A stretch of 46,859 bases of DNA, taken from positions 1-46,859 of the forward strand of contig JAUVXZ010000002.1 in assembly GCA_030603345.1 (NCBI GenBank), given 5' to 3'. Positions within the stretch are counted from its first letter, which is position 1, and each line of letters opens with the position of its first letter. The position numbers were made by a program, and so were the translations under genes. The DNA comes from Pseudomonadota bacterium (GTDB taxonomy: Bacteria; Desulfobacterota; DSM-4660; Desulfatiglandales; B25-G16). Below the pieces are notes generated by a model that worked only from the letters and a program-made list of their open reading frames with translations, was not told where the DNA came from and did not search any database. This document shows positions 1 through 46,859 of this stretch, piece by piece.

Positions 1-1
1 C

Positions 2-862
2 AAGGTACTGTTCTTGGGCTCTGGTTCTGGCGTCTCCCTGAGAGAGGAACAGGGGCACCGGTACTTCTTCGGGACAAGTGCCAACACGACAATGATTGCC
101 AAGGCACAGGCTCTCAACATCAAGCGAAAAGGGTACAAAAGAGTCTGGTTTATCGGACCAGACTATGCCTATGGCCATCAGGGAGTTAAAGGCTCAAAGC
201 GTTACCTATCTGAGCTGATCCCCGGAGTGAAATACCTCGGCGAGAGCTGGCCGCCTTTGGGAGAGAAGGATTTTGGTCCCTTCATTGCCGGGATTAGCCG
301 AGCTAAGCCAGATGTCGTTTTTAGCTGGCTTTTTGGCGGGGACCAGGGCGCTTTTGTGAAACAGGCGAATTCTTTCGGCTTGTTCAAAACTACTCAATAT
401 GCTGCAGATTTTGGTCCTGAAAGTCTCAGGCCGCTGGGACTAGTGGTACCGGAGGGCTTGCTGGGGATTTCTTGGTACGAGTTCTTAGTTCCTGACACCC
501 CGGAGAATAAGAGGTTTGCTGAGAAATTCAAAGCTAAATACGGGGACTACCCATCGCGGGAAGGCATGCACTACTACAATGCGGTACACCTTTTGGCACT
601 TGCCATCGAAAAAGCTGGCACTACAGAGACCGAAGCGGTGATCGATGCCCTCGAGAAGGTACATTTCAAGTCTCCTGTGGGTGACCTCTACTTCAGGCAA
701 ATTGACCACCAGATTTCATTGCCCATGGTCGCAGGTGAAACCATGAAGGTGTCCGGACTTGACTATCTTGTGGTGGCAAAAGATGCTGTGGTCTTGCCAG
801 CTGAGGAACTGTGGCATAGCGAGGCTGAGGTGAGAGCAAAGCGGAAGGCAGCGAAAAAGTGA
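2..862 (+). CDS. ABC transporter substrate-binding protein, Leu/Ile/Val-binding (LivJ/K-like) family; 5' end cut by the window edge
   Basis: The frame stays open back to nt 2, so the M at 14 in the ORF track is an internal TTG. It lies directly upstream of LivH/M/G/F-type genes on the same strand. The sequence looks like a type-I periplasmic binding fold ('WFIGPDYAYGH', 'YYNAVHLLALAIEKAG'). Confidence 0.75.
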   Translation, partial: KVLFLGSGSGVSLREEQGHRYFFGTSANTTMIAKAQALNIKRKGYKRVWFIGPDYAYGHQGVKGSKRYLSELIPGVKYLGESWPPLGEKDFGPFIAGISRAKPDVVFSWLFGGDQGAFVKQANSFGLFKTTQYAADFGPESLRPLGLVVPEGLLGISWYEFLVPDTPENKRFAEKFKAKYGDYPSREGMHYYNAVHLLALAIEKAGTTETEAVIDALEKVHFKSPVGDLYFRQIDHQISLPMVAGETMKVSGLDYLVVAKDAVVLPAEELWHSEAEVRAKRKAAKK

Positions 863-981
863 TAGCCAGGAAGAAGGGTCTTCTGCCAGAAATAAACCTG
901 ATACAAGTGTAGTGGGCGAGGTTATGCTCGGGAAGGGGTAGTTTTTGCTCACCAGAAAGATAGCTATGGGGAGGTAAGGCC

Positions 982-1848
982 ATGGGTCTGGATGCGATAT
1001 TATTTCAGGTTCTGACTGGTGTGGGAAAGGGAATGAATCTGTTTTTGCTCGCCTCAGGATTGAGTTTGATTTACGGTGTCCTCAATGTGGTAAACTTTGC
1101 CCATGCCACCTTCTACCTGATAGCAGCTTATATCTGTTATACGATCACTGGCCTCTTCCCCAACGGCTATTGGCTGGCCCTCATTTTGGCTCCTATAGGA
1201 GCTGCCTTGCTTGGTGGTATTTGTGAGAGACTCTTCAGCCGTCTTTATGACAAGGAGCACTATACCCAGATTATGTTAGCATGGGGACTGATCCTTGTTT
1301 TCGGGGACTTGATGAAGCTAACCTGGGGCAGTGAGGGGAAAATGGTGCCAACCCCTGATGTCCTGGCTGGAGGGGTTCCCTTGCTTGGCGGGAATTTTCC
1401 TATCACTTACATATTTGTTATCGGTGTTGCGGCCGCCATCGGCATCGCTCTCTACGTGGTGCTGTATAGGACCAAGGTGGGAATAGATGTCCGGGCGGCT
1501 GCAGCGGACGCTGAAATGACAAGCGCCCTTGGTGTACCCGTTGACAAGCTATATATTATCGTGTTTATGGTCGCATGCTGGCTAGCCGGAGTGGGTGGAG
1601 TTATTGCCACACTGCTATCACCCATCTATTTGGGCGGCGACTTAGAGATTATCCTAGCCGCCTTTATCATAGTTATCATAGGAGGTATGGGTAGCATCCT
1701 GGGTTCTTTAGTAGGCAGCCTAATTTATGGCGTGGTATTTGCGTTGGGGATTTTGGTTCTCCCAAGGTTTGCCCTTGTGTTCCTTTACATTCTTATGGTG
1801 CTGGTCTTGATTTTCCGCCCTTATGGCTTGCTTGGCAGACCGCGCTGA
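982..1848 (+). CDS. livH: Branched-chain amino acid-type ABC transporter permease (LivH-like)
   Basis: 288-aa polytopic hydrophobic protein. A GGAGG sits 7 nt upstream of the ATG. The N-terminus 'GLSLIYGVLNVVNFAHA' and C-terminus 'FRPYGLLG' are typical of the LivH family. Confidence 0.85.
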   Translation: MGLDAILFQVLTGVGKGMNLFLLASGLSLIYGVLNVVNFAHATFYLIAAYICYTITGLFPNGYWLALILAPIGAALLGGICERLFSRLYDKEHYTQIMLAWGLILVFGDLMKLTWGSEGKMVPTPDVLAGGVPLLGGNFPITYIFVIGVAAAIGIALYVVLYRTKVGIDVRAAAADAEMTSALGVPVDKLYIIVFMVACWLAGVGGVIATLLSPIYLGGDLEIILAAFIIVIIGGMGSILGSLVGSLIYGVVFALGILVLPRFALVFLYILMVLVLIFRPYGLLGRPR

Positions 1849-1855
1849 AGGGAGT

Positions 1856-2830
1856 ATGAGATTGACGAGTTTACCTCAAAGATTTGCTAGCCGAGGGAGG
1901 TACTGGCTAGTGATTTTGGGCTTGGCTGTTATTGTTGTTTTACCCTTTGTCGTGGGAATTTCCTGGGTACTCTTGGTCACGGAGTTGGCCATACTGGTCC
2001 TCTATGCTATGGCCTACAATCTGACCATGGGCGTGACTGGGATGCTTTCCTTTGGGCATGGTGGTTTGTTTGGAGCTGGAGCCTATATACTAGTCATTGC
2101 CATGATAAAAGGCGACATTGCAATGCCTTACGCCTTGCTGGCGGCACCTATCCTCACAGCACTTATTACATTTGTGATCGGCTGGTTGTGTGTTCGCCTC
2201 ACCGGTATATATTTTGCCATCCTTACCCTTGCCTTTGGCCAGCTAATCTGGGCCACCATATGGAAAATGCGCACCATTACGGGTGGCGATGACGGTCTTA
2301 CGGGGTTACAAATCCCTTCTGTCATGGCCTCACCCACGAACCAATATTTTTGTATCTTGGCAATTGTGATGTTGGCTGTCCTATCAATAAAGATTATAGT
2401 CGATTCACCTTTTGGCTTTACCTTGAAAACGATTCGGGAGAATCAAACAAGAGCACAGTGCATCGGCATCAACGTAAAAAGGTATCAGCTTCTGGCATTC
2501 ACAGCATCCGGTTTGTTCACTGGGCTAGCAGGTGCTCTCTTTGCTATTCTCATGCGAGGTGCTTTTGTCGAGTTTGCAACAGTAGCCAGGGCTTTTGAAC
2601 CATTATTTGCCGGCATTCTCGGTGGAATGCACGTGTTCTGGGGCCCTGCCTTTGGAGCAGGCATGCTATTATCACTGGACACATTCATCGGCGCATATAC
2701 CGAATACTGGCCTCTTGTTGCTGGTGGCACCCTTATACTACTGGTACTATTTCTGCCGGAAGGCATAATTGGTCGCATTGCATCGATCCGAAAAGCGCGG
2801 GCGCAAAGACTAAATCAGTCATCGGCATAA
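1856..2830 (+). CDS. livM: Branched-chain amino acid-type ABC transporter permease (LivM-like)
   Basis: Hydrophobic multi-TM protein with 'GMLSFGHGGLFGAGAY', characteristic of LivM. I prefer the ATG at 1856 (after GAAGGGAG) over the track start at 1823, which lies inside the livH 3' end and has no SD. Confidence 0.8.
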   Translation: MRLTSLPQRFASRGRYWLVILGLAVIVVLPFVVGISWVLLVTELAILVLYAMAYNLTMGVTGMLSFGHGGLFGAGAYILVIAMIKGDIAMPYALLAAPILTALITFVIGWLCVRLTGIYFAILTLAFGQLIWATIWKMRTITGGDDGLTGLQIPSVMASPTNQYFCILAIVMLAVLSIKIIVDSPFGFTLKTIRENQTRAQCIGINVKRYQLLAFTASGLFTGLAGALFAILMRGAFVEFATVARAFEPLFAGILGGMHVFWGPAFGAGMLLSLDTFIGAYTEYWPLVAGGTLILLVLFLPEGIIGRIASIRKARAQRLNQSSA

Positions 2831-2941
2831 CATAGAATCAACCGATTCCAAGCTATAGCAAGCGGCCATGGGGCGTAGTGCAAGGGGGGCAGCCACCTAA
2901 CTGAAGATGACTTTGTTGATTGAAGTAGGAGAGGTGTCCGT

Positions 2942-3709
2942 TTGGATCTCGATATTCTAAAAGTCAAGTCCTTAAGCAAGGCCTTCGGCAAGCTACAAGC
3001 TGTGGATCGTGTAAGCTTCACGGTTCAACCGGGCGTGGTGAAGTCGGTAATAGGCCCCAACGGTGCTGGTAAGACAACATTATTTAATCTCATTACGGGC
3101 TATCTACGAGCTGACACAGGAGAGATCACCTTTAAGGGTATGAATATTACTAATTTACCACCTCATGAACTCAACCGAAAAGGGCTGGCTAGGTCCTTCC
3201 AGATAGTAAATATTTTCCCTCGATTCACTGTTTTCGAAAATGTTCAGGCAGCGGTAATATCTCGTATGGGGAAAAGTTCAAGTATTGTCACCTCAGCCAA
3301 GAATGTAGGGCGGGAGGAGGCATTTCAAATTCTGGACAGGGTGGGACTTTCTGAGCAGGCCGGCTATATAGCTGGCACTCTCTCCCACGGAGACCAAAGA
3401 ATAATGGAGATAGCCATCGCTTTGGGCGGCAGACCAGAACTATTGCTTCTGGATGAGCCCACCGCCGGCATGGCGCCTGAAGAAACGTACGCTACCGTGG
3501 CACTGATAAAAAGATTAGTCAGTGAATTTGGCCTCAGTATTCTCGTTGTTGAACACGATATGGATGTTGTTTTCTCTATATCTGAGACTATTGTGGTATT
3601 GCACCAAGGTGGAATGCTGGCTCAGGGTAAGCCAGAAGAGGTAAGGCAAAATGAAATGGTGCAAAGAGTCTACCTTGGAGAAGAGATTACGAGGGAGAAA
3701 GGACAATAA
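2942..3709 (+). CDS. livG: ABC transporter ATP-binding protein (LivG-like)
   Basis: Walker A 'GPNGAGKTT', signature 'LSHGDQR', Walker B 'LLLLDEP'. TTG start 7 nt after AGGAGAGG. Confidence 0.9.
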   Translation: MDLDILKVKSLSKAFGKLQAVDRVSFTVQPGVVKSVIGPNGAGKTTLFNLITGYLRADTGEITFKGMNITNLPPHELNRKGLARSFQIVNIFPRFTVFENVQAAVISRMGKSSSIVTSAKNVGREEAFQILDRVGLSEQAGYIAGTLSHGDQRIMEIAIALGGRPELLLLDEPTAGMAPEETYATVALIKRLVSEFGLSILVVEHDMDVVFSISETIVVLHQGGMLAQGKPEEVRQNEMVQRVYLGEEITREKGQ

Positions 3710-3725
3710 TGGGAGTAAAGACGAT

Positions 3726-4436
3726 ATGGGTTTGGAAGCCACCTTGGAAGTGTGGGAAATTAACACGTTTTACGCATTGAGCCATGTCCTTTTTAAAGTC
3801 TCCCTGCGCGTCCAAAAGGGGGAGCTAGTTTGCTTACTGGGCAGAAATGGTGCCGGCAAGACGACCACGCTGAGAAGCATTATTGGACTAACGCCACCCC
3901 GGTCGGGAAATATCAGGTTTAATGGACGGGAGCTAGTGGGCAAACGCCCGTACCAAATTGTCCGTATGGGTATGGGCTATGTCCCGGGTGACAGAAGAAT
4001 CTTCCCGGACCTTACAGTGCGGGAAAATCTGGAGGTAGGCAGAAGGCTTAGAGGTACTGCAGCAGAGTGGACACTGGAAAGGGTCTACGAGCTTTTTCCT
4101 TCTTTAAAAAAGCTAGATAAGCAGCTGGGTAATCATCTAAGCGGCGGGGAACAACAGATGCTTGCCATAGCCCGGTCGCTGATAGGGAGCCCGGAACTGC
4201 TGCTTCTTGATGAACCTTCGGAAGGGCTTGCCCCCTTATTAGTGAAGGTTTTGGAAGATCAGGTACTGAAGTTACGCGAAGAAGGGATAAGCATTTTGCT
4301 TGCTGAGCAAAATGTGAAGTCTGCGCTGAGGGTGAGTGATCGGGGATATATTATAGACAAGGGGAGAATCTTTTTTCAAGGGACAGCAAAGGATTTGAGA
4401 GAAAACGAGGAGGCGAGGAGACATCTGATAGTGTGA
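3726..4436 (+). CDS. livF: ABC transporter ATP-binding protein (LivF-like)
   Basis: Walker A 'GRNGAGKTT', signature 'LSGGEQQM', Walker B 'LLLLDEP'. The internal ATG at 3726 (after GGGAG) avoids overlapping livG by 59 nt, as the track start would. Confidence 0.9.
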   Translation: MGLEATLEVWEINTFYALSHVLFKVSLRVQKGELVCLLGRNGAGKTTTLRSIIGLTPPRSGNIRFNGRELVGKRPYQIVRMGMGYVPGDRRIFPDLTVRENLEVGRRLRGTAAEWTLERVYELFPSLKKLDKQLGNHLSGGEQQMLAIARSLIGSPELLLLDEPSEGLAPLLVKVLEDQVLKLREEGISILLAEQNVKSALRVSDRGYIIDKGRIFFQGTAKDLRENEEARRHLIV

Positions 4437-4598
4437 GATTTGAGAAGAACGGTTGTAATAGGGTAAAACGAGTTTCCAGATCTCTGAATAATGGGTCCTG
4501 GGTTGGGCAGATAGTAGAGGAGATCTGAATTCTGACAAGGGAAAAGCTATGATTGCCTCGAGCAATGCCGGACGTATGGCAGAGAGGATCAGTTAGCT

Positions 4599-4883
4599 AT
4601 GTGTTATCTCAGGGTTGATAATGAGAAGTGCGTTGGCTGCAAAACATGTGAAGTGGCATGCTCATATCATCACGAGAAGATTTTCAGTCCGAGGATAGCA
4701 AGCTTGGAGATTCGTAGGGAGGACAACGAAGTAGGGGTATCTATTATATTCTTTGAACACATGACGAGTGAAGAAAGGGGAAAACGCCTTCCCTGCGACC
4801 TTTGCAAAGGGGAGGCGTTGCCTTTGTGCGTAAAATACTGCCCGGTAGAAGCCATCACGGTACAAGAAGCAGGGTGTGGCTGA
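4599..4883 (+). CDS. Small 4Fe-4S ferredoxin-like protein, probable electron partner of the downstream AOR
   Basis: 94 aa with 'CVGCKTCEVAC' and 'CDLCKGEALPLCVKYCP'. Its TGA stop overlaps the next gene's ATG (TGATG at 4881-4885), suggesting translational coupling. Confidence 0.7.
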   Translation: MCYLRVDNEKCVGCKTCEVACSYHHEKIFSPRIASLEIRREDNEVGVSIIFFEHMTSEERGKRLPCDLCKGEALPLCVKYCPVEAITVQEAGCG

Positions 4884-6817
4884 TGAAAGAAAAACATTTC
4901 TCCTTGGGCGGAGAAATCCTGCGGGTTGACTTGACCTCGGGAGAGATTTGGACAGAGCCAACAGCAAAATATTCTGCAAAGCTCCTTGGTGGTAGAGGAG
5001 TAGATGAATGGATTCTGTACCATGAAGTCAAGCCTGCGGTGACTCCCTTTGATCCTGCCAATAGGCTGATATTTGGCACTGGAGTTTTGGTCGGGACGCT
5101 GGCACCGTGTGCCACTCGCCATAGCATAGAAGCCAAGAGCCCAGTAACTGGTGGGATTGGCTCAGGCAATTCCTGTGGTTTCTTTTCACCGGAGTTAAAG
5201 TTTGCTGGATATGATCATATAGTATTTCAAGGAAAATCGAGAGCACCCGTCTATTTATGGATAGACGATCAGCACGTGGAGATAAGGGACGCGTCGCACA
5301 TTTGGGGAAAGACAACTTGGGATACAGATGGCCTTATAAAAGAAGACATAGGGGATAAGCGTATTCAAATTGCTTGTATAGGACCCGGAGGCGAAAATCT
5401 GGTGAAGAGCGCATGCATAATAGCAAACCGGGCTCGGGCTGTAGGCAGATGTGGGCTTGGCGCGGTAATGGGCTCAAAGAACCTCAAGGCTGTGGCAGTC
5501 AGAGGTTCGGGGTCAATTGAGGTTGCACACCCTAATCGATTCATGGAAGAGGTGGACAAGGCTTGGGAGCGAGTGAGGGCGTCCCCCCGAGCTGATTCGC
5601 TCAGAACTTTCGGGACCTATGGTCGGGCACTTGCGTTAAACGAAGCATGTCTCTCGCCTGTGCGAAATTTCCAAGCCGATTTTTGGGATCCCCAAAAGCT
5701 GAAGAAAGCAACGCCAGATTTCTACAAAAATGAGTACGAGGTGAAGAGGCAGGGTTATTTTGCCTGCCCTCTTTACTGTAGTCACGTTTATCGTATCGAG
5801 CGTGGACCCTATGCTGGACTGGTATGCGAGGGCTTTGAATTCAATGATGTGTGGAATTTCCTGAATAGACTTGACATAGACTACCCACCAGCAGTCATAA
5901 AGCTGCATTCGTTATGTAACGAATATGGTTTGGACCAGGATAGCTCTTCATGCACTATTGCATGGGCTTTTGAGTGCTACCAGAGAGGAATCATTGCGGA
6001 GAAAGATACAGATGGTTTGAAGCTCGAATGGGGCGACCACTCAGTTGTAGTTGAACTTCTCAGGAAGATGGCCTATCGGGAAGGAATTGGGGAGATTCTT
6101 GCCGAAGGCTCAAAAAGGGCTTCAGAGTTAGTTGGCAAGGGCTCTGAAAAGTATGTCATTTGCTTGAAGGGCCAGGATTCTATGGAAGCAATGAGAGCGG
6201 CCAAGGGCTGGGCACTGGGCTGTTGTGTCTCTCCCAGAGGGGGAACACACACTCGGGGCGCAAATCTCGTTGAACTTTCACATGAGATTATTCCCCCTGA
6301 GGTTGCTCAGAAAGTGTGGGGAATCCCCAAAGTCGAGGGTCCCCTGTCTTATGAAAACAAGGCCAAGCTAGTAGTGTATTATGAAAGATTGCAAGCGATA
6401 CTAGACAGTTTAGGCGTTTGCATGTTTACCAGCACCTGGTGGTCGCCAGACCTGTTAGGCCCTGAAGAATATGCTCGCATCTATTCAGCCGCTACGGGTC
6501 GGGAAATAAGCGGAGAAGAACTCATGATAGTGGGCGAACGAATTCACAATGTTGAGAAGGCATTCAATACGCTCCACGCAAGCTTCGGCCGCGAGGATGA
6601 CTATCCACCCACAAGGTTTCTGGAAGAGCCCATAAGTTCTGGACCTTTAGAAGGAGAGCGCCTGCTTGCAGATAAATGGGGACAGATGCTCAACGAGTAT
6701 TATGAGCTGCATGGATGGGATAAGGAGACAGGCTGGCAAACTAGGAGGTGCCTAGAGGATCTGCAGCTTGGTGAAATAGCTGACGAACTTCAAGTGACCG
6801 GAAGGCTTATCAGCTAA
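4883..6817 (+). CDS. aor: Aldehyde:ferredoxin oxidoreductase family (tungstopterin) enzyme
   Basis: About 644 aa. The AOR N-domain look includes 'ILRVDLTSGEI', 'LLGGRGVDEWILY', 'GPGGENLVKSACI' and 'RCGLGAVMGSKNLKAVAVRG'. I place the start at the internal ATG at 4883, which is coupled to the ferredoxin stop. Confidence 0.85.
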   Translation: MKEKHFSLGGEILRVDLTSGEIWTEPTAKYSAKLLGGRGVDEWILYHEVKPAVTPFDPANRLIFGTGVLVGTLAPCATRHSIEAKSPVTGGIGSGNSCGFFSPELKFAGYDHIVFQGKSRAPVYLWIDDQHVEIRDASHIWGKTTWDTDGLIKEDIGDKRIQIACIGPGGENLVKSACIIANRARAVGRCGLGAVMGSKNLKAVAVRGSGSIEVAHPNRFMEEVDKAWERVRASPRADSLRTFGTYGRALALNEACLSPVRNFQADFWDPQKLKKATPDFYKNEYEVKRQGYFACPLYCSHVYRIERGPYAGLVCEGFEFNDVWNFLNRLDIDYPPAVIKLHSLCNEYGLDQDSSSCTIAWAFECYQRGIIAEKDTDGLKLEWGDHSVVVELLRKMAYREGIGEILAEGSKRASELVGKGSEKYVICLKGQDSMEAMRAAKGWALGCCVSPRGGTHTRGANLVELSHEIIPPEVAQKVWGIPKVEGPLSYENKAKLVVYYERLQAILDSLGVCMFTSTWWSPDLLGPEEYARIYSAATGREISGEELMIVGERIHNVEKAFNTLHASFGREDDYPPTRFLEEPISSGPLEGERLLADKWGQMLNEYYELHGWDKETGWQTRRCLEDLQLGEIADELQVTGRLIS

Positions 6818-6907
6818 AAATCATTACTTGCCTACGCGGATCAGCGGCGAATGTAACAGCACACTACCAACGTAGAACAGTTTTTGTTGTGAATCACAGA
6901 CCTGTTG

Positions 6908-6943
6908 AGTACGTATCGGTTTTGTATCGAGCCGATAAGTACT
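6908..6943 (+). terminator. Near-perfect 12-bp inverted repeat: candidate terminator after aor, or operator before the first PrpD-like gene
   Basis: AGTACGTATCGG-(12 nt)-CCGATAAGTACT, with 11 of 12 arm positions complementary. It lies about 90 nt after the aor stop and about 150 nt before the next start. No clear T-tract follows. Confidence 0.3.
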
Positions 6944-7094
6944 TCTATACAGTTAACTTGAAGCGAAAAAGATCAAATAATTCTGTGGGATGGGGACCAG
7001 TTTAGTGGGAGGAAGGATTCGCCCGATAATTGCGGCACAGAGAGTTGTACATCCAACCTAGCCCTTCGAAAGTGAATTGAGGAGGCGTTGGACA

Positions 7095-8486
7095 ATGAGT
7101 ATAGCACGAGAGCTCGCAAAGAGCGCAAACAGCTTGATCTTTGAAGATGTACCATCCGATGTGATCCACCAGACAAAACGCCTTGTGCTTGACACGCTTG
7201 GCTGCGCTATAGGCGGCTATAGGAGTGAGGCGAGTAGGATCATTCAGGAAGTCGTGAAAGAATTAGGTCATTCTGAGGAGGCAACAGTTTTCGGCAGCGG
7301 GCTGAGAACATCGTGCCTGAACGCCGCACTGGCTAATGGTGCCATGGTTCGCTACCTCGACTACAATGATACCGCCTTTATGATCCAGGGGGAGACCTAC
7401 AGAACCGGCTACCACCCCAGTGAGGTCATTCCCCCGATACTAGCGTTGGGCGAACGGCAACATTTGCCAGGAAAGAGCATCATAACAGCTATTAATTTGG
7501 GCTACGACCTATCGCTGGCCTTCCTGGAAGGTGTCATCGGCACGGGGATGGAGAAGAGGGGGTGGAATGGTGATACGAGGGGTGCATTTATAATGCCTCT
7601 CGTAGCCGGTAAAATCCTCGGCCTTGCTGAGGAGCAGATGGAAAGCGCAGTGGGCATAGCGGGTAGTTGCCATGCCGTGTTGGGCATCCTCGATACCCCA
7701 GCAGAAGAATATACTATGACGAAGAACATACGGTTCCCTATGGTGTCTTATGGGGGAATCTTGGCGGCCATGCTTGCCCAAAAGGGATTCACCGGTCCCG
7801 CCAGCATAATAGAGGGGCACGATGGCTTTGTTGAAGTCATCATGGGTGGAGACTATGATGTTGAAAGGCTATTAGGATTTAAGGGTAAGTTTGCTATCCG
7901 CGAGACCTGTATCAAGTCAATTATCGCTGACTTTTCCTCTCACGGTCATTTGACAGCGACGCTGACCCTTGCACGGGAACACGACATAAAGCCCGAGGAC
8001 GTTATCGAAGTCAGGATTACCACAAGCAAACGGTGTGCTGAGCACACTGGTGATCCGGTAAAAAAGTACCCAAAAAACAAGGAGACAGCTGACCATAGTT
8101 CCTATTACCTCACTGCCATTGCCATAATAGACCGCGAAATAGGGCCGGACCAATTCACCCCTGAAAAGTATAATGACCCTAAAGTGCGAGAACTCATTGA
8201 TAAGGTCGTCCTCCAAGGTGATCCCAAATTAGATAAATTTCGACCCGCTGGTATTTCGGAAATCATCACTAAGCAAGGCAAGAAGTATAGTCTTCGGGTG
8301 GACCATCCTAGAGGACACGCCCGCAATCCCATGACGGATGAAGAAGTTGTGGACAAATTCAAAAGCATGGCTTCAAAGTGCATGAGTGAAGACCATGTGG
8401 ATCAAGTCATCGACACCGTTTTTACTTTAGATAAGCTGGACGACATTGGAAAACTTAATAGGCTTATGGCCTTTAGAGACAGTTGA
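7095..8486 (+). CDS. MmgE/PrpD family protein, paralogue 1 (2-methylcitrate-dehydratase-like subtype)
   Basis: About 463 aa from the ATG at 7095 (GAGGAGG upstream). N-terminus 'FEDVPSDVIHQTKRLVLDTLGCAIGG', 'YLDYNDTAF', and C-domain 'KETADHSSYY'. Confidence 0.85.
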   Translation: MSIARELAKSANSLIFEDVPSDVIHQTKRLVLDTLGCAIGGYRSEASRIIQEVVKELGHSEEATVFGSGLRTSCLNAALANGAMVRYLDYNDTAFMIQGETYRTGYHPSEVIPPILALGERQHLPGKSIITAINLGYDLSLAFLEGVIGTGMEKRGWNGDTRGAFIMPLVAGKILGLAEEQMESAVGIAGSCHAVLGILDTPAEEYTMTKNIRFPMVSYGGILAAMLAQKGFTGPASIIEGHDGFVEVIMGGDYDVERLLGFKGKFAIRETCIKSIIADFSSHGHLTATLTLAREHDIKPEDVIEVRITTSKRCAEHTGDPVKKYPKNKETADHSSYYLTAIAIIDREIGPDQFTPEKYNDPKVRELIDKVVLQGDPKLDKFRPAGISEIITKQGKKYSLRVDHPRGHARNPMTDEEVVDKFKSMASKCMSEDHVDQVIDTVFTLDKLDDIGKLNRLMAFRDS

Positions 8487-8575
8487 AACAGATAGGCTGA
8501 GGTTCACCATTCGCTGGCATGAGCTTGCAAAGTAAGAGGTAATTGACACAGGTGTTTGATATAAGAATTTCGTTT

Positions 8576-8601
8576 AAGACAAAGTTTGTCTAACTTGTCT
8601 T
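8576..8601. promoter_or_regulatory. Palindromic AGACAAA-G-TTTGTCT plus an extra AACTTGTCTT arm, upstream of the CoA-ligase genes; candidate operator or weak hairpin
   Basis: There is a perfect 7-bp-arm palindrome at 8577-8591. The following AACTTGTCTT can pair with AAGACAA(A)GTT. The site is 67 nt upstream of the ATG at 8668. Confidence 0.2.
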
Positions 8602-8667
8602 TTGATTCGGCTGAGCTGCCGCTTACCACCCAGCTTCCGAATTGTTGAAATACTACGGAGATCACAT

Positions 8668-9951
8668 ATGGCAAGAATTTATGAATACCAGGGGAAAGAG
8701 ATGCTCGCAAAGGTAGGTATTCCTGTCCCCAAAGGGAGATGTGTAGAAAGTGCTGACGTGGCCAGAAATGCAGCCGATGATATCGGAAAGCCAGTTGTTG
8801 TAAAGGCCCAGGTTTGGGTGACCGGGCGTTTAAAAGCAGGAGGCATCAAATTCGCCAAAACGCCTGAGGAGGCTGAAAAGGCTGCCAAAGAGCTCATTGG
8901 TAGCGAGATTAAGGGGCTGATCGTAGGAAAGGTGCTGATTGAAGAGCAACTTGAGGTTGATAGGGAGCTTTATGTCGGCGTAATCGTGAGTAATTCATTC
9001 AAGGTAAAAGGACCAGTACTGATAGTGAGCAGTGAGGGAGGTGCATCTATTGAAGAGGTTTCTCAGAGAAATCCTGAGAGGATTGCTCGGTTGAATGTTG
9101 ACTACCTACAGGGTGTAGGATCTGAGGAGGCAAACCAATTGCTATCGAATGTATCTTTCAATGGCAGGGACTTGTCTAAAGAGCTAACTCACGAACTGGC
9201 AGAGGTTATTTCCAATGTCTATAAGGCCTTTACCCAATATGACGCCAGGGCTCTGGAAGTCAATCCTTTAGTCTTAACCAAGGACAACCGTATTATTGCC
9301 GCTGATTGCCATCTTACGCTTGATGATAACTCCGTGTTTCGGCATCCCGAGTTGGGCATAAAGGTGCCTCGTGACATGGACAGACCACCGACTGGGTTGG
9401 AACAGAGAGCCTGGATGACCATAGAAGAGGGCGATTATCGAGGAACAGGGTACTTCGCACAGATGGTAGCAAAAATAGAAGGCGACAGCTGGCTTGGGTT
9501 TCATGGCATAGGTGGTGGCGGCGCCATGCTCGGAGCCAGCGCATTTGTGGCACGGGGCTTTAAAATCGCCAACTATGCAGACACCAGTGGAGATCCTCCA
9601 GCCAGCAAAATCTACAGCGTGATTAAATACATCCTGTCACAACCCATTGACGGCTATGTCCTGATGGGGGCCACCCTTGCCAATCAGGAGCAATGGCATC
9701 ATGCTCATGCACTTGTGAAGGCGTTTAAAGAAGAGGCTGAAAACAGGCCAGGATTTCCTGTGATCATGCTGCTTGCAGGGAACAAGGAAGAGGAGGCGCA
9801 CGATATAATAAAGAGCGAATTTAAGGACTTGCCACTACGGTGGGAATTGTACGGCAGAGAGTATATTTACAATACAGATTTCATTGCAGATAGGGTGGAA
9901 GAGTTGGTTAAGGCCTATCAGATGGAGAGGCGCACGGCGCAGAAGGAGTAG
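8668..9951 (+). CDS. NDP-forming acyl-CoA synthetase beta-like (ATP-grasp) subunit; succinyl-CoA synthetase / malate thiokinase / citryl-CoA synthetase superfamily
   Basis: The N-terminus 'MARIYEYQGKEMLAKVGIPVPKG...VVVKAQVWVTGRLKAGGIKF' parallels SucC 'HEYQAK...VVKAQV..GGRGKAGGVK'. ATG at 8668 follows GGAG. At about 427 aa it is longer than a typical SucC. Confidence 0.8.
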   Translation: MARIYEYQGKEMLAKVGIPVPKGRCVESADVARNAADDIGKPVVVKAQVWVTGRLKAGGIKFAKTPEEAEKAAKELIGSEIKGLIVGKVLIEEQLEVDRELYVGVIVSNSFKVKGPVLIVSSEGGASIEEVSQRNPERIARLNVDYLQGVGSEEANQLLSNVSFNGRDLSKELTHELAEVISNVYKAFTQYDARALEVNPLVLTKDNRIIAADCHLTLDDNSVFRHPELGIKVPRDMDRPPTGLEQRAWMTIEEGDYRGTGYFAQMVAKIEGDSWLGFHGIGGGGAMLGASAFVARGFKIANYADTSGDPPASKIYSVIKYILSQPIDGYVLMGATLANQEQWHHAHALVKAFKEEAENRPGFPVIMLLAGNKEEEAHDIIKSEFKDLPLRWELYGREYIYNTDFIADRVEELVKAYQMERRTAQKE

Positions 9952-9958
9952 TGGTGCA

Positions 9959-10249
9959 ATGGCTGCGAATAGACTAGAGCTTGAAACAAGAAAGACTAAG
10001 ATCACTATTGACTACAGCCGGTGTCTTCCCGCAATGGAAAACACGTCAGATCCAGCCTGCAGATTTGCCTGTGTAAAAGCATGTCGATTATATGGCCGAA
10101 ATATCTTAAAAATTGAGGAGAATAGACCCGTGCTGGCAGTCAAGGACCCTGAAGAAATAAAAAGGTTGGATAATGAGTGTATTAGCTGTGAGTACAACTG
10201 CCAGCGGTATGGTGCTGGGTGTATCAGCATTGAAATCCCTTTGCAATAG
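9959..10249 (+). CDS. Small cysteine-rich (8 Cys) ferredoxin-like protein of unknown function
   Basis: About 96 aa from the ATG at 9959, preceded by AGGAG at 9944-9948. It has two Cys groups, 'C..(11)..CRFACVKAC' and 'CISCEYNCQRYGAGC'. It sits exactly between the beta-like and alpha-like ligase subunit genes. Confidence 0.6.
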   Translation: MAANRLELETRKTKITIDYSRCLPAMENTSDPACRFACVKACRLYGRNILKIEENRPVLAVKDPEEIKRLDNECISCEYNCQRYGAGCISIEIPLQ

Positions 10250-10281
10250 CGGAGGTAAGCTCTCGGTAGGAGATAGCTATT

Positions 10282-11187
10282 ATGCCAGTGTTGATTGATG
10301 AAAATACACGAATGCTTATCCAGGGTATTACTGGAAGGTTTGGGCAGGGTGTAGCCAGGCGTATGATAGAGGTGGGTTCCAAGGTAGTTGTTGGGGTTAC
10401 GCCGGGCCGGGGTGGTCAATCTGTTTGGGGCGTAGCGGTTTATGATACCGTGAAAGAAGCATTAGAAGCGGTTGGATCAGTGGATGCAGCTGTTACGGTC
10501 GTACCAGGTCCGGAGGCCAAGGGAGCAGTGATAGAGGCCTTTGAAGCAGGGATAAAAACAGTTCTGATGCGCGTAGAAAGGGTGCCTCTGCATGATTCCC
10601 TTGAGATCATTGCCCATGCCAAGAAACATGGGATAAGACTGATTGGCCCGGGTTCAGCAGGAGTAGTGAGCCCTGGAAAGGCTTCTTTGGGTGGGTTAGG
10701 CGGCTTTATGGGTTCTTCAGATTTGCCGAGAATAGCCTTCAAACCTGGCCGGATAGGTGTCATCTCGCGCAGTGGCGGGCAAACCTCTACCTTGAGCTGG
10801 GCTGTTTGCAGTGCTGGGTTTGGGATTAGCACAGCCGTTCATTTGGGTTCCGAGCCAGTTTTGGGAACAACATTGCCGGAACTGCTTCCTCTGTTTCAAG
10901 AAGATGACCAGACGGATGGAGTAGTGTATTTTGGGGAGATCGGAACCGTTATGGAAGAGGAGGCCACAGAGGTGATTAAAGCCGGAGGTTATACAAAGCC
11001 GTTGGTGGCATACATAGCAGGCAAAGGTCTTCCTTCAGGATTACGGTTTTCTCATGCCAGTGCTATTGTAGAAGGTGGGAAAGGAACAGCAGAAGGGAAG
11101 ATTATGGCATTTAGAGAGGTTGGAGCCCATGTTGTTGACAGACCGGAAGATATCGGGCCTGCTTGCCAAAGGGTTTTCGGAAAATAG
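10282..11187 (+). CDS. NDP-forming acyl-CoA synthetase alpha-like (CoA-binding, phosphohistidine) subunit
   Basis: 'LIQGITGRFG' is a CoA-binding Rossmann-like N-terminus. 'ISRSGGQTSTL' matches SucD 'SRSGTLTYE'. 'SHASAIVEGGKGTAEGK' matches the SucD phosphohistidine loop 'GHAGAI', and the His is retained. Confidence 0.8.
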   Translation: MPVLIDENTRMLIQGITGRFGQGVARRMIEVGSKVVVGVTPGRGGQSVWGVAVYDTVKEALEAVGSVDAAVTVVPGPEAKGAVIEAFEAGIKTVLMRVERVPLHDSLEIIAHAKKHGIRLIGPGSAGVVSPGKASLGGLGGFMGSSDLPRIAFKPGRIGVISRSGGQTSTLSWAVCSAGFGISTAVHLGSEPVLGTTLPELLPLFQEDDQTDGVVYFGEIGTVMEEEATEVIKAGGYTKPLVAYIAGKGLPSGLRFSHASAIVEGGKGTAEGKIMAFREVGAHVVDRPEDIGPACQRVFGK

Positions 11188-11222
11188 CCAGTCGATAGCG
11201 GTTTAGTTGCGGGAGGACTTTG

Positions 11223-12182
11223 ATGGTGAGAATACTGAGATCAATGCTGTATGTTCCGGCAAACAGCTGGCGAATGATCATTACTGCTGTGTCTGAGGGA
11301 GCAGATGCGGTTATCTTAGACTTGGAAGACGGGTGTCCAATGGCTGAAAAGGAGACAGGCAGAGTTTTTGCCAGGGATTCCCTCTCTATGTTAAAGGAGC
11401 AAGGCCTTGAAGTTTATGTCCGGGTAAATTCCCTTGAGACAGGCCTACCGGAGATAGATATCAGCTATGTGGTGACTCAGGGGCTTGACGGCATTATGCT
11501 CGCCAAGACAGAGTCAAAAGAGGACATCATCAGTCTTGATAAGCTTATAGAAAAAGAAGAGCAGAAAAAGGGACTCGAGTTAAACAGTATTACTCTCATT
11601 GCTCTTATTGAAACTCCGAGGGGGATTCTGAACCTACCCCAGATTATTGCTGCTGGCCAACGCATAGAAGCTGTAGCCTTCGGTGCAGGAGATTTCTCGC
11701 GAGAGATGGGCGCTGGGATGGGGGTCACTAAGTTATCGCCTGAGGAGTATTTTCCCATGGTTCTTCATGCACGATCGAGCATCGCCATGGCAGCAAGGGC
11801 AGCAGGCATTCAAGCCATAGATACACCCTTTTTTGGGTTGGTCATAGATCTTGAGGGGCTTGCAAGAGAATCGGAAAAAGCCAAGCTGCTGGGATTTTCA
11901 GGGAAGCAAGTGACTCATCCTCGGCATGTGGCTGTAGTCAATGAGTGTTTTTCACCGGCTAAAGAAGATGTTGATTTTGCTAAACAAGTCGCAGAGGCCT
12001 ATAACGCTGCAAGAGCAAAAGGATTGGGAGCTACAACTTTGGGTGGGAAGATGATCGACTATGGTTCATTCAAGCGGGCAGAGGGTCTTTTGTCATTGGC
12101 TGAGGCGATAGAAAAAAAAGAGAAGAAGAAGTCAGAAGAACAATCACGGGGGAGGTCCGATTTCAGCGACTCCCCGGTGTGA
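11223..12182 (+). CDS. HpcH/HpaI aldolase - citrate lyase beta (CitE)-like acyl-CoA lyase (malyl-/citramalyl-CoA lyase type)
   Basis: 'SMLYVPANSWRM' and 'AVILDLEDG' are typical of the CitE family. The ATG at 11223 is 6 nt after GGAGG. The protein has an unusual Lys/Glu-rich extended C-terminal tail, '...AIEKKEKKKSEEQSRGRSDFSDSPV'. Confidence 0.8.
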   Translation: MVRILRSMLYVPANSWRMIITAVSEGADAVILDLEDGCPMAEKETGRVFARDSLSMLKEQGLEVYVRVNSLETGLPEIDISYVVTQGLDGIMLAKTESKEDIISLDKLIEKEEQKKGLELNSITLIALIETPRGILNLPQIIAAGQRIEAVAFGAGDFSREMGAGMGVTKLSPEEYFPMVLHARSSIAMAARAAGIQAIDTPFFGLVIDLEGLARESEKAKLLGFSGKQVTHPRHVAVVNECFSPAKEDVDFAKQVAEAYNAARAKGLGATTLGGKMIDYGSFKRAEGLLSLAEAIEKKEKKKSEEQSRGRSDFSDSPV

Positions 12183-12413
12183 ATACGCCTAAGGAACAGA
12201 CGTTCATTATCTGCAGGCCAACTGGAAGCCACGCATTTGGGATGGTCGATTGTATGGGCAGTGGGGGGGCAGATGTATACTCACAGTCTGCTCCGGGTCT
12301 TATAGTGCGTGCAATTAGGTTCAAAAGGCAGACCGGATGGTTTTTGATATCGAAGGCAATCCACCCAGCCCTCATAGCGGTCTTTGATTCTTCGGTTTAC
12401 TATGTAGGAATCG

Positions 12414-13151
12414 ATGAGATTGGAAGGAAAAAAAGTGATTGTTACTGGCGCCAATGGAGGTGTGGGACAGGCGATTTCCCGGCTGTTCGAGCAGGAAGGG
12501 GCAGCTGTAGCAATGATTGACCGGGTGACCGCTTCCTGTGAATTGTTGGCCCAGGAAATGAGGCGTAAGAGAAGGAAATCCCTCGTAATCCAAGCAGATT
12601 TGAGCCGGGTCGGAGGCATCAAGGAATTGGTGAAAAAGGTAAAGGAAAATTTCGGGGGGATCGATATCCTTGTGAGCAATGCTGGAGTAGTGGAACGACA
12701 TACCCTTGAAGAGATAAGGCCCAAAGACTGGGACTGTACTTTTAATGTGAACCTCAAGGCTGCGTTTTTTGCCATCCAGGCCGTGGTCCAATACATGAGA
12801 GCCCAGAAGGACGGGAGGATTGTTTGTATTGGATCGAGGGCCAGCAAGGACGGAGGGATGAATGTTGGAATTAGTTATGCCGCATCTAAAGCGGGCCTTG
12901 AGCTCCTGGTAAAGAGACTGTCAAGGGATATGGGGTCTTGGGGAATCCGCATTAATTTGATTCGACCCGGCGCCATTGACACTCCCTTTCTTGATGATTT
13001 AAGTCTGGAACAGAAGGAGGACATACGGAAGGCGATTCCCCTTGGGCGATTGTGTTCACCTTGGGAAGTGGCCCAGGCTGCTCTCTTCTTAGCTTCGGAC
13101 GAATCGAGTTTTATTTCTGGAGCCATACTCGATATCGCTGGAGGTCTTTGA
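12414..13151 (+). CDS. Short-chain dehydrogenase/reductase (FabG-like SDR)
   Basis: 'VTGANGGVGQAI' is the TGxxxGxG motif, 'SNAG' is present, and the catalytic 'YAASKAG' gives YxxxK. 245 aa. Confidence 0.85.
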   Translation: MRLEGKKVIVTGANGGVGQAISRLFEQEGAAVAMIDRVTASCELLAQEMRRKRRKSLVIQADLSRVGGIKELVKKVKENFGGIDILVSNAGVVERHTLEEIRPKDWDCTFNVNLKAAFFAIQAVVQYMRAQKDGRIVCIGSRASKDGGMNVGISYAASKAGLELLVKRLSRDMGSWGIRINLIRPGAIDTPFLDDLSLEQKEDIRKAIPLGRLCSPWEVAQAALFLASDESSFISGAILDIAGGL

Positions 13152-13277
13152 TGCTCACTCTAAAACTGGCAAGCGTGTCGGTAGACTGCAGCGATCAGGC
13201 TGAGTGCTACGGTTAATAAAGGATTAAGGCTGGAGTAAAAGAATCACTGAAAACAGATTTTGTGGAGAAGGTTGGCT

Positions 13278-14429
13278 ATGTTTTTCAATATAGCGCTGTA
13301 TGTTTCGCTGATCATTTTCATCATTGGATTGATTTATAAATTATGGACATGGTTCCACAAAGATGTCGGAATGGGCGAGAAAGAGATTTCAGCCTACAAA
13401 AGGCTTTTCTCTGCTATCAAAGGAATACTGGCGACTGTGTTTAGTGGAAAAATCGTTACCCTTATTAAGGTTTTTGTGCTTGATGTCATCTTGCAATTAC
13501 GAATCCTAAAGGACAGTGAGGACCGCATTCTCTGGATCATGCATATACTTATTTTTGTCGGCTTTATTCTGCTTCTCCTTATGCATGCTTTGGGCAATAT
13601 TGTTACTTCCTATCTTTTCCCTGAGTATCAATCCACGCTGAATCCTTTCTTGTTTCTGCGGAACCTCTTTGGCCTATTCGTTATCGTCGGGTTGCTGCTG
13701 GCTATTGTCCGGAGGGCCTCGCTCAAAAGGGGTCAGTTCAGGACAACTGGTATGGACTATTATGTTATTGTGATCTTAGCCCTAATCGTTATTTCAGGTT
13801 TCCTGCTTGAAGCAGCAAAGATAAGCTCCTATTCCGCCTACCAAAGAATGGTGGAAGACTATGCTTCAGCGACAGAGGACAGTGAAGCTCAAGCTTTAGA
13901 GGCTTTTTGGGTAGTGAACTTTGGAGTCGTGTCTCCCAAAACACAGATGCCTTTTTCAGCTGAAATGCTGGTGCAGGGAAAGGAATTGCACGAGATGAGC
14001 TGTGCCTCCTGCCATTCCAGGCCTCAATCGGCTTTTATTTCTTACGGAGTGAGCAAGGCTATAAAGTCCATTGCTCTAAGAGTGGATAGGGTACGGGTCG
14101 ACACCTTGCTGTGGTATATTCACTTCCTGTCCTGCTTTGTCGGCCTCGCCTATCTCGCTTTTAGCAAAATGTTTCATGTTTTTGCTACACCGGTTAGCCT
14201 TTTGATTAATGCAGTAACAGAAATTGGAAAAGAAAGCCCTGCCAATGTAGCCACAAGACAGATGATCGAACTTGACGGGTGCAGCCATGGCGGGATCTGC
14301 CATATGGAATGTCCTGTCTGGAGAAAAAGACAGGAAAGAATAAACAGGTCGAAACCATTTGGTCCGATGCTGGGCTACGTTAGTGAGAAGGACTGGAAGG
14401 AGCTGGGGAACCGTTTCTATGAGGAGTAG
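13278..14429 (+). CDS. Integral membrane redox subunit, NarI/DsrM-like di-haem cytochrome b type, with an extra CxxCH motif and a C-terminal Cys cluster
   Basis: About 6 predicted TM helices. His pairs occur in helices 'WIMHILIFVGFILLLLMHAL' and 'WYIHFLSCFVGLAYLAFSKMFH'. A soluble insert carries 'CASCH', and the C-terminus carries 'CSHGGICHMECP'. ATG at 13278 follows GGAGAAGG. Confidence 0.6.
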   Translation: MFFNIALYVSLIIFIIGLIYKLWTWFHKDVGMGEKEISAYKRLFSAIKGILATVFSGKIVTLIKVFVLDVILQLRILKDSEDRILWIMHILIFVGFILLLLMHALGNIVTSYLFPEYQSTLNPFLFLRNLFGLFVIVGLLLAIVRRASLKRGQFRTTGMDYYVIVILALIVISGFLLEAAKISSYSAYQRMVEDYASATEDSEAQALEAFWVVNFGVVSPKTQMPFSAEMLVQGKELHEMSCASCHSRPQSAFISYGVSKAIKSIALRVDRVRVDTLLWYIHFLSCFVGLAYLAFSKMFHVFATPVSLLINAVTEIGKESPANVATRQMIELDGCSHGGICHMECPVWRKRQERINRSKPFGPMLGYVSEKDWKELGNRFYEE

Positions 14430-14583
14430 ACTCGGGTCGTTCTAGAAACTTGTTCGAAAAGCGGGGGATGCATTTTGATAAACAATAGAGGGGAATTGAG
14501 TAAGGTTGTTATTGTTTGGGTACCGCAGACTGCTGCGTGCGATAGCACTTACTGGCATATGACAATCTCATCATCCGGGGAGA

Positions 14584-17157
14584 ATGAGGATGATTCAAGA
14601 TAGGCAACACATAAGGAGAGGCAAAGACGTCTGGGTACCCACTGTATGCGCAGGCTGTTACAACTGCTGTGGCGTACGGGTGCATCGGGTGAATGGAAAA
14701 GTCGTGGAAGTTGTCGGCGATCCCAAGGCGTCAAATTCAAAGGGGTATATCTGTGCAAAAGGTATTTGCCGAGCTCTGGACCTTCATCACCCTTCTCGAG
14801 TCGTCAAACCCCTGAAGCGTACAAACCCTGAAAAGGGGATTGGTGTGGACCCCAAGTGGGCGGAGATCTCATGGGAAGAAGCACTGGACACCATTACCGA
14901 GAAACTGGGTAAGGTCAGGGAGGAAGATCCACGCAAACTCATTATCTCTCACTTTGATATATCGGCTTATAAACCCACTATCGCCTTTGCTTTGGCTTAT
15001 GGGACGGTGAACTTTATTTGGAATAGAGCAGACTACTGCGGTTCTGCTTCCCACCCTGTTTGGCTCATCACCAATGGAGCCTTGAATTCCGAAATAGATT
15101 TTGAGTACTGCAAATATTTCATCTTGTGGGGGACCCAGCTAGGTCATGTCGTGAACACGATACCACTTGTCTCGGGTCATGCTCTGGCAGAGCGAAGACG
15201 ACAAGGTGCCAAACTTGTAGTAGTTGACCCGTTTTGCTCGAACGCTGCTGCTAAAGCTGACGAATGGCTACCACTCAAGCCAGGGACGGATGGGGCGCTT
15301 GCTTTGGCCATGTTGAACATAATGGTTTACGAACTGGGAATTTATGACGTGGATTTCCTCAAGCACCAGACAAATGGTCCCTACCTTGTTCAGCCAGATG
15401 GTCACTATTTGAGGGACGAAGAATCAGGCGAGCCCCTTGTCTGGGATCTTAGTGATGGCAGAGCCAAACCTTATGACGCTGATGACCTGAAAGACCCGGC
15501 CATCGAGGGTAATTACGAGGTGGCCGGAGGGAGTTACAGACCTGCCTTTCACGTGCTGAAAGATCACCTTGGTCAGATTGATGTGGACGAGATGTCAAGG
15601 ATCTGTACCATCCCAATCGAGAGAATTAGGAGTATCACCAAAGAGTTCTGTGAAGCAGCGAGAATAGGCAGTACCATCGAAATCGAAGGGCACAAACTCC
15701 CGTTAAGGCCAGCTGGCATTGATTTCAAGAGGGGCGCCGCAGCCCACAAGGGTGGATTTAATACTTGTTTTGCTATTCACTTGATTAATCTTCTTGTTGG
15801 AGCAATTGACGTGCCGGGAGGACAGAGAGGCGTAAACCCGCAGGGGCCCTATTGGAGCGCAGAAACAGGCCCAGATGGGCTCCTCGTGCCCTCTGATGTT
15901 ATTACAAAATACAATAAGCCCTACCCAGGCAGGCAAGCCAAGATTCCAGAGCATCTGGACCTACAGGAGCTTTTCCCGGCGGCTTTGTTTACTCGAGGGT
16001 TATACCCCTGGGGAATCGATAATCCGGAAGTGTTTGGAATTCCTTACAAGCCGGAAGTCATGCTTCACTCCCGTTCAAATCTGATGTTAAACAGCCACAA
16101 CCCTCATGCAATGGCCGAAACTCTGAAGAAGCTTAAGTTCCAGGTCTCCATGGTGATGTTCATTGATGAAACCGCAGAGTTCGCTGACATCATCCTGCCA
16201 GATGCCCATGAATTTGAGAGATGGGATATTTTCCCTGCCAATGATCCTTATGCTTTCATAGCGCCCGGTCCAGGTGAGTGGTATTGGTTGATGAGACAAC
16301 CTGTTGTTGAACCTCCCGAGGGGACTAGACCGTTTCTCGAGGTCTACTTTGAACTCGCCGAGAGGCTGGGCATTTTGGACGAGATGTACCAAATCGGTAA
16401 TGACTCCTGGGTAATAGATGAACAGTACAGATTTGAAAAAGGTAAAGAGTACACCATCAGGGACATAGCGGAAAGGCAAGCTAAGACAATCCTTGGGCCT
16501 GACTTCAGCTGGGACCGGCTTCAGGAGACATCATGCATGGTCAGCCGGAAAAAGACCATTGAGGAGGCCTTCCCGCGGATGTTTTTCAAATCTCGGGTCC
16601 CGATATATCTAGAATACTTGCTCAAACACGGGAAAGATGTAAAGGCGGTTACCGATGAATTGGGTCTTGAGTGGGACTTCACCCCTTACAGCCCGGTGCC
16701 GGTATGGATCCCCTGTGAAGCCCACGCTGATGATGAAGGATACGATCTGATTGTCACGAATGGTAAGGTCCCTACTCATCAGTTTTCTGTCACTACAGAG
16801 AATCTGTGGATAGACGAGATTGCCGTCCGTAATCCCTATACTTACAGCGTCATGATCCACACTTCTGTGGCAGAAAAGAAAGGCTTAGAGACTGGGGATA
16901 AGGTGTGCGTAGAATCGAGGTACGGAAAGGTTACCGGGCGGCTCATGGTTACAGAGCTTATTCACCCTGAATGTATAGGGACGTGTGGCACGTTTGGACA
17001 TTGGGCTAAAGGAATGCCTATTTCACTGAATAAAGGTGTCTCACATAATCAACTCTTGCCGCCACCGAGCTTAAAGAGAATAGATACCTTAACTGGCCAG
17101 ATAGATACGTGTATTAGGGCCAAAATCTATAAAGCAGGGGAAAGAGACGATGCCTAG
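14584..17157 (+). CDS. Molybdopterin (Mo/W-bisPGD, DMSO-reductase superfamily) oxidoreductase catalytic subunit, no Tat signal
   Basis: 857 aa with an N-terminal FS0 motif, 'VCAGCYNCCGV...ICAKG'. The overall layout is COG0243-like. There is no hydrophobic signal after 'RRGKD'. The start could be the second ATG at 14590. Confidence 0.8.
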   Translation: MRMIQDRQHIRRGKDVWVPTVCAGCYNCCGVRVHRVNGKVVEVVGDPKASNSKGYICAKGICRALDLHHPSRVVKPLKRTNPEKGIGVDPKWAEISWEEALDTITEKLGKVREEDPRKLIISHFDISAYKPTIAFALAYGTVNFIWNRADYCGSASHPVWLITNGALNSEIDFEYCKYFILWGTQLGHVVNTIPLVSGHALAERRRQGAKLVVVDPFCSNAAAKADEWLPLKPGTDGALALAMLNIMVYELGIYDVDFLKHQTNGPYLVQPDGHYLRDEESGEPLVWDLSDGRAKPYDADDLKDPAIEGNYEVAGGSYRPAFHVLKDHLGQIDVDEMSRICTIPIERIRSITKEFCEAARIGSTIEIEGHKLPLRPAGIDFKRGAAAHKGGFNTCFAIHLINLLVGAIDVPGGQRGVNPQGPYWSAETGPDGLLVPSDVITKYNKPYPGRQAKIPEHLDLQELFPAALFTRGLYPWGIDNPEVFGIPYKPEVMLHSRSNLMLNSHNPHAMAETLKKLKFQVSMVMFIDETAEFADIILPDAHEFERWDIFPANDPYAFIAPGPGEWYWLMRQPVVEPPEGTRPFLEVYFELAERLGILDEMYQIGNDSWVIDEQYRFEKGKEYTIRDIAERQAKTILGPDFSWDRLQETSCMVSRKKTIEEAFPRMFFKSRVPIYLEYLLKHGKDVKAVTDELGLEWDFTPYSPVPVWIPCEAHADDEGYDLIVTNGKVPTHQFSVTTENLWIDEIAVRNPYTYSVMIHTSVAEKKGLETGDKVCVESRYGKVTGRLMVTELIHPECIGTCGTFGHWAKGMPISLNKGVSHNQLLPPPSLKRIDTLTGQIDTCIRAKIYKAGERDDA

Positions 17158-17752
17158 GTATGGCATGGTAATTGATTTGAAAAAGTGCATTGGTTGCTAC
17201 TCTTGCGTGGTTGCATGCAAGGCTGAGCACAACACACCAAATGGCCTCTTTCAGACCACTGTTCTTGAAAAGGAGCTCGGTAGATTTCCCAACTCAATAC
17301 GAGTCTTTATGCCGGTCTTGTGTAACCATTGCGAGGAAGCAACCTGCGTAGATGTTTGCCCAACAGAGGCAACATACAAGAGGGATGACGGCGTGGTCAT
17401 GATTGATTTTGACAAATGTATCGGATGCGGCGCCTGCATCGAGCATTGCCCTTACCACGCCCGTGATTTTGTTGTCGATGATAGAACAGTCTTCCCTGAC
17501 GGAAAGACCGTCTTCGTAAAGCCTGTCTATCAAAAGATACCAAAGAAGGTGGCGCTCAAGTGTGATTTTTGCTTCTATAGAGTGGAAAAGGGTCTTTTAC
17601 CTGCGTGCGTAGAAGTGTGCCCCACTGCAGCGAGAATTTTTGGGGACGTGGAAGACACCAAGAGTGAGGTCCACGAACTGATGGAAAAGTACAGCGCTTG
17701 GACCATGTTGCCCGATGAGGGGACAAAGCCCCAAGTTTACTATATTGGATAG
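17150..17752 (+). CDS. 4Fe-4S ferredoxin-type electron-transfer (beta) subunit (DmsB/PsrB/NrfC-like)
   Basis: Starts 'MPRYGMVIDLKKCIGCYSCVVACK'. Four Cys groups: 'CIGCYSCVVAC', 'CNHCEEATCVDVCP', 'CIGCGACIEHCP' and 'CDFC...CVEVCP'. It overlaps the alpha subunit by 8 nt. Confidence 0.9.
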   Translation: MPRYGMVIDLKKCIGCYSCVVACKAEHNTPNGLFQTTVLEKELGRFPNSIRVFMPVLCNHCEEATCVDVCPTEATYKRDDGVVMIDFDKCIGCGACIEHCPYHARDFVVDDRTVFPDGKTVFVKPVYQKIPKKVALKCDFCFYRVEKGLLPACVEVCPTAARIFGDVEDTKSEVHELMEKYSAWTMLPDEGTKPQVYYIG

Positions 17753-17770
17753 CCAATATCTTCAATGAAA

Positions 17771-17830
17771 CAAACTGGCAGAGGGGCTTTTGTTATTGGC
17801 TGAGGCCATTGAGGAGAAGGAAAAAGAGTA
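17771..17830 (+). pseudogene. Relic of the 3' end of a citE-like gene (duplicate of 12071-12130)
   Basis: A column alignment of 17771-17810 against 12071-12110 gives 34 of 40 identical nt. The relic translates as 'LAEGLLLLAEAIEEKEKE*', against the intact CitE-like 'RAEGLLSLAEAIEKKEKKK'. An in-frame stop lies just upstream and there is no homology further 5'. Confidence 0.6.
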
Positions 17831-17849
17831 GTAACCAAGGAAGTGTGAT

Positions 17850-19208
17850 ATGCAGAGGTTTTCTTCAATATACGCGGACTTTGTTGTGAATACCCGCTAC
17901 GATGATCTAGAACCAGAGGTCATTCACCAGGCCAAGAAGTTAATTCTGGATTTGATGGGCGTGTCTTTAGCTGGGTATCAGCTCATGGAGTTTCCCCGCA
18001 TGGTTGTTAGTTACATGGCTGACCTTGGGGGGAGACCTGAAGCAACCATAATCCATACAAAAAAGAAATTTCCTGCTGTGAATGCCGCCCTAGCCAATGC
18101 AGCGTGCGCCCATGCACTGGATATGGATGATGGCCATCGTTTTGCAGCACTCCACCCTGGCACAGTTATCATACCAGCCGCTATTGCTGCAGCAGAGCTA
18201 TCGGAAGCTGGTACGAAGGAAATGATAACGGGGGTCGTGGTCGGCTATGAGGTAATGATACGGATAGGCATGGCTATTAATCCGTCCAGTCTGAATAGAG
18301 GTTTTCATATCACCGGCATAACTGGTCCTTTCGGAGCAGCAGCTGCGGCAGCAAAGATCATGGGTCTGAACCTTGTGGAAACTATTGATGCGTTTGGCAT
18401 AGCGGGCTTACAGCAATCCGGACTCATACAGGTCAACCATGAGGTTGAAGGCGCTATGGTAAAACCCATAAATCCGGCTAAGGCGGCCATGTCGGGCCTT
18501 CTGTCCTCCATCCTTGCCGAAAAAGGAGCCAAAGGCCCGCTCCATATCTTCGAGGGTAAAGATGGGTATCTTAAGGCAGTGGCAGATGAAGTGGACAGCG
18601 ATCTTTTGACTCGTGATCTGGGGCGGAAATTCGAAATTCTCAACGTTTACCTTAAACTCCACGCTGCTTGTCGCCACGCCCATGCTTCAATGGATGCTGC
18701 CTTAAAGGCGTTTAGGGAGAGTGGCATTGACGTCACGGAAATAGAGGAAATCTCTATTGAGACCTATCCGGCTGCCATTAGGCTTGCCGGCATAACCAAG
18801 GTGACTGCGCCGTCAGGAGGTCGATTTAGTATTCCGTTCTCCGTGGCCTTGGCTTTGATAAAGCAGGATGCAGGTGCTGACAAATATTCCGAGGAAAACG
18901 TTCGGGATCAAACCATCCAAGCCCTTGCCGGAAAAGTGGTTTTAGCGGTAGGGAGCAAGTGGGAGAGATTGTATCCTGAGAAGAGGGGAGCCACGGTGAA
19001 CATAACCAACGCCAATAACAAGACATGGTCTGCCGAGGTGGAATTGGCTAAAGGCGAACCAGAAAATCCAGCCAGTTGGGAAGAGATCTATACCAAATTT
19101 CATACTAATGCGACGTTACTGATCTCCGAGAAGGATGCCAAAGAACTGGTTGACACTATTATGAATTTGGAAAACGCCTCACTTGGCGAGTTCCTTGAGC
19201 TTATCTAG
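17850..19208 (+). CDS. MmgE/PrpD family protein, paralogue 2 ('LDMDDGH' subtype)
   Basis: 452 aa. N-terminus 'YDDLEPEVIHQAKKLILDLMGVSLAG', then 'ALDMDDGHRF', and 'RFSIPFSVALA' in the C-domain. Confidence 0.85.
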   Translation: MQRFSSIYADFVVNTRYDDLEPEVIHQAKKLILDLMGVSLAGYQLMEFPRMVVSYMADLGGRPEATIIHTKKKFPAVNAALANAACAHALDMDDGHRFAALHPGTVIIPAAIAAAELSEAGTKEMITGVVVGYEVMIRIGMAINPSSLNRGFHITGITGPFGAAAAAAKIMGLNLVETIDAFGIAGLQQSGLIQVNHEVEGAMVKPINPAKAAMSGLLSSILAEKGAKGPLHIFEGKDGYLKAVADEVDSDLLTRDLGRKFEILNVYLKLHAACRHAHASMDAALKAFRESGIDVTEIEEISIETYPAAIRLAGITKVTAPSGGRFSIPFSVALALIKQDAGADKYSEENVRDQTIQALAGKVVLAVGSKWERLYPEKRGATVNITNANNKTWSAEVELAKGEPENPASWEEIYTKFHTNATLLISEKDAKELVDTIMNLENASLGEFLELI

Positions 19209-19433
19209 AGTAAACAACGAAGGCGGTTACTTGCAATCTTCTGCTAAAAGGGCCCATTTTTAAGAGCCATGAATTGCTATGGTTGTTTGGGGAATGAGTG
19301 TTGCTAAACCCGGTTTCAAAAACGCAACATAATCTTAGAGAATAGCACTTGTAGTGATTCCAAAACTCGGTCACCGTTTCAATACGGCTTGACAAGAAAT
19401 ACGGACAATGAGACAAAACGAGAAAGGGTTTGA

Positions 19434-20888
19434 ATGACAATGCTGAGTCAAGAGCAGGACAAAAGGGAAGACTTGATTTTCTATATCGACGACCCAGGTG
19501 AACTGACCTGGGATATTGAGGTAGATGTGCTTGTCATCGGTGCAGGAGGATGTGGCCTCGTTGCTGCATTGGCTGCAGCTGAAAAAGGGGCTCAGGTTTT
19601 CTTGGTGGAAAAGGATAAGAATCCAGGAGGTAACACCTCCCTCAGTCAGGCAATGGTACCTGCAGCAGGAACTCGGGTTCAAAAGGATGCCGGAATCGAT
19701 GATTCCCCAGAATTGATGGCGGAAGATATCCTGAAATATAATGGATATCAGAGCGATCCGGAACTCACCCTCCATGTGGCCCGGGAATCTGCTCAATTGT
19801 TACATTGGTTGGTGGACAGCTTCGGCATTAACTTTGAGCTAGTAACGGAATTCCTCTACCCTGGACATTCGCGCCACCGTATCCATGCCAATCATTCCCG
19901 CAAGGGGGCTCACTTAGTAAATGATCTGCTTCAGGCAGCTGCACGCTATGAGAATATTGATATTGCCTACAATGCACCTGTGAAGAGGCTTGTTGCTACT
20001 GGCGGGGATAGGGCGGTCGTGGGGGCTGAGGTAGAAATTGAGGGGATTGGCATAAATTTGGCCCAAGCCAACAAGGTGGTCCTGGCACTGAACGGGTTCG
20101 GGGCTAATCCTGAAATGCTTAGGAAATATATTCCTGAGATGAGCGAGGCCTATTACTTCGGCCATGAAGGTAATACCGGAGAAGGCATTCTATGGGGTGA
20201 GGCGCTGGGTTCACAGCTGGAGTACATGGGTGCATACCAGGCCCATGGCTCAGTAGCTCACCCTCACGGTACGCTCTTAACATGGGCTGTGATTAGTCTC
20301 GGTGGTTATCAAGTCAATCTTCATGGTAGGCGTTTCGTAAATGAATACCATGGTTATTCCGAGCATGCCCTGGATGTATTGAGGCAGGAAGAAGGTGTAG
20401 CCATAGACATCTTCGATCAGCGCATTTACAACACAGTGGTTGACTACGAAGACTTTCAGCAGTGTGTCAAAATGGGTGCAATAAAGAAATCCGGGAGCAT
20501 TGAAGAATTGGCTGTGTCTTTCCGCTTGCCACCAGAAGAAATGGCCTGTACGTATGAGGAGTTTCAAACTGCCGCACGGGGCGAAACCCCGGACCCTTTG
20601 GGCCGGACAGATTTTGGGAAGCCTCTTGAGCCACCATTGTATGCTGCGAAGGTTACAGGTGCTCTTTTTCATACCCAGGGCGGGCTCAAAGTAAACCAAT
20701 TGGCGCAAGTAATCCACACTGATGGTACGCCTATTCCAAACCTTTACGCCGGAGGCGGGGCAGCAGCCGGGTTTTCGGGAAAAGCCGGGCCTTATGGATA
20801 CTTATCAGCCAACGGCCTTTTGGCCGCCCTGGTTCTGGGTAAGATTGCTGGAGATGAGGCGGGGCAATCCGCTTTGCAAGGAGTATGA
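19434..20888 (+). CDS. Soluble FAD-dependent oxidoreductase, fumarate reductase / succinate dehydrogenase flavoprotein-like (FAD_binding_2; Fcc3/KstD/TcuA-like)
   Basis: 'VLVIGAGGCGLVAALAAAEKG' is a dinucleotide fold. 'KNPGGNTSLSQAM' and 'FHTQGGLKVN' resemble soluble fumarate-reductase-type flavoproteins. 484 aa, with no FeS partner gene adjacent. Confidence 0.75.
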   Translation: MTMLSQEQDKREDLIFYIDDPGELTWDIEVDVLVIGAGGCGLVAALAAAEKGAQVFLVEKDKNPGGNTSLSQAMVPAAGTRVQKDAGIDDSPELMAEDILKYNGYQSDPELTLHVARESAQLLHWLVDSFGINFELVTEFLYPGHSRHRIHANHSRKGAHLVNDLLQAAARYENIDIAYNAPVKRLVATGGDRAVVGAEVEIEGIGINLAQANKVVLALNGFGANPEMLRKYIPEMSEAYYFGHEGNTGEGILWGEALGSQLEYMGAYQAHGSVAHPHGTLLTWAVISLGGYQVNLHGRRFVNEYHGYSEHALDVLRQEEGVAIDIFDQRIYNTVVDYEDFQQCVKMGAIKKSGSIEELAVSFRLPPEEMACTYEEFQTAARGETPDPLGRTDFGKPLEPPLYAAKVTGALFHTQGGLKVNQLAQVIHTDGTPIPNLYAGGGAAAGFSGKAGPYGYLSANGLLAALVLGKIAGDEAGQSALQGV

Positions 20889-20924
20889 ATTGGTGAATTT
20901 GTTTTAGGAAGGAGGAGTAATGTA

Positions 20925-22283
20925 ATGTCTGATTATCTTAACGAGATCTCTGCATTTGTCTGTCGATGTCAATTTGATGATCTCTCATCAATAGTTGTGG
21001 AACGTACTGGAGAGGTTATGGCGGATAGCCTGGCAGTGATCGGGGTCGGCGCTCAAGAGGAAGAAGTTAGGGCGATGACCGAGCGAATAGTCGTGCCTGG
21101 AGGCAAGCAGGTGACGACCCTTATCGGAGGTGGCACCCAGACAGAACCACTAAAGGCCGCTTTGATAAATGGCATGGCTGGAACATTCCTGGAATTGGAT
21201 GAAGGCAATCAGTTTGCGCGGGGTCATCCAGCCATTCACGTTATCCCCGCTGCTCTGGCCGTGGCAGAAGAAATGAACCTTTCTGGTCGAGAGCTTCTAA
21301 CCGCCCTGGTGTTGGGTTATGAGATTGCCGCTCGTATCGGCATTGCCTGCAAGATCCGGATGTCCATGCATCCTCATGGTACCTGGGGCACCGTAGGAGC
21401 TGCAGTCGCCGTGGGTAAGCTCATGGGTTATGACGAGGGAGCGATGCGGGAGATTATCAATGTGAGCTCATCCCTCGGCTTGGCGACGAGCCGTCGCACC
21501 ATGTTGGAGGGAGGTCTCGTTCGGAACGTCTATGCTGGTGTCAGTGGATACATGGGTATTCTGGCTCATGAACTCGTTCAGTCCGGCTTCACCGGTGAAG
21601 CGGATGGACTCCAAACTGTGTTTGGGACTGTTGTGTCTGATACTTTTGTGCCGGAGGAGATGACCAAGGATTTGGGCAGCCGATTTGAGATTGCCCGTAA
21701 TTATTTCAAGCGACATGCCTGCTGCCGGTATAATCACGCTACGCTGGACGCCCTTGGAGATATCATCGCTAAGGCACCGGGAGGGAGACTAAAGCCAGAT
21801 GAGGTGGCCAAAGTGGAGGTGGAGACGTATTCCTTAGCAGCACAGTTATGCGATCCAAATCCGGAAAATACGCTGGCAGGAAAGTTTTCCATCCCCTTTG
21901 CTGTGGCTACCTTTATTGTTAATGGCTCCACAGGAGTTGAAAGTTTTACACCGCGGGCCATTCAGAACCCCGTTGCCAGGGAATTGGCTCAACGGGTGAC
22001 GGTATCCGAGGATCTGGAGCTCACTGCCATGATGCCCGATCATAGGCCATCGAAGGTTAAGGTCACCCTTACCAATGGGACTGTTTTGGAGGCCCAAACC
22101 CTGACCAATAAGGGAGATTCGGAGGACCCGTATACTCCGGAGGAGCTCCGTGAGAAATACTATGAGCTGGCTGAGCGGGTTTGGAAACGGGAGATAGCAG
22201 AAGCGATCTATGCAGACGCTATGAATTTGGAAAAACTGGATAATATAAATGAGATGACCGCTCGAATGCGCCAGATAGGCTAA
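20925..22283 (+). CDS. MmgE/PrpD family protein, paralogue 3 ('GNQF..HPAIH / HPHGT' subtype)
   Basis: 452 aa. GGAGG lies 9 nt upstream. Motifs: 'LDEGNQFARGHPAIHVIP', 'HPHGTWGTVGAA', 'KFSIPFAVA'. Confidence 0.85.
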   Translation: MSDYLNEISAFVCRCQFDDLSSIVVERTGEVMADSLAVIGVGAQEEEVRAMTERIVVPGGKQVTTLIGGGTQTEPLKAALINGMAGTFLELDEGNQFARGHPAIHVIPAALAVAEEMNLSGRELLTALVLGYEIAARIGIACKIRMSMHPHGTWGTVGAAVAVGKLMGYDEGAMREIINVSSSLGLATSRRTMLEGGLVRNVYAGVSGYMGILAHELVQSGFTGEADGLQTVFGTVVSDTFVPEEMTKDLGSRFEIARNYFKRHACCRYNHATLDALGDIIAKAPGGRLKPDEVAKVEVETYSLAAQLCDPNPENTLAGKFSIPFAVATFIVNGSTGVESFTPRAIQNPVARELAQRVTVSEDLELTAMMPDHRPSKVKVTLTNGTVLEAQTLTNKGDSEDPYTPEELREKYYELAERVWKREIAEAIYADAMNLEKLDNINEMTARMRQIG

Positions 22284-22531
22284 CAAGAAAAGAAATTGGG
22301 TCTGAGAGGTCTACTTCACCGAGGGATACGGATCGATCGAGTTTCAGTTTCTGCGTGTAGGCCGAGTTCTTTAGGTTGAGGCGGCAAGCCAGGCCGGTAA
22401 ATGTTACCCTTGAGGCACAATTGCAAAAGCCACAAAGCCTCTTCATCTTAATGTGCTCCTTTCTCCTATCATGGTTAAAGCCCACGTCGATGTTGTAGTA
22501 ACCATCAAAAAACCGAATGGAGCAGTATGAC

Positions 22532-23965
22532 ATGCCTGGGTATGATTTGGTAATAAAGGGCGAAAACAGGGGCCCGAACGTGCCGGGAGTCGAAGGAGGT
22601 GCCGTTTCGCTCCTAGCAGATTATGCTGTCACCACTCGAATTGCGGACCTGCCTCCAGAGGTTATCGATCACGCACGGGTGGTTCTGCTCGACACGATGG
22701 GGGTCATTCTGGGTGGTTCGATAGAACCGGAGGTCTCGGCACTGGCGCACCGACTGGGACGGCGAAACGGTGGATCGAGCACTATCATCGGGCATGCGCT
22801 CTGGGCTAGCCCGTTAAATGCTGCTCTGGTAAACGGCACTGCAGGTACATGGTTGGATTTTGATTCAGGACACAGACCACCGCCAGGAAAACCCCTTTTG
22901 CCAGCTGCACATCCTCCAGTTCACTTAGTTCCAGCCACACTGGCGGTTGGCGAAGCGATGGGGGCCTCAGGGGCTGAGATCCTTGCAGCTTTGGTTGTGG
23001 GCTATGATGCCGGTGCGCGGATCGGCATGGCCAGCCGGCTCAGGGGCCAGATTCATCCTCACGGCACCCATCACAATGTGGGGGCCGCTGTAGCGGCCGC
23101 ACGGCTGAAGCGGTTTGACAGAGAGCGAATGGAGTCGACGATCGGCCTTGCTGCCCATCTTTCCCTCATGCCGTCCTTCGAGAATGCTTACCAAGGCCGC
23201 ACGGTGCGCAATACTTACGCTGGAGTCGGTGCAGCAGTGGGTATTTTGGCAACAGAACTGGCAGTAGCCGGGTTTACACCTGAGCGTAACGCTATTGGTT
23301 CGATATATGGAAGCATCCTCTCTCCTTGGTTAGATCCGGCACGGATTACAGAAGACCTAGGCCAGCGGTTCGAGATCACCCAAGGCTTTATCAAACCTTA
23401 TCCCATGTGTAGGTTTGGCCACCCAGCTGTCGAGGCGGCAGAAGCACTGGTTCGCCGACATCATATCCTTCCGGAGGAGATCGATACGGTAGAAGTCCGG
23501 ACATTTGATTGGGCTGCAACCTTGGACGATCCAGCGCCGAAAACAGACCTAGGGGCCAAATTTTCCATCCCATGGGCGGTGGCTTGTATGTTGGTGCGGA
23601 AGTCGGCTGGGCCGACCGACTTTAAGGAGGAAGTGCTTGTTGATACCGAGGTGAGTGCAGTTGCCGCACGGGTAACAGTAAGGGAGGACCCGAAGTATAC
23701 ATCCATGACACCGGCAAAGCGGCCCGCGAGCGTCACCGTGCGGACCAAGAAAGGCAGTATTCTCTCCTGGGAAGTAGAGCGCAGTGCTGGCGGTCCCGAC
23801 GCACCATGGCCCGTGGAAAAAGTGCAAGCGAAGTTCGGGTCCCTTGCGGACCCTATGATTGGTCCCGAAAAAGCCCTTGCCGTGGTTGACCTGATGACAG
23901 AACTCCATGACTTGTCAGATATTCGTGAGCTAACGAGGCTTTTAGTGCCCACTGGCTCCACTTGA
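22532..23965 (+). CDS. MmgE/PrpD family protein, paralogue 4 (same subtype as 3, 5 and 7)
   Basis: 'HPHGTHHNVGAA', 'KFSIPWAVA', and N-terminus 'IADLPPEVIDHARVVLLDTMGVILGG'. The ATG at 22532 has GGAG 9 nt upstream, but the track start at 22517 is also possible. G+C is visibly higher than in neighbouring genes. Confidence 0.8.
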   Translation: MPGYDLVIKGENRGPNVPGVEGGAVSLLADYAVTTRIADLPPEVIDHARVVLLDTMGVILGGSIEPEVSALAHRLGRRNGGSSTIIGHALWASPLNAALVNGTAGTWLDFDSGHRPPPGKPLLPAAHPPVHLVPATLAVGEAMGASGAEILAALVVGYDAGARIGMASRLRGQIHPHGTHHNVGAAVAAARLKRFDRERMESTIGLAAHLSLMPSFENAYQGRTVRNTYAGVGAAVGILATELAVAGFTPERNAIGSIYGSILSPWLDPARITEDLGQRFEITQGFIKPYPMCRFGHPAVEAAEALVRRHHILPEEIDTVEVRTFDWAATLDDPAPKTDLGAKFSIPWAVACMLVRKSAGPTDFKEEVLVDTEVSAVAARVTVREDPKYTSMTPAKRPASVTVRTKKGSILSWEVERSAGGPDAPWPVEKVQAKFGSLADPMIGPEKALAVVDLMTELHDLSDIRELTRLLVPTGST

Positions 23966-24006
23966 GATCGGCGATTATCAAGGAATCCTAACGGGAGGCA
24001 GATGAG

Positions 24007-25383
24007 ATGGTTGAAGGAGAAGCGTGTGAGACCGATTTCATCGATACCCTTACAGAGCTGGCTACCTCTATTTCCTTAGAGCGTCTTCCTTCATCGGTGG
24101 TTCATGAAGGCCGGCGGGCACTTGTGGACACTGTTGGCGTGATCTTAGCAGGAGCGGCTGAGCCTGCAGCTCGCGCTCTTGCAAAACAGATGGCTATGGA
24201 ATCAGTGGGGCCAACCAGCACGATCATGGGTAGCGGCTATGGAGCTGAGGCCATGTGGGCGGCACTTACTAACGCTACTGCTGGCGTGTGGCACGAATTC
24301 GATCCAGGAAATCGTTTTGTAGGCGGCCACCCGGCTATCTATGTAGTCTCGGCCGGGCTGGCGGTGGCCGAACGGGAGGGCTCCCCGGGTAGACACCTCT
24401 TGGAGGCGGTTATTGCTGGATATGAGGTTGGGGCTCGGGTAGGTCTGGGCACTACCCTGAGGCCTGGAATGGATCCTCATGGCTCCTGGCCTACTGTAGG
24501 GGCAGCCACCACGGCAGGGCTGCTTATGGGCTATGTCCCCGTCAATCTGCGCGAGACGATCAATGTCTCAACTTCCCTGAACTTAGGCACCTCATGTAAA
24601 GCAGGTTACGAAGGTGCCACCATTCGCAATGTCTATGCCGGCTTCGGTGCTGCCATGGGCGTCTTGGCGGCTGATCTGGTAGGAAATGGTTTCACGGGAG
24701 AGCGAGATGGGATTAGCACGGTTTTCGGCAGCATTGCCGGAGAGTTCTTCGACATAGAAAAGGCCCTGGGGGATATTGGTCGGCGATGGGAAATCACACG
24801 GGGGTATCATAAGCTGCATGCTTGTGCACGCTGTATCCATCCTGCCCTCGATGCCCTGACTACCATCACAAAAGATCATGATGTTGCCCCAGAGGAGGTT
24901 GAAAGGATTGACGTATCGACCTTTTCCATGGCGGCCACTATGAACGACGTCTCCCCGGAGAATCCACTAGCTGCCAGATTTTCAATACCCCATGCTCTGG
25001 CGTCTTGCCTGGTCCTGCATGAGACTGGTATTGCCGCCTATGGTGAGTCAGCCGTGCAAGATCCGAGGATCAGAGAATTGGCAGTAAAGGTCACGGTACG
25101 ATATGATCCGGAACTGGATGCACGTACGCCGGCGGAACGACCGGCCGTGGTTCGGGCGTACCTACGTGATGGCACATCAGTAGGAGGAACGGTTCGACTT
25201 CCCTTGGGTGAACCCGATACGGAACCCCTGAGCGACGATGCACTTGGCAAGAAGTTCCTGAAACTGGCCTCCAGCTCACTAGGCTCTAATACGGCTCAAA
25301 GTTTGCTCGACAAGTTATGGCAGATCGAGACCCTACCGAACATCCGCGGGTTCACGGCCCTCTGCAAGGGGAGCAAAGAGTGA
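24007..25383 (+). CDS. MmgE/PrpD family protein, paralogue 5 (same subtype as 3, 4 and 7)
   Basis: 458 aa. GGGAGG lies 8 nt upstream. Motifs: 'DPGNRFVGGHPAIYVV', 'DPHGSWPTVGAA', 'RFSIPHALA'. Confidence 0.85.
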   Translation: MVEGEACETDFIDTLTELATSISLERLPSSVVHEGRRALVDTVGVILAGAAEPAARALAKQMAMESVGPTSTIMGSGYGAEAMWAALTNATAGVWHEFDPGNRFVGGHPAIYVVSAGLAVAEREGSPGRHLLEAVIAGYEVGARVGLGTTLRPGMDPHGSWPTVGAATTAGLLMGYVPVNLRETINVSTSLNLGTSCKAGYEGATIRNVYAGFGAAMGVLAADLVGNGFTGERDGISTVFGSIAGEFFDIEKALGDIGRRWEITRGYHKLHACARCIHPALDALTTITKDHDVAPEEVERIDVSTFSMAATMNDVSPENPLAARFSIPHALASCLVLHETGIAAYGESAVQDPRIRELAVKVTVRYDPELDARTPAERPAVVRAYLRDGTSVGGTVRLPLGEPDTEPLSDDALGKKFLKLASSSLGSNTAQSLLDKLWQIETLPNIRGFTALCKGSKE

Positions 25384-25472
25384 GCAATAAGGTGTTTGAA
25401 GGTACAATTCAGGCGGAGGCTTCGGTCCCTTCTTTGTCAGATCCGAATAACTAGCAACTCCCCGAATTTTGA

Positions 25473-25652
25473 CTAATCGAGCAATTCTGTATATTGGCTC
25501 GGCCGTCTGTCCCTCCAGTAAGGGATTCTTTTTCTTGCTTCCACGACCTCATCTAGATCAATCTCGGCTCCAACGACCTCTTCCTTATCGGGGGGGCCTG
25601 TTACCAGTATCTCACCGCCTAGTGGATGGATAACCATAGATCGCCCCGTATT
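25473..25652 (-). pseudogene. Relic of the C-terminal ~59 codons of a carbon-nitrogen hydrolase (nitrilase-superfamily) gene
   Basis: The minus-strand frame reads 'NTGRSMVIHPLGGEILVTGPPDKEEVVGAEIDLDEVVEARKRIPYWRDRRPSQYTELLD*', preceded by TAA-TGA stops. This matches the C-terminal architecture of the intact C-N hydrolase at 44818-45675 ('GDSIICDPSGKIIASGEERENEVVSAVINLEHVDSARIESGVFRDLRPEIYHRL'). It is too short and Met-less to appear in the ORF track. Confidence 0.6.
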
Positions 25653-25766
25653 TCATTACTGGCCTCCCTTCGAAATTGGCATTAAGAACCTTAACATCGT
25701 TTCAGGAAGCGCGTCAAACTGAGGCCTCGTTGAGTTTCTTATGGTTGGCGCATTCCCGTATTTCCA

Positions 25767-26468
25767 TTACCCGAAGGCCTGTGGGCCAAGTTTTGATCTC
25801 AGCTCTTCCATCACCTCTTCGGAACTTCGTACTTTTCCGAACAGCCTCTGGAAAGTTACCAGGGTTGCCTCATGATACTCAGGCTGGGAGGCCCCGCACC
25901 CATCATCGACTAATACACACCGAAATCCCCTGTCCGCCGCCTCACGGGCCGTGGTTTCCACACACATGTTGGTCGAAACACCAGTGAAAAGCAGATATCT
26001 CAAGCCTCTCGCCCACAGGATGGAATCTAAATTCGTTGAGCTGAAGGCGCCTATGGCTGTCTTGTTGATAACCGTTTCTCTGGGTTTCGGTCTGATTTCT
26101 TCTAAGATACTGTTTTCCGGCGTTCCCACCCTATTGTTGCACGATTGAAGCAGCATCTTTACATGGGGCAATGCGTCACTGTAGTCAGGTGAGCGTGATC
26201 CCATGGTCAAATAAACGACCACCTGGTGGTGTTTCCGAAAGAATGAGAGCAATCGTTGGATGGTTGGAACAACAACACCTTCGATGCGATCGTATCGGTA
26301 TTTGGCCAGATTATCCTTTCCTTGTTCCCGGAGCAGTCTTCCTAAACCTGTTTTTCTGCTTGCCGTGGCATATTGCATATCCACTAAAATGAGAGCCGTA
26401 GAACTTGCTTCTAGTTCAAAATCGGTGGTGAATTCGGCAATATAATCATTTCTAACACTGGGGATCAT
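25767..26468 (-). CDS. Isochorismatase-family cysteine hydrolase (amidase/ureidoacrylate-amidohydrolase-like)
   Basis: 'ALILVDMQYA' carries the catalytic Asp region and 'TGVSTNMCVETTAREA' the catalytic Cys region. 233 aa, with AAGGGGG upstream. Confidence 0.8.
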   Translation of the reverse strand: MIPSVRNDYIAEFTTDFELEASSTALILVDMQYATASRKTGLGRLLREQGKDNLAKYRYDRIEGVVVPTIQRLLSFFRKHHQVVVYLTMGSRSPDYSDALPHVKMLLQSCNNRVGTPENSILEEIRPKPRETVINKTAIGAFSSTNLDSILWARGLRYLLFTGVSTNMCVETTAREAADRGFRCVLVDDGCGASQPEYHEATLVTFQRLFGKVRSSEEVMEELRSKLGPQAFG

Positions 26469-26570
26469 CTTCTAACCCCCTTCATTTTATTGAGATATTA
26501 CCTCGAACCCTCTTACCTCTGAGTGAATAAATCCATGGCCGCAGAATCGTCGCATAACCAAAAACAAAGG

Positions 26571-27404
26571 CTATTCTGCGCGATTCTTTGCCTTTTTATA
26601 AATGCAAGCTCGATGAAATTTGCATTTTTCATGTGGGGCGGCGCATTCGGGAAGCGACTCAGGAACCCCGCTTACCCCCGTATCTTTGACAGAGGAGATG
26701 ATTTGAAATACCTTCTCAACATCTTCACTCTCTCCTTCAACGACCATCGTTGTGGCTCCCTCGGCTCCAAAGATGCCGCCTTTTCCGATGACGGTGCACG
26801 TTACATCTCCGAGGAGAGGAATGGCATCTTTTTCGCTGATAATTCTTCCCACAACAGGGGTTAAACCCACAGCCATACCCATAGAGACATCAATGCTCTT
26901 CCTCCCCGATTGCTGAATAATATCTATAAGTGATCCGGGGACCAATTTTTCCAAACCGGCAGCAACAATAATATCGCTTATCTCTGCCATAAGCCCTGAA
27001 ATAATTTTGCCAGGTTCAGCTCCCATAGGAGCTCCATACATAAGGGCTGCATTTCCAAATGCGTCAATTGCGTTTGCACCTATTATGGCAACGTCCTCAG
27101 CTTCGAGCTTTTCGATGGTTTGTTCTAATAACTCGTCTACAGAGAGCAATTTCCCCCTCTCAATCAAGGCACAATGGAACTCGCGACTAGAGAGTTGAGA
27201 CGTCTTGGTCCCTTGGGGAGTGACTCTACCCGAAATGCGTAGCGGCTTTCCCGCAAGTTCTTCGCTAACAGCGGAGACTGTTGTTCCTCCTTTGAGAAAG
27301 ATTTTCCCCGATTTCAATGCCCTTTGAACAGAGGGAAGCCTTGCAATTCCTTTGGCAATGATCCTCTTCGATTCATTGACGGTTAGGGTTACTTGGATCC
27401 TCAA
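26571..27404 (-). CDS. Conserved-looking hypothetical protein (277 aa), function unknown, Cys-containing C-terminal tail
   Basis: TTG start 5 nt after AGGAGG. The composition is globular and Gly/Ala-rich ('IGANAIDAFGNAALMYGAPMG', 'VIGKGGIFGAEGATTMVVEG'). The tail is 'ECAAPHEKCKFHRACIYKK'. I recognise no family by eye. Confidence 0.5.
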   Translation of the reverse strand: MRIQVTLTVNESKRIIAKGIARLPSVQRALKSGKIFLKGGTTVSAVSEELAGKPLRISGRVTPQGTKTSQLSSREFHCALIERGKLLSVDELLEQTIEKLEAEDVAIIGANAIDAFGNAALMYGAPMGAEPGKIISGLMAEISDIIVAAGLEKLVPGSLIDIIQQSGRKSIDVSMGMAVGLTPVVGRIISEKDAIPLLGDVTCTVIGKGGIFGAEGATTMVVEGESEDVEKVFQIISSVKDTGVSGVPESLPECAAPHEKCKFHRACIYKKAKNRAE

Positions 27405-27583
27405 TTTCTCCTCCTAGGTTAATGCCTACTCTGTTCATTTTTTATGAAACCCATAACCTGAATGCCCCGAGCGCCCTGCGGCAGGGTAGCTGAGCATTTA
27501 GAAAAGAGATATAGTCTTATACCGACTCTCCCCTATTATTTGTCAAAACTTCAGTGATTCGGCGTCCTTTGACTTTAGAAATT

Positions 27584-28564
27584 CTAGCCCTGGGACTTGT
27601 TCTGGAAGGTTGCTGTAGAACTATAAAGCAAGGCATAACTTAGATGTCTCCCTTTAAGAAAAGCTCTAATAATATCAAGAGACAGAATAGCCCAGTTGCG
27701 TAAATACTTAAGATATAGATGGATGAAAAGAAGCATATCCGTTATGAGGGCAAATACCATATGAATTAACATGATTAAAGCGAGAAATGATGCATTGATG
27801 TATCCGTAATCTAATCCGAGCCACTGGATAACCCCGGTTATACCAAGGACTGGCAACATGACGCAGACAACGTAGAGATACCATGCCTTTTGGCCTGGAT
27901 TAAACTGTACTCTGGGAGGCATCGGGTATTTCTTACTGTTTCCTATATGCTGTACTAACGCTTTCAGCCAATCCCAATCCGTTCTCTCCCATTGAGAAAC
28001 CTTGCGTAAGAAACGAAACAGATGTCTTTTGTCCAATACGAAATACAGAACAGGCATAAAAAGGAGGAGGAAAACGCCCAGTATTCGATGTGCCCAGCGT
28101 ATGATGCTGATCTCTTGAGCTGGAAGAAAATTAGAATAGTGCATTAGCGTTATCCCACTTATGGCCAGGGAGATTATGATACCGGCTGTAAGGAGGTGGA
28201 CAATCATCTCACCCCGCCTGAAGGCTGATGCATACTCCTTTATCGGTTTGCTCACCTGGGGGCATGCCACTACGCATTTGTAGCACCGCCTGCACTCTTG
28301 GCCAACCATGTTCTCTAGAGCCATGGATGTGCGCTGATTTTGCACAAATACAAAGCGGTATTCTTCCTTAACTACAGGACATGTATCGACACAATTCCCG
28401 CACGCTATACATCCCATATCGCCAATAATATCATCGGGAACAAAAAGCCTAGCATTCACGCTTATTCCCTCAGAAAACAGACGCATCCGTGCTACAGGAC
28501 ATTCTGTTTCATCTAACAATAAATCCATTATTTTTGTATTCAATTTCATTGGGAATAGTGGCAC
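27584..28564 (-). CDS. Fusion protein: N-terminal 2x[4Fe-4S] ferredoxin domain plus C-terminal multi-TM cytochrome b-like domain (FdnI/TcuB-like membrane electron-transfer module)
   Basis: 'CIACGNCVDTCP' and 'CRRCYKCVVACP' are followed by about 4-5 TM helices with conserved-looking His ('RWAHRILGVFLLLF', 'MLIHMVFALITD'). GTG start 6 nt after GGAGG. Confidence 0.65.
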   Translation of the reverse strand: MPLFPMKLNTKIMDLLLDETECPVARMRLFSEGISVNARLFVPDDIIGDMGCIACGNCVDTCPVVKEEYRFVFVQNQRTSMALENMVGQECRRCYKCVVACPQVSKPIKEYASAFRRGEMIVHLLTAGIIISLAISGITLMHYSNFLPAQEISIIRWAHRILGVFLLLFMPVLYFVLDKRHLFRFLRKVSQWERTDWDWLKALVQHIGNSKKYPMPPRVQFNPGQKAWYLYVVCVMLPVLGITGVIQWLGLDYGYINASFLALIMLIHMVFALITDMLLFIHLYLKYLRNWAILSLDIIRAFLKGRHLSYALLYSSTATFQNKSQG

Positions 28565-28578
28565 GCTCTTCCTCCATT

Positions 28579-29973
28579 CTACATAGTAGCTCGGTTTAAG
28601 CCTGGTGTGATAAGAAGGGCCATATAATCAGAAACACTTTTCAAAGACTCAAAGCGCCACGTCGCTTGAATGATTTCGTCCATGTGCTGTTTAGTCATGC
28701 GCTCCTCAGCATTGGCGTGAAATTTGGCGACGATCTCATCGTCTGTCAAGGGATCTTCAGGATCTCCCTTGGCCACATCAGTTTGGGCAGTGTATTGTTG
28801 ACCGCTTGCCGTGGTGATAGTCACTCGGGCGCGTTTTATGTTCGGGAACAGTGCATCGATTTCAGGATTAGCCACAACCTTAATCTTCTTCGTCAGACCC
28901 CTAAGCTCTGGATCACGCAGTCTTTGGTCGCTAAACGAGGTTGGTAAAATTTTACCATCCAAGACAGCAGCTGCTATCACATAGGGAAGACTGTGGTCAG
29001 CTGTCTCCTTAGTATCTGGCGCGTATTTTCCGGGGTCAGCGAGGATGTCAGCAGTACGAGTAGTTGTTTCGACCACGATATCGCTTACGTCATCAGCCAC
29101 AATACCATATTCAGTGCAAACCTTTAACGTAGCAGTAATCGGCTCGTGGGTGAGTTTCATGGTGGGGAAAGGTTTGTGGCTGCATCGAGTAATCAAGAAC
29201 TCCTTGCCAAGCCCGCGCAGCAGTTCATTGGTGTTCCACCGGACATGGTTCAGCACCTCTATCAGACCTTCTTTACCCTCGATTACCTCCACGGGTCCGG
29301 TGTATCCTTCTCGGGCCATCAGGGCTGCGCAGACACCTGCCTGGGCTGCCATTGGGTCTGCCGTGTTTTTCATATTCGTCAGATGACCGGCTACGACACC
29401 ACCCAGCGTGAAATGGCTGCACCCGCTAATGCCGACCGCGGCAACTAACTGGTCAATGTCCAGGTCGTACAATCTTCCTGCAACCAGAGGACTGACAAAT
29501 TGCGTCAAGGAGGCATGGTGCCAACCAACCTCGCGGATACCTGGTTCAGCAGCATGGCACCAGCGCATCTCTAACTCATAGCCAAGTATAATGGCCAGCA
29601 GTGCATCACGTCCCGTCTTTCCATTCGCCTCTGCTACTGCCAAGGCGGTACCGATGAGGTCAGACGGATGACTCGGGTCTTGTTGCCAGTAGCTATCGTT
29701 ATAATCGAGTGCCCGAATAAGGAGGCCATTCATCAGGGCTGCGTTGAGGGCATTGGTGCGTATGTCTCTTCCAATCACTGTCGCCTCTGGGATGCCACCC
29801 AGCTTCTCGATAAACCGATACACGGCTTGCATGTCTTCATTCCCTACTGCTGCCAATGCACAACCCACGCTATCAAGCAGGGAACGCTTGGCTGTATGCA
29901 CGGCTTCGTGCGGGATATCTTCGAATTGCAAAGCATGCACAAATTCGGCCATTTTTCGACTTATGGATATCAC
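28579..29973 (-). CDS. MmgE/PrpD family protein, paralogue 6 (2-methylcitrate-dehydratase-like subtype, pairs with paralogue 1)
   Basis: 464 aa with a GTG start after AGGAAGGG. Motifs: 'FEDIPHEAVHTAKRSLLDSVGCALAA', 'ALDYNDSYW', 'KETADHSLPY'. Confidence 0.85.
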   Translation of the reverse strand: MISISRKMAEFVHALQFEDIPHEAVHTAKRSLLDSVGCALAAVGNEDMQAVYRFIEKLGGIPEATVIGRDIRTNALNAALMNGLLIRALDYNDSYWQQDPSHPSDLIGTALAVAEANGKTGRDALLAIILGYELEMRWCHAAEPGIREVGWHHASLTQFVSPLVAGRLYDLDIDQLVAAVGISGCSHFTLGGVVAGHLTNMKNTADPMAAQAGVCAALMAREGYTGPVEVIEGKEGLIEVLNHVRWNTNELLRGLGKEFLITRCSHKPFPTMKLTHEPITATLKVCTEYGIVADDVSDIVVETTTRTADILADPGKYAPDTKETADHSLPYVIAAAVLDGKILPTSFSDQRLRDPELRGLTKKIKVVANPEIDALFPNIKRARVTITTASGQQYTAQTDVAKGDPEDPLTDDEIVAKFHANAEERMTKQHMDEIIQATWRFESLKSVSDYMALLITPGLNRATM

Positions 29974-30021
29974 GGCATACCCTTCCTTATCAAATATTGC
30001 AAGACTGTCTGCGTCCTATCT

Positions 30022-31140
30022 TTACAGCCTTTCAGCTACTGCCTTTGCCATGTCAATGGTGGAATTGGTTCCACCCATATCGTAGGTCCTTACCTTGGCC
30101 TCGGCGATCACCCCCGCGATGGCTCCTTCAAGTTTCTGAGCTTTGTCCCTCTCCCCCAGCCAGTCGAGCATCAGCTTGATGGTGAGCAACATAGCAGTTG
30201 GGTTGACCTTGTGCTGCCCCGCATATTTGGGGGCAGAGCCGTGGGTTGGTTCAAATATAGCGAAGTTGTCTCCAATGTTGCCGCTTGAGGCAAATCCTAA
30301 TCCTCCGACCAGCTGAGCTGCAAGATCCGAGAGAATATCGCCGAACATATTACTCGTCACTAACACACCATAATTGTTAGGATTTTTAAGCAACCACATC
30401 ATCTGTGCATCGATGTTGGTTTCCCACAGCTCAATCTCGCTGTAGTCTGAAGCCACTGTGCGTGCCTCTCGGATCATGAGGCCGCTCGTCTCGCGCAAAA
30501 TATTTGGTTTTTCAACCACTGTGACTGTTGGATAGCCAAACCTCCTGGCGTACTCAAATGCCTGACGCATTATACGACGGGCACCGTTCTGGGTAATTAC
30601 CCTGAGGCTAACTGCAATTTCGTCGGCAGGTATGTCTTTGAAGCGACCCATGGAGGGGCTATACTGCATAAGCTTTTCACGCACTTCATCTGGCAATGGG
30701 TAGAATTCTACGCCGCTGTATAATCCCTCGGTATTCTCCCGGAAGATAACCAAATCAATGTCGTCTCGATAGTTGAGTGGGTTGCCCTGGTAAGCTTTGC
30801 ACGGACGCAGGTTCGTGTACAGGTCGAACATCTGCCGGAGGGTCACAATTGGGCTACGGTACGTTAATCCTCTATTGTGTAACTGTGGGGCTAACTCCTT
30901 ATTTGCGTCGTTTTTGGGTTTTGAGGTGATAGCACCAAAAAGCGCGCAGCTACATGTTTTCAAAATATCGATTGTCCGCTCGGGTAAAGGATTACCCTCA
31001 GTGCACCAAAACCTCCACCCGATATCGGCTGGAATATATTCATCATCCAGATCCAGCGTTTCAAGCACCATTCGAGCGGCCTCCATCACGTCTTCACCAA
31101 TTCCGTCGCCAGGCATTAAGACAATCCGGTACTTACTCAT
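30022..31140 (-). CDS. Isocitrate/isopropylmalate/homoisocitrate/tartrate dehydrogenase family (beta-decarboxylating dehydrogenase)
   Basis: 'MSKYRIVLMPGDGIGEDV' at the N-terminus and the family signature 'NMFGDILSDLAAQLVGGLG'. 372 aa, with AGGAGG 9 nt upstream. Confidence 0.85.
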   Translation of the reverse strand: MSKYRIVLMPGDGIGEDVMEAARMVLETLDLDDEYIPADIGWRFWCTEGNPLPERTIDILKTCSCALFGAITSKPKNDANKELAPQLHNRGLTYRSPIVTLRQMFDLYTNLRPCKAYQGNPLNYRDDIDLVIFRENTEGLYSGVEFYPLPDEVREKLMQYSPSMGRFKDIPADEIAVSLRVITQNGARRIMRQAFEYARRFGYPTVTVVEKPNILRETSGLMIREARTVASDYSEIELWETNIDAQMMWLLKNPNNYGVLVTSNMFGDILSDLAAQLVGGLGFASSGNIGDNFAIFEPTHGSAPKYAGQHKVNPTAMLLTIKLMLDWLGERDKAQKLEGAIAGVIAEAKVRTYDMGGTNSTIDMAKAVAERL

Positions 31141-31228
31141 TCACATGCACCTCCTTGTGGCCCTTTCTGCTTGATGGCATAAAACTGGAGTGTAGAGATT
31201 TAAAACCTCTCCGTATTTTGCAATGTAT

Positions 31229-31726
31229 TTACCTTGCTGCCAATTTTTTTCGCGTATAGGCGATGAGCCCCCCTGCCTCAAAAATACCCATCACCGTTTC
31301 TGGCAAGGGCGGAAACCGAAAAGTGCCAGCTCCACACCGAATTTCTCCGGCTGCCAGATCCAGCTCAACCATCTCCTTATCCTGGATCACATCTACCGCC
31401 TCCGGACAAGTGAGCACGGGCAATGCAGTGTTCAGGCAGTTCCGATAATGAATGCGGGCAAAGGATTTCGCAATAATTGCACCCAAGCCATTCTCTTTGA
31501 GGCAGGTAGCTGCCTGCTCACGGGAAGATCCACAGCCCCAGTTCTTCCCGGCTACTATGATGTCGTTCGGTTTCACCTCTTTGACAAAGCGTGGGTCCAG
31601 ATCTTCGAGCGCATGTTTTGCCATTTCTGCAGGATCGTTGATGGTGTAGGTATATTTGCCAGCAAAAATCACGTCGGTGTTGACATCATCACCGTATTTC
31701 CAGACACGACCCCGAATAACGCTCAT
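31229..31726 (-). CDS. Aconitase-superfamily dehydratase small subunit (LeuD/HacB-like, short archaeal-type)
   Basis: 165 aa. Motifs '[11 protein letters not shown]' and '[13 protein letters not shown]'. The start overlaps the large-subunit stop (ATGA). Confidence 0.85.
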
Positions 31727-32991
31727 CCTCTGCCCTCCTGGAGATACCGTGGATGTATAATGGCTCCTGCAACTGCCGAGGCCGCTACTACCTCTGGGCT
31801 AGCCAGGTAGACCTCACTCTCTCTGGTTCCCATCCGGCCTTGAAAATTACGGTTAGCGCTGCTAATAATTACCTCACCTACCGCCGGAATACCCATATGA
31901 TTTCCCATGCATGGCCCGCAGCCGGGGCTTTGAACCATCGCACCGGCTGCCACAAAGGTCTCGATGTAGCCTGCCCTCAACGCGTCAAGGTACACCTCTG
32001 AGGATGCGGGGATCACGATCATGCGCGTCCCAGGGGCAATGCGTCTACCTTTAAGGACTGCGGCTGCGGCTCCTAAGTCCTCAAGACGTCCATTAGTACA
32101 CGTGCCAAGAAAGGCCTGGTCGATATGTAATCCCGCTATTTCTGAAAGGGGCTTCACATTGTCGACGGTATGGGGACAGGCAATCACTGGCACTATGGTG
32201 GACGCATCGTATTCGACAATCTTTGTATAGGACGCATCAGGGTCTGGATATACAGGTTCGTACTGACGATTGGACCGGTCTTTGAGGAAAGAGAAGACCT
32301 TCTGGTCGGGCGGTATGTAACTGTTTTTTGCACCCATCTCAGCAGTAATATTGGGCAATACTGCCTGCTGACTTAGGTCTAAGGCCTCGATGGCCTCTCC
32401 ATGCCACTCGACCGACATATACAGCCCGCCATCAGAACCCAGCTCACCAATGATATGAAGCGCCAAATCTTTTGCCGTGACGCTAGGCGAGAGTTTTCCA
32501 TGGACTATGATCTTTAGACTCTCGGGTACGCGCAGCCAGAGTTCACCAAGTGCCCAAATGGAGGCCATCTCGCTCCGGCCAATACCAGCGCCAAACGCAC
32601 CCATAACTCCTGCATGGGTTGTGTGGGAATCAGAACCCAATACTACCTCTCCAGGCAGAGCCAAACCCTCCTCAACAAGTACCTGGTGGCACACTCCCCG
32701 GCCTACATCGAAGAAGTGCTCAACTCCCTGCTCTTGCACAAACTCACGGACGATACGATGGTTTTCAGCATGCTCAGTCGTGGGAGCGGGTGTGGCGTGG
32801 TCAAGGATGATGGCATGCACCTTTGGATTAAAGACCTTTACGCCGCCCATCTTTTCAAAAATACCTCGGATTGCTGCTGTGTTATCATGCGAGAGCGCTA
32901 TGTCAGGGCTTATCTCAACGATCTGGCCGGGGACCGTTTTTGCTAACCCAGCTTTCTCTGCCAGGATTTTTTCGGCAAATGTTTGGCCCAT
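31723..32991 (-). CDS. Aconitase-superfamily dehydratase large subunit (LeuC/HacA-like)
   Basis: '[10 protein letters not shown]' plus the FeS Cys ligand regions 'CTNGRLEDL' and 'PGCGPCMGN'. I prefer the ATG at 32991, 4 nt after GGGGAG, over the track TTG at 33015. Confidence 0.85.
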
Positions 32992-33071
32992 TAAACTCCC
33001 CTCTTTTGTACACAATTGTGGCTTTTCAACTGGTTACCTAGAGGTTTAAGCGTACTGACTTAGCAGCGAGG

Positions 33072-33608
33072 TTACTGGTACCTGGTCAAATCAAAATCGG
33101 TAAAATCAGCGTGGTGAAAGATGATTGCCTCTGGCCTGCGTTTGAACCTGTCACCTTCCCACGAATGCGTCGCAACTACGTGCATCACCGCCTCGGGAAT
33201 TCCATGCTTGAAGCAAAGGGCGACCCCTGTGAAGGGGTGGCGCAAGTACTGGTACATACTGGCCCACTTGTATTTGTTGCCTTCCTTGCGGAACTCCATC
33301 AGCTTACCCACATCGGCCAGCAATGCACCTGCTATTAGTGTGTCTTTGTCGATTCGGTACCGGTCTCCATATGACTCTTTGAGGACATGCTCCATTACGA
33401 TGCACAGGCGGCAAACCGTTTTTACATGTTGAGCAAAGGTAATATCAACCTTCTCGATAAGTAGGGTATACGGCATTTGGCCCAAATCATCCACTGTCCA
33501 ACCACCAATCTCCATTGCCTCTTGCCATACCGCAAGTACCCGCTGGCGCAGGTCTTCGTCCTGGATGGCATTGAATTCAGGAATTAGTTTTGTTAGTTGA
33601 GCCGTCAT
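33072..33608 (-). CDS. HD-domain superfamily protein with a variant motif ('LLADVGK')
   Basis: 178 aa. 'FAQHVKTV...' followed by 'GALLADVGK' occupies the place where canonical HD proteins have 'LLHDIGK'. Later His residues occur in 'VVATHSWEGD' and 'IFHHADF'. Confidence 0.6.
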   Translation of the reverse strand: MTAQLTKLIPEFNAIQDEDLRQRVLAVWQEAMEIGGWTVDDLGQMPYTLLIEKVDITFAQHVKTVCRLCIVMEHVLKESYGDRYRIDKDTLIAGALLADVGKLMEFRKEGNKYKWASMYQYLRHPFTGVALCFKHGIPEAVMHVVATHSWEGDRFKRRPEAIIFHHADFTDFDLTRYQ

Positions 33609-33649
33609 TTCCTATCTCCGTAGCCGCTTGGATTAGAGCAAACAATGCC

Positions 33650-34513
33650 CTATCCACTGAGTGACACAGTGGCCTTTCTGGGTTCAAAGCAACAACAGGG
33701 CCTCACACTCACAATACGAACGCCACTTGCCCTCAAAGGACCAACCTTGATAAACGTTCCAAGAGCCGTGGTATTCCCTCCTAATCCAAGAGGCCCGACT
33801 CCTGTTGAATTGATCATTTCTGTTACCTTTTTCTCCCAATCGTTCTGGCGATTTAAGCTACCCTCTTTCATTGCCTCTAACATAAGCGCCGAGGCCTCCA
33901 GGTGGGTTCTCCCGATTGCCATGGCTGGAACACACGGAGTACAACCGAGATTTTTCACTTCAGATGTGACCCAGCTTGCTGCCTCATCCAGGACAACATC
34001 TATACTCCGTCTGTGAAATACACGGTATGTCTTAGCCCTGATCTCTGGTCCACCCCCTAGCAGCAAAACCGTTATCTTGAGCTTATTTTTTGCAGCCGGC
34101 TTTACGATCACGGGTGCTAGCAATACTTTACCAGGATCTCTGAATAAACCCTTTGACTGCTCAATCCTTTCAATTGGATTGCCCTTAACAGCCATAGGCC
34201 TTCCAGGCATGGCCCGTAAGCCCTGGATCACGCCGTCGCTGAGCGCTGTCACCCAATCATTGGGAAGGGTCACCTCATCACCGATTTCCACAAAGACGTG
34301 GGGTATTCCGGTATCATCGCACAGGGGAAGGGCATTCTTCTCGGCTATGTAGGCATTTTCTAAGATTCTTTCAAGTGCCCACTTTGCGTTTGGATTATTC
34401 TCTATCCGAATGGCATTTCGATAGGCCTGCAGTTGATCTCCTCGAAAGGTCGTACCCGCCTTTACCACACAATGCTTCACTGCCTCTACTATGTCCCCAC
34501 GGCTTACAGTCAT
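33650..34513 (-). CDS. Fe-S hydro-lyase, class I fumarase / L(+)-tartrate dehydratase alpha-type subunit
   Basis: 'LCDDTGIPHVFVEIG' corresponds to the 'CQDTG' cluster-ligand region of class I fumarate/tartrate hydratases. 287 aa. Confidence 0.8.
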   Translation of the reverse strand: MTVSRGDIVEAVKHCVVKAGTTFRGDQLQAYRNAIRIENNPNAKWALERILENAYIAEKNALPLCDDTGIPHVFVEIGDEVTLPNDWVTALSDGVIQGLRAMPGRPMAVKGNPIERIEQSKGLFRDPGKVLLAPVIVKPAAKNKLKITVLLLGGGPEIRAKTYRVFHRRSIDVVLDEAASWVTSEVKNLGCTPCVPAMAIGRTHLEASALMLEAMKEGSLNRQNDWEKKVTEMINSTGVGPLGLGGNTTALGTFIKVGPLRASGVRIVSVRPCCCFEPRKATVSLSG

Positions 34514-34538
34514 CGATTACGCTGCCACCTCCATAACC

Positions 34539-35069
34539 CTAGAAGATGCTCTCTCCCTGTGCTATAGCAATAATCGCAGGGAGCCCTTTGACTTCCAGTT
34601 CATAGAGGGCCTCCATTCCCTCTTCCTTAAATGCCACGATCCGCTGATAAAGGATTCTATCTGAGAACAGAGCGCTGACAGGGGGTGTGATGGCAAAAAG
34701 GGAATTATAATTCTCCAGCTCGAAAACGGTTCTTGCGCTTAAGGAACCCTTTCCCACATGGATCTTTACACCCGCCTTTGCAAGGGCAGGAATACTTCGT
34801 TCGATTTCAACCTTGTTGCTCGTCGTGGGGCCAATGCCAGCAAGGCTTACCGCTGTATGGAAGATGACTGCTCCCTTCAGGTTTATGGCTATGGTGCCCA
34901 AGGTATCATTCTCGATTAGCCTCACCAGTTTGGGCAGAATAGCGTCCCTTCCGCAGTAGATAATCCCATGGATCTCAATTCTGTCACCTATCTCCAGCCT
35001 TTCGGTTTCGTTCTCACCGATTGGTGTCTGAACCTTAATCGTTCCCTTTTCTTTTCCAGATTTTTTCAT
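34539..35069 (-). CDS. Fe-S hydro-lyase, class I fumarase / tartrate dehydratase beta-type subunit
   Basis: 176 aa. 'IHGIIYCGRDAILPKL' and 'KIHVGKGSLS' resemble the TtdB/FumB C-terminal domain. It lies directly upstream of the alpha-type subunit. Confidence 0.8.
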   Translation of the reverse strand: MKKSGKEKGTIKVQTPIGENETERLEIGDRIEIHGIIYCGRDAILPKLVRLIENDTLGTIAINLKGAVIFHTAVSLAGIGPTTSNKVEIERSIPALAKAGVKIHVGKGSLSARTVFELENYNSLFAITPPVSALFSDRILYQRIVAFKEEGMEALYELEVKGLPAIIAIAQGESIF

Positions 35070-35073
35070 CCTG

Positions 35074-35787
35074 CTATGCTGTCATCTCCGCAACCGCTGC
35101 ACCTCTGGTGGCTTGCAGTTCTCTATATCTCGTTTCAAGCTCTGGCTTGTCGGAGGCCTTTAGTTTCTCTATTTCATCCTTAAACTTATCCTCTGCTATC
35201 TCAGTCAACCTCTGCTTCAAGTGAGGAGCTGGTGGGATCACGTGTTTTCCGTACATCCTCCTTATGAGTAAGGCGATATTGAAGGGAGATAGTTCAGCGG
35301 GACAACGCGCTGCACACATCCCACACATTATGCATTCCATAGAAAGCTCAACTACTTTTGCAAAATCCCCACGGATCGCCGCAGACACATAACTCATTAC
35401 TTCTAGGTCCATTGGGCACGACTTGGTGCAGGCATTACACCCCATACATTTCAGGAGCTCGGGATAGAGCCTGATAATGTTAGAATCAGTTAGGGGTGTA
35501 TTTTTGATTGTATAGAGCGCTTTATTTGCGGATGTGTAAGGAAGTTGAACCAAGTCCATATCTGGCTCTACCACGGTCTGACAGGCCAGACCGACGTTGA
35601 TCTTGTAGTCACCCTTCTTCCTATAGACTGTCACGCAGGCGCCGCAGACACCACCCCGGCAGCCACATCCCCTTTTCAGCATATAGCCGGAAAATTCCAA
35701 TGCCTTCTGAATGGTCAGCCCCCGCGGTACCTCGTATTTCCTTCCCATCACGTAGATAGGTATCATTTTAATGATATCGTTTAGCAT
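35074..35787 (-). CDS. Succinate dehydrogenase / fumarate reductase iron-sulfur subunit-like protein
   Basis: A 2Fe-2S-like 'CGCRGGVCGACV' is followed by two ferredoxin motifs, 'CMGCNACTKSCP' and 'CIMCGMCAARCP'. The gene starts 3 nt after the flavoprotein gene. Confidence 0.8.
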   Translation of the reverse strand: MLNDIIKMIPIYVMGRKYEVPRGLTIQKALEFSGYMLKRGCGCRGGVCGACVTVYRKKGDYKINVGLACQTVVEPDMDLVQLPYTSANKALYTIKNTPLTDSNIIRLYPELLKCMGCNACTKSCPMDLEVMSYVSAAIRGDFAKVVELSMECIMCGMCAARCPAELSPFNIALLIRRMYGKHVIPPAPHLKQRLTEIAEDKFKDEIEKLKASDKPELETRYRELQATRGAAVAEMTA

Positions 35788-35789
35788 CC

Positions 35790-37433
35790 TTAGGCTCTAA
35801 AAGGCTCTTTAGTATACTGTACCATCATCAGGGCCTTTTCAAAACGGTAATCGGGAAGGAGCATCGGCGAAACTGTGTCGGTAGTAGTCTGTTCTTCCAG
35901 CAACAGTTCATTATATGCCTTTAGATGCTCAAGGGACAACTTCCTGATCTTGGTTTTATTGATCCTCTGTGCTGCATACTCTCCAGTTCTACGTCCAAAG
36001 ACAAAAATATCTACCAAGGAGTTTGATCCCAACCGGTTGTGACCATGGACACCGCCTTGTACCTCACCAATTGCATAAAGATTGGGAACATCGGTCTCGC
36101 AGTGCACATCAGTTTGGATTCCTCCATTTTGATAGTGCTGCGTTGGATAGACTAAAATAGGATCTTTGATGGGGTCGATATCATATTTCTGAAACCGTTT
36201 GTGAATCCCTGCGAACCTTCTTAAGAACGTTCCATCCCGGCCTATTACGTCTATGAGTGGAGTGTCGAGCCACACCCCAACCATTCCGGTAGGGGTCAAA
36301 ACCCCTTTACCCCTTTCCCCGCATTCCCGGATAATCGCGGCAGACAAGGCATCTCTCGTTTCCAGCCGGTCGACAAACATCTCACCGTCGACGTTCACCA
36401 CTTGGGCTCCTTGAGCCCTAAGCGCCTCAGAAACGAGGAGGCCCAGCATCTGCTCAGGCCAGGCAACGCCTGTGGGATGATATTGAATATAGTCAATGTA
36501 CAGCAGTTTGGACCCTGCCCTATAGGCCATTATCAATCCATCTGCGGTTGCCCCGTAATGATTGGACGTTGGAAATCCCTGTGGATGTAAACGCCCTATG
36601 CCTCCTGTGGCAATAATGGTGGTTTTGGCTTCAACAACGATATACTGATCCGTGTCAAAGTTTAGCAGCACGGACCCTGCGCATTTTCCCTGATCATCTA
36701 AGACGAGTTCAACAGCAGGGCTAAATTCCAAGACATTGATTTCCTGGTTGCGAATTTCATCGCAAAGAACCCTCATGATCTCCAAGCCGGTAAGGTCCTT
36801 TACTGAATGAGATCTTCTCCGGGAATGTCCAGCAGGCATGTGGGTGAAGTAGGTGCCATCAGGAAGCCGATCAAAATTAACACCCAGATTCGTGAGCCAC
36901 TCCACAATGAAGGGAGCATCCTGCACTAACGCTTCAACCAATTCGGGAATGTTTTTGAACCTTCCGCCTACCACGGTATCGATGTAATGGATGGCAGGTG
37001 AATCCTCAGGTAATGTTGCTGCACCGATGCCACCCTCAGCCATGATCGTGTTTGAGTCACCCAGTCTCAATTTTGTCGCTATTAATACTTCTGCTCCGTG
37101 TTCTTTCGCGGTCAAGGCGGCAGTTAGCCCCGCCCCACCGGAACCAACAACCAATATGTCCGTCTTATAGTCTACCTTTGTTAGGTCAATGATATCGGGA
37201 TTAAGTCGGCCGGGAGATTCCAATAAATCCACCAATTCTTTAGGAGCTGAATCTCCCTTGTTTGACCCCACCCGAATCTGCCTTTTTTCGGCTGGACGGA
37301 AATCAGGATGGTAGGTCTCCAATAATGTGGTCTTTTCAGCAAAATCTAGTCTCGGGAAAGTCTGCTCCCTGCGGAGACGCCGTGAGGCCTCTACTTTTTT
37401 GAGAGAGCCTTGCATTTCAGGTGGATAAGCCAT
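35790..37433 (-). CDS. Succinate dehydrogenase / fumarate reductase / L-aspartate oxidase-type FAD flavoprotein, with a ~90-aa N-terminal extension
   Basis: 'ILVVGSGGAGLTAALTAKEHG' and 'GVHGHNRLGSNSL' match the family 'GANRLGGNSL'. 547 aa. No strong SD precedes the ATG at 37433, so the exact start is uncertain. Confidence 0.8.
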   Translation of the reverse strand: MAYPPEMQGSLKKVEASRRLRREQTFPRLDFAEKTTLLETYHPDFRPAEKRQIRVGSNKGDSAPKELVDLLESPGRLNPDIIDLTKVDYKTDILVVGSGGAGLTAALTAKEHGAEVLIATKLRLGDSNTIMAEGGIGAATLPEDSPAIHYIDTVVGGRFKNIPELVEALVQDAPFIVEWLTNLGVNFDRLPDGTYFTHMPAGHSRRRSHSVKDLTGLEIMRVLCDEIRNQEINVLEFSPAVELVLDDQGKCAGSVLLNFDTDQYIVVEAKTTIIATGGIGRLHPQGFPTSNHYGATADGLIMAYRAGSKLLYIDYIQYHPTGVAWPEQMLGLLVSEALRAQGAQVVNVDGEMFVDRLETRDALSAAIIRECGERGKGVLTPTGMVGVWLDTPLIDVIGRDGTFLRRFAGIHKRFQKYDIDPIKDPILVYPTQHYQNGGIQTDVHCETDVPNLYAIGEVQGGVHGHNRLGSNSLVDIFVFGRRTGEYAAQRINKTKIRKLSLEHLKAYNELLLEEQTTTDTVSPMLLPDYRFEKALMMVQYTKEPFRA

Positions 37434-37482
37434 ATTGCCATCATCGTTTGCAAAGTCAAATTTGCCAAAGTCTTTATATAGA

Positions 37483-37511
37483 TATATATATAACTAAACA
37501 AGCTAAATCAA
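37483..37511 (-). promoter_or_regulatory. Candidate sigma70-type promoter for the long minus-strand operon
   Basis: On the minus strand: TTGATT (37511-37506), a 17-nt spacer, then TATATA (37488-37483). It lies about 50 nt upstream of the flavoprotein ATG. The -10 element is within a (TA)n run, so its register is ambiguous. Confidence 0.3.
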
Positions 37512-37678
37512 GAAGAAAGTTAATAGACATATTCCACCCATATCAAATCCATTCCCGGGAACATCAACAACTTTTCACTGATAATACATTTGCTGCATCT
37601 ATCAGTTTCCGACTTGTAATGACCTTCCCTTGAATACCACCCCAGTTGTATAAATTTATTGCATAGGAATTTCCTTTT

Positions 37679-37805
37679 GGACGCAGATGAACGCAGACCC
37701 GCTTGCCATCGCCACACTCAGGCATTAGCGGGCAGGTTATTAGGATTTTGAATATGAAAGACTAATAGAAAAAATATCTGCGTGTATCGGCGAAAATTTG
37801 CGTCC
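37679..37805. repeat. Nested inverted-repeat element (~127 bp): structured RNA or MITE-like remnant
   Basis: The outer pair is GGACGCAGAT (37679-37688) with ATTTGCGTCC (37796-37805), matching 9 of 10. The second tier is ACGCAGA (37691-37697) with TCTGCGT (37777-37783). The inner hairpin is CCCGCT (37698-37703) with AGCGGG (37727-37732). ACGCAGA occurs twice in direct repeat. Confidence 0.4.
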
Positions 37806-38138
37806 TAATTAAGCTAGTTTCTTTACCGGGTTGAGAAAAATAGTCTGGTCCGAGAGTTACCTATGTGGCGGGTATTCATTGATTCTGAAATCTGAACTAA
37901 TGCATCACGGTGAGGGGCAATACGAGCTCCAAAGCTTTCGTAAAGTGCTTGATTCCATTGGTCAGCCTGTCATAGATTCATTAGCATCTCCAACTATTTT
38001 GGACACTCAGGGGACAAAGAGGCAAGATTCTGGTAAGTGCGTATTCGATAGCATATATCCATGCCACAAGGTATTTACGATATTCAACGCATTGACGCTG
38101 AGCATTATATAGTTAAAAGAATAAGTACTGTATACATT

Positions 38139-38903
38139 TTATTTATCCTGATGTATCCAGATGCTGCCCTGTTTTCTTTTGACACTCTTTAGGCGAACAA
38201 TATATTTGTACAAGTCCCCCCGATATGAGGACTGAACCACTTCAACTGGTTTCCGATTTTTAGCATACATAATTCTTTCAACAAATAAAATTGGTGATCC
38301 GGAGGGAATTCCTAATTTATGTGCCACTTCTTGGTCTGCAAAGGAGGCTTCGATAGTTTGAAATGCTTCGGTAAATCGAATCCCCAGGTCTTGTTCCATG
38401 ATCTGCAACAATGGCTTTCTATATAGGTCCGTTTCCTTGATTTTACTGCCAATCTCAATGGGGAGATAATTTATAGTGTAAGCAAAAGAATTTTCCAGTA
38501 AGAATCGGACCCGTTTGATTTGTACAACCTCATCGTGTTCGCTACGTAATCTGAGCTTCTCCTTTATCGGTTGTGGTGGTAACATTCTGGCCATCGTCAC
38601 CCATTTTGTTTTGGACTTCGATATTTGGTAGAAGAGGTCGTCCATAAATCCACTAAATTCTAGACTGAAACTATTTATTAAATTTTCATCCCTAGTTACG
38701 AATGTGCCCTCACCTCTCTTGCTGCTTAGAAAGCCTTCTTGAATTAGGTGAGAAATAGCCTGACGAACTGTTAATCTGCTAACATTAAATCTCTTCGAAA
38801 GTTCATTTTCAGAGGGGATCTTATCCCCTGGTTCATATTCCCTGTTAATGATCCAATTCTTAATAGTCTGCTTGATCTGATAATAGACAGGTAAGAGGGT
38901 CAT
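38139..38903 (-). CDS. GntR-family transcriptional regulator, HutC/UTRA subfamily
   Basis: Winged-helix N-terminus 'IPSENELSKRFNVSRLTVRQAISHLIQEGFL..KRGEGTFV' plus a ~170-aa UTRA-like effector domain. AGGAGG lies 6 nt upstream of the ATG. Confidence 0.85.
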   Translation of the reverse strand: MTLLPVYYQIKQTIKNWIINREYEPGDKIPSENELSKRFNVSRLTVRQAISHLIQEGFLSSKRGEGTFVTRDENLINSFSLEFSGFMDDLFYQISKSKTKWVTMARMLPPQPIKEKLRLRSEHDEVVQIKRVRFLLENSFAYTINYLPIEIGSKIKETDLYRKPLLQIMEQDLGIRFTEAFQTIEASFADQEVAHKLGIPSGSPILFVERIMYAKNRKPVEVVQSSYRGDLYKYIVRLKSVKRKQGSIWIHQDK

Positions 38904-39277
38904 GCTGTTCCTCCTTTCCCTAAGTTCTACGAGGATTCTTTATTTGACCTTTACCTTGCATTCCAAGTTCGATAAAGACCAGCAAATGTCTCTTATTTTA
39001 CAGTATTAGCAGTATTGACTAATTCTCCGAGCATAAAAAGAAGAAAATCTCTTTGTATCTAGATGGCCACTTATTCTACCAAAGGGGCGAGCCATTCACA
39101 ACCTCACTTCAATGAGAATTTCACTAAAGGATTTTCCACTTCCTTAAAAGTATGGTTATGCGGATATGTTATCATTCATTTTTTTGTTTTTTGTCAATAA
39201 GTAATATCGGTGTTGTCAGATAGAAATCATGAATCGACCTTTGATTCAAAAACAGTAACGCTTTTTGTCACAGAGTT

Positions 39278-39306
39278 TTGAATTTCTCCTTTGAACGTTT
39301 TATAAT
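39278..39306 (+). promoter_or_regulatory. Candidate sigma70-type promoter upstream of PrpD paralogue 7
   Basis: TTGAAT (39278-39283), a 17-nt spacer, then TATAAT (39301-39306). This would leave a ~180-265 nt leader. Confidence 0.35.
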
Positions 39307-39571
39307 TTGTGGTAGCGTCTTAAAGGAACACTCTGTCTGATTTGTTTTTTCATTTCAATATGTTAATTCATAACAAGAAGGAGCCCCTTGCCACTTTAAT
39401 ACATCTGGAAGCATTATTTTTTGCCCGTTTACCTTGTAGGTATGCTAGGAAATTTGAATTGTGGAATTTTAACCAAGAGGTTTTACTATGTCCAAGAATG
39501 GTACTACGTCAGAAGGAACGAGGCATTACTCCCAGCGACCAAAGCTAGAGTCAGGCGCCGGAGAAGCCCAT

Positions 39572-40942
39572 ATGGGTGACCGCAGGCGTGCTTTGGATGT
39601 CACGAGAAAGCTAGCCAAATTTGTCCATGACTTGCATATTAGTGACCTGAGCCAAGAGGTATGTAACCAGGGACTTCGGGTTATTCGTGACACCCTTGGG
39701 ACAATGCTCGCCGGCGCTGTGCTGCCTGAGGTAAGGGGCCTGGCAGAAATGGTGAACACCCTGGGCTGTTCAGGTCGGTCTACCCTCATGGGACGTCAAG
39801 AGACAGTGAGCCCACATGTTGCCGCTCTGGTTAATGGCACAGGTGCTGTATCCTTAGAGTTAGACGAAGGTAACCAATTTGCAATTAATCATCCAGCAGT
39901 GCATATCTTGCCAGCCGCACTGGCGCTAGCAGAGGAACAGAGGCAATCGGGCGCCGAATTGCTGACAGCCTTCATCGCTGGATACGAGGTTGCCGTTCGT
40001 GTTGGGCGAGCAACGCACCTTCGTGAGGCAGTACACCCCTTTGGCACGCACGCTATTATGGGTGTGGCAGCGGCGGCCTGCCGGTTGCTTGGCCTTGATG
40101 TGGAGCAGACGGCCCAGACCTTAGATCTGGCAGCAGGTATGTGCATTGCTTCTTCGCAGACAGCTGCAAACACAGGTGCATCTGTTCGTAACCTGGTCAC
40201 GGGCCTAACTAACCATAATGGCTTGCTGGCGCCCTTGCTCGTGGGGGCTGGCTTTACAGGCGAGCCAGGTTCGTTGAATGTGGTGTTCGGACGCATCCTG
40301 GGTGATTCTTTTAAGGATGGTGGATTGGGGGAAGACCTCGGCCGGGAGTTCTACATTAACCGCAATTACTTCAAACTCTATGCCTGTAGCCGATGGAACC
40401 ATGCGCCCATAGAGGCCATGGCCGCTCATCTTGCTCGGACTCCATTTGAGGCGGAGGATGTTGAGGAGATTACAGTTTGGACTTACGATCCGGCTACCCG
40501 TTTGAGTTGGGGTGATCCACCCAATGGCTATGCGGCAAAACATTCGATACCATACAATGTTGCGGTTAGGCTAGTACGCGGCACTAACGATCTAGAGGCC
40601 TATTCAGAAGAGGTTGTATCCGACCCCCAGGTTCAGGCGGTTGCCAGGCGTGTGGTCGTTCGGGAGGATCCTAAGCTGACAGCAATGCTGCCTGACGTGA
40701 GGCCTGCCCGAGTCGAAGTTAAGCTGCGGAACGGAAGTATACTGACTGAGAGCGTTGAACGGCCACGTGGGGGGTTTGACAGGCCTTTAACAGAAGAGGA
40801 ATTGAAGACTAAATTCCATCGTCTCGCACGCATTGCCCTACCGGAGCATGCGGTGGAAGGACTAGAAAAAATGCTGGTGAACCTGTTGGAGTTGGAGGAT
40901 ATAATCTTGCTCAGCCCCTTTTTGCAGGGAGTGAAGACTTGA
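39572..40942 (+). CDS. MmgE/PrpD family protein, paralogue 7 (same subtype as 3-5)
   Basis: Motifs 'LDEGNQFAINHPAVHILP', 'HPFGTHAIMG' and 'KHSIPYNVA'. The ATG at 39572 (GGAGAAG upstream) gives an N-terminus matching the other paralogues in length. The alternative start at 39488 (AGAGG upstream) would add 28 aa. Confidence 0.8.
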   Translation: MGDRRRALDVTRKLAKFVHDLHISDLSQEVCNQGLRVIRDTLGTMLAGAVLPEVRGLAEMVNTLGCSGRSTLMGRQETVSPHVAALVNGTGAVSLELDEGNQFAINHPAVHILPAALALAEEQRQSGAELLTAFIAGYEVAVRVGRATHLREAVHPFGTHAIMGVAAAACRLLGLDVEQTAQTLDLAAGMCIASSQTAANTGASVRNLVTGLTNHNGLLAPLLVGAGFTGEPGSLNVVFGRILGDSFKDGGLGEDLGREFYINRNYFKLYACSRWNHAPIEAMAAHLARTPFEAEDVEEITVWTYDPATRLSWGDPPNGYAAKHSIPYNVAVRLVRGTNDLEAYSEEVVSDPQVQAVARRVVVREDPKLTAMLPDVRPARVEVKLRNGSILTESVERPRGGFDRPLTEEELKTKFHRLARIALPEHAVEGLEKMLVNLLELEDIILLSPFLQGVKT

Positions 40943-41242
40943 GACATGTCTTCGCAAATTTGAGGCCAGGGTTTGGCGAAAAGACAAGCGGAATCCCATA
41001 TCTTTTAGCGCGCGTTGTACCCCTTCGGGAGTTTCATCTTCCCCTCTAAGCATCTTCAAGGCTAAGAGCGGACTTTGCAGTCGCAGTAAGTGCTCAAGTT
41101 CCTAGTCCTGTTTATGCATCTGCCCTAAATCAGTCATCCTTCACCTCGAACCACTTCGAAGACCAAATTCGCTCTGCCCCTTACAGGGCTGGTGATGACC
41201 AGAGCGGTTTGACTCCTGGAGGATTCTGATCCTGATTGACGG

Positions 41243-42328
41243 TTACAATCTCCGGCCTGTAAGAAAATAGTACTTGAGGTCTTCCAGACTCAATTTAGAC
41301 AGCCCAAGGTTTTCTAGAGAGCGCCCAGTGGAGTAATAGTCTGTATCATTGACTACGGAGGCAATATGGATTATCGATTCATACGTAGGCATCGGCACCC
41401 CAGCCTTTCGACCTAATGAGAGGGTGAGGGTGGCTCCCATCGGGATGTCTTCAATGATGTAGCGGTCCTGTATGCTGAACGGTCCCTTGCTTGATGTGAC
41501 CGCGAACTGGGCGATGTCCATATTGAAAGAATCCCTAAAGATCTCATCATAGGTGTAGGGAGAGTACCCTAATGCTCTAAAGAGGGCCATTCTTTCAGCA
41601 TCCATCTGGTAGATTACCTTCTTGACCGAGGGCGTGAGACCCTCCTTGTACATCCAGAACTCTCCCTTGCTGTATTCGATGCGTCCCATATTGAGCAGGG
41701 CCCCGACAGGATGGACAATAATGTTGCAGTTGTAAAGTGCAGGTTCAAGGACGCTCACTGCTGGCCGAACAACATTCGCGTAAACGCCTTCTAAGGCTTC
41801 CAGGACGGCTGGGGTATCTGCGGCTGGCAGAGTTGCTAGCAGCATGCGCGGGCCGTCCACCCGGTGGATGTTGACCGTGCCCGGTCCTTCTAGGCGGCGA
41901 CAGCAGTAAGGAAACGTGACGGCCTCTGCTAAGAAGACGCGGTGACTCATTCCCAGCTCGTCCCATACCTTCCGAAAAACGAAGGTCCCTCCACTGCCGG
42001 GCCATAAAACTACTGCCTGACCATCCGAAAGGTGTGGTGCCACCTCCCGGGCGACCCGTTCATGGATGAGGGCTTGGGTCGTAACCATGATGAGATCTGC
42101 CCCCTTAACGGCTTCCGAAAGATCCAAAGTTGCCAGACCGACTTTGGCAAATCCCGTTCGGGCGATTCCGGTCACATGAATGCCTCCCTCGGAAATGATA
42201 GGTCTCAGGTTATCGGCATACTCAGGAAACTCAAACAGCCGACAGCGATGCCCCGCCAGACTCATATCAGCAGCCATCGCTGAGCCACCATTTCCGGCGC
42301 CAATGATACAGATTTCTTTAGGATCCAT
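41243..42328 (-). CDS. NAD(P)-dependent octopine/nopaline (opine) dehydrogenase family protein
   Basis: 'ICIIGAGNGGSAMAADMSLAGH' is a Rossmann N-terminus. The length and the C-terminal helical domain are typical of opine dehydrogenases. I prefer the ATG at 42328 (9 nt after GGAGG) to the track TTG at 42349. Confidence 0.7.
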   Translation of the reverse strand: MDPKEICIIGAGNGGSAMAADMSLAGHRCRLFEFPEYADNLRPIISEGGIHVTGIARTGFAKVGLATLDLSEAVKGADLIMVTTQALIHERVAREVAPHLSDGQAVVLWPGSGGTFVFRKVWDELGMSHRVFLAEAVTFPYCCRRLEGPGTVNIHRVDGPRMLLATLPAADTPAVLEALEGVYANVVRPAVSVLEPALYNCNIIVHPVGALLNMGRIEYSKGEFWMYKEGLTPSVKKVIYQMDAERMALFRALGYSPYTYDEIFRDSFNMDIAQFAVTSSKGPFSIQDRYIIEDIPMGATLTLSLGRKAGVPMPTYESIIHIASVVNDTDYYSTGRSLENLGLSKLSLEDLKYYFLTGRRL

Positions 42329-43109
42329 TTGATCTTCCCTCCTCTCCAATAGCAGGTTTCAGCTCAGAAAAGGCATTTCAACTCAACAGGAGGCAAGATA
42401 ATCTCCCAATAACTCGAAAAATGCAAGTTATTTTCACGGAAACAACTTTCCCTTGCCTGATAGATCCCGAAGATAGAAAAGGCGAAACACACCTCGTCCC
42501 CTCGCGGCGGGAGCGAGGGAGTCTAGGTGGGGAAGATGAGGGGCCAGAAAGGGGCCTGGAGGCAAAAGAGAGGTTTTGAATTTTATTCTTGCAGTTAGGA
42601 TAAGAATTGGGATAAATCTCAGCTGGTGTCTTCAATTAGAATTGATATGGTGGTATTTCAAAATTATGGCAGCTCCAAAGGTGGATATTCCTCTTGATCT
42701 GAATGAACCTAATTTCAATCTAAAGGAGAGCAGCAGCAGCGTATAGTCTTAAGTGCCACAGTGGGTACTGCCTTGAGGTAGCGGTCGTGACAGCGTGATG
42801 CCTATTCAAGGACCAGGACTTGTTGATGGGGAGGGGCCATGTATCCTTCGCATGTGAAGGATAGAGAAATACTCAGCCGCGATGATTTGGACTAGAGGAG
42901 GAGGCAGTGCCGCGTTTCCTCACCGGGACAAGTATGTCTTCTTTGAGAGGTCCTTTCTGCCAGTATGCCGATGCATTCTCTACCGAACGATAATTACAAA
43001 GGCCGATCAAGATTGCTTGGGAGGGGTAGCGAAAGGAGAGAAAGATAATGGGGAGGAAGAATTTGGGTTTTGTCACAGAGTAGAATGGCAACATTAGGGA
43101 GGAGAACAG

Positions 43110-44474
43110 ATGGAGTTGGATTGTTTGGTAAAGAATGGATTGATGGTTATTCCCAGCGAGGGAATTGTAGAGGGATCTATTGGGATTAAAGATGAAAGGA
43201 TTGTGACGATTGGGAAGAGCTTGGATTCTATAGCTGCAAAGCAGGTGATCGATGCTCAAGGAAACTACGTGTTGCCTGGAGTCATCGAGCCACACGTGCA
43301 CTTCGGGCTGGGGTCCCAACTGGAGGAAGATTTTCTTACAGAAACAAGATCAGCTGCCACCGGTGGAATAAGCACCATCATTACCTACTACCGACAAAAA
43401 GAGCCGTATGAGAAAATTTTCGATGAGATCAAAACACTTGGCGAAGAGCGGTCCTGCATTGATTTCTCAATACATCTGGGCATTTCGTCTGAGGAACATA
43501 TCAGAAAGATAGCCAAATATGTAGATGACTACGGAGTCAGTTCCTTTAAGTTCTTAATGGCATATAAGGGAGAAGATGCAAAAAGAATGGGTTCAGCTGA
43601 AATGACCGATGGTATCCTGTATGACGCCTTCTCTACCATAAGAGAACTAAAGGGAGTTTTGCCATGTATTCATGCTGAAAACATTGAGCTTATTTGGAAT
43701 ATCAGAAAAAAGCTTTTAGATCAGGGCCGATCAGACCCAGCTGCATGGGCGGAGTCTCGACCAGATTTCACTGAGTCTGAGTATGTTAGGCGTGCACTTT
43801 TTTTCGCCGAACTCACCAATTGCCCTCTCTATATAGTACACTTAACGTGTAAAAAGGCGTTGGAGGAGGTACGGTTATGCCGACAGCACTATTCAAAGGT
43901 ATTTGTAGAGACCTGCCCTGTTTATCTTACCCATACCAAAGAGGATATGACGGACAATCTTCTGAAAATCTCTCCCCCTGTCCGTTCAAAAGAGGATAAT
44001 GATGCGCTGTGGGAAGGAATAAGAGACGGCTCCATTCAAACGGTGGGCTCAGACCACCTGGCCTTAAAAAGAAAAAGCAAGATGGGGAGCATTTGGGATG
44101 CGAGTATGGGTATCTCGGGGACGGCTCTCGTGCTTCCCGTCTTACTCAGCGAGGGCGTTCACGAGAGAGGAATCTCCTTAGAAAGGATTGCAGAGGTAAC
44201 ATCTTATAACGTGGCAAGAATCTTTAATCTCCACCCCAGGAAGGGAAGTATTCAGATTGGATCTGATGCTGATCTGACTGTTGTAGATTTGGATAAGGAA
44301 CAAACAGTTACCCGCACGATGCTGAATTCTTCCTCGGATTTTTCGATCTATGAAAATTGGCGTTTGAAAGGTTGGCCTATACTCACCATGGTAAGGGGAA
44401 ATGTTGTGATGAGGGATGGTGAGATAGTAGGTAAAAGGGGGTTTGGAAAATTTATCAGGAGAGACCCTGTTTAG
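43110..44474 (+). CDS. Cyclic amidohydrolase: dihydropyrimidinase / D-hydantoinase (imidase) family
   Basis: 'PGVIEPHVHF' is the metal-binding HxH and 'SFKFLMAYKG' the carbamylated-Lys region. 'HAEN' and 'GSDH' are present. 454 aa, with GGGAGGAG upstream. Confidence 0.85.
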   Translation: MELDCLVKNGLMVIPSEGIVEGSIGIKDERIVTIGKSLDSIAAKQVIDAQGNYVLPGVIEPHVHFGLGSQLEEDFLTETRSAATGGISTIITYYRQKEPYEKIFDEIKTLGEERSCIDFSIHLGISSEEHIRKIAKYVDDYGVSSFKFLMAYKGEDAKRMGSAEMTDGILYDAFSTIRELKGVLPCIHAENIELIWNIRKKLLDQGRSDPAAWAESRPDFTESEYVRRALFFAELTNCPLYIVHLTCKKALEEVRLCRQHYSKVFVETCPVYLTHTKEDMTDNLLKISPPVRSKEDNDALWEGIRDGSIQTVGSDHLALKRKSKMGSIWDASMGISGTALVLPVLLSEGVHERGISLERIAEVTSYNVARIFNLHPRKGSIQIGSDADLTVVDLDKEQTVTRTMLNSSSDFSIYENWRLKGWPILTMVRGNVVMRDGEIVGKRGFGKFIRRDPV

Positions 44475-44636
44475 TTTTTCTAGAAGAAAAGCATGGATAT
44501 TTGAGTTAAAGATGAGGAGCTCAAAAGTTGAGAAAAGTTATGAAGATATTTTTTCCGTCTCCAATTGCCTTATTCTAGATAGATTTATGCCTTTTGATGG
44601 ACAGGATTAGCAGGAGGTTTTGTTAGAGTCTTTACA

Positions 44637-44665
44637 TTGACATTACTTATCTGCTTATATATATA
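44637..44665 (+). promoter_or_regulatory. Candidate sigma70-type promoter upstream of the C-N hydrolase gene
   Basis: TTGACA (44637-44642), a 17-nt spacer, then TATATA (44660-44665) inside a (TA)n run. A second TTGACA occurs at 44668-44673. Confidence 0.25.
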
Positions 44666-44817
44666 TGTTGACAAAGCTATTCAACAAGTGGTTATGTATC
44701 TGCCAAACATTCTTATAATCAAAGCTAAAGACGAAATTATCAAGGTCTGAGTCAAGTAGAGCAGAAAATCTCACGGGGGATCCTTAAAAGAGAATAATAT
44801 GTTCGTGGAGGCCTAAA

Positions 44818-45675
44818 ATGGCGGGTCAAAAACGCGAGATAAAAGTCGCAGGGATTCAATTGAAATGTATAGTTGGAACAAAGGAGGAAATAGTCGACAA
44901 TGCCTTAGGTGTATTGGAAAAAGCTGGTCAAGAAGATGTACAGATAGCTCTGTTGGGTGAGCTTTTTTCTATGGAATACGATCGTTTTCTGCAAAGAGAA
45001 TTTGAACACTACAAACCTATGTTTGAAATCGCGGAGCCAATACCAGGCCCTACCATCAATAAAGTAAGCGAGATCGCAAAAAAGTATAGAATGTACGTTA
45101 TCGCACCGATTTTTGAAAAGGCGGGTCCCGGTGTCTATCATAACAGTGCAGCAATTATTGATCCCGAGGGCAATGTTATTGGAGTAACTCGCAAGAGGCA
45201 TATTCCAGCGGTGCAATCATTAGAAAAACTTTATTTTAGACCCGGATCTGAATTCCCCGTTTACACGGCACCTTTCGGAAAATTTGGAGTCGGAATCTGT
45301 TTTGATCGTCGTTTTCCAGAGACAGCACGCATATTAGCATTGAATGGGGCAGAGATCTATTTCAATCCTGTTGCCGCCGGGGGATATGTTAAGGAGACTT
45401 ATGAGCTAATAGCCAGAATGAGGGCTGTCGACAATGCCATGTTTTCTGTTTTTGTGAATCGAGTGGGAGATGAAGGGAAAACTCATTTTTTTGGCGACAG
45501 CATCATATGTGATCCATCTGGTAAGATTATAGCGTCTGGAGAGGAAAGAGAAAACGAAGTAGTATCGGCCGTAATCAACTTAGAGCATGTTGATAGTGCG
45601 AGGATTGAATCTGGGGTTTTTAGAGACTTAAGACCAGAGATCTATCACAGGCTTACAGAACAAAGGATTTTTTAG
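44818..45675 (+). CDS. Carbon-nitrogen hydrolase (nitrilase superfamily), N-carbamoyl-amino-acid amidohydrolase / beta-ureidopropionase-like
   Basis: Glu region 'IALLGELF', Lys region 'RKRHIP', Cys region 'GVGICFDRRFPE'. 285 aa, with GGAGG 6 nt upstream. Confidence 0.8.
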   Translation: MAGQKREIKVAGIQLKCIVGTKEEIVDNALGVLEKAGQEDVQIALLGELFSMEYDRFLQREFEHYKPMFEIAEPIPGPTINKVSEIAKKYRMYVIAPIFEKAGPGVYHNSAAIIDPEGNVIGVTRKRHIPAVQSLEKLYFRPGSEFPVYTAPFGKFGVGICFDRRFPETARILALNGAEIYFNPVAAGGYVKETYELIARMRAVDNAMFSVFVNRVGDEGKTHFFGDSIICDPSGKIIASGEERENEVVSAVINLEHVDSARIESGVFRDLRPEIYHRLTEQRIF

Positions 45676-45914
45676 CAATGGCTTGGGACCATTTTGGGGT
45701 CAGCGTTTTGAGAAATCTTATGTGTTATCAACCTCAATTGGGCTCTGGTTGTCAGGGTGTTGATCTCAGAGATAGAGGGAAGCGGGATTTCGCCACCTCG
45801 GGTGAGAGGGAGACCTTTAGTCGCAGAACACAAAAAAACTTGTGCCCCAGTAGGTTTTGTGATTAGTTTGGGGAATATGCTGTATCTCTGCTGGTACATC
45901 AAGAGGAGTTGCTT

Positions 45915-46796
45915 ATGACGATTCCTAGCCTTAATCTCTTTCTCCAGTCTGTTGTCAATGGGATTCTTATGGGCGGGGTGTACAGCCTTGTGGCAATTGG
46001 CTTGAGCTTGATTTTCGGGGTCATGAACATCATCAATTTCGCCCATGGCTCTTTCATGATGTTGGGCATGTTTATCACTTATTGGCTGTATGTCCTCTTA
46101 GGTATTGACCCTTATCTCTCCCTTCTCCTCAGCATTCCAGTTCTCTTCGTCATCGGTTTGGTGATCGAACGTTTCCTGATATCGTATATCCTAGATGCGC
46201 CGGAATATAACCAACTTCTCCTCACACTGGGTGTATCCCTGTTTATTGAAAACCTCGCACTTTTTCTCTGGAGCCCCAACTTCAGAACCTTGCAGATTCC
46301 ATATTTAAGCAAGGCTGTCACCGTGGGTACATTGATAATCAGCTTACCTAAGGTGATCGCCTTCCTCTTTGCTATCATTGTGACCGTCCTTCTTTATTAT
46401 TTCCTCAAGAGCACGGATTTGGGCAAGGCCATCCGAGCTGTCTCGGAGGAGAAGGAAGGAAGCTTAACCGTGGGTATCAATTTGAGAAGGATCTATTATC
46501 TGGCCTTCGGGATTGGAGCAGCATGCGTGGGTGCAGCAGGCACTCTTACCGCCCCTTTCTTCTACGTAAGCCCCCACGTAGGGAGCGTCTTTGTCATCCT
46601 AGCTTTTGTGATAGTGGTGCTGGGGGGAATGGGCAACTTCATCGGAGCTTTTTTTGGGGGGCTTATTGTCGGCCTAGCTGAATCTGTTGGGGCTGCCTTT
46701 ATACCTGGTCAGCTAAAACAATTTATCATCTACTTCATCTTTGTTTTTGTCCTGCTCTTCAAACCAGCGGGGCTTTTCGGGAAGGCCCATGAGTAA
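45915..46796 (+). CDS. livH: Second branched-chain amino acid-type ABC transporter permease (LivH-like)
   Basis: 'GLSLIFGVMNIINFAHG' and C-terminal 'FKPAGLFG' parallel the first LivH-like gene. The ATG at 45915 is 6 nt after AGAGGAG. Confidence 0.85.
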   Translation: MTIPSLNLFLQSVVNGILMGGVYSLVAIGLSLIFGVMNIINFAHGSFMMLGMFITYWLYVLLGIDPYLSLLLSIPVLFVIGLVIERFLISYILDAPEYNQLLLTLGVSLFIENLALFLWSPNFRTLQIPYLSKAVTVGTLIISLPKVIAFLFAIIVTVLLYYFLKSTDLGKAIRAVSEEKEGSLTVGINLRRIYYLAFGIGAACVGAAGTLTAPFFYVSPHVGSVFVILAFVIVVLGGMGNFIGAFFGGLIVGLAESVGAAFIPGQLKQFIIYFIFVFVLLFKPAGLFGKAHE

Positions 46797-46859
46797 TAGC
46801 ATACAAAGGACGAGAAATATCTTGGTGATAGTAGCAGTGGGGATCTTTCTAATAATCCT
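46789..46859 (+). CDS. livM: Start of a second LivM-like permease gene (3' end beyond the window)
   Basis: The ATG at 46789 overlaps the preceding stop (ATGAGTAA). It reads 'MSNSIQRTRNILVIVAVGIFLII...', a short polar N-terminus followed by a TM helix, like the first LivM-like protein. Confidence 0.55.
   Translation, partial: MSNSIQRTRNILVIVAVGIFLII

Follow-up and report, generated by a model that had tools for sequence, protein, structure and literature searches.

The stretch of DNA analysed here (46,859 nucleotides, referred to as the window) carries an island of three conserved modules, each built round members of the MmgE/PrpD superfamily that are not PrpD. Seven such paralogues, designated P1 to P7, lie in the window, and their co-localisation is not due to chance, as the modules recur in related loci. 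The window is tentatively interpreted, with a probability of about 0.45, as a catabolic island of an uncultured marine bacterium of the Desulfobacterales, a sulfate reducer; the island would act on 2-substituted succinate, maleate or citrate analogues derived from cyclic amides, the chemistry being deduced from gene content and synteny. Taken together, the seven proteins suggest that succinate-like acids derived from ring amides are broken down by a route not yet described.

Seven divergent MmgE/PrpD paralogues

The first-pass annotation had assigned seven ORFs of the window to the PrpD family, and Pfam searches agreed with this, as all seven match both MmgE_PrpD_N and MmgE_PrpD_C almost from end to end (E 1e-34 to 1e-68). 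P1 (7095–8486), P2 (17850–19208), P3 (20925–22283), P4 (22532–23965), P5 (24007–25383) and P7 (39572–40942) are on the plus strand and P6 (28579–29973) is on the minus strand. Each ORF runs unbroken from an initiating ATG (GTG in P6) to a stop codon, and tblastn of the seven queries against the window detected no further copies or fragments of the family beyond these regions. The density, five PrpD-family ORFs in 12 kb and seven in 34 kb, is exceptional compared to that of 160 related loci (each of at most 21 kb), where one such ORF was found in 114 loci, two in 26, three in 16 and four in 3.

Pairwise identity among the seven is 24–40%, which marks them as old paralogues and excludes very recent copies of one PrpD. 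They form three clades, {P1, P6}, {P2} and {P3, P4, P5, P7}, with 34% identity between P1 and P6 and 36–40% among the last four; these identities bear out a three-way split previously made by eye. The motifs quoted with that split were confirmed for LDYND and KETADHS (P1 and P6), LDMDDGH (P2) and (K/R)(F/H)SIP (P3, P4, P5 and P7), but two others had been over-generalised to all of the third clade: GN.F..HPA(I/V)H is missing from P4, and P5 reads DPHGS in place of HP(H/F)GT. P5 is the most divergent paralogue, with Asp replacing the second His.

The dN/dS values were 0.06–0.21 for the six paralogues with unsaturated dS in at least one comparison (P1, 0.078; P3, 0.07–0.13; P4, 0.15–0.21; P5, 0.14–0.19; P7, 0.13), a range that does not cover P2, whose dS was saturated in all three of its comparisons. 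These six paralogues, all but P2, are under purifying selection. The alignment showed that the catalytic His and the enolate-stabilising Lys are retained in all seven, the position that binds the carboxylate being occupied by Asp or Glu. In P3, which has 3198 relatives at E ≤ 1e-30 among 8000 candidates scored, T87, E90, R200, K262, C266 and R268 are invariant across 117 orthologues, and H101 (116/117), C267 (115/117) and H149 (112/117) are nearly so; in P6, R87, D90, H102, W151, H152, K202 and K267 are invariant across 121 orthologues. The paralogues are not pseudogenes, as judged from the dN/dS values and the residues kept in the P3 and P6 orthologues. P2 is the only paralogue that keeps all six binding and catalytic residues of the IDS-epimerase type. 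None of the seven reached the NCBIfam PrpD cut-offs, and neither prpB nor prpC was found; none is a true PrpD of the propionate pathway.

Gene content and recurrence of the modules

The neighbours named in the first-pass annotation (CoA ligase and lyase, flavoproteins, a tungsten enzyme of the AOR family, a bis-MGD molybdenum enzyme and TCA-like enzymes) are all present, and the neighbourhood recurs in other genomes. Related loci with modules A, B and C belong to uncultured Desulfobacterota and Chloroflexota; no cultured organism carrying the island was found. No enzyme of the window reached a specific NCBIfam equivalog cut-off, only broad subfamily or domain models being reached.

Module A has the order (cyclic amidohydrolase–GntR)–P1–CoA ligase–small Cys protein–CoA ligase alpha–CitE-like lyase–P2–flavoprotein–(ABC transporter)–P3, with P1 as the first gene of the conserved operon. 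In the window, P1 is followed on the plus strand by a SucC-like ATP-grasp CoA ligase beta subunit (8602–9951; ATP-grasp_2 E 6e-54, weak Citrate_bind E 2e-6; SucC equivalog 230 bits, cut-off 370), a small ORF rich in Cys (about 90 aa; 9974–10249, start approximate), a SucD-like alpha subunit (10282–11187; Pfam CoA_binding and Ligase_CoA; SucD equivalog 261 bits, cut-off 336) and a CitE/RipC-like acyl-CoA C–C lyase of the HpcH/HpaI fold (11220–12182; HpcH_HpaI E 3e-47). The lyase scored 210 bits with citE (cut-off 443) and 151 bits with RipC_Ccl (cut-off 375), and also fits the model of RipC, the citramalyl-CoA lyase of the itaconate pathway (E 5e-44). The small ORF matched nothing in Pfam or NCBIfam and is kept with 60–95% identity at the same position in 12/12 module A loci tested.

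Among 19 P1-anchored loci with a downstream stretch of 6 kb or more, 16 carry the lyase and both subunits of the ligase behind a P1 orthologue (61–90% identity), P2 orthologues came after the lyase in 15, and the flavoprotein FAD484 was found in 12. P3 orthologues have FAD484 at a distance of 12 kb or less in 17 of 19 loci. An allantoinase/hydantoinase-like amidohydrolase (60–96% identity) is found with P1 in another 16 loci, mostly upstream of P1 and in L110 and L111 downstream of P3, and a GntR gene is upstream of P1 in most module A loci. The module A copy of the window lacks this cyclic amidohydrolase and is preceded instead by two plus-strand units. One is a Liv-type ABC transporter (14–4436; two permeases, two ATPases and a periplasmic binding protein truncated by the start of the window; Pfam Peripla_BP_6, BPD_transp_2 twice, ABC_tran twice), for whose binding protein the nearest solved structures are Peripla_BP_6 proteins, urea-binding ones included. 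The other is a tungsten-type aldehyde:ferredoxin oxidoreductase of the AOR family (4802–6817; AFOR_N E 1e-75, AFOR_C E 1e-106; NCBIfam AOR 259 bits, cut-off 868).

Between the lyase and P2, also on the plus strand, are a short-chain dehydrogenase/reductase (12414–13151; Pfam adh_short_C2), which reached no specific NCBIfam equivalog, and a bis-MGD molybdo-/tungsto-enzyme whose two partner subunits are a ferredoxin with four clusters and a membrane protein like NarI/QmoC (13260–17752; Pfam Molybdopterin, Molybdop_Fe4S4, Fer4_11 and Nitrate_red_gam). The 857-aa enzyme is cytoplasmic, no Tat signal being read at its N-terminus, and its top NCBIfam model is PhsA (248 bits, cut-off 694); the trio also stands behind module A in L107 and L118. 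P2 is followed by FAD484 (19434–20888, plus strand), a soluble flavoprotein of the fumarate-reductase/urocanate-reductase/TcuA/KstD family as judged from Pfam FAD_binding_2 and PDB neighbours (flavo_cyto_c 266 bits, cut-off 285; TcuA 158 bits, cut-off 369). Its family comprises enzymes that saturate or desaturate a bond beside a carboxylate. The two substrate-binding Arg of flavocytochrome c3, by which fumarate is held and protonated, are absent from FAD484, which has Ile and Tyr at the aligned positions.

Module B comprises flavoprotein–P3–P4–P5, an isochorismatase-like hydrolase, the conserved protein unk277, P7, and hydantoinase-like and carbamoylase-like hydrolases. It is contiguous in the complete Desulfobacterales genome CP070694 (amidohydrolase, CN_hydrolase, FAD484, P3, P4, P5, EthD, isochorismatase, unk277, P7, Liv permease), and the same genes occur in L015 and L161. 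P4 orthologues come after P3 in L002, L005, L015, L016 and L161, and P5 orthologues come after P4 in these loci. The isochorismatase-family hydrolase (25767–26468, minus strand; Pfam Isochorismatase), a biuret hydrolase/RutB-like amidase with scores below both cut-offs (BiuH 100 bits, RutB 83 bits), adjoins unk277 in L015, L016 and L161 and is present without it in L021. unk277 (26571–27404, minus strand) has no Pfam or NCBIfam match; it carries an invariant C-terminal Cys/His motif and has 609 homologues, none of them annotated, and its AF2 model (pLDDT 79.5) weakly matched only NagB/RpiA/CoA-transferase-like folds in Foldseek (TM about 0.3). P7 orthologues adjoin P3 and the Liv permease in L001 and unk277 in L016; divergent from P7 in the window is a GntR/UTRA (HutC-type) transcription regulator (38139–38903, minus strand; Pfam GntR, UTRA).

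The cyclic amidohydrolase of the window (43110–44474, plus strand; dihydropyrimidinase/hydantoinase/allantoinase/dihydroorotase group; TIGR02033 344 bits, cut-off 393) has a 72% identical orthologue adjoining FAD484–P3–P4–P5 in L016 and paralogues (32–38%) in the same neighbourhood of L015 and L161/L162. The N-carbamoyl-amine/amino-acid amidase-like CN_hydrolase (44818–45675, plus strand; Pfam CN_hydrolase E 6e-53; N-carbamoylputrescine amidase model 186 bits, cut-off 410) adjoins the amidohydrolase in L016 (79% identity), and in L015 and L161 a single gene (unk384) separates the amidohydrolase from a 33% identical CN_hydrolase paralogue. The first permease of a second Liv-type ABC transporter (45909–46796, plus strand; Pfam BPD_transp_2) lies toward the window end; its orthologues (53–79% identical) neighbour P7 in L001 and L016, and in many other loci they stand either behind FAD484 or between it and P3. 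An octopine/nopaline dehydrogenase-family protein (41243–42349, minus strand; Octopine_DH E 6e-36) reached no NCBIfam model, and its gene was not seen in related loci. The hydantoinase/allantoinase-like amidohydrolases, the carbamoylase-like CN_hydrolase and the isochorismatase-like hydrolase had been overlooked in the first-pass annotation; recurring with the PrpD-family genes, they are the most informative neighbours.

Module C consists of fumarate-reductase-like, fumarase-like, LeuCD-like and IsoDH-like enzymes, P6 and a cytochrome b, all on the minus strand of the window. The succinate-dehydrogenase/fumarate-reductase/L-aspartate-oxidase-like flavoprotein (547 aa) and its 2Fe-2S/4Fe-4S subunit (35074–37433; Pfam FAD_binding_2, Fer2, Fer4) scored below all cut-offs (TfrA 319, NadB 301, SdhA/FrdA 284 bits). 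The class I Fe-S fumarase/tartrate-dehydratase-type hydro-lyase, alpha and beta (33650–35069; Pfam Fumerase, Fumerase_C), reached the ttdA_fumA_fumB domain model (112 bits, cut-off 101) and no equivalog. Next are unk178 (33072–33608), weakly HD/HDIG-like (Pfam HD E 0.004; HDIG 27.4 bits) and, in L103, L104, L161, L023 and L024, conserved in its place ahead of the large dehydratase subunit, and a LeuCD/HacAB/DmdAB-type two-subunit Fe-S dehydratase-isomerase (31229–33015; Pfam Aconitase, Aconitase_C; PRK00402 539 bits, cut-off 385; LEUD_arch 'LeuD/DmdB family' 175 bits, cut-off 109). The beta-decarboxylating dehydrogenase IsoDH, of the isocitrate/homoisocitrate/isopropylmalate family (30022–31140; Iso_dh E 2e-86), reached no equivalog, its top NCBIfam model being AksF2 (344 bits, cut-off 540). 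The 4Fe-4S and cytochrome b membrane protein (27584–28564; Pfam Ni_hydr_CYTB, Fer4), whose gene ends the same operon in L103 and L161, is the probable quinone-linked anchor of the Frd-like enzyme. L161 keeps the window order from FAD547 to the isochorismatase, then P5–P4–P3–FAD484; in L103 citryl-CoA-synthetase/lyase-like genes are added to the module C operon; and in L021 a Frd/Fum/ligase/lyase/cytochrome b operon is joined to FAD484–P3–EthD–isochorismatase and a tricarboxylate (TctABC) transporter.

Proposed role of the island

In the proposed route, the Liv-type ABC transporters would import a carboxylated cyclic amide, imide or ureide with a ring of five or six members. This ring would be opened by the hydantoinase/allantoinase-like amidohydrolases, and the residual amide or carbamoyl group would be taken off by the carbamoylase-like and isochorismatase-like hydrolases. 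The product would be a di- or tricarboxylate of the succinate, maleate or aspartate type, substituted at C2 or at C2 and C3. On its four-carbon dicarboxylate core the PrpD-fold proteins would act without cofactor, by the family's conserved His/Lys/Asp(Glu) enolate chemistry and proton chemistry at C2. P1 and P6, with PrpD/IRG1-like motifs, would most likely be dehydratase/hydratase or decarboxylase-type lyases; P2, P3, P4, P5 and P7, with IDS-epimerase-like motifs, would most likely be epimerases or double-bond isomerases that supply the isomer with the right stereo- or regiochemistry. The succinate core could be desaturated by FAD484 and by the Frd-like complex together with its cytochrome b anchor, the fumarase-like and LeuCD-like hydro-lyases could hydrate and isomerise it, and one branch could be oxidatively decarboxylated by the IsoDH-like enzyme. 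Finally, the resulting 2-substituted malate or citrate analogue may be activated by the SucCD-like ligase and cleaved by the CitE-like lyase, giving acyl-CoA plus 2-oxo acid.

An undescribed multi-step pathway had been proposed earlier. An undescribed polycarboxylate pathway, whose substrates may be C-substituted or N-substituted succinates, is a reasonable reading, given the family membership, age and intactness of the paralogues and their recurring neighbourhood, but the seven are unlikely to be steps of one linear pathway, as they are divided among three or more modules which are also found apart: P1–P2–P3 operons exist without P6, and IsoDH–P6 pairs stand alone in Thermotogae and Bipolaricaulota. 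The multiplicity of paralogues would rather reflect several related substrates or isomers than seven consecutive steps. Orthologues of P6 (57–73% identical) are spread over many anaerobic phyla, and P6 directly follows the IsoDH gene in 48 of 74 loci from many such phyla. As the stand-alone IsoDH–P6 pairs of Thermotogae and Bipolaricaulota are in housekeeping surroundings, P6 may serve central metabolism instead of the catabolic route.

Comparison with characterised PrpD-family enzymes

Each of the four characterised MmgE/PrpD activities works on a 1,4-dicarboxylate core via protonation or deprotonation at C2 (PMC12290011). The two known epimerases have a second catalytic Tyr, which the alignment showed to be missing from all of P1 to P7, so that the epimerase assignment is weak. 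P1 and P6 share two motifs with PrpD, an Arg before LD(Y/F)ND and 'DH(S/C)', and had been regarded as closest to genuine 2-methylcitrate dehydratases. However, this was ruled out by their best PrpD equivalog scores of 85 bits (P1) and 101 bits (P6), far below the cut-offs of 950 and 575, respectively. For both, the solved PrpDs also score lower than cis-aconitate decarboxylase or IDS epimerase.

Seven divergent MmgE/PrpD-family paralogues and their active sites

The first-pass annotation had recognized seven MmgE/PrpD-like ORFs within about 34 kb, P1 (7095-8486), P2 (17850-19208), P3 (20925-22283), P4 (22532-23965), P5 (24007-25383), P6 (28579-29973, minus strand) and P7 (39572-40942). All seven proved to be real, as each matches the Pfam models MmgE_PrpD_N (PF03972) and MmgE_PrpD_C (PF19305) over its whole length, each domain scoring 117-229 bits (cut-off 32.1). 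Each is uninterrupted and has a plausible start, a Shine-Dalgarno-like purine run lies 5′ of most of them, and a tblastn search with P1-P7 detected no eighth PrpD copy or fragment in the window. Comparison of each paralogue with its closest orthologues in the fetched loci gave dN/dS values of 0.06-0.21 wherever dS was unsaturated, and pN was far lower than pS where dS was saturated. All of the signs point to P1-P7 being functional genes. The window is the densest PrpD cluster seen, the related loci carrying at most four PrpD genes per 21 kb.

Pairwise identity among P1-P7 was just 24-40%, and recent tandem duplication was ruled out on this basis. The three subtypes distinguished earlier by eye were reproduced, with P1 and P6 sharing 34% identity, P2 standing alone, and P3, P4, P5 and P7 sharing 36-40%. 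The motifs quoted for these subtypes were found, except that P4 lacks 'GN.F..HPA' and P5 has DPHGS in place of HPHGT. The proposal that P1 and P6 are close to genuine 2-methylcitrate dehydratases did not hold: their best scores on the PrpD equivalog models of NCBIfam (TIGR02330, NF006943 and NF042438) were 85 and 101 bits, respectively, against cut-offs of 458-950 bits. The score of P6, obtained on a model with a cut-off of 575 bits, was the highest of the seven, none of which reached a cut-off, and P5 gave no match at all to these models. Identity to Escherichia coli PrpD was 20-24% for P1-P7, and Pfam/NCBIfam annotation revealed no prpB, prpC, acnD or prpF among the ORFs of the window. Judged from their sequences, none of P1-P7 is a bona fide 2-methylcitrate dehydratase. 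The nearest solved structures, at about 22-27% identity, were cis-aconitate decarboxylase for P1, iminodisuccinate (IDS) epimerase for P6, and an uncharacterised protein named 'B. subtilis IRG1' for P2 and P3.

The family has just four characterised members: 2-methylcitrate dehydratase, cis-aconitate decarboxylase, IDS epimerase and methylsuccinate isomerase. Each of them accommodates a C4 dicarboxylate core of the succinate type and, by way of an enolate, protonates or deprotonates it at C2 (PMC12290011). Their common catalytic core consists of Asp/Glu88, His99 and Lys266 in IDS epimerase, corresponding to Asp93, His103 and Lys272 in the cis-aconitate decarboxylase IRG1 (PMC12290011, PMC7347537). 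When the seven paralogues were aligned by MAFFT with E. coli PrpD, mouse IRG1 and IDS epimerase, this core proved to be kept in all of them. Among 117 orthologues of P3 and 121 of P6, P3 His101 was present in 116 of 117 and the other core residues were invariant.

Outside the core, P1 and P6 have Arg at the position of His85 (IDS-epimerase numbering) together with a 'DH(S/C)' motif, as in E. coli PrpD and IRG1, and P2-P5 and P7 carry the '(K/R)(F/H)SI' motif of IDS epimerase. In P3, P4, P5 and P7, position 85 is Thr or Val and Lys198 is replaced by Arg; at position 150, Asn of P1 and Asp of P5 were placed by a manual shift of the alignment. The IDS-epimerase set of six residues (H85, D88, H99, H150, K198 and K266) is complete in P2 alone, as H88, D91, H102, H153, K205 and K269. 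His277 and Tyr318/319 of IRG1 have been reported to be important for activity (PMC7347537). The residues of P1-P7 aligned with position 277 are D/C/C/C/A/M/S, the Cys of P2, P3 and P4 being found also in IDS epimerase, and those aligned with position 319 are H, a gap or I, in a region of uncertain alignment; the seven paralogues lack this combination. In the C266-C267 pair typical of P3, C266 was kept in 117 of 117 orthologues and C267 in 115. The second catalytic base, which lies opposite the catalytic His, is Tyr145 in IDS epimerase and Tyr148 in methylsuccinate isomerase (PMC12290011). It is absent from all seven, the aligned residues being M, L, I, L, L, I and L, with no Tyr in the adjoining segment.

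Gene order in the window and its recurrence in other genomes

The non-PrpD genes were annotated with Pfam and NCBIfam. The plus strand starts with a Liv-type ABC transporter and a tungsten-type AOR, followed by P1, a SucC-like ligase subunit, a small Cys-rich ORF, a SucD-like subunit, a CitE-like lyase and an SDR, then by a cytoplasmic bis-MGD Mo/W enzyme with ferredoxin and membrane subunits, and then by P2, the fumarate-reductase-family flavoprotein FAD484 (19434-20888), P3, P4 and P5. A long minus-strand operon with gaps of 2-88 bp encodes the Sdh/Frd/NadB-like flavoprotein FAD547, an Fe-S subunit, class I fumarase-like beta and alpha subunits, the 178-aa protein unk178, LeuCD-like large and small subunits, an IsoDH-family dehydrogenase (IsoDH; 30022-31140), P6 and an Fe-S/cytochrome b membrane protein. 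After it, on the same strand, come unk277, a protein of 277 aa, and then a hydrolase of the isochorismatase family. The last part of the window holds genes for GntR, P7, a protein of the opine dehydrogenase family, an amidohydrolase resembling hydantoinase/dihydropyrimidinase and a CN_hydrolase resembling carbamoylases, after which a second Liv transporter begins. We refer to P1, the CoA ligase, the lyase, P2, FAD484 and P3 as module A, to FAD484, P3-P5, the isochorismatase-like gene, unk277, P7 and the hydrolases as module B, and to the minus-strand operon (27584-37433) as module C. With its Frd-, fumarase-, aconitase- and IsoDH-like genes and cytochrome b, module C resembles a partial reverse or branched TCA set.

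Several of the encoded enzymes could be placed in a family. The CitE-like lyase (11220-12182) belongs to the HpcH_HpaI fold by Pfam and missed the cut-offs of both citE (210 bits; cut-off 443) and RipC (151 bits; cut-off 375). The amidohydrolase at 43110-44474 clearly belongs to the cyclic amidohydrolase group; it scored 344 bits against 393 on TIGR02033 and was also below the cut-offs of the allantoinase, dihydroorotase and ErtD models. IsoDH reached no NCBIfam equivalog, the best being the homoisocitrate dehydrogenase AksF2 (344 bits against 540). FAD484 missed the cut-offs of the NCBIfam TcuA models (158 bits, cut-off 369; 111 bits, cut-off 373), and its whole length could be aligned with urocanate reductase and with fumarate reductases of the flavocytochrome c3 type. 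The two Arg of the EAVRG and RLGGN motifs, which serve in substrate binding and catalysis in flavocytochrome c3, are replaced in FAD484 by Ile and Tyr, and FAD484 is for this reason unlikely to be a plain fumarate reductase.

The Cys-rich ORF (9974-10249, plus strand; about 90 aa) lies between the SucC- and SucD-like genes and has no Pfam or NCBIfam match. It occupied the same position in 12 of 12 related operons tested, with 60-95% identity, and is possibly a subunit of the CoA ligase that carries Fe-S or zinc. The bis-MGD trio (13260-17752, plus strand) comprises an 857-aa enzyme, whose N-terminal Fe4S4 domain begins at residue 17, so that there is no Tat signal, a four-cluster ferredoxin and a NarI/QmoC-like membrane protein. 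The best model for the enzyme was PhsA, far below its cut-off, and the trio was also found downstream of module A in the related loci L107 (80% identity) and L118 (66%).

For unk277 (26571-27404, minus strand), 609 database homologues were found, and the protein has no family assignment. Residues C254, C261, H264 and C267 close to its C-terminus are invariant, and its gene adjoins an isochorismatase-like gene in every related locus that has it (L015, L016, L161 and L162). The best AF2 model had a pLDDT of 79.5, the other four being poor, and the Foldseek similarity to RpiA, CoA-transferase and eIF2B-like folds (TM about 0.3) was too weak for a function to be assigned. unk178 (33072-33608, minus strand) gave just a marginal HD/HDIG match; it lies directly upstream of the LeuCD-like large subunit in six related loci (L103, L104, L161, L023, L024 and L095) and also occurs in the archaeal loci L076 and L079. 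The octopine/nopaline-dehydrogenase-family gene between P7 and the hydantoinase-like gene (41243-42349, minus strand) was not found in the related loci compared, and might be a hint of N-(carboxyalkyl)amino acid metabolism or be unrelated. No RNA family of Rfam matched the window, and scans of it for promoters and terminators performed no better than on shuffled sequence.

A total of 160 related loci were collected by pattern scans of one genome per species and by exact look-ups of database homologues, and their genes, with flanks of up to 21 kb, were compared with the window proteins by BLAST. The results showed that the gene sets of modules A, B and C recur in other genomes, the conservation of neighbourhood that the first-pass annotation had proposed as a check. 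The order of module A is GntR-P1-SucC′-small Cys ORF-SucD′-CitE′-P2-FAD484-(binding protein, permeases, ATPases)-P3, and its hosts are Desulfatiglandaceae, Syntrophaceae, Desulfomonilaceae, other Desulfobacterota, Myxococcota and Chloroflexota MAGs. Nineteen P1-anchored loci extended for 6 kb or more downstream; 16 of them had the lyase together with both ligase subunits, 15 had P2 and 12 had FAD484. Sixteen further loci combine P1 with an amidohydrolase of 495 aa that resembles allantoinase/hydantoinase and shares 60-96% identity with the L107 copy; its gene is upstream of GntR-P1 in most of them and missing from the module A copy of the window. Directly upstream of this amidohydrolase in L107 lies a xanthine-dehydrogenase-type Mo hydroxylase. 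As a conserved partner of module A it would have implied N-heteroaromatic substrates, but apart from the L107 gene there were just distant homologues, in two unrelated loci, and the idea was rejected.

Module B is contiguous in the complete Desulfobacterales genome CP070694, in the order amidohydrolase, CN_hydrolase, FAD484, P3, P4, P5, EthD, isochorismatase, unk277, P7 and Liv permease. In most loci P3 is not accompanied by P4 and P5, which made an obligate P3/P4/P5 hetero-oligomer seem unlikely. L161, a 59-kb contig of a close relative whose unk277 is 86% identical to that of the window, has the same order as the window from FAD547 to isochorismatase, with P6, cytochrome b and unk277 in between, and continues with amidohydrolase, unk384, CN_hydrolase and then P5-P4-P3-FAD484. 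The same arrangement of B and C was found in L015. Between the amidohydrolase and the CN_hydrolase of these two relatives, unk384 (L015, 6475-7629; L161, 13307-14461) encodes a 384-aa protein with a Rossmann-like N-terminal GxGxxG and no Pfam or NCBIfam match; neither unk384 nor EthD or CMD, also genes of relatives, was found in the window.

In L103, a Guaymas Desulfobacteraceae MAG, the module C operon additionally carries citryl-CoA-synthetase-like and citryl-CoA-lyase-like genes. In L021, an Frd/Fum/ligase/lyase/cytochrome b operon is joined to FAD484-P3-EthD-isochorismatase and a TctABC transporter. Comparison of L103, L104, L021 and L161 showed that the citryl-CoA-synthetase-like protein (ATP-grasp + Citrate_bind) has about 511 aa and the citryl-CoA-lyase-like protein (Citrate_synt) 258 aa; these citrate-cleaving genes, present in operons of the relatives, are missing from the module C operon of the window.

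IsoDH and P6 form a two-gene unit (28579-31140, minus strand) that was conserved in 48 of 74 loci with 57-73% identity, in Anaerolineae, Thermotogae, Bipolaricaulota, Synergistota, KSB1 and archaeal MAGs. Beyond the pair, the only neighbours that recur in other phyla are housekeeping genes.

Further clusters with several PrpD genes were observed in L107 (4414-8858), L123-L126, L131-L132 and L138-L139. Syntrophorhabdaceae MAGs have P1-like, P6-like, LeuCD-like, IsoDH-like and P1-like genes together. The groundwater Deltaproteobacteria loci L131 and L132 each have three P1-like ORFs of more than 250 aa, with a fourth, shorter match in L132, and several PrpD ORFs were also present in an Eremiobacterota MAG (four) and in the isolate Acuticoccus mangrovi (three).

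A putative C4-dicarboxylate network and its alternatives

The conserved partners fit C4-dicarboxylate chemistry, a fit that leads us to propose a network rather than a line, in which PrpD-fold isomerases/lyases would funnel several related substrates or isomers into a common sequence of desaturation, hydration and either cleavage or oxidative decarboxylation. The cyclic amidohydrolases and amidases would release an acid with a C4-dicarboxylate core from a ring amide, imide or ureide. FAD484, and FAD547 with its Fe-S and cytochrome b subunits, would make or saturate a double bond beside a carboxylate, and the fumarase-type and LeuCD/DmdAB-type Fe-S hydro-lyases would carry out the hydration step. 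The ATP-dependent CoA ligase and the CitE/RipC-type lyase would then cleave a 2-substituted malate or citrate analogue, the beta-decarboxylating dehydrogenase providing an oxidative decarboxylation branch. On their residue patterns, P1 and P6 are more likely to be lyase-type enzymes (dehydratase/hydratase or decarboxylase) and P2-P5 and P7 more likely to be isomerase-type, possibly with the conserved Cys as second base. Against a simple story, no enzyme of the window reaches the cut-off of a specific NCBIfam equivalog, FAD484 lacks the two fumarate-binding Arg of flavocytochrome c3, and no cultured host of the island was found.

A bolder reading makes two separate statements, that the island is a complete, new anaerobic pathway for carboxylated cyclic amides, imides or ureides and that IsoDH-P6 is a widespread PrpD-dependent tricarboxylate module; taken together, we give them roughly one chance in four. 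Candidate substrates would then be hydantoin-5-acetate or dihydroorotate-type ureides, or alkyl-/carboxyalkyl-maleimides and succinimides such as might be released by tetrapyrrole breakdown in sediments. New PrpD-fold reactions on the ring-opened 2,3-substituted succinates or maleates could include His/Cys-type epimerisation, allylic double-bond shift and maleate hydration. IsoDH-P6, for its part, would isomerise and decarboxylate a tricarboxylate, replacing or complementing aconitase-type chemistry in many anaerobic phyla.

A rather doubtful alternative is that modules A, B and C degrade unrelated compounds and share P1-P7 as members of one family only, having been juxtaposed as catabolic genes accumulated in a flexible genome region. 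Module A indeed stands without P4-P7 in most of its loci, IsoDH-P6 stands alone in at least 40 loci of other phyla, P4 and P5 follow P3 in just 6 of 16 loci, and L015, L016, L161 and the window differ in how their genes are ordered between modules. This explanation is weakened because different module pairs repeatedly adjoin in different genomes: P3-P5 adjoins module C in L015 and L161, P3 adjoins the Frd/Fum/ligase/lyase operon in L021, and A and B are joined through P3 and FAD484 in L003, L019, L110 and L111; the same types of accessory hydrolase also accompany both A and B. That module C, including P6, belongs to central carbon metabolism as a reductive or branched TCA variant seems unlikely. 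P6 would then dehydrate citrate or a homologue to cis-aconitate alongside a LeuCD-type hydratase and an ICDH-like enzyme, in parallel with PrpD and aconitase in the methylcitrate cycle. The L103 operon, in which Frd-, Fum-, citryl-CoA synthetase-, citryl-CoA lyase-, aconitase- and IsoDH-like genes, P6 and cytochrome b are combined, is in keeping with such a role, as are the Arg-LD(Y/F)ND and 'DH(S/C)' motifs common to P6 and E. coli PrpD; conservation of IsoDH-P6 at about 60% across phyla, even in archaea, fits a core function. However, the L104 operon is preceded by a divergent GntR regulator and has an MFS transporter, and the window operon lies inside a catabolic island and lacks citrate-cleaving genes, malate dehydrogenase, 2-oxoglutarate:ferredoxin oxidoreductase and succinyl-CoA synthetase; the closest IsoDH equivalog, moreover, is for homoisocitrate rather than isocitrate dehydrogenase.

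We regard it as distinctly unlikely that P2-P5 and P7 especially are epimerases for N- or S-substituted succinates (iminodisuccinate-like aminopolycarboxylates, opines, N-carbamoyl-aspartate or succinated thiols) that let stereospecific enzymes (hydrolases, oxidases or lyases) use every stereoisomer, on the pattern of the hydantoinase/carbamoylase/racemase scheme. IDS epimerase and 'B. subtilis IRG1' are the nearest solved relatives of P2-P5, P2 has the six IDS-epimerase residues, and the L-aspartate oxidase score of FAD547 is as good as its SdhA score. The hydantoinase-like and CN_hydrolase pair, isochorismatase-like amidases, amino-acid-type ABC transporters and opine dehydrogenase are neighbours that such epimerases could have, but the last of these is not conserved in related loci, and an N-substituted aspartate route needs neither a CoA ligase with a lyase nor LeuCD/IsoDH. 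The missing Tyr145/148 and, in P3, P4, P5 and P7, the replaced Lys198 also speak against it. Redundant 2-methylcitrate dehydratases of an ordinary methylcitrate cycle for propionate oxidation are highly improbable. The family name points that way and automatic pipelines name many orthologues '2-methylcitrate dehydratase', but this reading was rejected on the sub-cut-off equivalog scores, the low identity to E. coli PrpD and the lack of the other prp genes and acnD in the window.

The fold of the PrpD-like enzymes and their general chemistry are already known. Literature searches on PrpD with hydantoinase/carbamoylase, with citryl-CoA lyase/homoaconitase and in sulfate reducers returned no description of such a cluster, and the literature searched describes neither the subfamilies and their active-site variants nor the conserved operons, nor an association with cyclic amidohydrolases or with IsoDH. 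About one fifth of sequenced prokaryotic species have a member of the large MmgE/PrpD family (PMC12290011). In the window there are at least three strongly conserved, uncharacterised subfamilies, distinguishable by their active-site signatures, and genomic partners from which substrates of PrpD-like enzymes can be guessed and tested. P3 and P6 have thousands of environmental relatives at E ≤ 1e-30 to 1e-40, hosted by sulfate reducers, Anaerolineae, Thermotogae and Bipolaricaulota, groups that dominate anoxic sediments. The closest 120 relatives of each are 66-98% identical and nearly all unannotated or auto-named '2-methylcitrate dehydratase'; orthologues in general are called 'MmgE/PrpD family protein', 'hypothetical' or, by automatic assignment, the same. 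Name transfer would mislabel all seven paralogues in this way. If the route does degrade ring-amide or substituted-succinate compounds, it would be a missing piece of carbon and nitrogen turnover in anoxic sediments, and its cofactor-free isomerases/lyases could be of practical interest in biocatalysis. The main value of the locus is as a defined entry point for the enzymology of an under-characterised family in abundant uncultured anaerobes.

Comparison with known systems

PrpD of the E. coli/Salmonella prpBCDE operon has the two-domain MmgE/PrpD fold and the catalytic His and Lys common to P1-P7. Its Arg-x-x-LD(Y/F)ND and 'DH(S/C)' motifs also occur in P1 and P6, and P6 is encoded near an aconitase-family enzyme, as PrpD works with aconitase. 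The window differs in having seven copies rather than one and in lacking methylcitrate synthase and methylisocitrate lyase. For cis-aconitate decarboxylase (IRG1/ACOD1, CadA), the best solved relative of P1 and by BLAST also of P7, identity is 22-27%; its Asp93, His103 and Lys272 have equivalents in all seven, whereas His277 and Tyr318/319 are not conserved. IDS epimerase of Agrobacterium tumefaciens BY6 (PDB 2HP0/2HP3) is the best or near-best solved relative of P2-P6. It shares '(K/R)(F/H)SI' and the Cys at the His277 position of human IRG1 with P2-P4, and its H85, D88, H99, H150, K198 and K266 with P2; however, identity is 23-27%, Tyr145 has no counterpart in the seven, Lys198 is Arg in P3, P4, P5 and P7, and the window has no IDS C-N lyase.

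The (S)-(R)-methylsuccinate isomerase is a PrpD-fold enzyme of the itaconate-methylsuccinate cluster of pseudomonads and Cupriavidus (PMC12290011). The likeness lies in the use of a PrpD-fold enzyme on the way from a substituted succinate through a 2-substituted malyl-CoA to a CitE/HpcH-type lyase; the lyase of the window matches the RipC/Ccl model, and a class I fumarase-type hydratase is also present. That cluster, however, uses a CoA transferase where the window has an ATP-dependent SucCD-like ligase. The window also has no acyl-CoA dehydrogenase or itaconyl-CoA hydratase and its paralogues lack Tyr148; it comes from an anaerobe and encodes cyclic amidohydrolases as well as Fe-S, W and Mo enzymes.

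FAD484 is of the same flavoprotein family as the enzymes of TcuABC, soluble fumarate reductase and urocanate reductase, and the TctABC tricarboxylate transporter of the relative L021 lies beside FAD484-P3. It differs from TcuABC in its TcuA score (158 bits against 369) and the absence of TcuB and TcuC, and from fumarate reductases in its replaced fumarate-binding Arg. Compared by gene content alone, the relatives of module C recall the reductive TCA cycle of the Hydrogenobacter type, in that CcsA/CcsB/Ccl-like genes accompany those for Frd, Fum and the aconitase-like and IsoDH-like enzymes, but the set is incomplete in the window and stands in a regulated catabolic context. Module B, likewise by gene content alone, resembles the 'hydantoinase process' in combining a hydantoinase-like and CN_hydrolase pair with candidate cofactor-free isomerases, although the candidate racemases have the PrpD fold and are not of the Asp/Glu-racemase type of hydantoin racemases.

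Follow-up and report, generated by a model that had tools for sequence, protein, structure and literature searches.

A beta-Cys-alpha-CitE gene unit of anaerobic sediment microbes that may couple an acid-CoA ligase to a CitE-type lyase

What does a succinyl-CoA-synthetase-like ligase activate when its genes lie directly beside that of a CitE-type lyase, and does one enzyme feed the other? The question is raised by a locus in a 46,859-nucleotide stretch of Desulfobacterota DNA (contig JAUVXZ010000002.1; hereafter the window). A sequence-only reading had described a two-subunit ligase followed by a lyase, three parts in all. Its three genes, on the + strand, are borne out by their ORFs and by Pfam domain scores well outside the chance range, but a fourth ORF had been missed, encoding a protein that is fused to the beta subunit in some genomes. 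The earlier observation was, in other words, partly confirmed. The four ORFs are close-packed in one orientation, each preceded by its own ribosome-binding site. They and the neighbours discussed below are:

8668..9951, + strand: beta-like ligase subunit, 427 aa; ATP-grasp domain at the N-terminus, acid-binding domain of ACL/CCS type at the C-terminus
9959..10249, + strand: eight-cysteine protein, 96 aa, between beta and alpha
10282..11187, + strand: alpha-like ligase subunit, 301 aa; CoA-binding domain, phosphohistidine loop RFSHASAI
11223..12182, + strand: CitE/HpcH-type acyl-CoA C-C lyase, 319 aa counted from ATG 11223
7077..8486, + strand: PrpD1, MmgE/PrpD-family, directly upstream of beta and outside the strict four-gene core
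17850..19208, + strand: PrpD2, MmgE/PrpD-family, ~5.7 kb downstream of the unit
19434..20888, + strand: FAD1, soluble fumarate-reductase/flavocytochrome-c-type flavoprotein, a recurrent module neighbour in relatives

PrpD1 was absent from the sequence-only reading. We found no published account of a beta-Cys-alpha-CitE unit in the literature.

Sequence features of the four proteins

The beta ORF starts at ATG 8668 (MARIYEYQGKEMLAK...) and ends at 9951. At 427 residues it is, as had been noted, longer than a typical SucC (388 in E. coli). In Pfam it matched ATP-grasp_2 (E 5e-54) and Citrate_bind PF16114 (27.9 bits, cut-off 26.8), with no match to Ligase_CoA. Its NCBIfam scores were 231 for SucC (cut-off 370) and 170 for MtkA (cut-off 604), and its PDB matches included Thermus SucC (196 bits), CcsA (152) and AclB (124). 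GGGG, IANYAxxSGDP and the RPPTxxE insert of beta are common to CcsA and AclB. Identity is 28-37% to SucC and MtkA, 32.5% to CcsA and 30% to AclB, and the beta family formed a separate clade in a neighbor-joining (NJ) tree: CitE-partnered betas are at least 50% identical to one another, and at most 39% identical to genuine SucC genes in genomes. The structure model of beta was of low confidence. We take T348 and the 'RR' pair of ACLY to be citrate-binding residues, as in ACLY-citrate structures. In our alignment, with ACLY numbered as in PMC9504748, T348 corresponds to E341 of beta, and the 'RR' shared by ACLY and CCS to L367-L368. Because these residues are not kept in beta, citrate itself is not established as the substrate.

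The alpha subunit matched CoA_binding (E 9e-20) as well as Ligase_CoA and Succ_CoA_lig in Pfam, and scored 261 against NCBIfam SucD (cut-off 336). Archaeal SucD was its top PDB match at 251 bits; CcsB gave 166. The 'SHASAI' loop reported earlier reads RFSHASAI in the ORF, and SHAS(A/S)I occurs in all 41 alphas of the CitE-partnered family. GPGSAG stands in place of GPNCPG, and a 9-residue insertion, missing in SucD, has the same length in AclA and human ACLY.

The mechanical start of the lyase ORF is TTG 11220; the likely start is ATG 11223, which follows a GGGAGGA ribosome-binding site. Pfam matches were HpcH_HpaI (E 3e-47) and C-C_Bond_Lyase (E 4e-13). The top NCBIfam profile was citE (210, cut-off 443), with RipC/Ccl at 151 (375) and Mcl at 75 (500); in the PDB, CLYBL scored 132 bits and Mcl 120. 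Identity is 39% to the P. acidaminophilum citD-E-F beta subunit, whose gene adjoins methylaspartate mutase, and 37% to CitE of E. coli and of S. equi. In a tree the protein clusters with the beta subunits of ACP-type citramalate lyase (39%) and citrate lyase (37%), not with Mcl (31-34%); at 31-40% it is about equidistant from citrate lyase, citramalate lyase, CLYBL and Mcl, so that identity does not discriminate among substrates. The motifs DLED, VRVN, IET, GxxD, HP and the lid 'MID' are all retained, including the lid Asp, a residue needed for lyase chemistry.

The Cys-rich ORF has its own AGGAG site, and its product had no Pfam or NCBIfam match. Its eight cysteines (C22, C34, C38, C42, C74, C77, C81 and C88) are conserved, but the set is incomplete in loci L036, L037 and L039, and Asp replaces Cys in other members. 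The protein lies between beta and alpha in each complete locus, and is fused to the beta C-terminus in loci L036, L038, L040, L041 and L051 and in proteins P0243, P0277 and P0299. A search of 1.84e9 proteins with the Cys domain returned just 64 representatives, almost all stand-alone or at the C-terminal end of a beta-like protein. We examined nine of the longer matches (163-541 aa, leaving out a weak 2530-aa match, P0292), and in all nine the domain was C-terminal on a beta-like protein or fragment. The Cys-rich protein is thus a probable third subunit of the ligase. An AF2 model was of low confidence (pLDDT 66.6) and a fold search was non-significant, its weak top matches being Fe-S ferredoxin-like subunits; the protein possibly binds Fe-S. 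It may serve as an Fe-S or Zn structural module, a lyase docking site or a redox switch, but since some members lack part of the Cys set, a redox role could not hold for all of them.

Conservation and gene neighbourhood

The beta-Cys-alpha-CitE genes form an uncharacterised yet widespread four-gene enzyme unit of anaerobic sediment microbes. Their order was the same in 33 of 33 species-representative MAG loci, counting loci with at least 3.5 kb past the beta start. The unit occurs in Desulfobacterota, Chloroflexota, Myxococcota, Spirochaetota, Bathyarchaeia, Heimdallarchaeota and Thermoplasmata; its carriers, uncultured MAGs throughout, are energy-limited anaerobes of marine sediment and cold seeps. 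Such invariance across two domains of life indicates that the ligase is functionally tied to the lyase. In a sister lineage, beta (44.7% identical in L051, 37.6% in L093) carries a fused Cys domain and is followed by a citrate-synthase-fold citryl-CoA lyase, with no CitE. That lyase scored 167 bits with 6hxp_A and 245.7 with the NCBIfam CCL subfamily (cut-off 245). In L093, the cyclic amidohydrolase that follows it is 51.6% identical to those adjoining CitE-type modules. The sister lineage keeps the pathway context and uses a different lyase.

Around the module lie a GntR/UTRA regulator, an uptake ABC transporter, amidohydrolases and many PrpD paralogs, a catabolic-looking island that agrees with the earlier placement in a catabolic cluster and not in a TCA operon. 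Also present in the window are genes of the aconitase and IDH families, besides fumarase-like and Sdh-like ones. In relatives, the genes seen repeatedly beside the unit encode MmgE/PrpD-family proteins, a fumarate-reductase-like flavoprotein and a cyclic amidohydrolase. PrpD1 matched MmgE_PrpD_N (E 8e-56) and MmgE_PrpD_C (E 9e-40) in Pfam. Its nearest solved relatives were cis-aconitate decarboxylase (108 bits) and IDS epimerase (90), with PrpD at just 47. In 20 of 36 species loci the gene immediately before beta is an ortholog of PrpD1 (66-89% identity). PrpD2 (MmgE/PrpD Pfam E 2e-67 and 3e-40) was closest in the PDB to the B. subtilis IRG1 homolog (144 bits). In many relatives an ortholog of PrpD2 comes immediately after CitE; here SDR and molybdoenzyme genes intervene. 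Overall, CitE is followed at once by a PrpD-family gene in 13 of 27 loci, and 23 of the 26 loci longer than 12 kb contain such a gene. All characterised MmgE/PrpD enzymes use free 2-substituted succinates as substrates (PMC12290011), and PrpD1 is likely to supply or modify the acid substrate. FAD1 matched FAD_binding_2 (Pfam E 2e-55) and scored 266 against NCBIfam flavocytochrome c (cut-off 285) and 158 against TcuA (369). Its orthologs (60-75% identity) follow PrpD2 in L004, L011, L015, L017, L019, L022, L025-L027, L030 and L032. In L035 and L037, fumarase-like alpha/beta and SdhA/SdhB-CCG-like genes lie past the module.

We found no acyl-CoA dehydrogenase, enoyl-CoA hydratase, MaoC or CoA-transferase in the window or among the annotated neighbours in CitE-type relative loci; in the sister lineage, L093 has a divergent CoA_transf_3 gene upstream. 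Since the conserved neighbourhoods contain none of acyl-CoA dehydrogenase, hydratase or CoA-transferase, the simplest view is that the lyase acts on what the ligase produces, as the sequence-only reading had proposed.

Proposed reaction and its alternatives

What was directly observed is the anatomy of the genes, their conservation and fusions, the family placement and the catalytic motifs that are kept; from these we infer chemistry, substrate and direction. Most likely, the unit uses ATP to activate an acid resembling citrate or citramalate, which it then cleaves to give acetyl-CoA plus a 2-oxoacid. We put at roughly 0.58 the probability that an ADP-forming ligase, with the Cys protein as part of it, forms a CoA ester of the citryl or citramalyl type, which CitE then cleaves. 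Beta, alpha and the Cys-rich protein would together constitute an acid-CoA ligase of the succinyl-CoA synthetase/citryl-CoA synthetase/ATP-citrate lyase superfamily. ATP held in the beta ATP-grasp domain would phosphorylate the conserved His of the alpha loop; the phosphoryl group would move to a carboxylate in the beta C-terminal domain and be displaced by CoA. The resulting 3-hydroxy-3-carboxyacyl-CoA would be cut directly by the Mg-dependent lyase to acetyl-CoA (or a close homologue) and oxaloacetate from citrate or pyruvate from citramalate. The hydroxy-acid would probably derive from substituted succinates, maleates or aconitate-like acids through MmgE/PrpD enzymes and fumarate-reductase-like flavoproteins; in relatives, class-I fumarase-like enzymes are adjacent as well.

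The same gene logic as mtkAB-mcl would also suit malate, interconverted through malyl-CoA with acetyl-CoA and glyoxylate. Such a system could act as an ATP-conserving 'malate synthase' that clears glyoxylate from the neighbouring allantoinase/hydantoinase-like amidohydrolases; the recurrence of an allantoinase/dihydropyrimidinase-superfamily cyclic amidohydrolase, the fumarase-like and Sdh-like genes in L035 and L037, and the place of Mcl among the best solved-structure matches of the lyase are consistent with it. We consider it improbable, however: MtkA and Mcl scores fall under their cut-offs, the lyase groups away from Mcl, and the ACL/CCS-type indels, like the sister lineage with its CCL partner, speak for a bulkier acid similar to citrate. 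Of similarly low probability is flux in reverse, in which CitE would condense acetyl-CoA with a 2-oxoacid and the ligase would free the hydroxy-acid and yield ATP by substrate-level phosphorylation. Because ADP-forming ligases are reversible, as are CitE-type lyases, either direction is possible, and a reversed ATP-citrate lyase gives substrate-level phosphorylation in Desulfobacter postgatei. Reaction energies near zero are listed for such ligases and lyases in PMC13147460. The energy-limited life of the carriers and the aconitase-, IDH-, fumarase- and Sdh-like genes of the window would fit, but the regulator, transporter, amidohydrolases and PrpD paralogs resemble substrate-inducible catabolism rather than a central cycle, and neither a 2-oxoacid:ferredoxin oxidoreductase nor any other partner from a central cycle is conserved beside the module.

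It is less probable still that the ligase activates an acid without a hydroxyl group (succinate, itaconate, methylsuccinate or tricarballylate), with the CitE-like protein acting after steps encoded elsewhere or as a thioesterase. SucCD activates itaconate in a pathway closed by CLYBL/Ccl (PMC12290011), among solved structures the lyase matches CLYBL best, and the flavoprotein is similar to enoate reductases and TcuA. Against this, no itaconyl- or mesaconyl-CoA hydratase or acyl-CoA dehydrogenase was found in the window or the annotated neighbours of relative loci, nor a CoA-transferase save the divergent L093 gene; CitE strictly adjoins alpha in the 33 loci, a CCL-type lyase stands in for it in the sister lineage, and the lid Asp is retained. 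A housekeeping succinyl-CoA synthetase lying beside a CitE-like gene by chance, already disfavoured, has very little probability left. SucC and SucD are the best fold matches, and relatives' betas are automatically annotated as 'succinyl-CoA synthetase beta subunit', but the clade gap (the CCL-partnered L051 beta included), the obligatory additional Cys subunit, the invariant lyase synteny and a second, SucCD-like pair in the L036 locus all argue for a distinct enzyme.

Comparison with known ligases and lyases

The earlier interpretation is partly supported. SucC and SucD are still the best overall sequence matches of beta and alpha, but the ligase does not fall inside housekeeping SucCD: it scores under the SucC and SucD equivalog cut-offs, branches separately and has altered active-site motifs (SHASA for GHAGA, SAG for CPG). 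The suggested parallel with SucCD-dependent itaconate activation and citramalyl-CoA lyase is not supported, as these are not the closest relatives and the itaconyl-CoA hydratase it requires is absent from the genes surveyed. The likeness to malate thiokinase plus malyl-CoA lyase stands for gene logic, but these too are not the closest relatives: beta (28.5% to MtkA) and alpha (37% to MtkB) are no nearer to malate thiokinase than to SucCD. Both ligase subunits carry ACL/CCS-type indels. Our comparisons place the ligase in a clade of its own, apart from SucCD, malate thiokinase, Aquificae CCS and ACL, and the lyase nearest to the citramalate and citrate lyase beta subunits.

The four-gene unit and its cysteine-rich component

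Five tightly packed ORFs occupy 7077–12182 on the plus strand of the window, and the domain matches of the beta-like, alpha-like and CitE-like proteins have E-values well past chance.

7077–8486, plus strand: MmgE/PrpD gene (PrpD1), directly upstream of the beta gene
8668–9951, plus strand: beta-like ligase subunit, 427 aa, ATG at 8668 (MARIYEYQGKEMLAK) with a GGAG site upstream; ATP-grasp_2, E 5e-54
9959–10249, plus strand: cysteine-rich ORF, 96 aa, beginning eight bases past the beta stop, its AGGAG overlapping the end of beta
10282–11187, plus strand: alpha-like ligase subunit, 301 aa; CoA_binding, E 9e-20
11223–12182, plus strand: CitE-like lyase, ATG at 11223 behind GGGAGGA (mechanical TTG start at 11220); HpcH_HpaI (PF03328), E 3e-47

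These coordinates and domain matches bear out the three genes described in the sequence-only reading, the 427-aa length of its beta subunit (E. coli SucC has 388 aa) and the SHASAI loop of alpha. That reading overlooked the MmgE/PrpD gene just upstream (7077–8486), and its two-subunit ligase has to be revised because a small eight-cysteine ORF lies between beta and alpha. A scan of 6800–13300 for promoters and terminators returned counts equal to the shuffled level and is therefore uninformative on the operon limits.

Sequence comparison gives strong evidence that the cysteine-rich protein belongs to the ligase, either as a subunit or as a domain, namely its C-terminal location on beta-like proteins and its fusion to beta. 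A profile of this protein found only 64 representatives among 1.84 billion proteins, mostly stand-alone and about 60–130 aa long. In the nine matches of 163–541 aa that were inspected, a set that leaves out a weak match in the 2530-aa database protein P0292, the cysteine domain was always C-terminal on a beta-like protein or fragment. Beta and the cysteine protein form one ORF of 491–545 aa in five loci of our genome scan (L036, L038, L040, L041 and L051) and in the database proteins P0243, P0277 and P0299.

Eight cysteines are conserved, spaced C-x11-C-x3-C-x3-C ... C-x2-C-x3-C-x6-C (a canonical ferredoxin has CxxCxxCxxxCP), and the 96-aa ORF matched no Pfam family, Fer4 included. Its AlphaFold (AF2) model reached a pLDDT of 66.6. 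A Foldseek search of the PDB with this low-confidence model gave nothing at E < 0.1; the weak matches, the best at E 0.19, include Fe-S ferredoxin-like subunits, a mere hint. Some homologs lack half of the cysteines, the second set being lost in L036, L037 and L039, and the fourth cysteine is replaced by Asp in several members, including L028, L029 and L033. These losses and replacements make it unlikely that a redox function is essential in all members.

Kinship of the ligase and the lyase

Both ligase subunits scored under every curated equivalog cut-off in NCBIfam, and the lyase scored under the cut-offs of the related lyase profiles.

Scores against curated profiles (bits)
Beta, SucC (NF001913): 230.8; cut-off 370
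Beta, MtkA (NF010647): 169.5; cut-off 604
Alpha, SucD (NF004230): 260.9; cut-off 336
Lyase, citE (TIGR01588): 210; cut-off 443
Lyase, RipC_Ccl (NF038242): 150.7; cut-off 375
Lyase, haloarchaeal Mcl (NF041626): 75; cut-off 500

Among solved structures, beta matched Thermus SucC with 196 bits, H. thermophilus CcsA with 152 and C. limicola AclB with 124, and alpha matched archaeal SucD with 251 and CcsB with 166. A fold search with the AlphaFold model of beta ranked its matches as the sequence did (SucC > CcsA > ACLY); the model, built from a shallow 12-sequence alignment, has a pLDDT of 65.6 and is unusable for inspection of the binding pocket. In a neighbour-joining distance tree without bootstrap support, computed with E. 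coli and Thermus SucC, Paracoccus MtkA, CcsA, AclB and the SucC genes of the scan, the beta family and L051 formed their own clade outside the SucC/MtkA group, CcsA and AclB. The sequence-only reading had named, as speaking against it, a position of the pair inside housekeeping SucCD with succinate as the only substrate; the tree placed beta in a separate clade.

The motifs give a further indication of kinship. Beta carries Pfam Citrate_bind (PF16114) instead of Ligase_CoA, at 27.9 bits barely over the cut-off of 26.8, and shares GGGG, IANYA(D/E)xSGDP and an RPPTxxE insertion with CcsA and AclB. In alpha, the SucD motifs GPNCPG, SRSGTL and GIGGDP have become GPGSAG, SRSGGQT and HLGSEP, and the phosphohistidine loop has changed from GHAGA to SHASA, with the catalytic His kept in an invariant RFSHAS(A/S)I. 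Alpha also has a 9-residue insertion that is absent from SucD and that aligns, length-matched and free of gaps, with AclA and human ACLY. At the motif level, both subunits look ACL/CCS-like (ACL, ATP-citrate lyase; CCS, citryl-CoA synthetase). The acid pocket of beta would be ACL-like in architecture and different in detail, because ACLY T348 aligns to E341 and ACLY R378/R379 to L367–L368; in ACLY–citrate structures these ACLY residues have a citrate-binding role, and their numbering was matched to a paper. An invariant WHHAH motif occupies beta 343–347.

The lyase is an HpcH/HpaI TIM barrel in which the Mg-binding and catalytic residues are kept, including the Asp of the C-terminal lid (GKMID); its motifs DLED, VRVN, IET, GAxD, HP and GKMID align with those of E. 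coli CitE, CLYBL and malyl-CoA lyase (Mcl). Identity is 37% to E. coli and S. equi CitE, 35% to CLYBL and 31–34% to Mcl. The closest annotated plasmid gene, from P. acidaminophilum (Peptoclostridium; about 39–40%, 40% by tblastn), encodes the beta subunit within a citD-E-F set; methylaspartate mutase and methylaspartase adjoin this set, a neighbourhood that is the one of citramalate lyase. In the lyase tree the family forms a separate clade beside the beta subunits of ACP-type citramalate and citrate lyases. The profile ranking, the identities of these relatives and the tree placement point weakly to a substrate of the citramalyl or citryl type rather than to malyl-CoA. We found no CitD, CitF, CitC, CitX or CitG family member in the 39 window ORFs scanned, and the window ORFs included no CoA-transferase or MaoC-type hydratase. 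The sequence-only reading likened the logic of the module to that of malate thiokinase (Mtk) and Mcl; in sequence, the profile scores lie far under the cut-offs, and Mcl occupies another branch of the lyase tree.

Two relative loci represent a sister lineage in which a lyase of the citrate-synthase fold, that of citryl-CoA lyase (CCL), replaces the CitE-type protein.

L051:10001–17133 (Ignavibacteria): beta–Cys fusion, alpha, citrate-synthase-fold lyase, HDIG protein, aconitase, IDH-family gene
L093:6001–12165: beta–Cys fusion (P0299), alpha, short citrate-synthase-fold lyase, two amidohydrolases

The L051 alpha is 48.7% identical to that of the window, with the loop RFSHAGAI, and the best solved match of the 258-aa L051 lyase is the H. 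thermophilus citryl-CoA lyase (6hxp_A, 167 bits, E 4e-48). The 265-aa citrate-synthase-fold protein of L093 exceeds the NCBIfam cut-off for the citryl-CoA lyase subfamily (245.7 vs 245); the 501-aa cyclic amidohydrolase directly after it shares 51.6% identity with those of 486 and 473 aa that flank the CitE-type modules of L004 and L017. One kind of ligase, in like neighbourhoods, is paired with either a CitE-fold or a CCL-fold lyase. Both folds cleave citryl thioesters, and their interchange suggests that the ligase product is citryl-CoA-like and that the lyase acts on it directly; it is the best single argument for such a product. Together, the two loci resemble a CCS/CCL-type system, so far undescribed, from outside Aquificae and Leptospirillum. 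In L093, a CoA_transf_3 gene lies upstream and is transcribed divergently.

A second, more distant SucCD-like pair (L036:4880–8418, minus strand) shares its locus with a CitE-type module and lies beside another PrpD-family gene and an Sdh-like set. Its beta (33% identity) has a CCS-like GGGGAS/GGNP C-domain, and its alpha (42% identity) has the loop RFGHAATI. The combination of PrpD with a CCS-like ligase may be one that recurs.

Distribution and gene neighbourhood

Beta has thousands of metagenomic relatives at ~75% identity, named, if at all, only 'succinyl-CoA synthetase beta'. When one genome of each GTDB species was scanned, 44 loci had beta genes 50–92% identical to that of the window, and the 45th, L051, about 44–44.7%. 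Genuine SucC genes in the same scan were at most 39% identical, leaving a gap below the family's 50% or more. All carriers in the scan are uncultured MAGs. Among bacteria they belong to Syntrophobacterales, Desulfatiglandaceae, Desulfarculaceae, Desulfomonilaceae and Desulfobacterales, to Anaerolineales and Dehalococcoidia, and to Myxococcota and Spirochaetota; the archaea are Bathyarchaeia, Heimdallarchaeota and Thermoplasmata. The order beta–Cys–alpha–CitE was found in 33/33 loci that reach at least 3.5 kb beyond the start of beta. The sequencing runs holding the window are marine sediment and cold-seep metagenomes, and the unit is common, among bacteria as well as archaea, in metagenomes of cold seeps and anoxic marine sediment. 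In the sequencing-run search, the locus was confined to DNA metagenomes; it was absent from the single RNA run listed.

The window is an unusual gene island. Its seven MmgE/PrpD paralogs, an exceptional density for 46.9 kb, suggest a set of enzymes (hydratases, isomerases or decarboxylases) that serve different substituted succinates or maleates.

7077–8486, plus strand: MmgE/PrpD paralog (PrpD1)
17850–19208, plus strand: MmgE/PrpD paralog
20925–22283, plus strand: MmgE/PrpD paralog
22517–23965, plus strand: MmgE/PrpD paralog
24007–25383, plus strand: MmgE/PrpD paralog
28579–29973, minus strand: MmgE/PrpD paralog
39488–40942, plus strand: MmgE/PrpD paralog

The nearest relatives of PrpD1 are cis-aconitate decarboxylase and IDS epimerase rather than 2-methylcitrate dehydratase, and of the 26 loci that exceed 12 kb, 23 contain a PrpD-family gene. 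The MmgE/PrpD enzymes characterised so far all have free 2-substituted succinates as substrates and work via an enolate (PMC12290011). The window further encodes a branched-chain-type ABC uptake system, a tungsten aldehyde:ferredoxin oxidoreductase (AOR), an SDR, two fumarate-reductase-like flavoproteins, a PhsA-like molybdoenzyme with Fe-S and membrane subunits, a class-I fumarase-like pair, a LeuCD/HacAB-type aconitase-family pair, an isocitrate/homoisocitrate-dehydrogenase-family gene, a GntR/UTRA regulator, a hydantoinase-like amidohydrolase and a CN-hydrolase. Acyl-CoA dehydrogenase, enoyl-CoA hydratase, MaoC and CoA-transferase genes were found neither in the window nor among the annotated neighbours of the CitE-type relatives.

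In related Desulfobacterota, an operon recurs with the order cyclic amidohydrolase, GntR/UTRA, PrpD1, beta, Cys, alpha, CitE, a second paralog (PrpD2), a flavocytochrome-c/TcuA-like flavoprotein and an ABC transporter. In two Desulfobacteraceae MAGs (L035:5886–11562 and L037:8402–18444), the module is followed by a fumarase-like alpha/beta pair, SdhA and an SdhB-CCG fusion; a DUF1847 gene stands before beta in L037 and after the fumarase-like pair in L035. The module of L037 is preceded by a gene of the Asp/Glu-racemase family, which includes maleate isomerase. In the archaeal loci, the neighbours include MFS transporters, amidohydrolases and PrpD genes.

Several other stretches of the window were recorded alongside the unit.

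4599–6817: small Fer4 ORF (4599–4883), overlapping the mechanical TTG start (4802) of the tungsten-type AOR, whose true start probably lies further downstream
13260–17752: NarI/QmoC-like membrane protein, PhsA-like molybdopterin oxidoreductase and DsrO/TtrB-like 4Fe-4S protein together
about 25400–26500: gene orientation changes from plus to minus, and the GC skew changes sign at the same spot
27584–37433, minus strand: operon of a cytochrome-b/Fer4 protein, PrpD6 and an isocitrate/homoisocitrate-DH-family protein; then a LeuCD/HacAB-type aconitase-family pair, a 178-aa HDIG protein and class-I fumarase-like alpha/beta; finally an SdhB-like Fe-S protein and an SdhA/TfrA-like flavoprotein
41243–45675: octopine/opine-dehydrogenase-family gene (minus strand), a hydantoinase/dihydropyrimidinase-like amidohydrolase (344 bits, cut-off 393) and a CN-hydrolase (plus strand), then another ABC permease

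Near the module elsewhere, all three genes of the 13260–17752 set occur in L049, the membrane and molybdopterin genes in L031 and a NarI-like gene in L020. The HDIG, aconitase-family and IDH-family set also follows the ligase in L051, with the aconitase as one 644-aa ORF and the IDH 68% identical. The genes of 41243–45675 hint at an N-containing substrate.

Possible substrates and comparison with known systems

Everything past anatomy and homology is what we infer. As a first step, the flavoprotein, PrpD or fumarase-type hydratases or isomerases would turn free acids into a 2-hydroxy di- or tricarboxylate. An ADP-forming, phosphohistidine-mediated ligase, with the cysteine-rich protein as its integral third component, would then activate this acid to a citryl- or citramalyl-type CoA ester, which the CitE-type lyase would split into acetyl-CoA and oxaloacetate or pyruvate. 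This sequence from free-acid enzymes to ligase to lyase is the simplest logic, since no acyl-CoA-modifying enzymes were found in the window or among the annotated neighbours of the CitE-type relatives and the characterised MmgE/PrpD enzymes act on free acids. Flux may run either way, as every step is reversible.

Two groups of substrate are tentative candidates. Citrate or a close C6/C7 analogue is suggested by the ACL/CCS features, the CCL-partnered sister lineage, citE as the top profile and the TcuA/CAD-like neighbours. The nearest lyase relative, the loss of the Arg pair, the fumarase- and Sdh-like neighbours and the C5-dicarboxylate precedents point to citramalate, which we consider possible to a similar degree. 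Malate is improbable, and the remaining probability goes to some other substrate. As a pure speculation that matches the enzyme set, tetrapyrrole-derived maleimides such as hematinic acid might pass through a cyclic imidase, a PrpD-type hydratase and then the ligase and lyase to propionyl-CoA and 2-oxoglutarate. Known parts of itaconate and C5-dicarboxylate metabolism are Ict or SucCD, Ich, Ccl/CLYBL, the MmgE/PrpD methylsuccinate isomerase and the itaconate reductase IrdA, and itaconate-fermenting bacteria are unknown according to the literature (PMC12290011). The route SucCD, Ich, Ccl, raised in the sequence-only reading as SucCD-dependent itaconate activation followed by citramalyl-CoA lyase, was discarded because a hydratase and a CoA-transferase are not conserved nearby.

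The unit represents a separate lineage within the ACL/CCS superfamily. A 2026 survey lists ACL and CCS/CCL as the only ATP-dependent citrate-cleaving systems (PMC13147460), and our literature search found no description of the four-gene unit. We give a probability of roughly 0.2 to the reading that the clade (beta, Cys domain, alpha and a CitE- or CCL-type lyase) is a third, unrecognised ATP-dependent system for cleavage of citrate or its analogues, beside ACL and the CCS/CCL of Aquificae and Leptospirillum, that its activity is tied to the redox state through an Fe-S subunit, and that its users are uncultured Desulfobacterota, Chloroflexota, Bathyarchaeia and Asgard archaea of sediments. Such a system could close a still unknown anaerobic pathway in which a cyclic amidohydrolase opens N-heterocyclic or cyclic-imide polycarboxylates and MmgE/PrpD hydrates the products, or it could act as a reversible, ATP-conserving equivalent of citrate synthase. 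If citrate- or citramalate-type acids are the substrate, the unit would add a missing step to the anaerobic breakdown of branched and polycarboxylic acids, bear on the evolution of ACL from SucCD-like ancestors and change metabolic reconstructions, in which these genes are now annotated 'succinyl-CoA synthetase' and 'citrate lyase beta'.

Among known systems, SucCD is the best overall match in sequence and fold and has the same domain order (ATP-grasp beta; CoA-binding alpha with the catalytic His). Housekeeping SucCD was nevertheless rejected because the scores lie under the curated cut-offs, the motifs are altered, and the unit has a third subunit and a tie to a lyase. MtkAB and Mcl of the serine cycle likewise combine a SucCD-like pair with a clustered CitE-superfamily lyase (on a Paracoccus plasmid) in the same activate-then-cleave logic. 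However, Paracoccus MtkA is 28.5% identical to beta and MtkB 37% to alpha, Mcl lies on the far side of the lyase tree, the C1-assimilation gene context is absent here, and the unit has the extra cysteine subunit. The beta subunits of CitDEF complexes are the closest lyase relatives found and have the same catalytic motifs; these complexes are of the ACP type, whereas the thioester expected here is a CoA ester from an ATP-dependent ligase. Degradation of itaconate and C5-dicarboxylates also joins a CitE-type lyase to an MmgE/PrpD protein and a flavin enoate reductase-like enzyme (PMC12290011), and CLYBL is the best PDB match of our lyase; in contrast, itaconyl-CoA hydratase, CoA-transferase and acyl-CoA dehydrogenase are absent here, and activation would fall to a dedicated three-part ligase.

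ACL (Chlorobium AclAB, animal ACLY) belongs to the same superfamily and performs the same overall chemistry as proposed here, from ATP, acid and CoA to acyl-CoA and then cleavage. The roughly 9-residue alpha insertion is length-matched in AclA and ACLY, and IANYA(E/D)xSGDP is common to beta and AclB, which are 30% identical. ACL, however, has its citrate-synthase-homology (CCL) module fused to alpha, whereas the 301-aa alpha here consists of CoA_binding and Ligase_CoA only, and the lyase is a separate CitE-type protein. CcsAB and Ccl of Hydrogenobacter thermophilus (PDB 6HXQ and 6HXP) likewise comprise an ADP-forming ligase and a stand-alone lyase working in two steps, and the beta C-terminal domain carries the CCS/ACL signatures GGGG, ANxxDxxGxPP, the RPPTxxE insert and a Pfam Citrate_bind match. 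Yet CcsA is merely 32.5% identical to beta, which lies outside the CcsA branch; the 'RR' of CCS and ACL is 'LL' here, and the phosphohistidine loop is SHASA. CCL has the citrate-synthase fold in place of the CitE TIM barrel, and only the sister lineage L051/L093 uses a CCL homolog. CCS lacks the cysteine-rich subunit that the unit adds, and it operates in an rTCA context, whereas the context here is catabolic. The logic of activating with ATP and then cleaving has precedents in ACL, CCS/CCL and Mtk/Mcl; the novelty lies in a distinct ligase clade with an obligatory cysteine-rich subunit, a lyase partner of the CitE rather than the citrate-synthase fold, and a broad occurrence in uncultured anaerobes of both domains.

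Follow-up and report, generated by a model that had tools for sequence, protein, structure and literature searches.

A conserved three-subunit Mo/W-bisPGD oxidoreductase with a NarI-type haem-c-motif anchor and its candidate role in the oxidation of cytoplasmic organic acids

A three-gene locus encoding a Mo/W-bisPGD enzyme has been identified in the window, that is, the whole analysed stretch of 46,859 nt from contig JAUVXZ010000002.1 (GCA_030603345.1) of a bacterium assigned to Desulfobacterota (Table 1). Judged from homologous loci, the enzyme is real and conserved, and we read it, with a probability of about one half, as a membrane-bound, cytoplasm-facing dehydrogenase or hydroxylase from an uncharacterised clade, which would send electrons outward across the membrane. 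From sequence comparison, the catalytic and four-[4Fe-4S] subunits are placed on the cytoplasmic face of an approximately five-helix NarI/HdrE-type cytochrome b. This anchor, a putative carrier of two haems b and one haem c, represents by its motifs an undescribed family of NarI-type cytochromes b with a haem-c motif. Our literature searches returned no account of the three-subunit enzyme, nor of any NarI-type protein in which a CxxCH loop occurs.

The genes are co-oriented on the plus strand in the order gamma–alpha–beta. The mechanical ORF of gamma spans 13260-14429; ATG 13278, preceded by the ribosome-binding site GGAGAAGG, yields a protein of the same length as its homologues. For alpha, ATG 14584 yields 857 aa and ATG 14590, 855 aa; the latter is the more likely start, having a homologue-like product length and a better placed ribosome-binding site (GGGGAG). 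The RNA search of the window found no Moco riboswitch or other RNA, and no promoter or terminator signal rose above background in the interval from gamma to alpha.

Table 1. Features of the locus (window coordinates).
Feature	Position	Strand	Size	Evidence or remark
Upstream partner genes (PrpD-like, SucC-like, 8-Cys ORF, SucD-like, CitE-like)	7077..12182	+		Pfam/NCBIfam matches
8-Cys ORF	9959-10249	+	96 aa	between SucC-like and SucD-like genes
Gamma subunit, NarI/HdrE-type dihaem cytochrome b (predicted)	13278..14429	+	383 aa	PF02665, hydropathy/charge, alignment
His89 + His103, TM II, proposed haem b axial ligands (proximal, distal)	13542..13586	+		invariant, 24 sequences
Loop between TM IV and TM V, residues 181-276	13818..14105	+	96 aa	predicted periplasmic
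CASCH haem-c attachment motif (C242, C245, H246)	14001..14015	+		invariant
His282 + His300, TM V, H-x17-H spacing	14121..14177	+		invariant in alignment
CSHGGICHMECP, C-x5-C-x3-CP (C335, C341, C345) and conserved His337	14280..14315	+		invariant Cys
Alpha subunit, Mo/W-bisPGD catalytic (likely)	14584..17157 (or from 14590)	+		PF04879, PF00384, PF01568
FS0 [4Fe-4S] motif, C22-x2-C25-x3-C29-x27-C57	14647..14754	+		invariant, 30 homologues
Cys152, predicted Mo/W ligand	15037..15039	+		aligns with PsrA Cys173; invariant
Beta subunit, four-cluster FeS	17150..17752	+	200 aa	PF13247

Catalytic and iron–sulfur subunits

Three Pfam domains of alpha score above their cut-offs (PF04879, 37.6 bits; PF00384, 101.1 bits; PF01568, 44.0 bits). 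In the alignment of 30 homologues from several phyla (mean column identity 68%) all five key Cys residues, four of FS0 and Cys152, are invariant, as are many residues of the pterin-binding domains. This conservation makes a catalytic role of alpha likely, with Mo/W-bisPGD as the predicted cofactor. The FS0 motif had been noticed in a preliminary description of this locus made from the sequence alone, which left the metal ligand to be identified; Cys152 is now the predicted one.

The same description placed the catalytic site in the cytoplasm, as alpha seemed to lack a Tat signal, and our data agree with this prediction. An upstream start restoring the signal is ruled out by an in-frame stop only 8 codons before ATG 14584; none of the 19–21 residues ahead of the first FS0 Cys lies in a hydrophobic stretch; the "RR" pair is not conserved, relatives having KKGDD, IKGDD or VKGDD at this place; and no leader was found on alpha in about 45 related loci. 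Beta likewise has neither a signal peptide nor a TM helix. Its 16 Cys residues form four [4Fe-4S] motifs (13/16/19/23, 58/61/66/70, 90/93/96/100 and 138/141/153/157), in agreement with the four-cluster subunit described earlier, and, as all four motifs are of the Cys4 type, no [3Fe-4S] cluster is predicted.

The AF2 model of alpha (pLDDT 82, pTM 0.88) matches ArrA, PcrA, Nap and PsrA with Foldseek probability 1.00, the TM scores being 0.72-0.77 for ArrA and 0.66-0.76 for PsrA. Identity to solved structures does not exceed 22% (22% to 2vpw), and the best PDB match by sequence is PsrA (E 6.9e-43). The best NCBIfam match is PhsA (NF012032; 247.9 bits, cut-off 694), followed by QrcB (151 bits); the scores are 41 bits for NarG (TIGR01580, cut-off 1084), 42 bits for EbdA (NF042978, cut-off 2000) and 141 bits for TIGR03479 (cut-off 985), and pyrogallol transhydroxylase matches over a short stretch only (E 3.9e-8). 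Thus alpha reaches none of the curated NCBIfam cut-offs for nitrate, DMSO, thiosulfate/polysulfide, tetrathionate, arsenate, formate or ethylbenzene enzymes, each being missed by a wide margin, and membership in a named family was rejected. The mismatch to the classical nitrate, DMSO, polysulfide, tetrathionate and formate enzymes had been recognised before.

Membrane anchor

Gamma matches the Pfam NarI family (PF02665; 32.3 bits, cut-off 22.9) and has four invariant His residues, which bears out its initial recognition as a NarI-like protein. Hydropathy and charge analysis yields about five TM helices (1-19, 84-102, 126-144, 162-180 and 277-301); these, together with an amphipathic segment on the cytoplasmic side, are a better fit than the approximately six helices proposed at first, and the six-helix topology was dropped. 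We infer the pairing of the haem b ligands by analogy with NarI. The soluble insert of about 95 aa with CASCH, also noted before, corresponds to the loop between TM IV and TM V, where Met191 is invariant and possibly serves as the sixth haem ligand. The charge distribution (no K/R in the outside loop 103-125, five in the inside loop 145-161) and the NarI topology predict a periplasmic position for the CxxCH loop and a cytoplasmic one for the Cys tail; the equivalent loop of NarI is periplasmic.

Both additions had raised the matter of their conservation, and both are retained among homologues. CxxCH is present in 119/119 close gamma homologues covering the region, in 16/16 distinct syntenic copies, and in essentially all full-length representatives of clusters at 50% identity, of which this module family comprises at least 137 (E <= 1e-30). 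The tail, C[SR]HGGxCHxxC(P), is also kept in 16/16 distinct syntenic copies, one of them having R for P. Down to approximately 31% identity, every full-length relative examined retains the four haem-b His residues, CxxCH and C-x5-C-x3-CP. By these alignments, the CxxCH motif and the Cys cluster are under selection.

The tail aligns with CxxCxxCxxxC of 581-aa relatives, which have four full Cys motifs in a TM-plus-HdrC layout, compared to a single three-Cys motif in gamma; the alignment identifies the tail as a shortened version of the motif that comes first in HdrC-type ferredoxin domains. Membership of gamma in the QmoC/HdrE/EMO type is not observed: the scores are far below the cut-offs for QmoC (35.7 bits, cut-off 300) and TmcC (22.4 bits, cut-off 240), and the complete HdrC-type two-cluster domain is missing. 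A profile search against PDB gave ferredoxin motifs (TYKY/NuoI, at the Cys tail), cytochrome c haem sites (at CASCH) and NarI, all non-significant; the AF2 model of gamma is of low confidence (pLDDT 64.7), with NarI as the top Foldseek match (E 0.27).

Distribution and gene neighbourhoods

The Mo and FeS subunits form a tight family (56–82% identity), widely distributed among MAGs of sediment, soil and marine origin; in the genome scan it was found in MAGs and SAGs only, with no cultured members, and a tblastn search of plasmids yielded relatives of at most 30% identity under generic names. Metatranscriptome contigs from four runs in three studies partly cover the Mo gene and the genes beside it, hence the catalytic family is transcribed in situ. 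Every locus has the order anchor–Mo–FeS, gamma being always directly upstream of the Mo gene and the FeS gene always following it, and a converse search that began with the membrane protein recovered the same partnership in 3/3 loci.

The anchor itself is of two types. In about 30 loci the same catalytic pair is accompanied by an NrfD-type anchor, and in the tree the Mo subunits with the NarI/haem-c anchor, including that of the window, are monophyletic and nested among the NrfD-anchored ones. The NarI/haem-c type occurs in MAGs of Desulfobacterota, Acidobacteriota and Spirochaetota, the NrfD type mostly in those of Alpha-, Beta- and Gammaproteobacteria. An argument from the quinone type of these lineages rests on taxonomic labels of MAGs and has exceptions (loci L021 and L010). 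Moreover, the NarI/haem-c module heads Hdr/Fdh operons, and the 581-aa relatives adjoin genes of HdrB, HdrA, MvhD and Fdh.

The neighbourhoods vary among loci. Genes of PrpD, SucC, the small Cys ORF, SucD and CitE are found directly upstream of the complex in five loci, and this order, in whole or in part, precedes it in L004, L011, L065 and L066. A gene for a 4-hydroxybenzoyl-CoA-reductase (4-HBCR)-like enzyme is present in 19 loci with both anchor types, and a FAD_binding_2 gene follows the FeS gene directly in about 11 loci, again with both types; in the window it is located two genes downstream of the FeS gene. Other neighbours encode AMP-binding and ACD-type CoA ligases, a CoA transferase, acyl-CoA dehydrogenases, OYE-type reductases, cyclic amidohydrolases and PrpD paralogues. 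This content suggests a cytoplasmic organic acid or CoA ester as the substrate; as the neighbourhoods differ, a single conserved substrate is not evident, and we refrain from naming one compound. Hence, of the earlier placement in an organic-acid cluster next to an SDR gene, the first part extends to many loci, while the SDR neighbour is not conserved and was discarded as a partner.

Proposed electron flow and comparison with known systems

In the reading we prefer, the enzyme would hydroxylate with water, or dehydrogenate, an organic acid in the cytoplasm, probably in the form of a CoA thioester supplied by the SucCD-like ligase encoded next to it, and the product would become the substrate of the adjacent CitE-like lyase. 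Electrons would pass from Mo via FS0 and FS1–FS4 to the tail site, then to the proximal and the distal haem b, and at the periplasmic side to a quinone site and/or haem c, thus reaching menaquinone and/or periplasmic c-type cytochromes. Such a transfer may operate as a membrane-potential-assisted "reverse redox loop", as in the dihaem EMO, whose NarI-like domain is described as running a reverse loop driven by the membrane potential (bioRxiv 10.64898/2026.08.18.745454), and this would explain the replacement of an ancestral NrfD-type anchor by a dihaem one in menaquinone-type lineages. Counting against this reading, Cys-ligated members of the superfamily act mostly on inorganic substrates, and the known C-H hydroxylases, EBDH and S25DH, are Asp-ligated type II enzymes to which alpha is not closely related by sequence; the varied neighbourhoods, the exceptions to the quinone-type argument and the low confidence of the gamma model also weigh against it.

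A narrower and only tentative version is a water-dependent C-H hydroxylase or dehydrogenase of acyl-CoA or organic acids in menaquinone anaerobes, with a three-haem anchor and a residual FeS site. Here the membrane potential would push electrons from a relatively high-potential substrate to menaquinone, or directly to periplasmic cytochromes; the role of haem c would be comparable to that of the second distal haem in the "twin-haem" of EMO, and Hdr/Fdh complexes would make use of the same haem b/c module as a plug-in part.

By layout, the complex resembles NarGHI: three subunits, cytoplasmic catalytic and four-cluster subunits without a Tat signal, a cytochrome b of the NarI family in which His residues form two pairs (the spacing of H282 and H300 equals that of NarI His187 and His205, H-x17-H), and electron transfer across the membrane, predicted in our case. 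However, alpha has about 855 rather than 1250 aa, its ligand is Cys instead of Asp, and its FS0 is of the classical Cys4 type; NarI has neither the CxxCH loop nor the Cys tail of gamma, and the gamma–alpha–beta gene order and the absence of a predicted [3Fe-4S] cluster in beta are further differences. The closest alpha subunits are those of PsrABC/PhsABC and ArrAB, in which Cys is likewise the metal ligand, FS0 is present and the beta subunit has four clusters; the sister clade, like Psr, has an NrfD-type anchor. Unlike the complex described here, these enzymes are Tat-exported and face the periplasm, their identity to it is only 21–22%, and they lack its NarI-type anchor with putative haems. 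The haem-b domain of EMO, HdrDE, QmoC and TmcC is also NarI-like, with five helices and short helices after TM I and TM IV, and is joined to a cytoplasmic HdrC-type FeS domain; in gamma, which is paired with a molybdoenzyme, the latter is reduced to a three-Cys motif, and gamma also has a CxxCH loop and keeps four His residues, compared to three in EMO.

The proposed likeness to EBDH, S25DH and resorcinol hydroxylase extends to Mo-bisPGD, organic substrates, oxygen drawn from water and a beta subunit with four clusters, but finds no support in sequence, given the EbdA score, the Cys ligand and the weak match to pyrogallol transhydroxylase; enzymes of the EBDH/S25DH class are periplasmic, Tat-exported, type II, Asp-ligated, and have a soluble haem-b gamma subunit. 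PadBCD and SoeABC are cytoplasm-facing membrane-bound enzymes of the same superfamily. Therefore the "reversed topology" suggested for this complex is out of the ordinary relative to the EBDH/S25DH class only, as NarGHI, PadBCD and SoeABC already face the cytoplasm. The best functional analogy for the outward-transfer reading, compared by description only, is PadBCD of Thauera and Aromatoleum, a membrane-bound three-subunit Mo-FeS phenylacetyl-CoA:acceptor oxidoreductase passing electrons to quinone (see also PMC5109826). Its substrate is a CoA thioester, oxidised at the alpha-carbon, and therefore it must act in the cytoplasm, an orientation shared with our alpha subunit as predicted from sequence; its genes come from cultured denitrifiers, compared to MAGs and SAGs in the genome scan for the family studied here. 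PadD is not known to be a haem b/c protein of the NarI type.

As several neighbouring genes fall into families in which reductases are frequent, electron flow could also run inward. A cytoplasmic reductase would then be fed from outside by menaquinol, in a Nar-like energy-conserving loop, or by periplasmic c-type cytochromes via the CxxCH haem, in a Tmc/Hmc-like conduit, with two b haems leading electrons to the Mo site for reduction of an organic or inorganic acceptor (e.g., dehydroxylation, N- or S-oxide reduction). We consider this rather unlikely: the NarGHI-like layout, a putative periplasmic haem c well suited to draw on the pool of c cytochromes in sulfate reducers, the flavocytochrome-c-like FAD, OYE/FadH-like and 4-HBCR-like neighbours, and the reductase nature of the nearest relatives by sequence and fold, PsrA, PhsA, ArrA, PcrA and Nap, all fit, but the operons are catabolic, with CoA ligases and a C-C lyase rather than respiratory regulators or chaperones, no candidate acceptor-producing genes are evident in the neighbourhoods, and NrfD-anchored sisters are found in largely aerobic or marine MAGs of Alphaproteobacteria beside dehydrogenase-type genes.

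It is highly improbable that the complex is a non-catalytic or only vestigially active QrcB-like module, connecting the quinone or cytochrome pool of the membrane with a soluble flavoenzyme of the FAD_binding_2 type (TcuA/KstD/flavocytochrome-c-like) encoded nearby. Such a module would account for the proximity of the flavoenzyme gene and the second-best match to QrcB, and TcuA-type dehydrogenases do need a membrane FeS/haem partner; but the flavoenzyme is missing from most loci, and Cys152, the FS0 Cys residues and both pterin-binding domains remain invariant or strongly conserved among the 30 sequences. The least probable explanation is a known cytoplasm-facing inorganic family, either a SoeABC-type sulfite:quinone dehydrogenase or an intracellular Psr/Phs/Ttr/Arr-like enzyme of S, As or Se metabolism. 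The best matches to PhsA and PsrA, the NrfD-type anchor of the sister clade, as in Psr and Soe, and a host that is probably a sulfate reducer and hence a sulfite producer speak for it; against it are the missed curated cut-offs, the absence of sulfonate, arsenic and selenium genes nearby, and the lack of cultured genomes with this Mo/FeS pair in our scan, in contrast to Soe, Psr, Phs and Arr, which many cultured species possess. SoeABC is indeed a cytoplasm-facing complex of Mo, FeS and membrane-anchor subunits, giving electrons to quinone. However, in Azospirillum the Mo-FeS-DmsC-type operon next to xsc, which we take to be SoeABC, has an alpha of 998 aa with 28% identity, the alpha–beta–gamma order, a DmsC/NrfD-type anchor and a sulfonate context, and this identity was rejected.

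Anaerobes with low-potential menaquinone have to use substrates that yield electrons at too "high" a potential for this quinone, and dihaem anchors spending the membrane potential, as in EMO and Bacillus succinate dehydrogenase, are one known answer. The data suggest that an anchor of this potential-spending kind has been grafted onto a molybdoenzyme by a swap from NrfD to the NarI-type haem b/c protein, which, if true, would constitute a clear natural experiment in the modularity of respiratory enzymes. The catalytic family is widespread and transcribed, was absent from the scanned cultured genomes, and is repeatedly associated with genes of the CoA-ester, cyclic-amide and 4-HBCR-like kinds; its presence may therefore point to a so far unrecognised step by which organic acids or heterocycles are degraded in anaerobic and marine settings.

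Architecture of the complex

Three co-oriented plus-strand genes identified by ORF calling in the window make up the complex, encoding a membrane (gamma), a catalytic (alpha) and an iron-sulfur (beta) subunit. Taken singly, its parts are familiar: one is a bisPGD enzyme, one a four-cluster protein, one a cytochrome of the NarI type. In the searchable literature their combination with a NarI-type haem-c anchor appears undescribed, as do a haem-c loop within a NarI-type protein and a vestigial HdrC motif in a gamma tail. The mechanical ORF of the gamma gene begins at TTG 13260; inspection of the start site places GGAGAAGG at the right distance before ATG 13278, and the resulting 383 aa equal the homologue length. 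For the Mo gene, a GGGGAG ribosome-binding site suits the second ATG, at 14590, yielding 855 aa, as in the closest homologues. No terminator is predicted in the 155-nt gap between the gamma and Mo genes.

The catalytic subunit is predicted to be cytoplasmic. As stated in the preliminary description, it carries no twin-arginine signal, and an in-frame stop eight codons before ATG 14584 precludes an earlier start that would restore a leader. The stretch before the first FS0 Cys is short (about 20 residues) and hydrophilic, the arginine pair observed there is not conserved (KKGDD, IKGDD or VKGDD in relatives), and none of approximately 45 related loci has a Tat-like leader. The FeS subunit, with four [4Fe-4S] motifs and 16 Cys in total, opens directly with its first cluster motif and thus cannot carry the complex out either.

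The catalytic subunit matches the Pfam domains PF04879, PF00384 and PF01568. Its FS0 motif is C22-x2-C25-x3-C29-x27-C57, and in the alignment Cys152 takes the position of Cys173, the Mo ligand in Thermus PsrA; all five Cys are invariant across 30 homologues from several phyla (mean column identity 68%). No curated family cut-off is reached (bits vs cut-off: PhsA 248/694, QrcB 151/440, ArrA 133/1600, DmsA-type 130/778, NarG 41/1084, EbdA 42/2000). The AF2 model (pLDDT 82, pTM 0.88) has the standard fold, and the nearest solved structures, ArrA (TM 0.72-0.77), PcrA, Nap, acetylene hydratase and PsrA, are all at most 22% identical to it. A protein with AFOR_N and AFOR_C domains (tungsten-type aldehyde:ferredoxin oxidoreductase) is encoded at 4802-6817 (+) in the same plus-strand cluster; hence the organism probably uses tungsten, and the bisPGD metal may be Mo or W.

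The gamma subunit is NarI-like, as initially proposed, scoring above the Pfam NarI threshold (32.3 bits vs 22.9), and shows weak similarity to the membrane portions of QmoC and TmcC. Its AF2 model has pLDDT 64.7 and NarI as the top Foldseek match (E 0.27), so that the fold evidence is weak. Instead of approximately six transmembrane helices suggested earlier, hydropathy yields five clear ones and a charged hydrophobic segment at residues 45-77, for which we favor an amphipathic, cytoplasmic position. As loop 103-125 has no Lys or Arg and loop 145-161 has five, the former is assigned outside and the latter inside, which makes the 96-aa loop (181-276) periplasmic and the 82-aa tail cytoplasmic, the same topology as in NarI. 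Both His pairs noted in the preliminary description, His89 and His103 in TM II and His282 and His300 in TM V, are invariant, the latter with the H-x17-H spacing of NarI. The CxxCH motif of the 96-aa loop (C242-x2-C245-H246) is likewise invariant: 119 of 119 close homologues covering the region have it, as do all 16 distinct syntenic copies and, down to approximately 31% identity, essentially every full-length representative. Met191 in the same loop is also invariant and, speculatively, could be the sixth haem ligand.

The cysteines of the C-terminal C-x5-C-x3-CP (C335, C341, C345) proved invariant as well. Most gamma relatives are 555-600 aa long and have, in the alignment, CTHCGTCxxRCS where the short form has CSHGGxCHxxCP, followed by three further full CxxCxxCxxxC motifs, that is, an HdrC-type domain. 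The short form lacks the second Cys and everything past this first motif and keeps the conserved His337. From this alignment and a weak profile match to the TYKY/NuoI ferredoxin motif, the tail reads as a vestigial ferredoxin motif, and a cluster, if bound, could be held by the tail alone, with the His, or shared with the FeS subunit. The long forms lead operons with HdrB (CCG), selenocysteine-containing HdrA, MvhD and selenocysteine-containing FdhAB. In three of these (L007, L008 and L009, loci from other genomes or contigs) the HdrA and formate dehydrogenase genes are selenocysteine-interrupted, and the operons seem to specify an Hdr/Fdh complex held in the membrane by a haem b/c anchor.

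Coordinates of features in the window and in related loci (L-numbers) from other genomes or contigs
Feature	Location	Strand	Remarks
Gamma subunit gene	13278-14429	+	383 aa from ATG 13278
Catalytic (Mo) subunit gene	14584-17157	+	ORF
FeS subunit gene	17150-17752	+	8-base overlap with Mo gene
Gamma helices	residues 1-19, 84-102, 126-144, 162-180, 277-301		clear by hydropathy
MmgE/PrpD paralogues (7 in 46.9 kb)	7077-8486, 17850-19208, 20925-22283, 22517-23965, 24007-25383, 39488-40942	+	both Pfam domains
	28579-29973	-	both Pfam domains
96-aa ORF	9959-10249	+	8 Cys: CxxxCxxxC and CxxCxxxCx6C; between SucC-like and SucD-like
Isochorismatase-like amidohydrolase	25767-26468	-	amide/N-acid gene
GntR/UTRA regulator	38139-38903	-	amide/N-acid gene
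Octopine-dehydrogenase-like	41243-42349	-	amide/N-acid gene
Hydantoinase/dihydropyrimidinase-like amidohydrolase	43110-44474	+	amide/N-acid gene
CN-hydrolase	44818-45675	+	amide/N-acid gene
Long-form gamma relatives	L007 8001-9773, L008 226-1998, L009 3256-5013		581-590 aa: NarI-like domain, CxxCH loop, full HdrC-type domain
Xanthine-dehydrogenase-family enzyme	L005 2420-6168, L006 4940-8701, L048 2174-5919		and 16 further loci

Distribution and probable exchange of the membrane anchor

A scan with one genome per species yielded 51 loci, all from MAGs or SAGs; plasmids from cultured organisms gave relatives with identities of no more than 30%. Such confinement of the catalytic clade to uncultured lineages appears undescribed in the searchable literature, as does the apparent replacement of an NrfD anchor by the NarI/haem-c one. 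The gene order anchor-Mo-FeS is the same in all loci, and Mo and FeS genes adjoin all three other short-form membrane proteins used as starting points. Approximately 30 loci encode a haem-free NrfD/PsrC-like anchor about 290 aa long; they come mostly from MAGs of Rhodospirillaceae, Burkholderiales and Gammaproteobacteria, and their Mo subunit is 56-63% identical to that of the window. Sixteen distinct loci from Desulfobacterota, Acidobacteriota/Vicinamibacterales and Spirochaetota have the NarI/haem-c anchor (Mo subunit identity at least 65%). In the neighbor-joining tree, the Mo subunits of the latter are monophyletic and nested among the NrfD-anchored ones, with an NrfD-anchored Desulfobacterales sequence as the sister and the NrfD-anchored Sporomusa enzyme outside. 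Most simply, this is read as a one-time swap in which a module from the cytochrome family associated with Hdr took the place of the NrfD anchor.

A 7.6-kb contig binned as "uncultured Burkholderiaceae" (CAYGXL010000125.1) encodes a NarI/haem-c complex 77% identical to that of the window; it clusters with Desulfobacterota sequences in the tree, so the label is probably a binning error. On the Azospirillum brasilense plasmid NZ_CP012917.1 (6824-11530 of the retrieved locus), an operon of Mo (998 aa), FeS and DmsC-type anchor genes adjoins xsc (sulfoacetaldehyde acetyltransferase), an ATP-grasp/CoA-binding ligase pair and a TTT transporter; its Mo subunit bears just the annotation "molybdopterin oxidoreductase family protein". 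This operon probably encodes SoeABC, within a cluster for sulfoacetate or taurine.

Near-identical DNA is present in more than 20 metagenome runs from marine sediment, cold seep, subsurface and freshwater. Three studies (four runs) provide metatranscriptome contigs that are at least 95% identical to parts of the Mo gene (15.2-16.8 kb); the SDR, SucD/CitE and PrpD genes are matched as well. The gamma gene is uncovered, which in contig data is uninformative on absence. These matches point to transcription, with DNA carry-over in RNA libraries possible.

Genomic context

In the window, the complex sits within a long plus-strand cluster, preceded by genes of a Liv-type ABC transporter, W-type aldehyde oxidoreductase, PrpD-like and SucC-like proteins, a 96-aa ORF, SucD-like protein, CitE-like lyase and SDR, and followed by a PrpD-like gene, a TcuA/flavocytochrome-c-like flavoprotein gene and three further PrpD-like genes. 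None of the seven MmgE/PrpD paralogues of the window reaches the 2-methylcitrate dehydratase cut-off; this unusual expansion suggests a family of related polycarboxylate substrates. The 96-aa ORF has no Pfam match; its equivalents in the same position in L004 and L011 are 73-78% identical, and L065 and L066 have 95-96-aa ORFs in this position between SucC and SucD. In these four loci the PrpD-SucC-small ORF-SucD-CitE block is found, in part or, in L066, in full, 5' of the complex. The SDR, taken in the preliminary description as part of the context, is not conserved across loci; the organic-acid setting proposed there is supported, since gene neighborhoods in many loci suggest breakdown of organic acids or CoA esters.

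Among the amide/N-acid genes of the window, the isochorismatase-like amidohydrolase has BiuH and RutB as the best matches, and the hydantoinase/dihydropyrimidinase-like one scores 344 bits vs the cut-off of 393; together the genes of this group suggest catabolism of a cyclic amide or N-substituted acid. L065 and L066 likewise have genes for cyclic amidohydrolases and a GntR/UTRA regulator upstream. Among LeuCD-like aconitase, LeuB-like dehydrogenase and class-I fumarase-like genes lie two minus-strand redox gene sets, a fused 4Fe-4S dicluster and cytochrome b561 (Ni_hydr_CYTB) protein at 27584-28564 and a separate pair of FAD_binding_2 (547 aa) and FeS (237 aa) proteins at 35074-37433, a possible second membrane redox system.

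Nineteen other loci, with both anchor types, have a three-subunit xanthine-dehydrogenase-family enzyme near the complex, whose best match is 4-hydroxybenzoyl-CoA reductase alpha (750-778 bits, short of the equivalog cut-off, 995), and two different molybdoenzymes appear to be coupled in one pathway. These loci also encode AMP-binding or ACD-type CoA ligases, CoA transferase, acyl-CoA dehydrogenases, OYE/FadH-like enzymes, and hydantoinase- or allantoinase-like amidohydrolases. In approximately 11 of all the loci a FAD_binding_2 gene lies directly 3' of the FeS gene. What the gene contexts share is the handling of carboxylic acids in the cytoplasm as CoA thioesters, in many cases once a cyclic amide has been opened; they name no single compound.

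Possible electron path and function

Starting from the cofactor motifs, conservation, sidedness and fixed three-gene partnership, all demonstrated at the sequence level, one electron wire may be drawn from Mo via FS0, the four clusters and, perhaps, the tail site to the proximal haem b (His89/His300) and then the distal haem b (His103/His282). Its end would be a quinone site on the periplasmic side, the CxxCH haem, or both; this haem could hand electrons on to cytochromes of the periplasm or modulate the distal site. We favor substrate oxidation as the putative direction, because the complex is found in catabolic operons, between CoA ligase and C-C lyase, and because its NrfD-anchored sisters in ubiquinone-type Proteobacteria adjoin dehydrogenase-type genes. 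The reverse is quite possible, namely that menaquinol or periplasmic cytochromes feed a reductase of the Nar-like or Tmc-like type, given that the nearest relatives of the catalytic subunit are reductases and several neighboring genes belong to reductive families. The invariant metal ligand and FS0 make a non-catalytic, QrcB-like module serving the adjacent flavoenzyme unlikely; also unlikely is an inorganic enzyme of the SoeABC or Psr type, as the presumed SoeA is just 28% identical, every curated cut-off is missed and the gene context is unsuited.

If the complex indeed oxidizes its substrate, one may speculate that an acid is converted to acyl-CoA by the SucCD-like ligase, hydroxylated with water by the Mo enzyme, and split as hydroxyacyl-CoA by the CitE-like lyase. 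Oxidation is further favored by energetics, since electrons passing outward via two haems would draw on the membrane potential to reduce menaquinone, a low-potential acceptor, as is described for EMO, the ETF:methylmenaquinone oxidoreductase (bioRxiv 10.64898/2026.08.18.745454). Such a mechanism could account for the anchor exchange in menaquinone-type lineages.

Follow-up and report, generated by a model that had tools for sequence, protein, structure and literature searches.

A minus-strand array of 12 genes in an uncultured Desulfobacterota bacterium as a candidate anaerobic pathway for 2-substituted succinates

CLYBL is a citramalyl-CoA lyase. In complex II, FAD that is not covalently bound favours the reduction of fumarate rather than the oxidation of succinate. 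The MmgE/PrpD family acts on C4-dicarboxylate backbones, and one member is a proven methylsuccinate isomerase (PMC12290011). Mesaconase is found paired with citramalate lyase, and class I fumarases act on mesaconate (established knowledge and PMC4682846). The window analysed here, a stretch of 46,859 nucleotides from a Desulfobacterota metagenome contig, carries 12 co-directional ORFs on the minus strand (25767–37433), listed from the flavoprotein gene downward:

35790..37433, minus: flavoprotein of the SdhA/FrdA/NadB superfamily, 547 aa (PF00890 FAD_binding_2, E 1.4e-72)
35074..35787, minus: Fe-S subunit, 237 aa (Fer2 and 4Fe-4S dicluster (Fer4) domains)
34539..35069, minus: beta subunit of a two-subunit class-I (Fe-S) fumarase/tartrate-dehydratase-type hydro-lyase (PF05683 Fumerase_C, E 4.6e-20)
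33650..34513, minus: alpha subunit of the fumarase-like hydro-lyase (PF05681 Fumerase, E 1.5e-54)
33072..33608, minus: small HD-like protein, 178 aa (HDIG, 27.4 bits against a cut-off of 27.6)
31723..33015, minus: LeuC/HacA-type large subunit, aconitase-family hydro-lyase (PF00330 Aconitase, E 2e-95)
31229..31726, minus: LeuD-type small subunit (Aconitase_C; passes TIGR02087)
30022..31140, minus: IPMDH/ICDH-family beta-decarboxylating dehydrogenase, 372 aa, two insertions (PF00180 Iso_dh, E 1.7e-86)
28579..29973, minus: MmgE/PrpD-family protein PrpD6 (Pfam MmgE_PrpD N and C domains)
27584..28564, minus: fusion of a 2x[4Fe-4S] ferredoxin domain and a four-helix FdnI-type cytochrome b (Ni_hydr_CYTB, E 2.9e-16, and Fer4/4Fe-4S dicluster)
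26571..27404, minus: conserved 277-aa protein (C-terminal Cys254/Cys261/His264/Cys267 invariant)
25767..26468, minus: isochorismatase-family hydrolase (PF00857, E 2.9e-33)

The first-pass annotation had described these genes as head-to-tail with gaps of 0–180 nt. All 12 ORFs were found at their coordinates, ten with Pfam E-values of about 1e-20 to 1e-95, and the intergenic distances are 2, 4, 25, 41, 56, -4, 88, 48, 14, 179 and 102 nt. A synteny search found the same 12-gene order in two other metagenomes (L019 and L020, 78–87% identity). As the whole array recurs in independent assemblies with order and lengths preserved, its ORFs did not arise by chance. A single transcript may span them. 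The families reappear in rearranged order in L021 and L024/L133.

The flavoprotein has a conserved N-terminal extension of ~90 aa; no Succ_DH_flav_C domain, signal peptide or TM segment was found in it. Its top NCBIfam models both score below cut-off (TfrA 319 bits vs 718, NadB 301 vs 453). The catalytic His/Arg/His/Arg of the fumarate/succinate site is retained, whereas the position of NadB Glu121 is occupied by Pro. The adjoining Fe-S subunit, its neighbour in 59 of 60 related loci, carries a 2Fe-2S-type motif (C43x4C48x2C51...C69) and two complete 4Cys ferredoxin motifs (C114xxCxxCxxxCP and C152xxCxxCxxxCP). It had been called SdhB-like, which holds for its cluster layout and architecture but not for its sequence: SdhB/FrdB models did not match it, and a profile of nine orthologues reached SdhB/FrdB chains at E 8e-4 to 9e-3 at best, a weak kinship. 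The Fe-S-cytochrome b fusion has two CxxCxxCxxxCP motifs and four TM segments with His123/159/268/282 within the helices. It lies beside the flavoprotein operon in 31/60 related loci and probably serves the flavoprotein-FeS pair as membrane/quinone anchor.

In the fumarase-like hydro-lyase the beta gene precedes the alpha gene, as annotated. Every NCBIfam model is below cut-off for the beta subunit, which is syntenic with the flavoprotein in 31/60 loci; the alpha subunit exceeds the TIGR00722 subfamily cut-off (111.7 vs 100.65) and falls below the fumarase and tartrate-dehydratase equivalogs. Three plus-strand genes of the window had been linked to the operon:

8602..10249, plus: beta subunit of an ADP-forming acid-CoA ligase of CcsA/AclB-like architecture (ATP-grasp_2 and Citrate_bind)
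10282..11187, plus: ligase alpha subunit (CoA_binding and Ligase_CoA)
11220..12182, plus: CitE/HpcH-type acyl-CoA C-C lyase (PF03328, E 3.4e-47)

This link was borne out, as such thiokinase and lyase genes elsewhere lie directly 3' of flavoprotein-FeS-hydratase genes; the ligase alpha gene immediately follows the hydratase genes in L007, L014, L021 and L107–L114, and the lyase is syntenic with the flavoprotein operon in 17/60 loci. The ligase beta subunit is spread over two frames: 8602–9951 corresponds to residues 1–416 of a 514-aa protein of L021 and 9884–10249 to its Cys-rich tail (residues 428–504). Among solved structures it is closest to SCS-beta and citryl-CoA synthetase (6hxq), and the lyase is closest to human CLYBL and malyl-CoA lyases. 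The lyase is below cut-off for citE (210 vs 443) and RipC_Ccl (151 vs 375).

The annotation of an HD-domain protein found partial support: the HDIG score nearly reaches its cut-off, but Pfam gave no match and the dyad is degenerate, Ala-Asp (LLADVGK in the window, L019 and L027; ILHDVGK in L024). L024 and 13 of the 41 IPMDH-anchored loci have its gene directly 5' of the LeuC-like one. The LeuC-like protein, whose start gene callers place 8 codons downstream, exceeds the PRK00402 and hacA_fam subfamily cut-offs and is under the LeuC equivalog (459 vs 611), as its LeuD-like partner is under the LeuD equivalog (160 vs 246). In pairwise alignments read against known specificity determinants, the unusual LeuD-like substrate-recognition loop KYTYTIND matches YLV-Y in MJ1277, an isopropylmalate/citramalate isomerase, and YLRT in the homoaconitase MJ1271, with Tyr at the position of the Arg that marks homoaconitase. 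On the same basis, the IPMDH-like motif YRSPIVTLR has Ile where isocitrate dehydrogenase has Asn. This dehydrogenase failed all equivalogs (top model AksF2, 344 vs 540). In roughly two thirds of loci its orthologues stand alone, surrounded by housekeeping genes, a finding that we count against the pathway proposed below.

PrpD6, sixth among the window's seven PrpD paralogues, scores 101 against 575 for the PrpD equivalog. IDS epimerase is its nearest solved structure, followed by cis-aconitate decarboxylase; it retains counterparts of the catalytic His, of both Lys, of Asp and of a second His, whereas epimerase Tyr145 is Arg. The 277-aa protein belongs to no family in Pfam or NCBIfam and has 609 homologues. 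Its AF2 model (pLDDT 83.8) gave marginal matches (E 1e-3 or worse, TM ~0.3) to RpiA/CoA-transferase-like folds. It co-occurs with other operon families in L021, L024, L142 and L143; neither it nor the HD-like protein has a place in our explanation, which also counts against it. The isochorismatase-family hydrolase is probably an amidase, and its top NCBIfam matches, biuret amidohydrolase and RutB, are both below cut-off. Its gene is paired with that of the 277-aa protein in L015 and L016 and is mostly deleted in the strain variants L003 and L005.

Upstream of the operon lie two further elements:

38139..38903, minus: GntR/HutC-type regulator (Pfam GntR HTH and UTRA), 705 nt upstream on the same strand
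37474..37493, no strand: 20-nt near-palindrome TTATATATATATCTATATAA, ~40 nt 5' of the flavoprotein start codon

The regulator family is as first proposed, and orthologues with 56–87% identity flank the flavoprotein operon in 11/60 loci, as well as in L019 and L020. The element TTATATATATATCTATATAA occurs once in the window (chance expectation 0.02 matches), inside the sole block of the spacer conserved with L019 and L020, the rest having diverged; a similar element is present in L007. It is a candidate promoter/operator, through which the GntR protein may control the operon.

We counted modules in the 60 related flavoprotein loci and, separately, in the 41 IPMDH-anchored loci. The flavoprotein-FeS pair is invariant, frequently with the Fe-S-cytochrome b. 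Beside it lies one of two sets: a fumarase-like hydratase accompanied by a CCS-like thiokinase or citrate-lyase-type lyase, or a LeuCD-like enzyme accompanied by an IPMDH-like dehydrogenase. Loci with only the fumarase type contain lyase/thiokinase in 24/31 cases and IPMDH in 0/31, whereas those with only the LeuCD type contain IPMDH in 7/13 and lyase/thiokinase in 0/13. This clean split fits the two exits first suggested, hydration with CoA-dependent cleavage and isomerisation with oxidative decarboxylation, and is expected if the fumarase-type product is a non-oxidisable tertiary alcohol and the LeuCD-type product an oxidisable secondary alcohol. The 12 genes are not one indivisible pathway unit: the full array was seen only among close relatives of the window, and comparative genomics shows it to be a fusion specific to this lineage, whose modules occur apart from each other in many loci of anaerobes.

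The first-pass observation is thus confirmed and its interpretation supported in part. From gene content, conserved residues and co-occurrence we infer each reaction, direction and substrate of a pathway. The reaction logic is likely to be dehydrogenation, hydration and then C-C cleavage or oxidative decarboxylation; that the operon, built from separable modules, breaks down 2-substituted succinates anaerobically as free acids we consider an even proposition. In a complex-II-like first step, the cytoplasmic flavoprotein together with the Fe-S subunit would introduce a double bond into the succinate backbone, yielding a substituted fumarate or maleate; the Fe-S-cytochrome b fusion would connect the pair to the menaquinone pool. 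The hydratase would add water to give a 2-substituted malate, a tertiary alcohol, which the CcsA-like thiokinase would activate and the CitE lyase split into acetyl-CoA and a 2-oxoacid. Alternatively, the LeuCD-like enzyme would give a 3-substituted malate, oxidatively decarboxylated to a 2-oxoacid by the IPMDH-like dehydrogenase. PrpD6 may catalyse an enolate-type dehydration, decarboxylation or isomerisation of the same C4-dicarboxylate backbone; the isochorismatase-like amidase and neighbouring amidohydrolases may free the acid from an amide precursor, and the HutC-type GntR would sense the acid and govern the promoter bearing the palindrome.

For the fumarase/lyase branch we tentatively favour C5-branched substrates, a choice with somewhat less than an even chance (methylsuccinate to mesaconate, citramalate and acetyl-CoA plus pyruvate), because the hydratase and lyase reproduce mesaconase and citramalate lyase, CLYBL is the lyase's closest solved relative, the LeuD-like loop lacks the homoaconitase Arg, the IPMDH-like enzyme lacks the isocitrate dehydrogenase Asn, and MmgE/PrpD enzymes include the methylsuccinate isomerase and use C4-dicarboxylate backbones. 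Tricarboxylates of the tricarballylate/aconitate type, with a carboxymethyl instead of a methyl substituent, are comparably plausible. The thiokinase architecture resembles citryl-CoA synthetase, and the nearest orthologues of the HD-LeuCD-IPMDH-PrpD6 block (L027–L029) sit with a CCS-like ligase, and in L027, the one checked with Pfam, also with a short citrate-synthase-like protein, which points to tricarboxylates. TctA, PrpF, aconitase and 2-oxoacid:ferredoxin oxidoreductase in related flavoprotein operons likewise count against the C5-branched pathway. The oxidative direction is not assured, and the flavoenzyme may run reductively, because its covalent-FAD His is Asn (GDSNTIMAEGG), as in every homologue examined (120/120 close homologues and 79/79 locus copies at least 50% identical). 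A housekeeping role is disfavoured, since no operon protein reaches curated housekeeping scores (the NCBIfam equivalogs SdhA/FrdA/NadB, fumarase/tartrate dehydratase, LeuC, LeuD, LeuB/Icd/homoisocitrate DH and PrpD all score far under cut-off) and six genomes each have a pair of paralogous flavoprotein loci, in line with the initial view of these enzymes as non-housekeeping relatives of TCA and leucine enzymes.

The hypothesis is testable in cultured carriers such as Desulfotruncus arcticus and Geobacter argillaceus, the latter of which has a minimal self-contained locus (flavoprotein, FeS, FumB, FumA, FeS-cytochrome b, CitD/E, CitF, GntR and transporter). No characterised counterpart of the operon was found. 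It joins several widespread, uncharacterised gene modules and, if our reading is true, would represent an undescribed anaerobic route that oxidises, hydrates and splits substituted succinic acids in uncultured relatives of sulfate reducers.

The array at 25767-37433 consists of 12 co-directional ORFs on the minus strand, separated, from the flavoprotein gene onwards, by 2, 4, 25, 41, 56, -4, 88, 48, 14, 179 and 102 nt. The genes are given below with the regulator and the plus-strand genes considered with them.

35790-37433, minus strand, flavoprotein (547 aa)
35074-35787, minus strand, Fe-S subunit (237 aa)
34539-35069, minus strand, fumarase-type hydratase, beta subunit (176 aa)
33650-34513, minus strand, fumarase-type hydratase, alpha subunit (287 aa)
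33072-33608, minus strand, HD-like protein (178 aa)
31723-33015, minus strand, LeuC-like protein (430 aa)
31229-31726, minus strand, LeuD-like protein (165 aa)
30022-31140, minus strand, IPMDH-like dehydrogenase, Iso_dh (372 aa)
28579-29973, minus strand, PrpD paralogue 6, PrpD6 (464 aa)
27584-28564, minus strand, Fe-S-cytochrome b fusion (326 aa)
26571-27404, minus strand, 277-aa protein
25767-26468, minus strand, isochorismatase-like protein (233 aa)
38139-38903, minus strand, GntR/HutC regulator
8602-10249 and 10282-11187, plus strand, two-subunit thiokinase
11220-12182, plus strand, CitE lyase

Of the families that the first-pass annotation had listed for these 12 genes, 10 are borne out by strong Pfam matches; the 178-aa protein read as an HD-domain protein falls just under the HDIG cut-off, and the 277-aa protein belongs to no family. 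The short gaps and the gene order kept in related loci would fit a single transcript, and no convincing minus-strand terminator was found within the array. The 179-nt gap before the 277-aa gene would allow an internal promoter, as would the free-standing 277-aa/isochorismatase gene pair that lies between PrpD paralogues in L015 and L016 (L numbers denote related loci in other assemblies or genomes).

The GntR/HutC regulator proposed for the operon was confirmed as a protein with GntR and UTRA domains (PF00392, E 2e-21; PF07702, E 2.4e-31) that belongs to the HutC subfamily and is encoded 705 nt upstream on the same strand. Its predicted control of the operon rests on the conserved adjacency and on a 20-nt near-palindrome, found once in the window, inside the sole conserved block of the spacer between the GntR and flavoprotein genes. 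This spacer (region 37500-38138) spans 705 nt, against 386 nt in L019 and L020, a difference of about 320 nt, and the conservation between them is confined to the last ~45 nt before the start codon, where the palindrome lies. The palindrome is not kept in L014, where the GntR gene abuts the operon. An operator common to the whole island was ruled out, as the 20-nt sequence occurs once and its 8-nt half-site has a single copy elsewhere, after the GntR stop codon. A sigma-54-like TGGCA...TTGCA element just before the flavoprotein start codon was dropped because its spacing is 3 nt too long. An Rfam scan of the whole window, including the extra spacer sequence, found no riboswitch or other RNA family. 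Promoter and terminator scans gave counts at or below the shuffled expectation and are thus uninformative, and repeats in the spacers were limited to short pairs at chance level.

None of the operon proteins reached the cut-off of an NCBIfam equivalog; they passed only models at the subfamily or domain level. The flavoprotein scored 319 against a cut-off of 718 for TfrA and 284 against 567 for SdhA/FrdA (sdhA_frdA_Gneg). Alignment to E. coli FrdA and NadB shows that the His-Arg-His-Arg residues of the dicarboxylate site are kept (HPTG, EALR, HY and NRLGSNS). The R-S-H-T motif with the His that carries covalent 8-alpha-FAD is absent: the flavoprotein reads DSNTIMAEGG, with Asn in its place. This Asn is found in 120/120 close homologues and in 79 genomic locus copies; some of the census loci were fetched by a peptide pattern that contains the Asn motif, and the 120 homologues, which have the same motif, were fetched independently. 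The homologues, covered over their full length, share a conserved N-terminal extension of ~90 aa. The flavoprotein has no Pfam match to Succ_DH_flav_C, no hydrophobic segment and no export signal. L-aspartate oxidase (NadB) was rejected as an identity, with a TIGR00551 score of 301 against 453, Pro at the Glu121 position and no nadA or nadC in the window. TcuAB was also rejected: TcuA is not among the 25 listed of the 69 families that match the 547-aa flavoprotein, the 484-aa second flavoprotein of the window scored 158 against 369, and the cytochrome fusion has no match to the NCBIfam TcuB model.

The Fe-S subunit has an SdhB-like layout, with a 2Fe-2S-type motif (Cx4Cx2C...C) followed by two full CxxCxxCxxxCP motifs, and the 3Fe-4S site of complex II would here be a 4Fe-4S site. 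It matched no SdhB model, and a profile built from nine orthologues reached SdhB/FrdB chains only at E 8e-4 to 9e-3. The cytochrome fusion has two ferredoxin-type motifs and four predicted transmembrane helices with four transmembrane histidines, the FdnI pattern for two haems.

The two-subunit hydratase is of the fumarase type, with Fumerase (PF05681, E 1.5e-54) and Fumerase_C (PF05683, E 4.6e-20) on adjacent genes, and its alpha subunit passed TIGR00722. It fell short of the fumarase and TtdAB equivalogs (PRK06246, 126 against 276; TtdA, 47 against 365; beta models, 75 against 238 and 50 against 264). The LeuC-like and LeuD-like proteins passed subfamily models and failed the equivalogs (459 against 611 and 160 against 246). 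The recognition loop of the LeuD-like protein, KYTYTIND, is neither of the IPMI type nor of the homoaconitase type (YLV-Y in the isopropylmalate/citramalate isomerase MJ1277, YLRT in the homoaconitase MJ1271), with Tyr at the position where homoaconitase has a carboxylate-binding Arg. The dehydrogenase was below the cut-off of all 16 models (best 344 against 540; LeuB 190 against 353), and its motif reads Ser-Pro-Ile where the aligned solved ICDHs have Ser-Ile-Asn or Ser-Val-Asn, so that Ile replaces the isocitrate-binding Asn. These residue-level arguments on specificity use pairwise alignments and known determinants.

PrpD6 contains both domains of the MmgE/PrpD superfamily and equivalents of D88, H99, H150, K198 and K266, catalytic residues defined in PMC12290011. 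Its scores against the PrpD equivalogs were low (101 against 575 and 83 against 458), and its nearest solved structures are IDS epimerase and cis-aconitate decarboxylase (CAD), both closer than PrpD. The Tyr145/148 of the two-base epimerases is Arg in PrpD6, and no paralogue in the window has Tyr at that column, where the alignment is uncertain. The window encodes seven MmgE/PrpD paralogues within 47 kb (7077-8486, 17850-19208, 20925-25383, 28579-29973 and 39488-40942), with pairwise identities of 24-40%; their divergence is ancient. PrpD3, 4, 5 and 7 group together and have Arg where IDS epimerase has Lys198, and a run of PrpD3-4-5, the 484-aa flavoprotein, hydantoinase and CN-hydrolase is kept in Desulfobacterales bin60 (L015).

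Three further genes complete the array. The HD-like protein has an Ala-Asp dyad in place of His-Asp; Ala-Asp is kept in L019 and L027, and the more distant homologue in L024 has His-Asp. Its gene is nearly always directly upstream of the LeuC-like gene. The 277-aa protein has 609 homologues, is 55-86% conserved and has an invariant C-terminal Cys254/Cys261/His264/Cys267. No Pfam or NCBIfam model covers this family, and no match was found in plasmids. Its AF2 model is confident (pLDDT 84), but Foldseek returned nothing below E 1e-3, the best matches being marginal ones to RpiA/eIF2B/CoA-transferase-like folds (E >= 1e-3). Exact copies of the protein occur on at least 23 short metagenome contigs of 30 kb or less. 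In the strain variants L003 (3956-4138) and L005 (3004-3186) the isochorismatase gene is cut to a 60-aa remnant directly followed by PrpD5, and the 277-aa gene is identical to that of the window; some populations thus seem able to do without the isochorismatase-type amidase.

Overall, the window is a catabolic island: besides the seven PrpD paralogues, the two-subunit thiokinase and CitE lyase and the second FAD_binding_2 protein, it encodes Liv-type ABC transporter components, a tungsten-type aldehyde oxidoreductase, a molybdopterin oxidoreductase set, a hydantoinase, a CN-hydrolase and an octopine-DH-like protein. The thiokinase and CitE genes form a second operon with PrpD1, 26 kb from the main one. 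The thiokinase beta subunit (ATP-grasp_2 and Citrate_bind domains) is CcsA/AclB-like, and citryl-CoA synthetase is its second-best solved relative. It is split over two frames, with 8602-9951 corresponding to residues 1-416 and the overlapping 9884-10249 to residues 428-504 of the 514-aa orthologue in L021, which reflects either a frameshift or an assembly error. The Cys-rich, apparently ferredoxin-like C-terminal tail is unusual for a CoA-ligase beta subunit. The solved structures nearest to CitE are CLYBL and malyl-CoA lyases, and it scored 151 against 375 with the RipC_Ccl model.

Other parts of the island stand beside these genes. Between the CitE/SDR genes and PrpD2, 13260-17752 encodes a QmoC/NarI-like membrane protein, a 4Fe-4S protein and a PhsA/QrcB-like molybdopterin oxidoreductase whose matched region shows no obvious Tat signal. 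The aldehyde:ferredoxin oxidoreductase (AOR; AFOR_N/AFOR_C) lies at 4802-6817; AOR genes also occur near the flavoprotein operon elsewhere (L007, L010, L014, L111, L118-L120, L127 and L138), and the pathway proposed below predicts no aldehyde intermediate. The genes at 41243-46796 encode the octopine-DH-like protein, a D-hydantoinase-like amidohydrolase (344 against 393 bits), the CN-hydrolase and Liv-type permeases, and are kept beside the operon in L019, L020 and L015. This neighbourhood hints at an N-heterocyclic or amide precursor.

We next consider the distribution of these genes. Roughly 330 related loci were found in genomes, with many more homologues in metagenomes, and the genomes closest to the window are Desulfobacterota MAGs. 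The complete 12-gene order is present in two independent contigs, L019 and L020, at 78-87% protein identity. Both also hold GntR, PrpD7, octopine-DH-like, hydantoinase and CN-hydrolase genes, a 13th, overlapping amidohydrolase gene and an extra DUF169 gene. Outside the lineage of the window, the array is split into modules. We surveyed 60 loci anchored on the flavoprotein (53-80% identity), each with 5 kb or more of downstream sequence; they come from Desulfobacterota, Bacillota, Chloroflexota, NC10 and other groups. Among the cultured carriers are Geobacter argillaceus ATCC BAA-1139 (L118), Ca. Formimonas warabiya (L140), Desulfofundulus thermobenzoicus (L144), Desulfovirgula thermocuniculi, Desulfotruncus arcticus DSM 17038 (L148), Acetoanaerobium pronyense and Propionigenium maris (L178).

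Table. Genes found by the flavoprotein gene in the flavoprotein-anchored survey
Fe-S partner: 59/60 loci
Fumarase-type hydratase: 33/60 loci
Fe-S-cytochrome b: 31/60 loci
CitE-type lyase: 17/60 loci
LeuCD-type hydratase: 15/60 loci
Thiokinase: 11/60 loci
GntR: 11/60 loci
PrpD: 11/60 loci
Iso_dh: 10/60 loci
AOR: 8/60 loci

The type of hydratase goes with the type of downstream enzyme. Loci with only the fumarase type have a lyase or thiokinase in 24/31 cases and Iso_dh in 0/31, whereas those with only the LeuCD type have a lyase or thiokinase in 0/13 and Iso_dh in 7/13 (Fisher p 1.5e-6 and 4.5e-5, to be read as descriptive figures rather than true probabilities because the loci are related by descent). 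A compact version in Geobacter argillaceus encodes the flavoprotein, FeS, FumB, FumA, FeS-cytochrome b, a CitD/E fusion, CitF and GntR, together with an AEC-family transporter. In Desulfotruncus arcticus and in a Syntrophaceae MAG, sister operons encode a TRAP or TctA transporter, PrpF, Iso_dh, FeS, the flavoprotein and a fused aconitase, in that order, along with an OFOR subunit and a Fer4/CCG pair. Most families of the window recur in other orders in L021 and L024/L133, including the 277-aa and HD-like genes beside LeuCD, and in L142 and L143 (Bacillota and Armatimonadota MAGs) the 277-aa gene, PrpD, amidohydrolase and thiokinase are joined with flavoprotein, FeS and hydratase genes.

A second survey, anchored on Iso_dh, covered 80 metagenome loci at 62-78% identity, none of which contained the flavoprotein. 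About one third have an HD-LeuC-LeuD-Iso_dh(-PrpD6) block, often after a CcsA/B-like ligase. In L027 this block, 71-76% identical to that of the window, comes after genes for a CCS-like ligase and a citrate-synthase-like (CCL-like) protein of 260 aa, is broken by an MFS transporter and has a divergent GntR/UTRA gene. In about two thirds of the loci, among them L047, L079 and about 30 others, the Iso_dh orthologue (62-67% identical) has none of the window families alongside; in the only two of these with annotated neighbours, L047 and L079, it lies among unrelated housekeeping genes (greA, peptidase and T9SS genes). Such lone orthologues probably have a general metabolic role in those genomes too.

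The simplest reading of the order dehydrogenase, hydratase, then lyase or dehydrogenase is a catabolic sequence on a substituted succinate backbone, its reactions, direction and substrate being inferred from protein families and gene context. In the first step, the flavoprotein/FeS pair would desaturate a substituted succinate and pass the electrons to menaquinone via the Fe-S-cytochrome b where its gene is present. A hydratase would then add water to the unsaturated acid. With the fumarase-type enzyme, hydration of a 2-substituted fumarate would give a tertiary alcohol, as mesaconase gives citramalate. A tertiary alcohol is not oxidisable and must therefore be cleaved, which would explain the exclusive pairing with CitE/CitDEF and thiokinase. 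With the aconitase-family enzyme, the product would be a 3-substituted malate, a secondary alcohol that Iso_dh could oxidise and decarboxylate. In the lineage of the window, both exits would be fused behind a single dehydrogenase. All PrpD-family enzymes form an enolate from a C4-dicarboxylate backbone, and the family includes a methylsuccinate epimerase (PMC12290011), so that a PrpD protein makes chemical sense beside such a dehydrogenase. Given the isochorismatase-type amidase and the amidohydrolases encoded nearby or in overlap, at least some substrates may arrive as amides or cyclic amides.

We suggest, with considerable reserve, that the flavoprotein, Fe-S subunit and Fe-S-cytochrome b may belong to a branch of complex II that has so far gone unrecognised, acting as an alkyl- or carboxyalkyl-succinate:menaquinone oxidoreductase that heads free-acid pathways in Desulfobacterota, Bacillota, Chloroflexota and NC10. 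It would be marked by FAD bound non-covalently, an N-terminal domain of its own and a ferredoxin-fused anchor of the FdnI type. Through it, anaerobes may mineralise methylsuccinate, tricarballylate and related substituted succinates, some perhaps freed from cyclic imides or amides by the co-located amidohydrolases, and the 277-aa and degenerate HD proteins would be new accessory components.

As to the substituent, we give a slight preference to alkyl for the fumarase/lyase branch, since the family of the hydratase appears to go with the class of substrate, although alkyl and carboxymethyl are close. For an alkyl substituent, as in the C5-branched acids of the first-pass annotation, speak the hydratase/lyase pair, which mirrors mesaconase and citramalate lyase, and CitE, which is nearest to CLYBL and malyl-CoA lyases. 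The LeuD-like loop and the dehydrogenase motif, which appear to lack residues for binding a gamma-carboxylate, point the same way. Class I fumarases are known to accept mesaconate (PMC4682846), and the MmgE/PrpD family provides a precedent for methylsuccinate isomerisation (PMC12290011).

A somewhat doubtful alternative keeps the same logic with a tricarboxylate: tricarballylate (carboxymethylsuccinate) or a homologue would be desaturated to aconitate, which would be hydrated to citrate or isocitrate, with exits through a citryl-CoA-type thiokinase and lyase to acetyl-CoA and oxaloacetate, or through oxidative decarboxylation to 2-oxoglutarate. On this reading the operon would do in an anaerobe what TcuAB does, and supply a TCA segment of its own. 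The kinship of the thiokinase beta subunit with CcsA/AclB and citryl-CoA synthetase speaks for this, as do the CCS-like ligase and CCL-like protein ahead of the orthologous L027 block and the CitDEF-type lyase of Geobacter-type operons. So do the related flavoprotein operons with TctA or TRAP, PrpF (of the aconitate-isomerase family), fused aconitase, Iso_dh and an OFOR subunit, and the characterised PrpD-family enzymes that take 2-methylcitrate and cis-aconitate. However, the flavoproteins of the TctA/PrpF loci are only 53-60% and their dehydrogenases 31-43% identical to those of the window, and these loci may therefore serve another substrate. Moreover, the flavoprotein clade of the window is paired with a fumarase-type and not an aconitase-type hydratase, Tyr replaces the homoaconitase Arg and Ile the isocitrate-binding Asn, and the searches for TcuA and TcuB relatives speak against a tricarballylate system of the known kind.

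The complex might instead run in reverse, as a cytoplasm-facing quinol:substituted-fumarate reductase, which we regard as unlikely. A hydroxy acid such as citramalate or citrate would be partly cleaved by the lyase for carbon and electrons; the remainder would be dehydrated to mesaconate or aconitate, whose reduction to methylsuccinate or tricarballylate would serve as electron sink, much as in malate/fumarate fermentation. The main argument is the invariable Asn in place of the FAD-carrying His. The non-covalent FAD enzymes of the family (soluble fumarate reductases, NadB and FrdA His44 variants) reduce fumarate and oxidise succinate poorly. The di-haem cytochrome b could oxidise menaquinol, and gut anaerobes have been documented to reduce itaconate to methylsuccinate (PMC12290011). 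Against this direction, the sister operons with IPMDH-type decarboxylases and 2-oxoacid oxidoreductases fit a flow away from the saturated acid, and the neighbouring PrpD family, of the methylsuccinate-epimerase type, makes more sense with the saturated acid as substrate. The flavoprotein also has no export signal, unlike known respiratory flavin reductases, and TcuA is a dehydrogenase of the same superfamily with non-covalent FAD.

That these are ordinary TCA, leucine or isoleucine enzymes (fumarate reductase, fumarase, aconitase/IPM isomerase, ICDH/IPMDH) clustered by chance is most improbable: Iso_dh orthologues do stand alone among greA, peptidases and T9SS components in other phyla, and Desulfobacter-type bacteria have unusual TCA variants with ATP-citrate-lyase-type enzymes, but no protein reached a housekeeping equivalog cut-off, the cluster shares its island with seven PrpD paralogues, amidohydrolases, ABC transporter genes and a HutC regulator, six genomes each carry two paralogous flavoprotein loci, partner genes differ among the surveyed loci, and the window lacks malate dehydrogenase, 2-oxoglutarate oxidoreductase and leuA.

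Each operon protein belongs to a known superfamily, and the logic copies chemistry of the TCA cycle, the leucine pathway, TcuAB and the lower methylaspartate pathway. Our literature search, which covered the gene combination, free-acid methylsuccinate dehydrogenases, mesaconate and aconitate reductases and catabolic CCS/CCL, found no description of such an operon. Nor did the literature searched describe the complex-II relative, its modular operons, an anaerobic free-acid route for methylsuccinate or tricarballylate, or the 277-aa family. To our knowledge, use of tricarballylate is known solely via TcuABC in enterobacteria. Methylsuccinate forms in anoxic habitats through itaconate reduction, only its aerobic degradation via CoA esters has been described, and itaconate-fermenting bacteria were stated in 2025 to be not yet known (PMC12290011). 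The operon and its related loci are thus a candidate for the missing anaerobic route and point to a new kind of complex-II relative. They suggest that TCA-like chemistry is re-used as interchangeable modules, one hydratase type with a lyase and the other with a decarboxylating dehydrogenase, and as compact versions occur in several cultured strains, the idea is directly testable.

Among the closest known systems is type B complex II, which has one di-haem cytochrome b. The proposed complex shares with it the flavoprotein superfamily with the His/Arg/His/Arg of the dicarboxylate site, an Fe-S subunit in which a 2Fe-2S-type motif precedes a C-terminal dicluster domain, and a di-haem-type cytochrome b gene in or near the operon. 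The operon enzyme differs in the missing covalent-FAD His and Succ_DH_flav_C, the extra N-terminus, a full second 4Fe-4S motif for 3Fe-4S, the failure of all SdhA/FrdA/SdhB models, and the anchor, which is not SdhC/FrdC but a cytochrome b of the FdnI type with a ferredoxin domain fused to it. In Salmonella TcuA/TcuB, an FAD_binding_2 dehydrogenase acts on a substituted succinate, is re-oxidised by a membrane Fe-S/haem protein and passes its product to a hydratase step; the window has in addition an Fe-S subunit encoded separately and genes for a dedicated hydratase and lyase, and its Fe-S-cytochrome b is not a TcuB homologue.

The lower methylaspartate pathway likewise has a two-subunit hydratase of the class I fumarase type followed by a lyase of the citrate-lyase family (CitE here, CitDEF in Geobacter). 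Here, however, the unsaturated acid would come from the complex-II-like dehydrogenase, glutamate mutase and methylaspartase being absent, and the lyase of the window would work with a thiokinase rather than an acyl-carrier subunit. The itaconate/methylsuccinate cluster of pseudomonads (Ict, Ich, Ccl, Mcd, Msi) serves aerobes, in which a CoA transferase, an acyl-CoA dehydrogenase and an enoyl-CoA hydratase carry the pathway through CoA esters (PMC12290011). It resembles the window in combining an MmgE/PrpD protein and a CitE-type lyase in one locus for branched C5 dicarboxylates, and the end products would again be acetyl-CoA and pyruvate. However, these three CoA-dependent families are not in the operon, where oxidation and hydration would use free acids, PrpD6 lacks the epimerase Tyr, and the lyase is well below the RipC_Ccl cut-off.

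LeuCD-LeuB (MJ1277-type) and methanogen homoaconitase/homoisocitrate dehydrogenase share with the window the sequence of a two-subunit aconitase-family hydro-lyase and an Iso_dh enzyme, whereas the equivalogs fail, the KYTYTIND loop fits neither system and the context is catabolic, without leuA, cimA or aksA. Finally, Hydrogenobacter CcsAB-Ccl also pairs a two-subunit ADP-forming ligase containing Citrate_bind with a C-C lyase, for which L027 has the short citrate-synthase-like protein; in the window the lyase is of the CitE type, beta subunits of this family carry the Cys-rich tail, and the context is catabolic rather than autotrophic.
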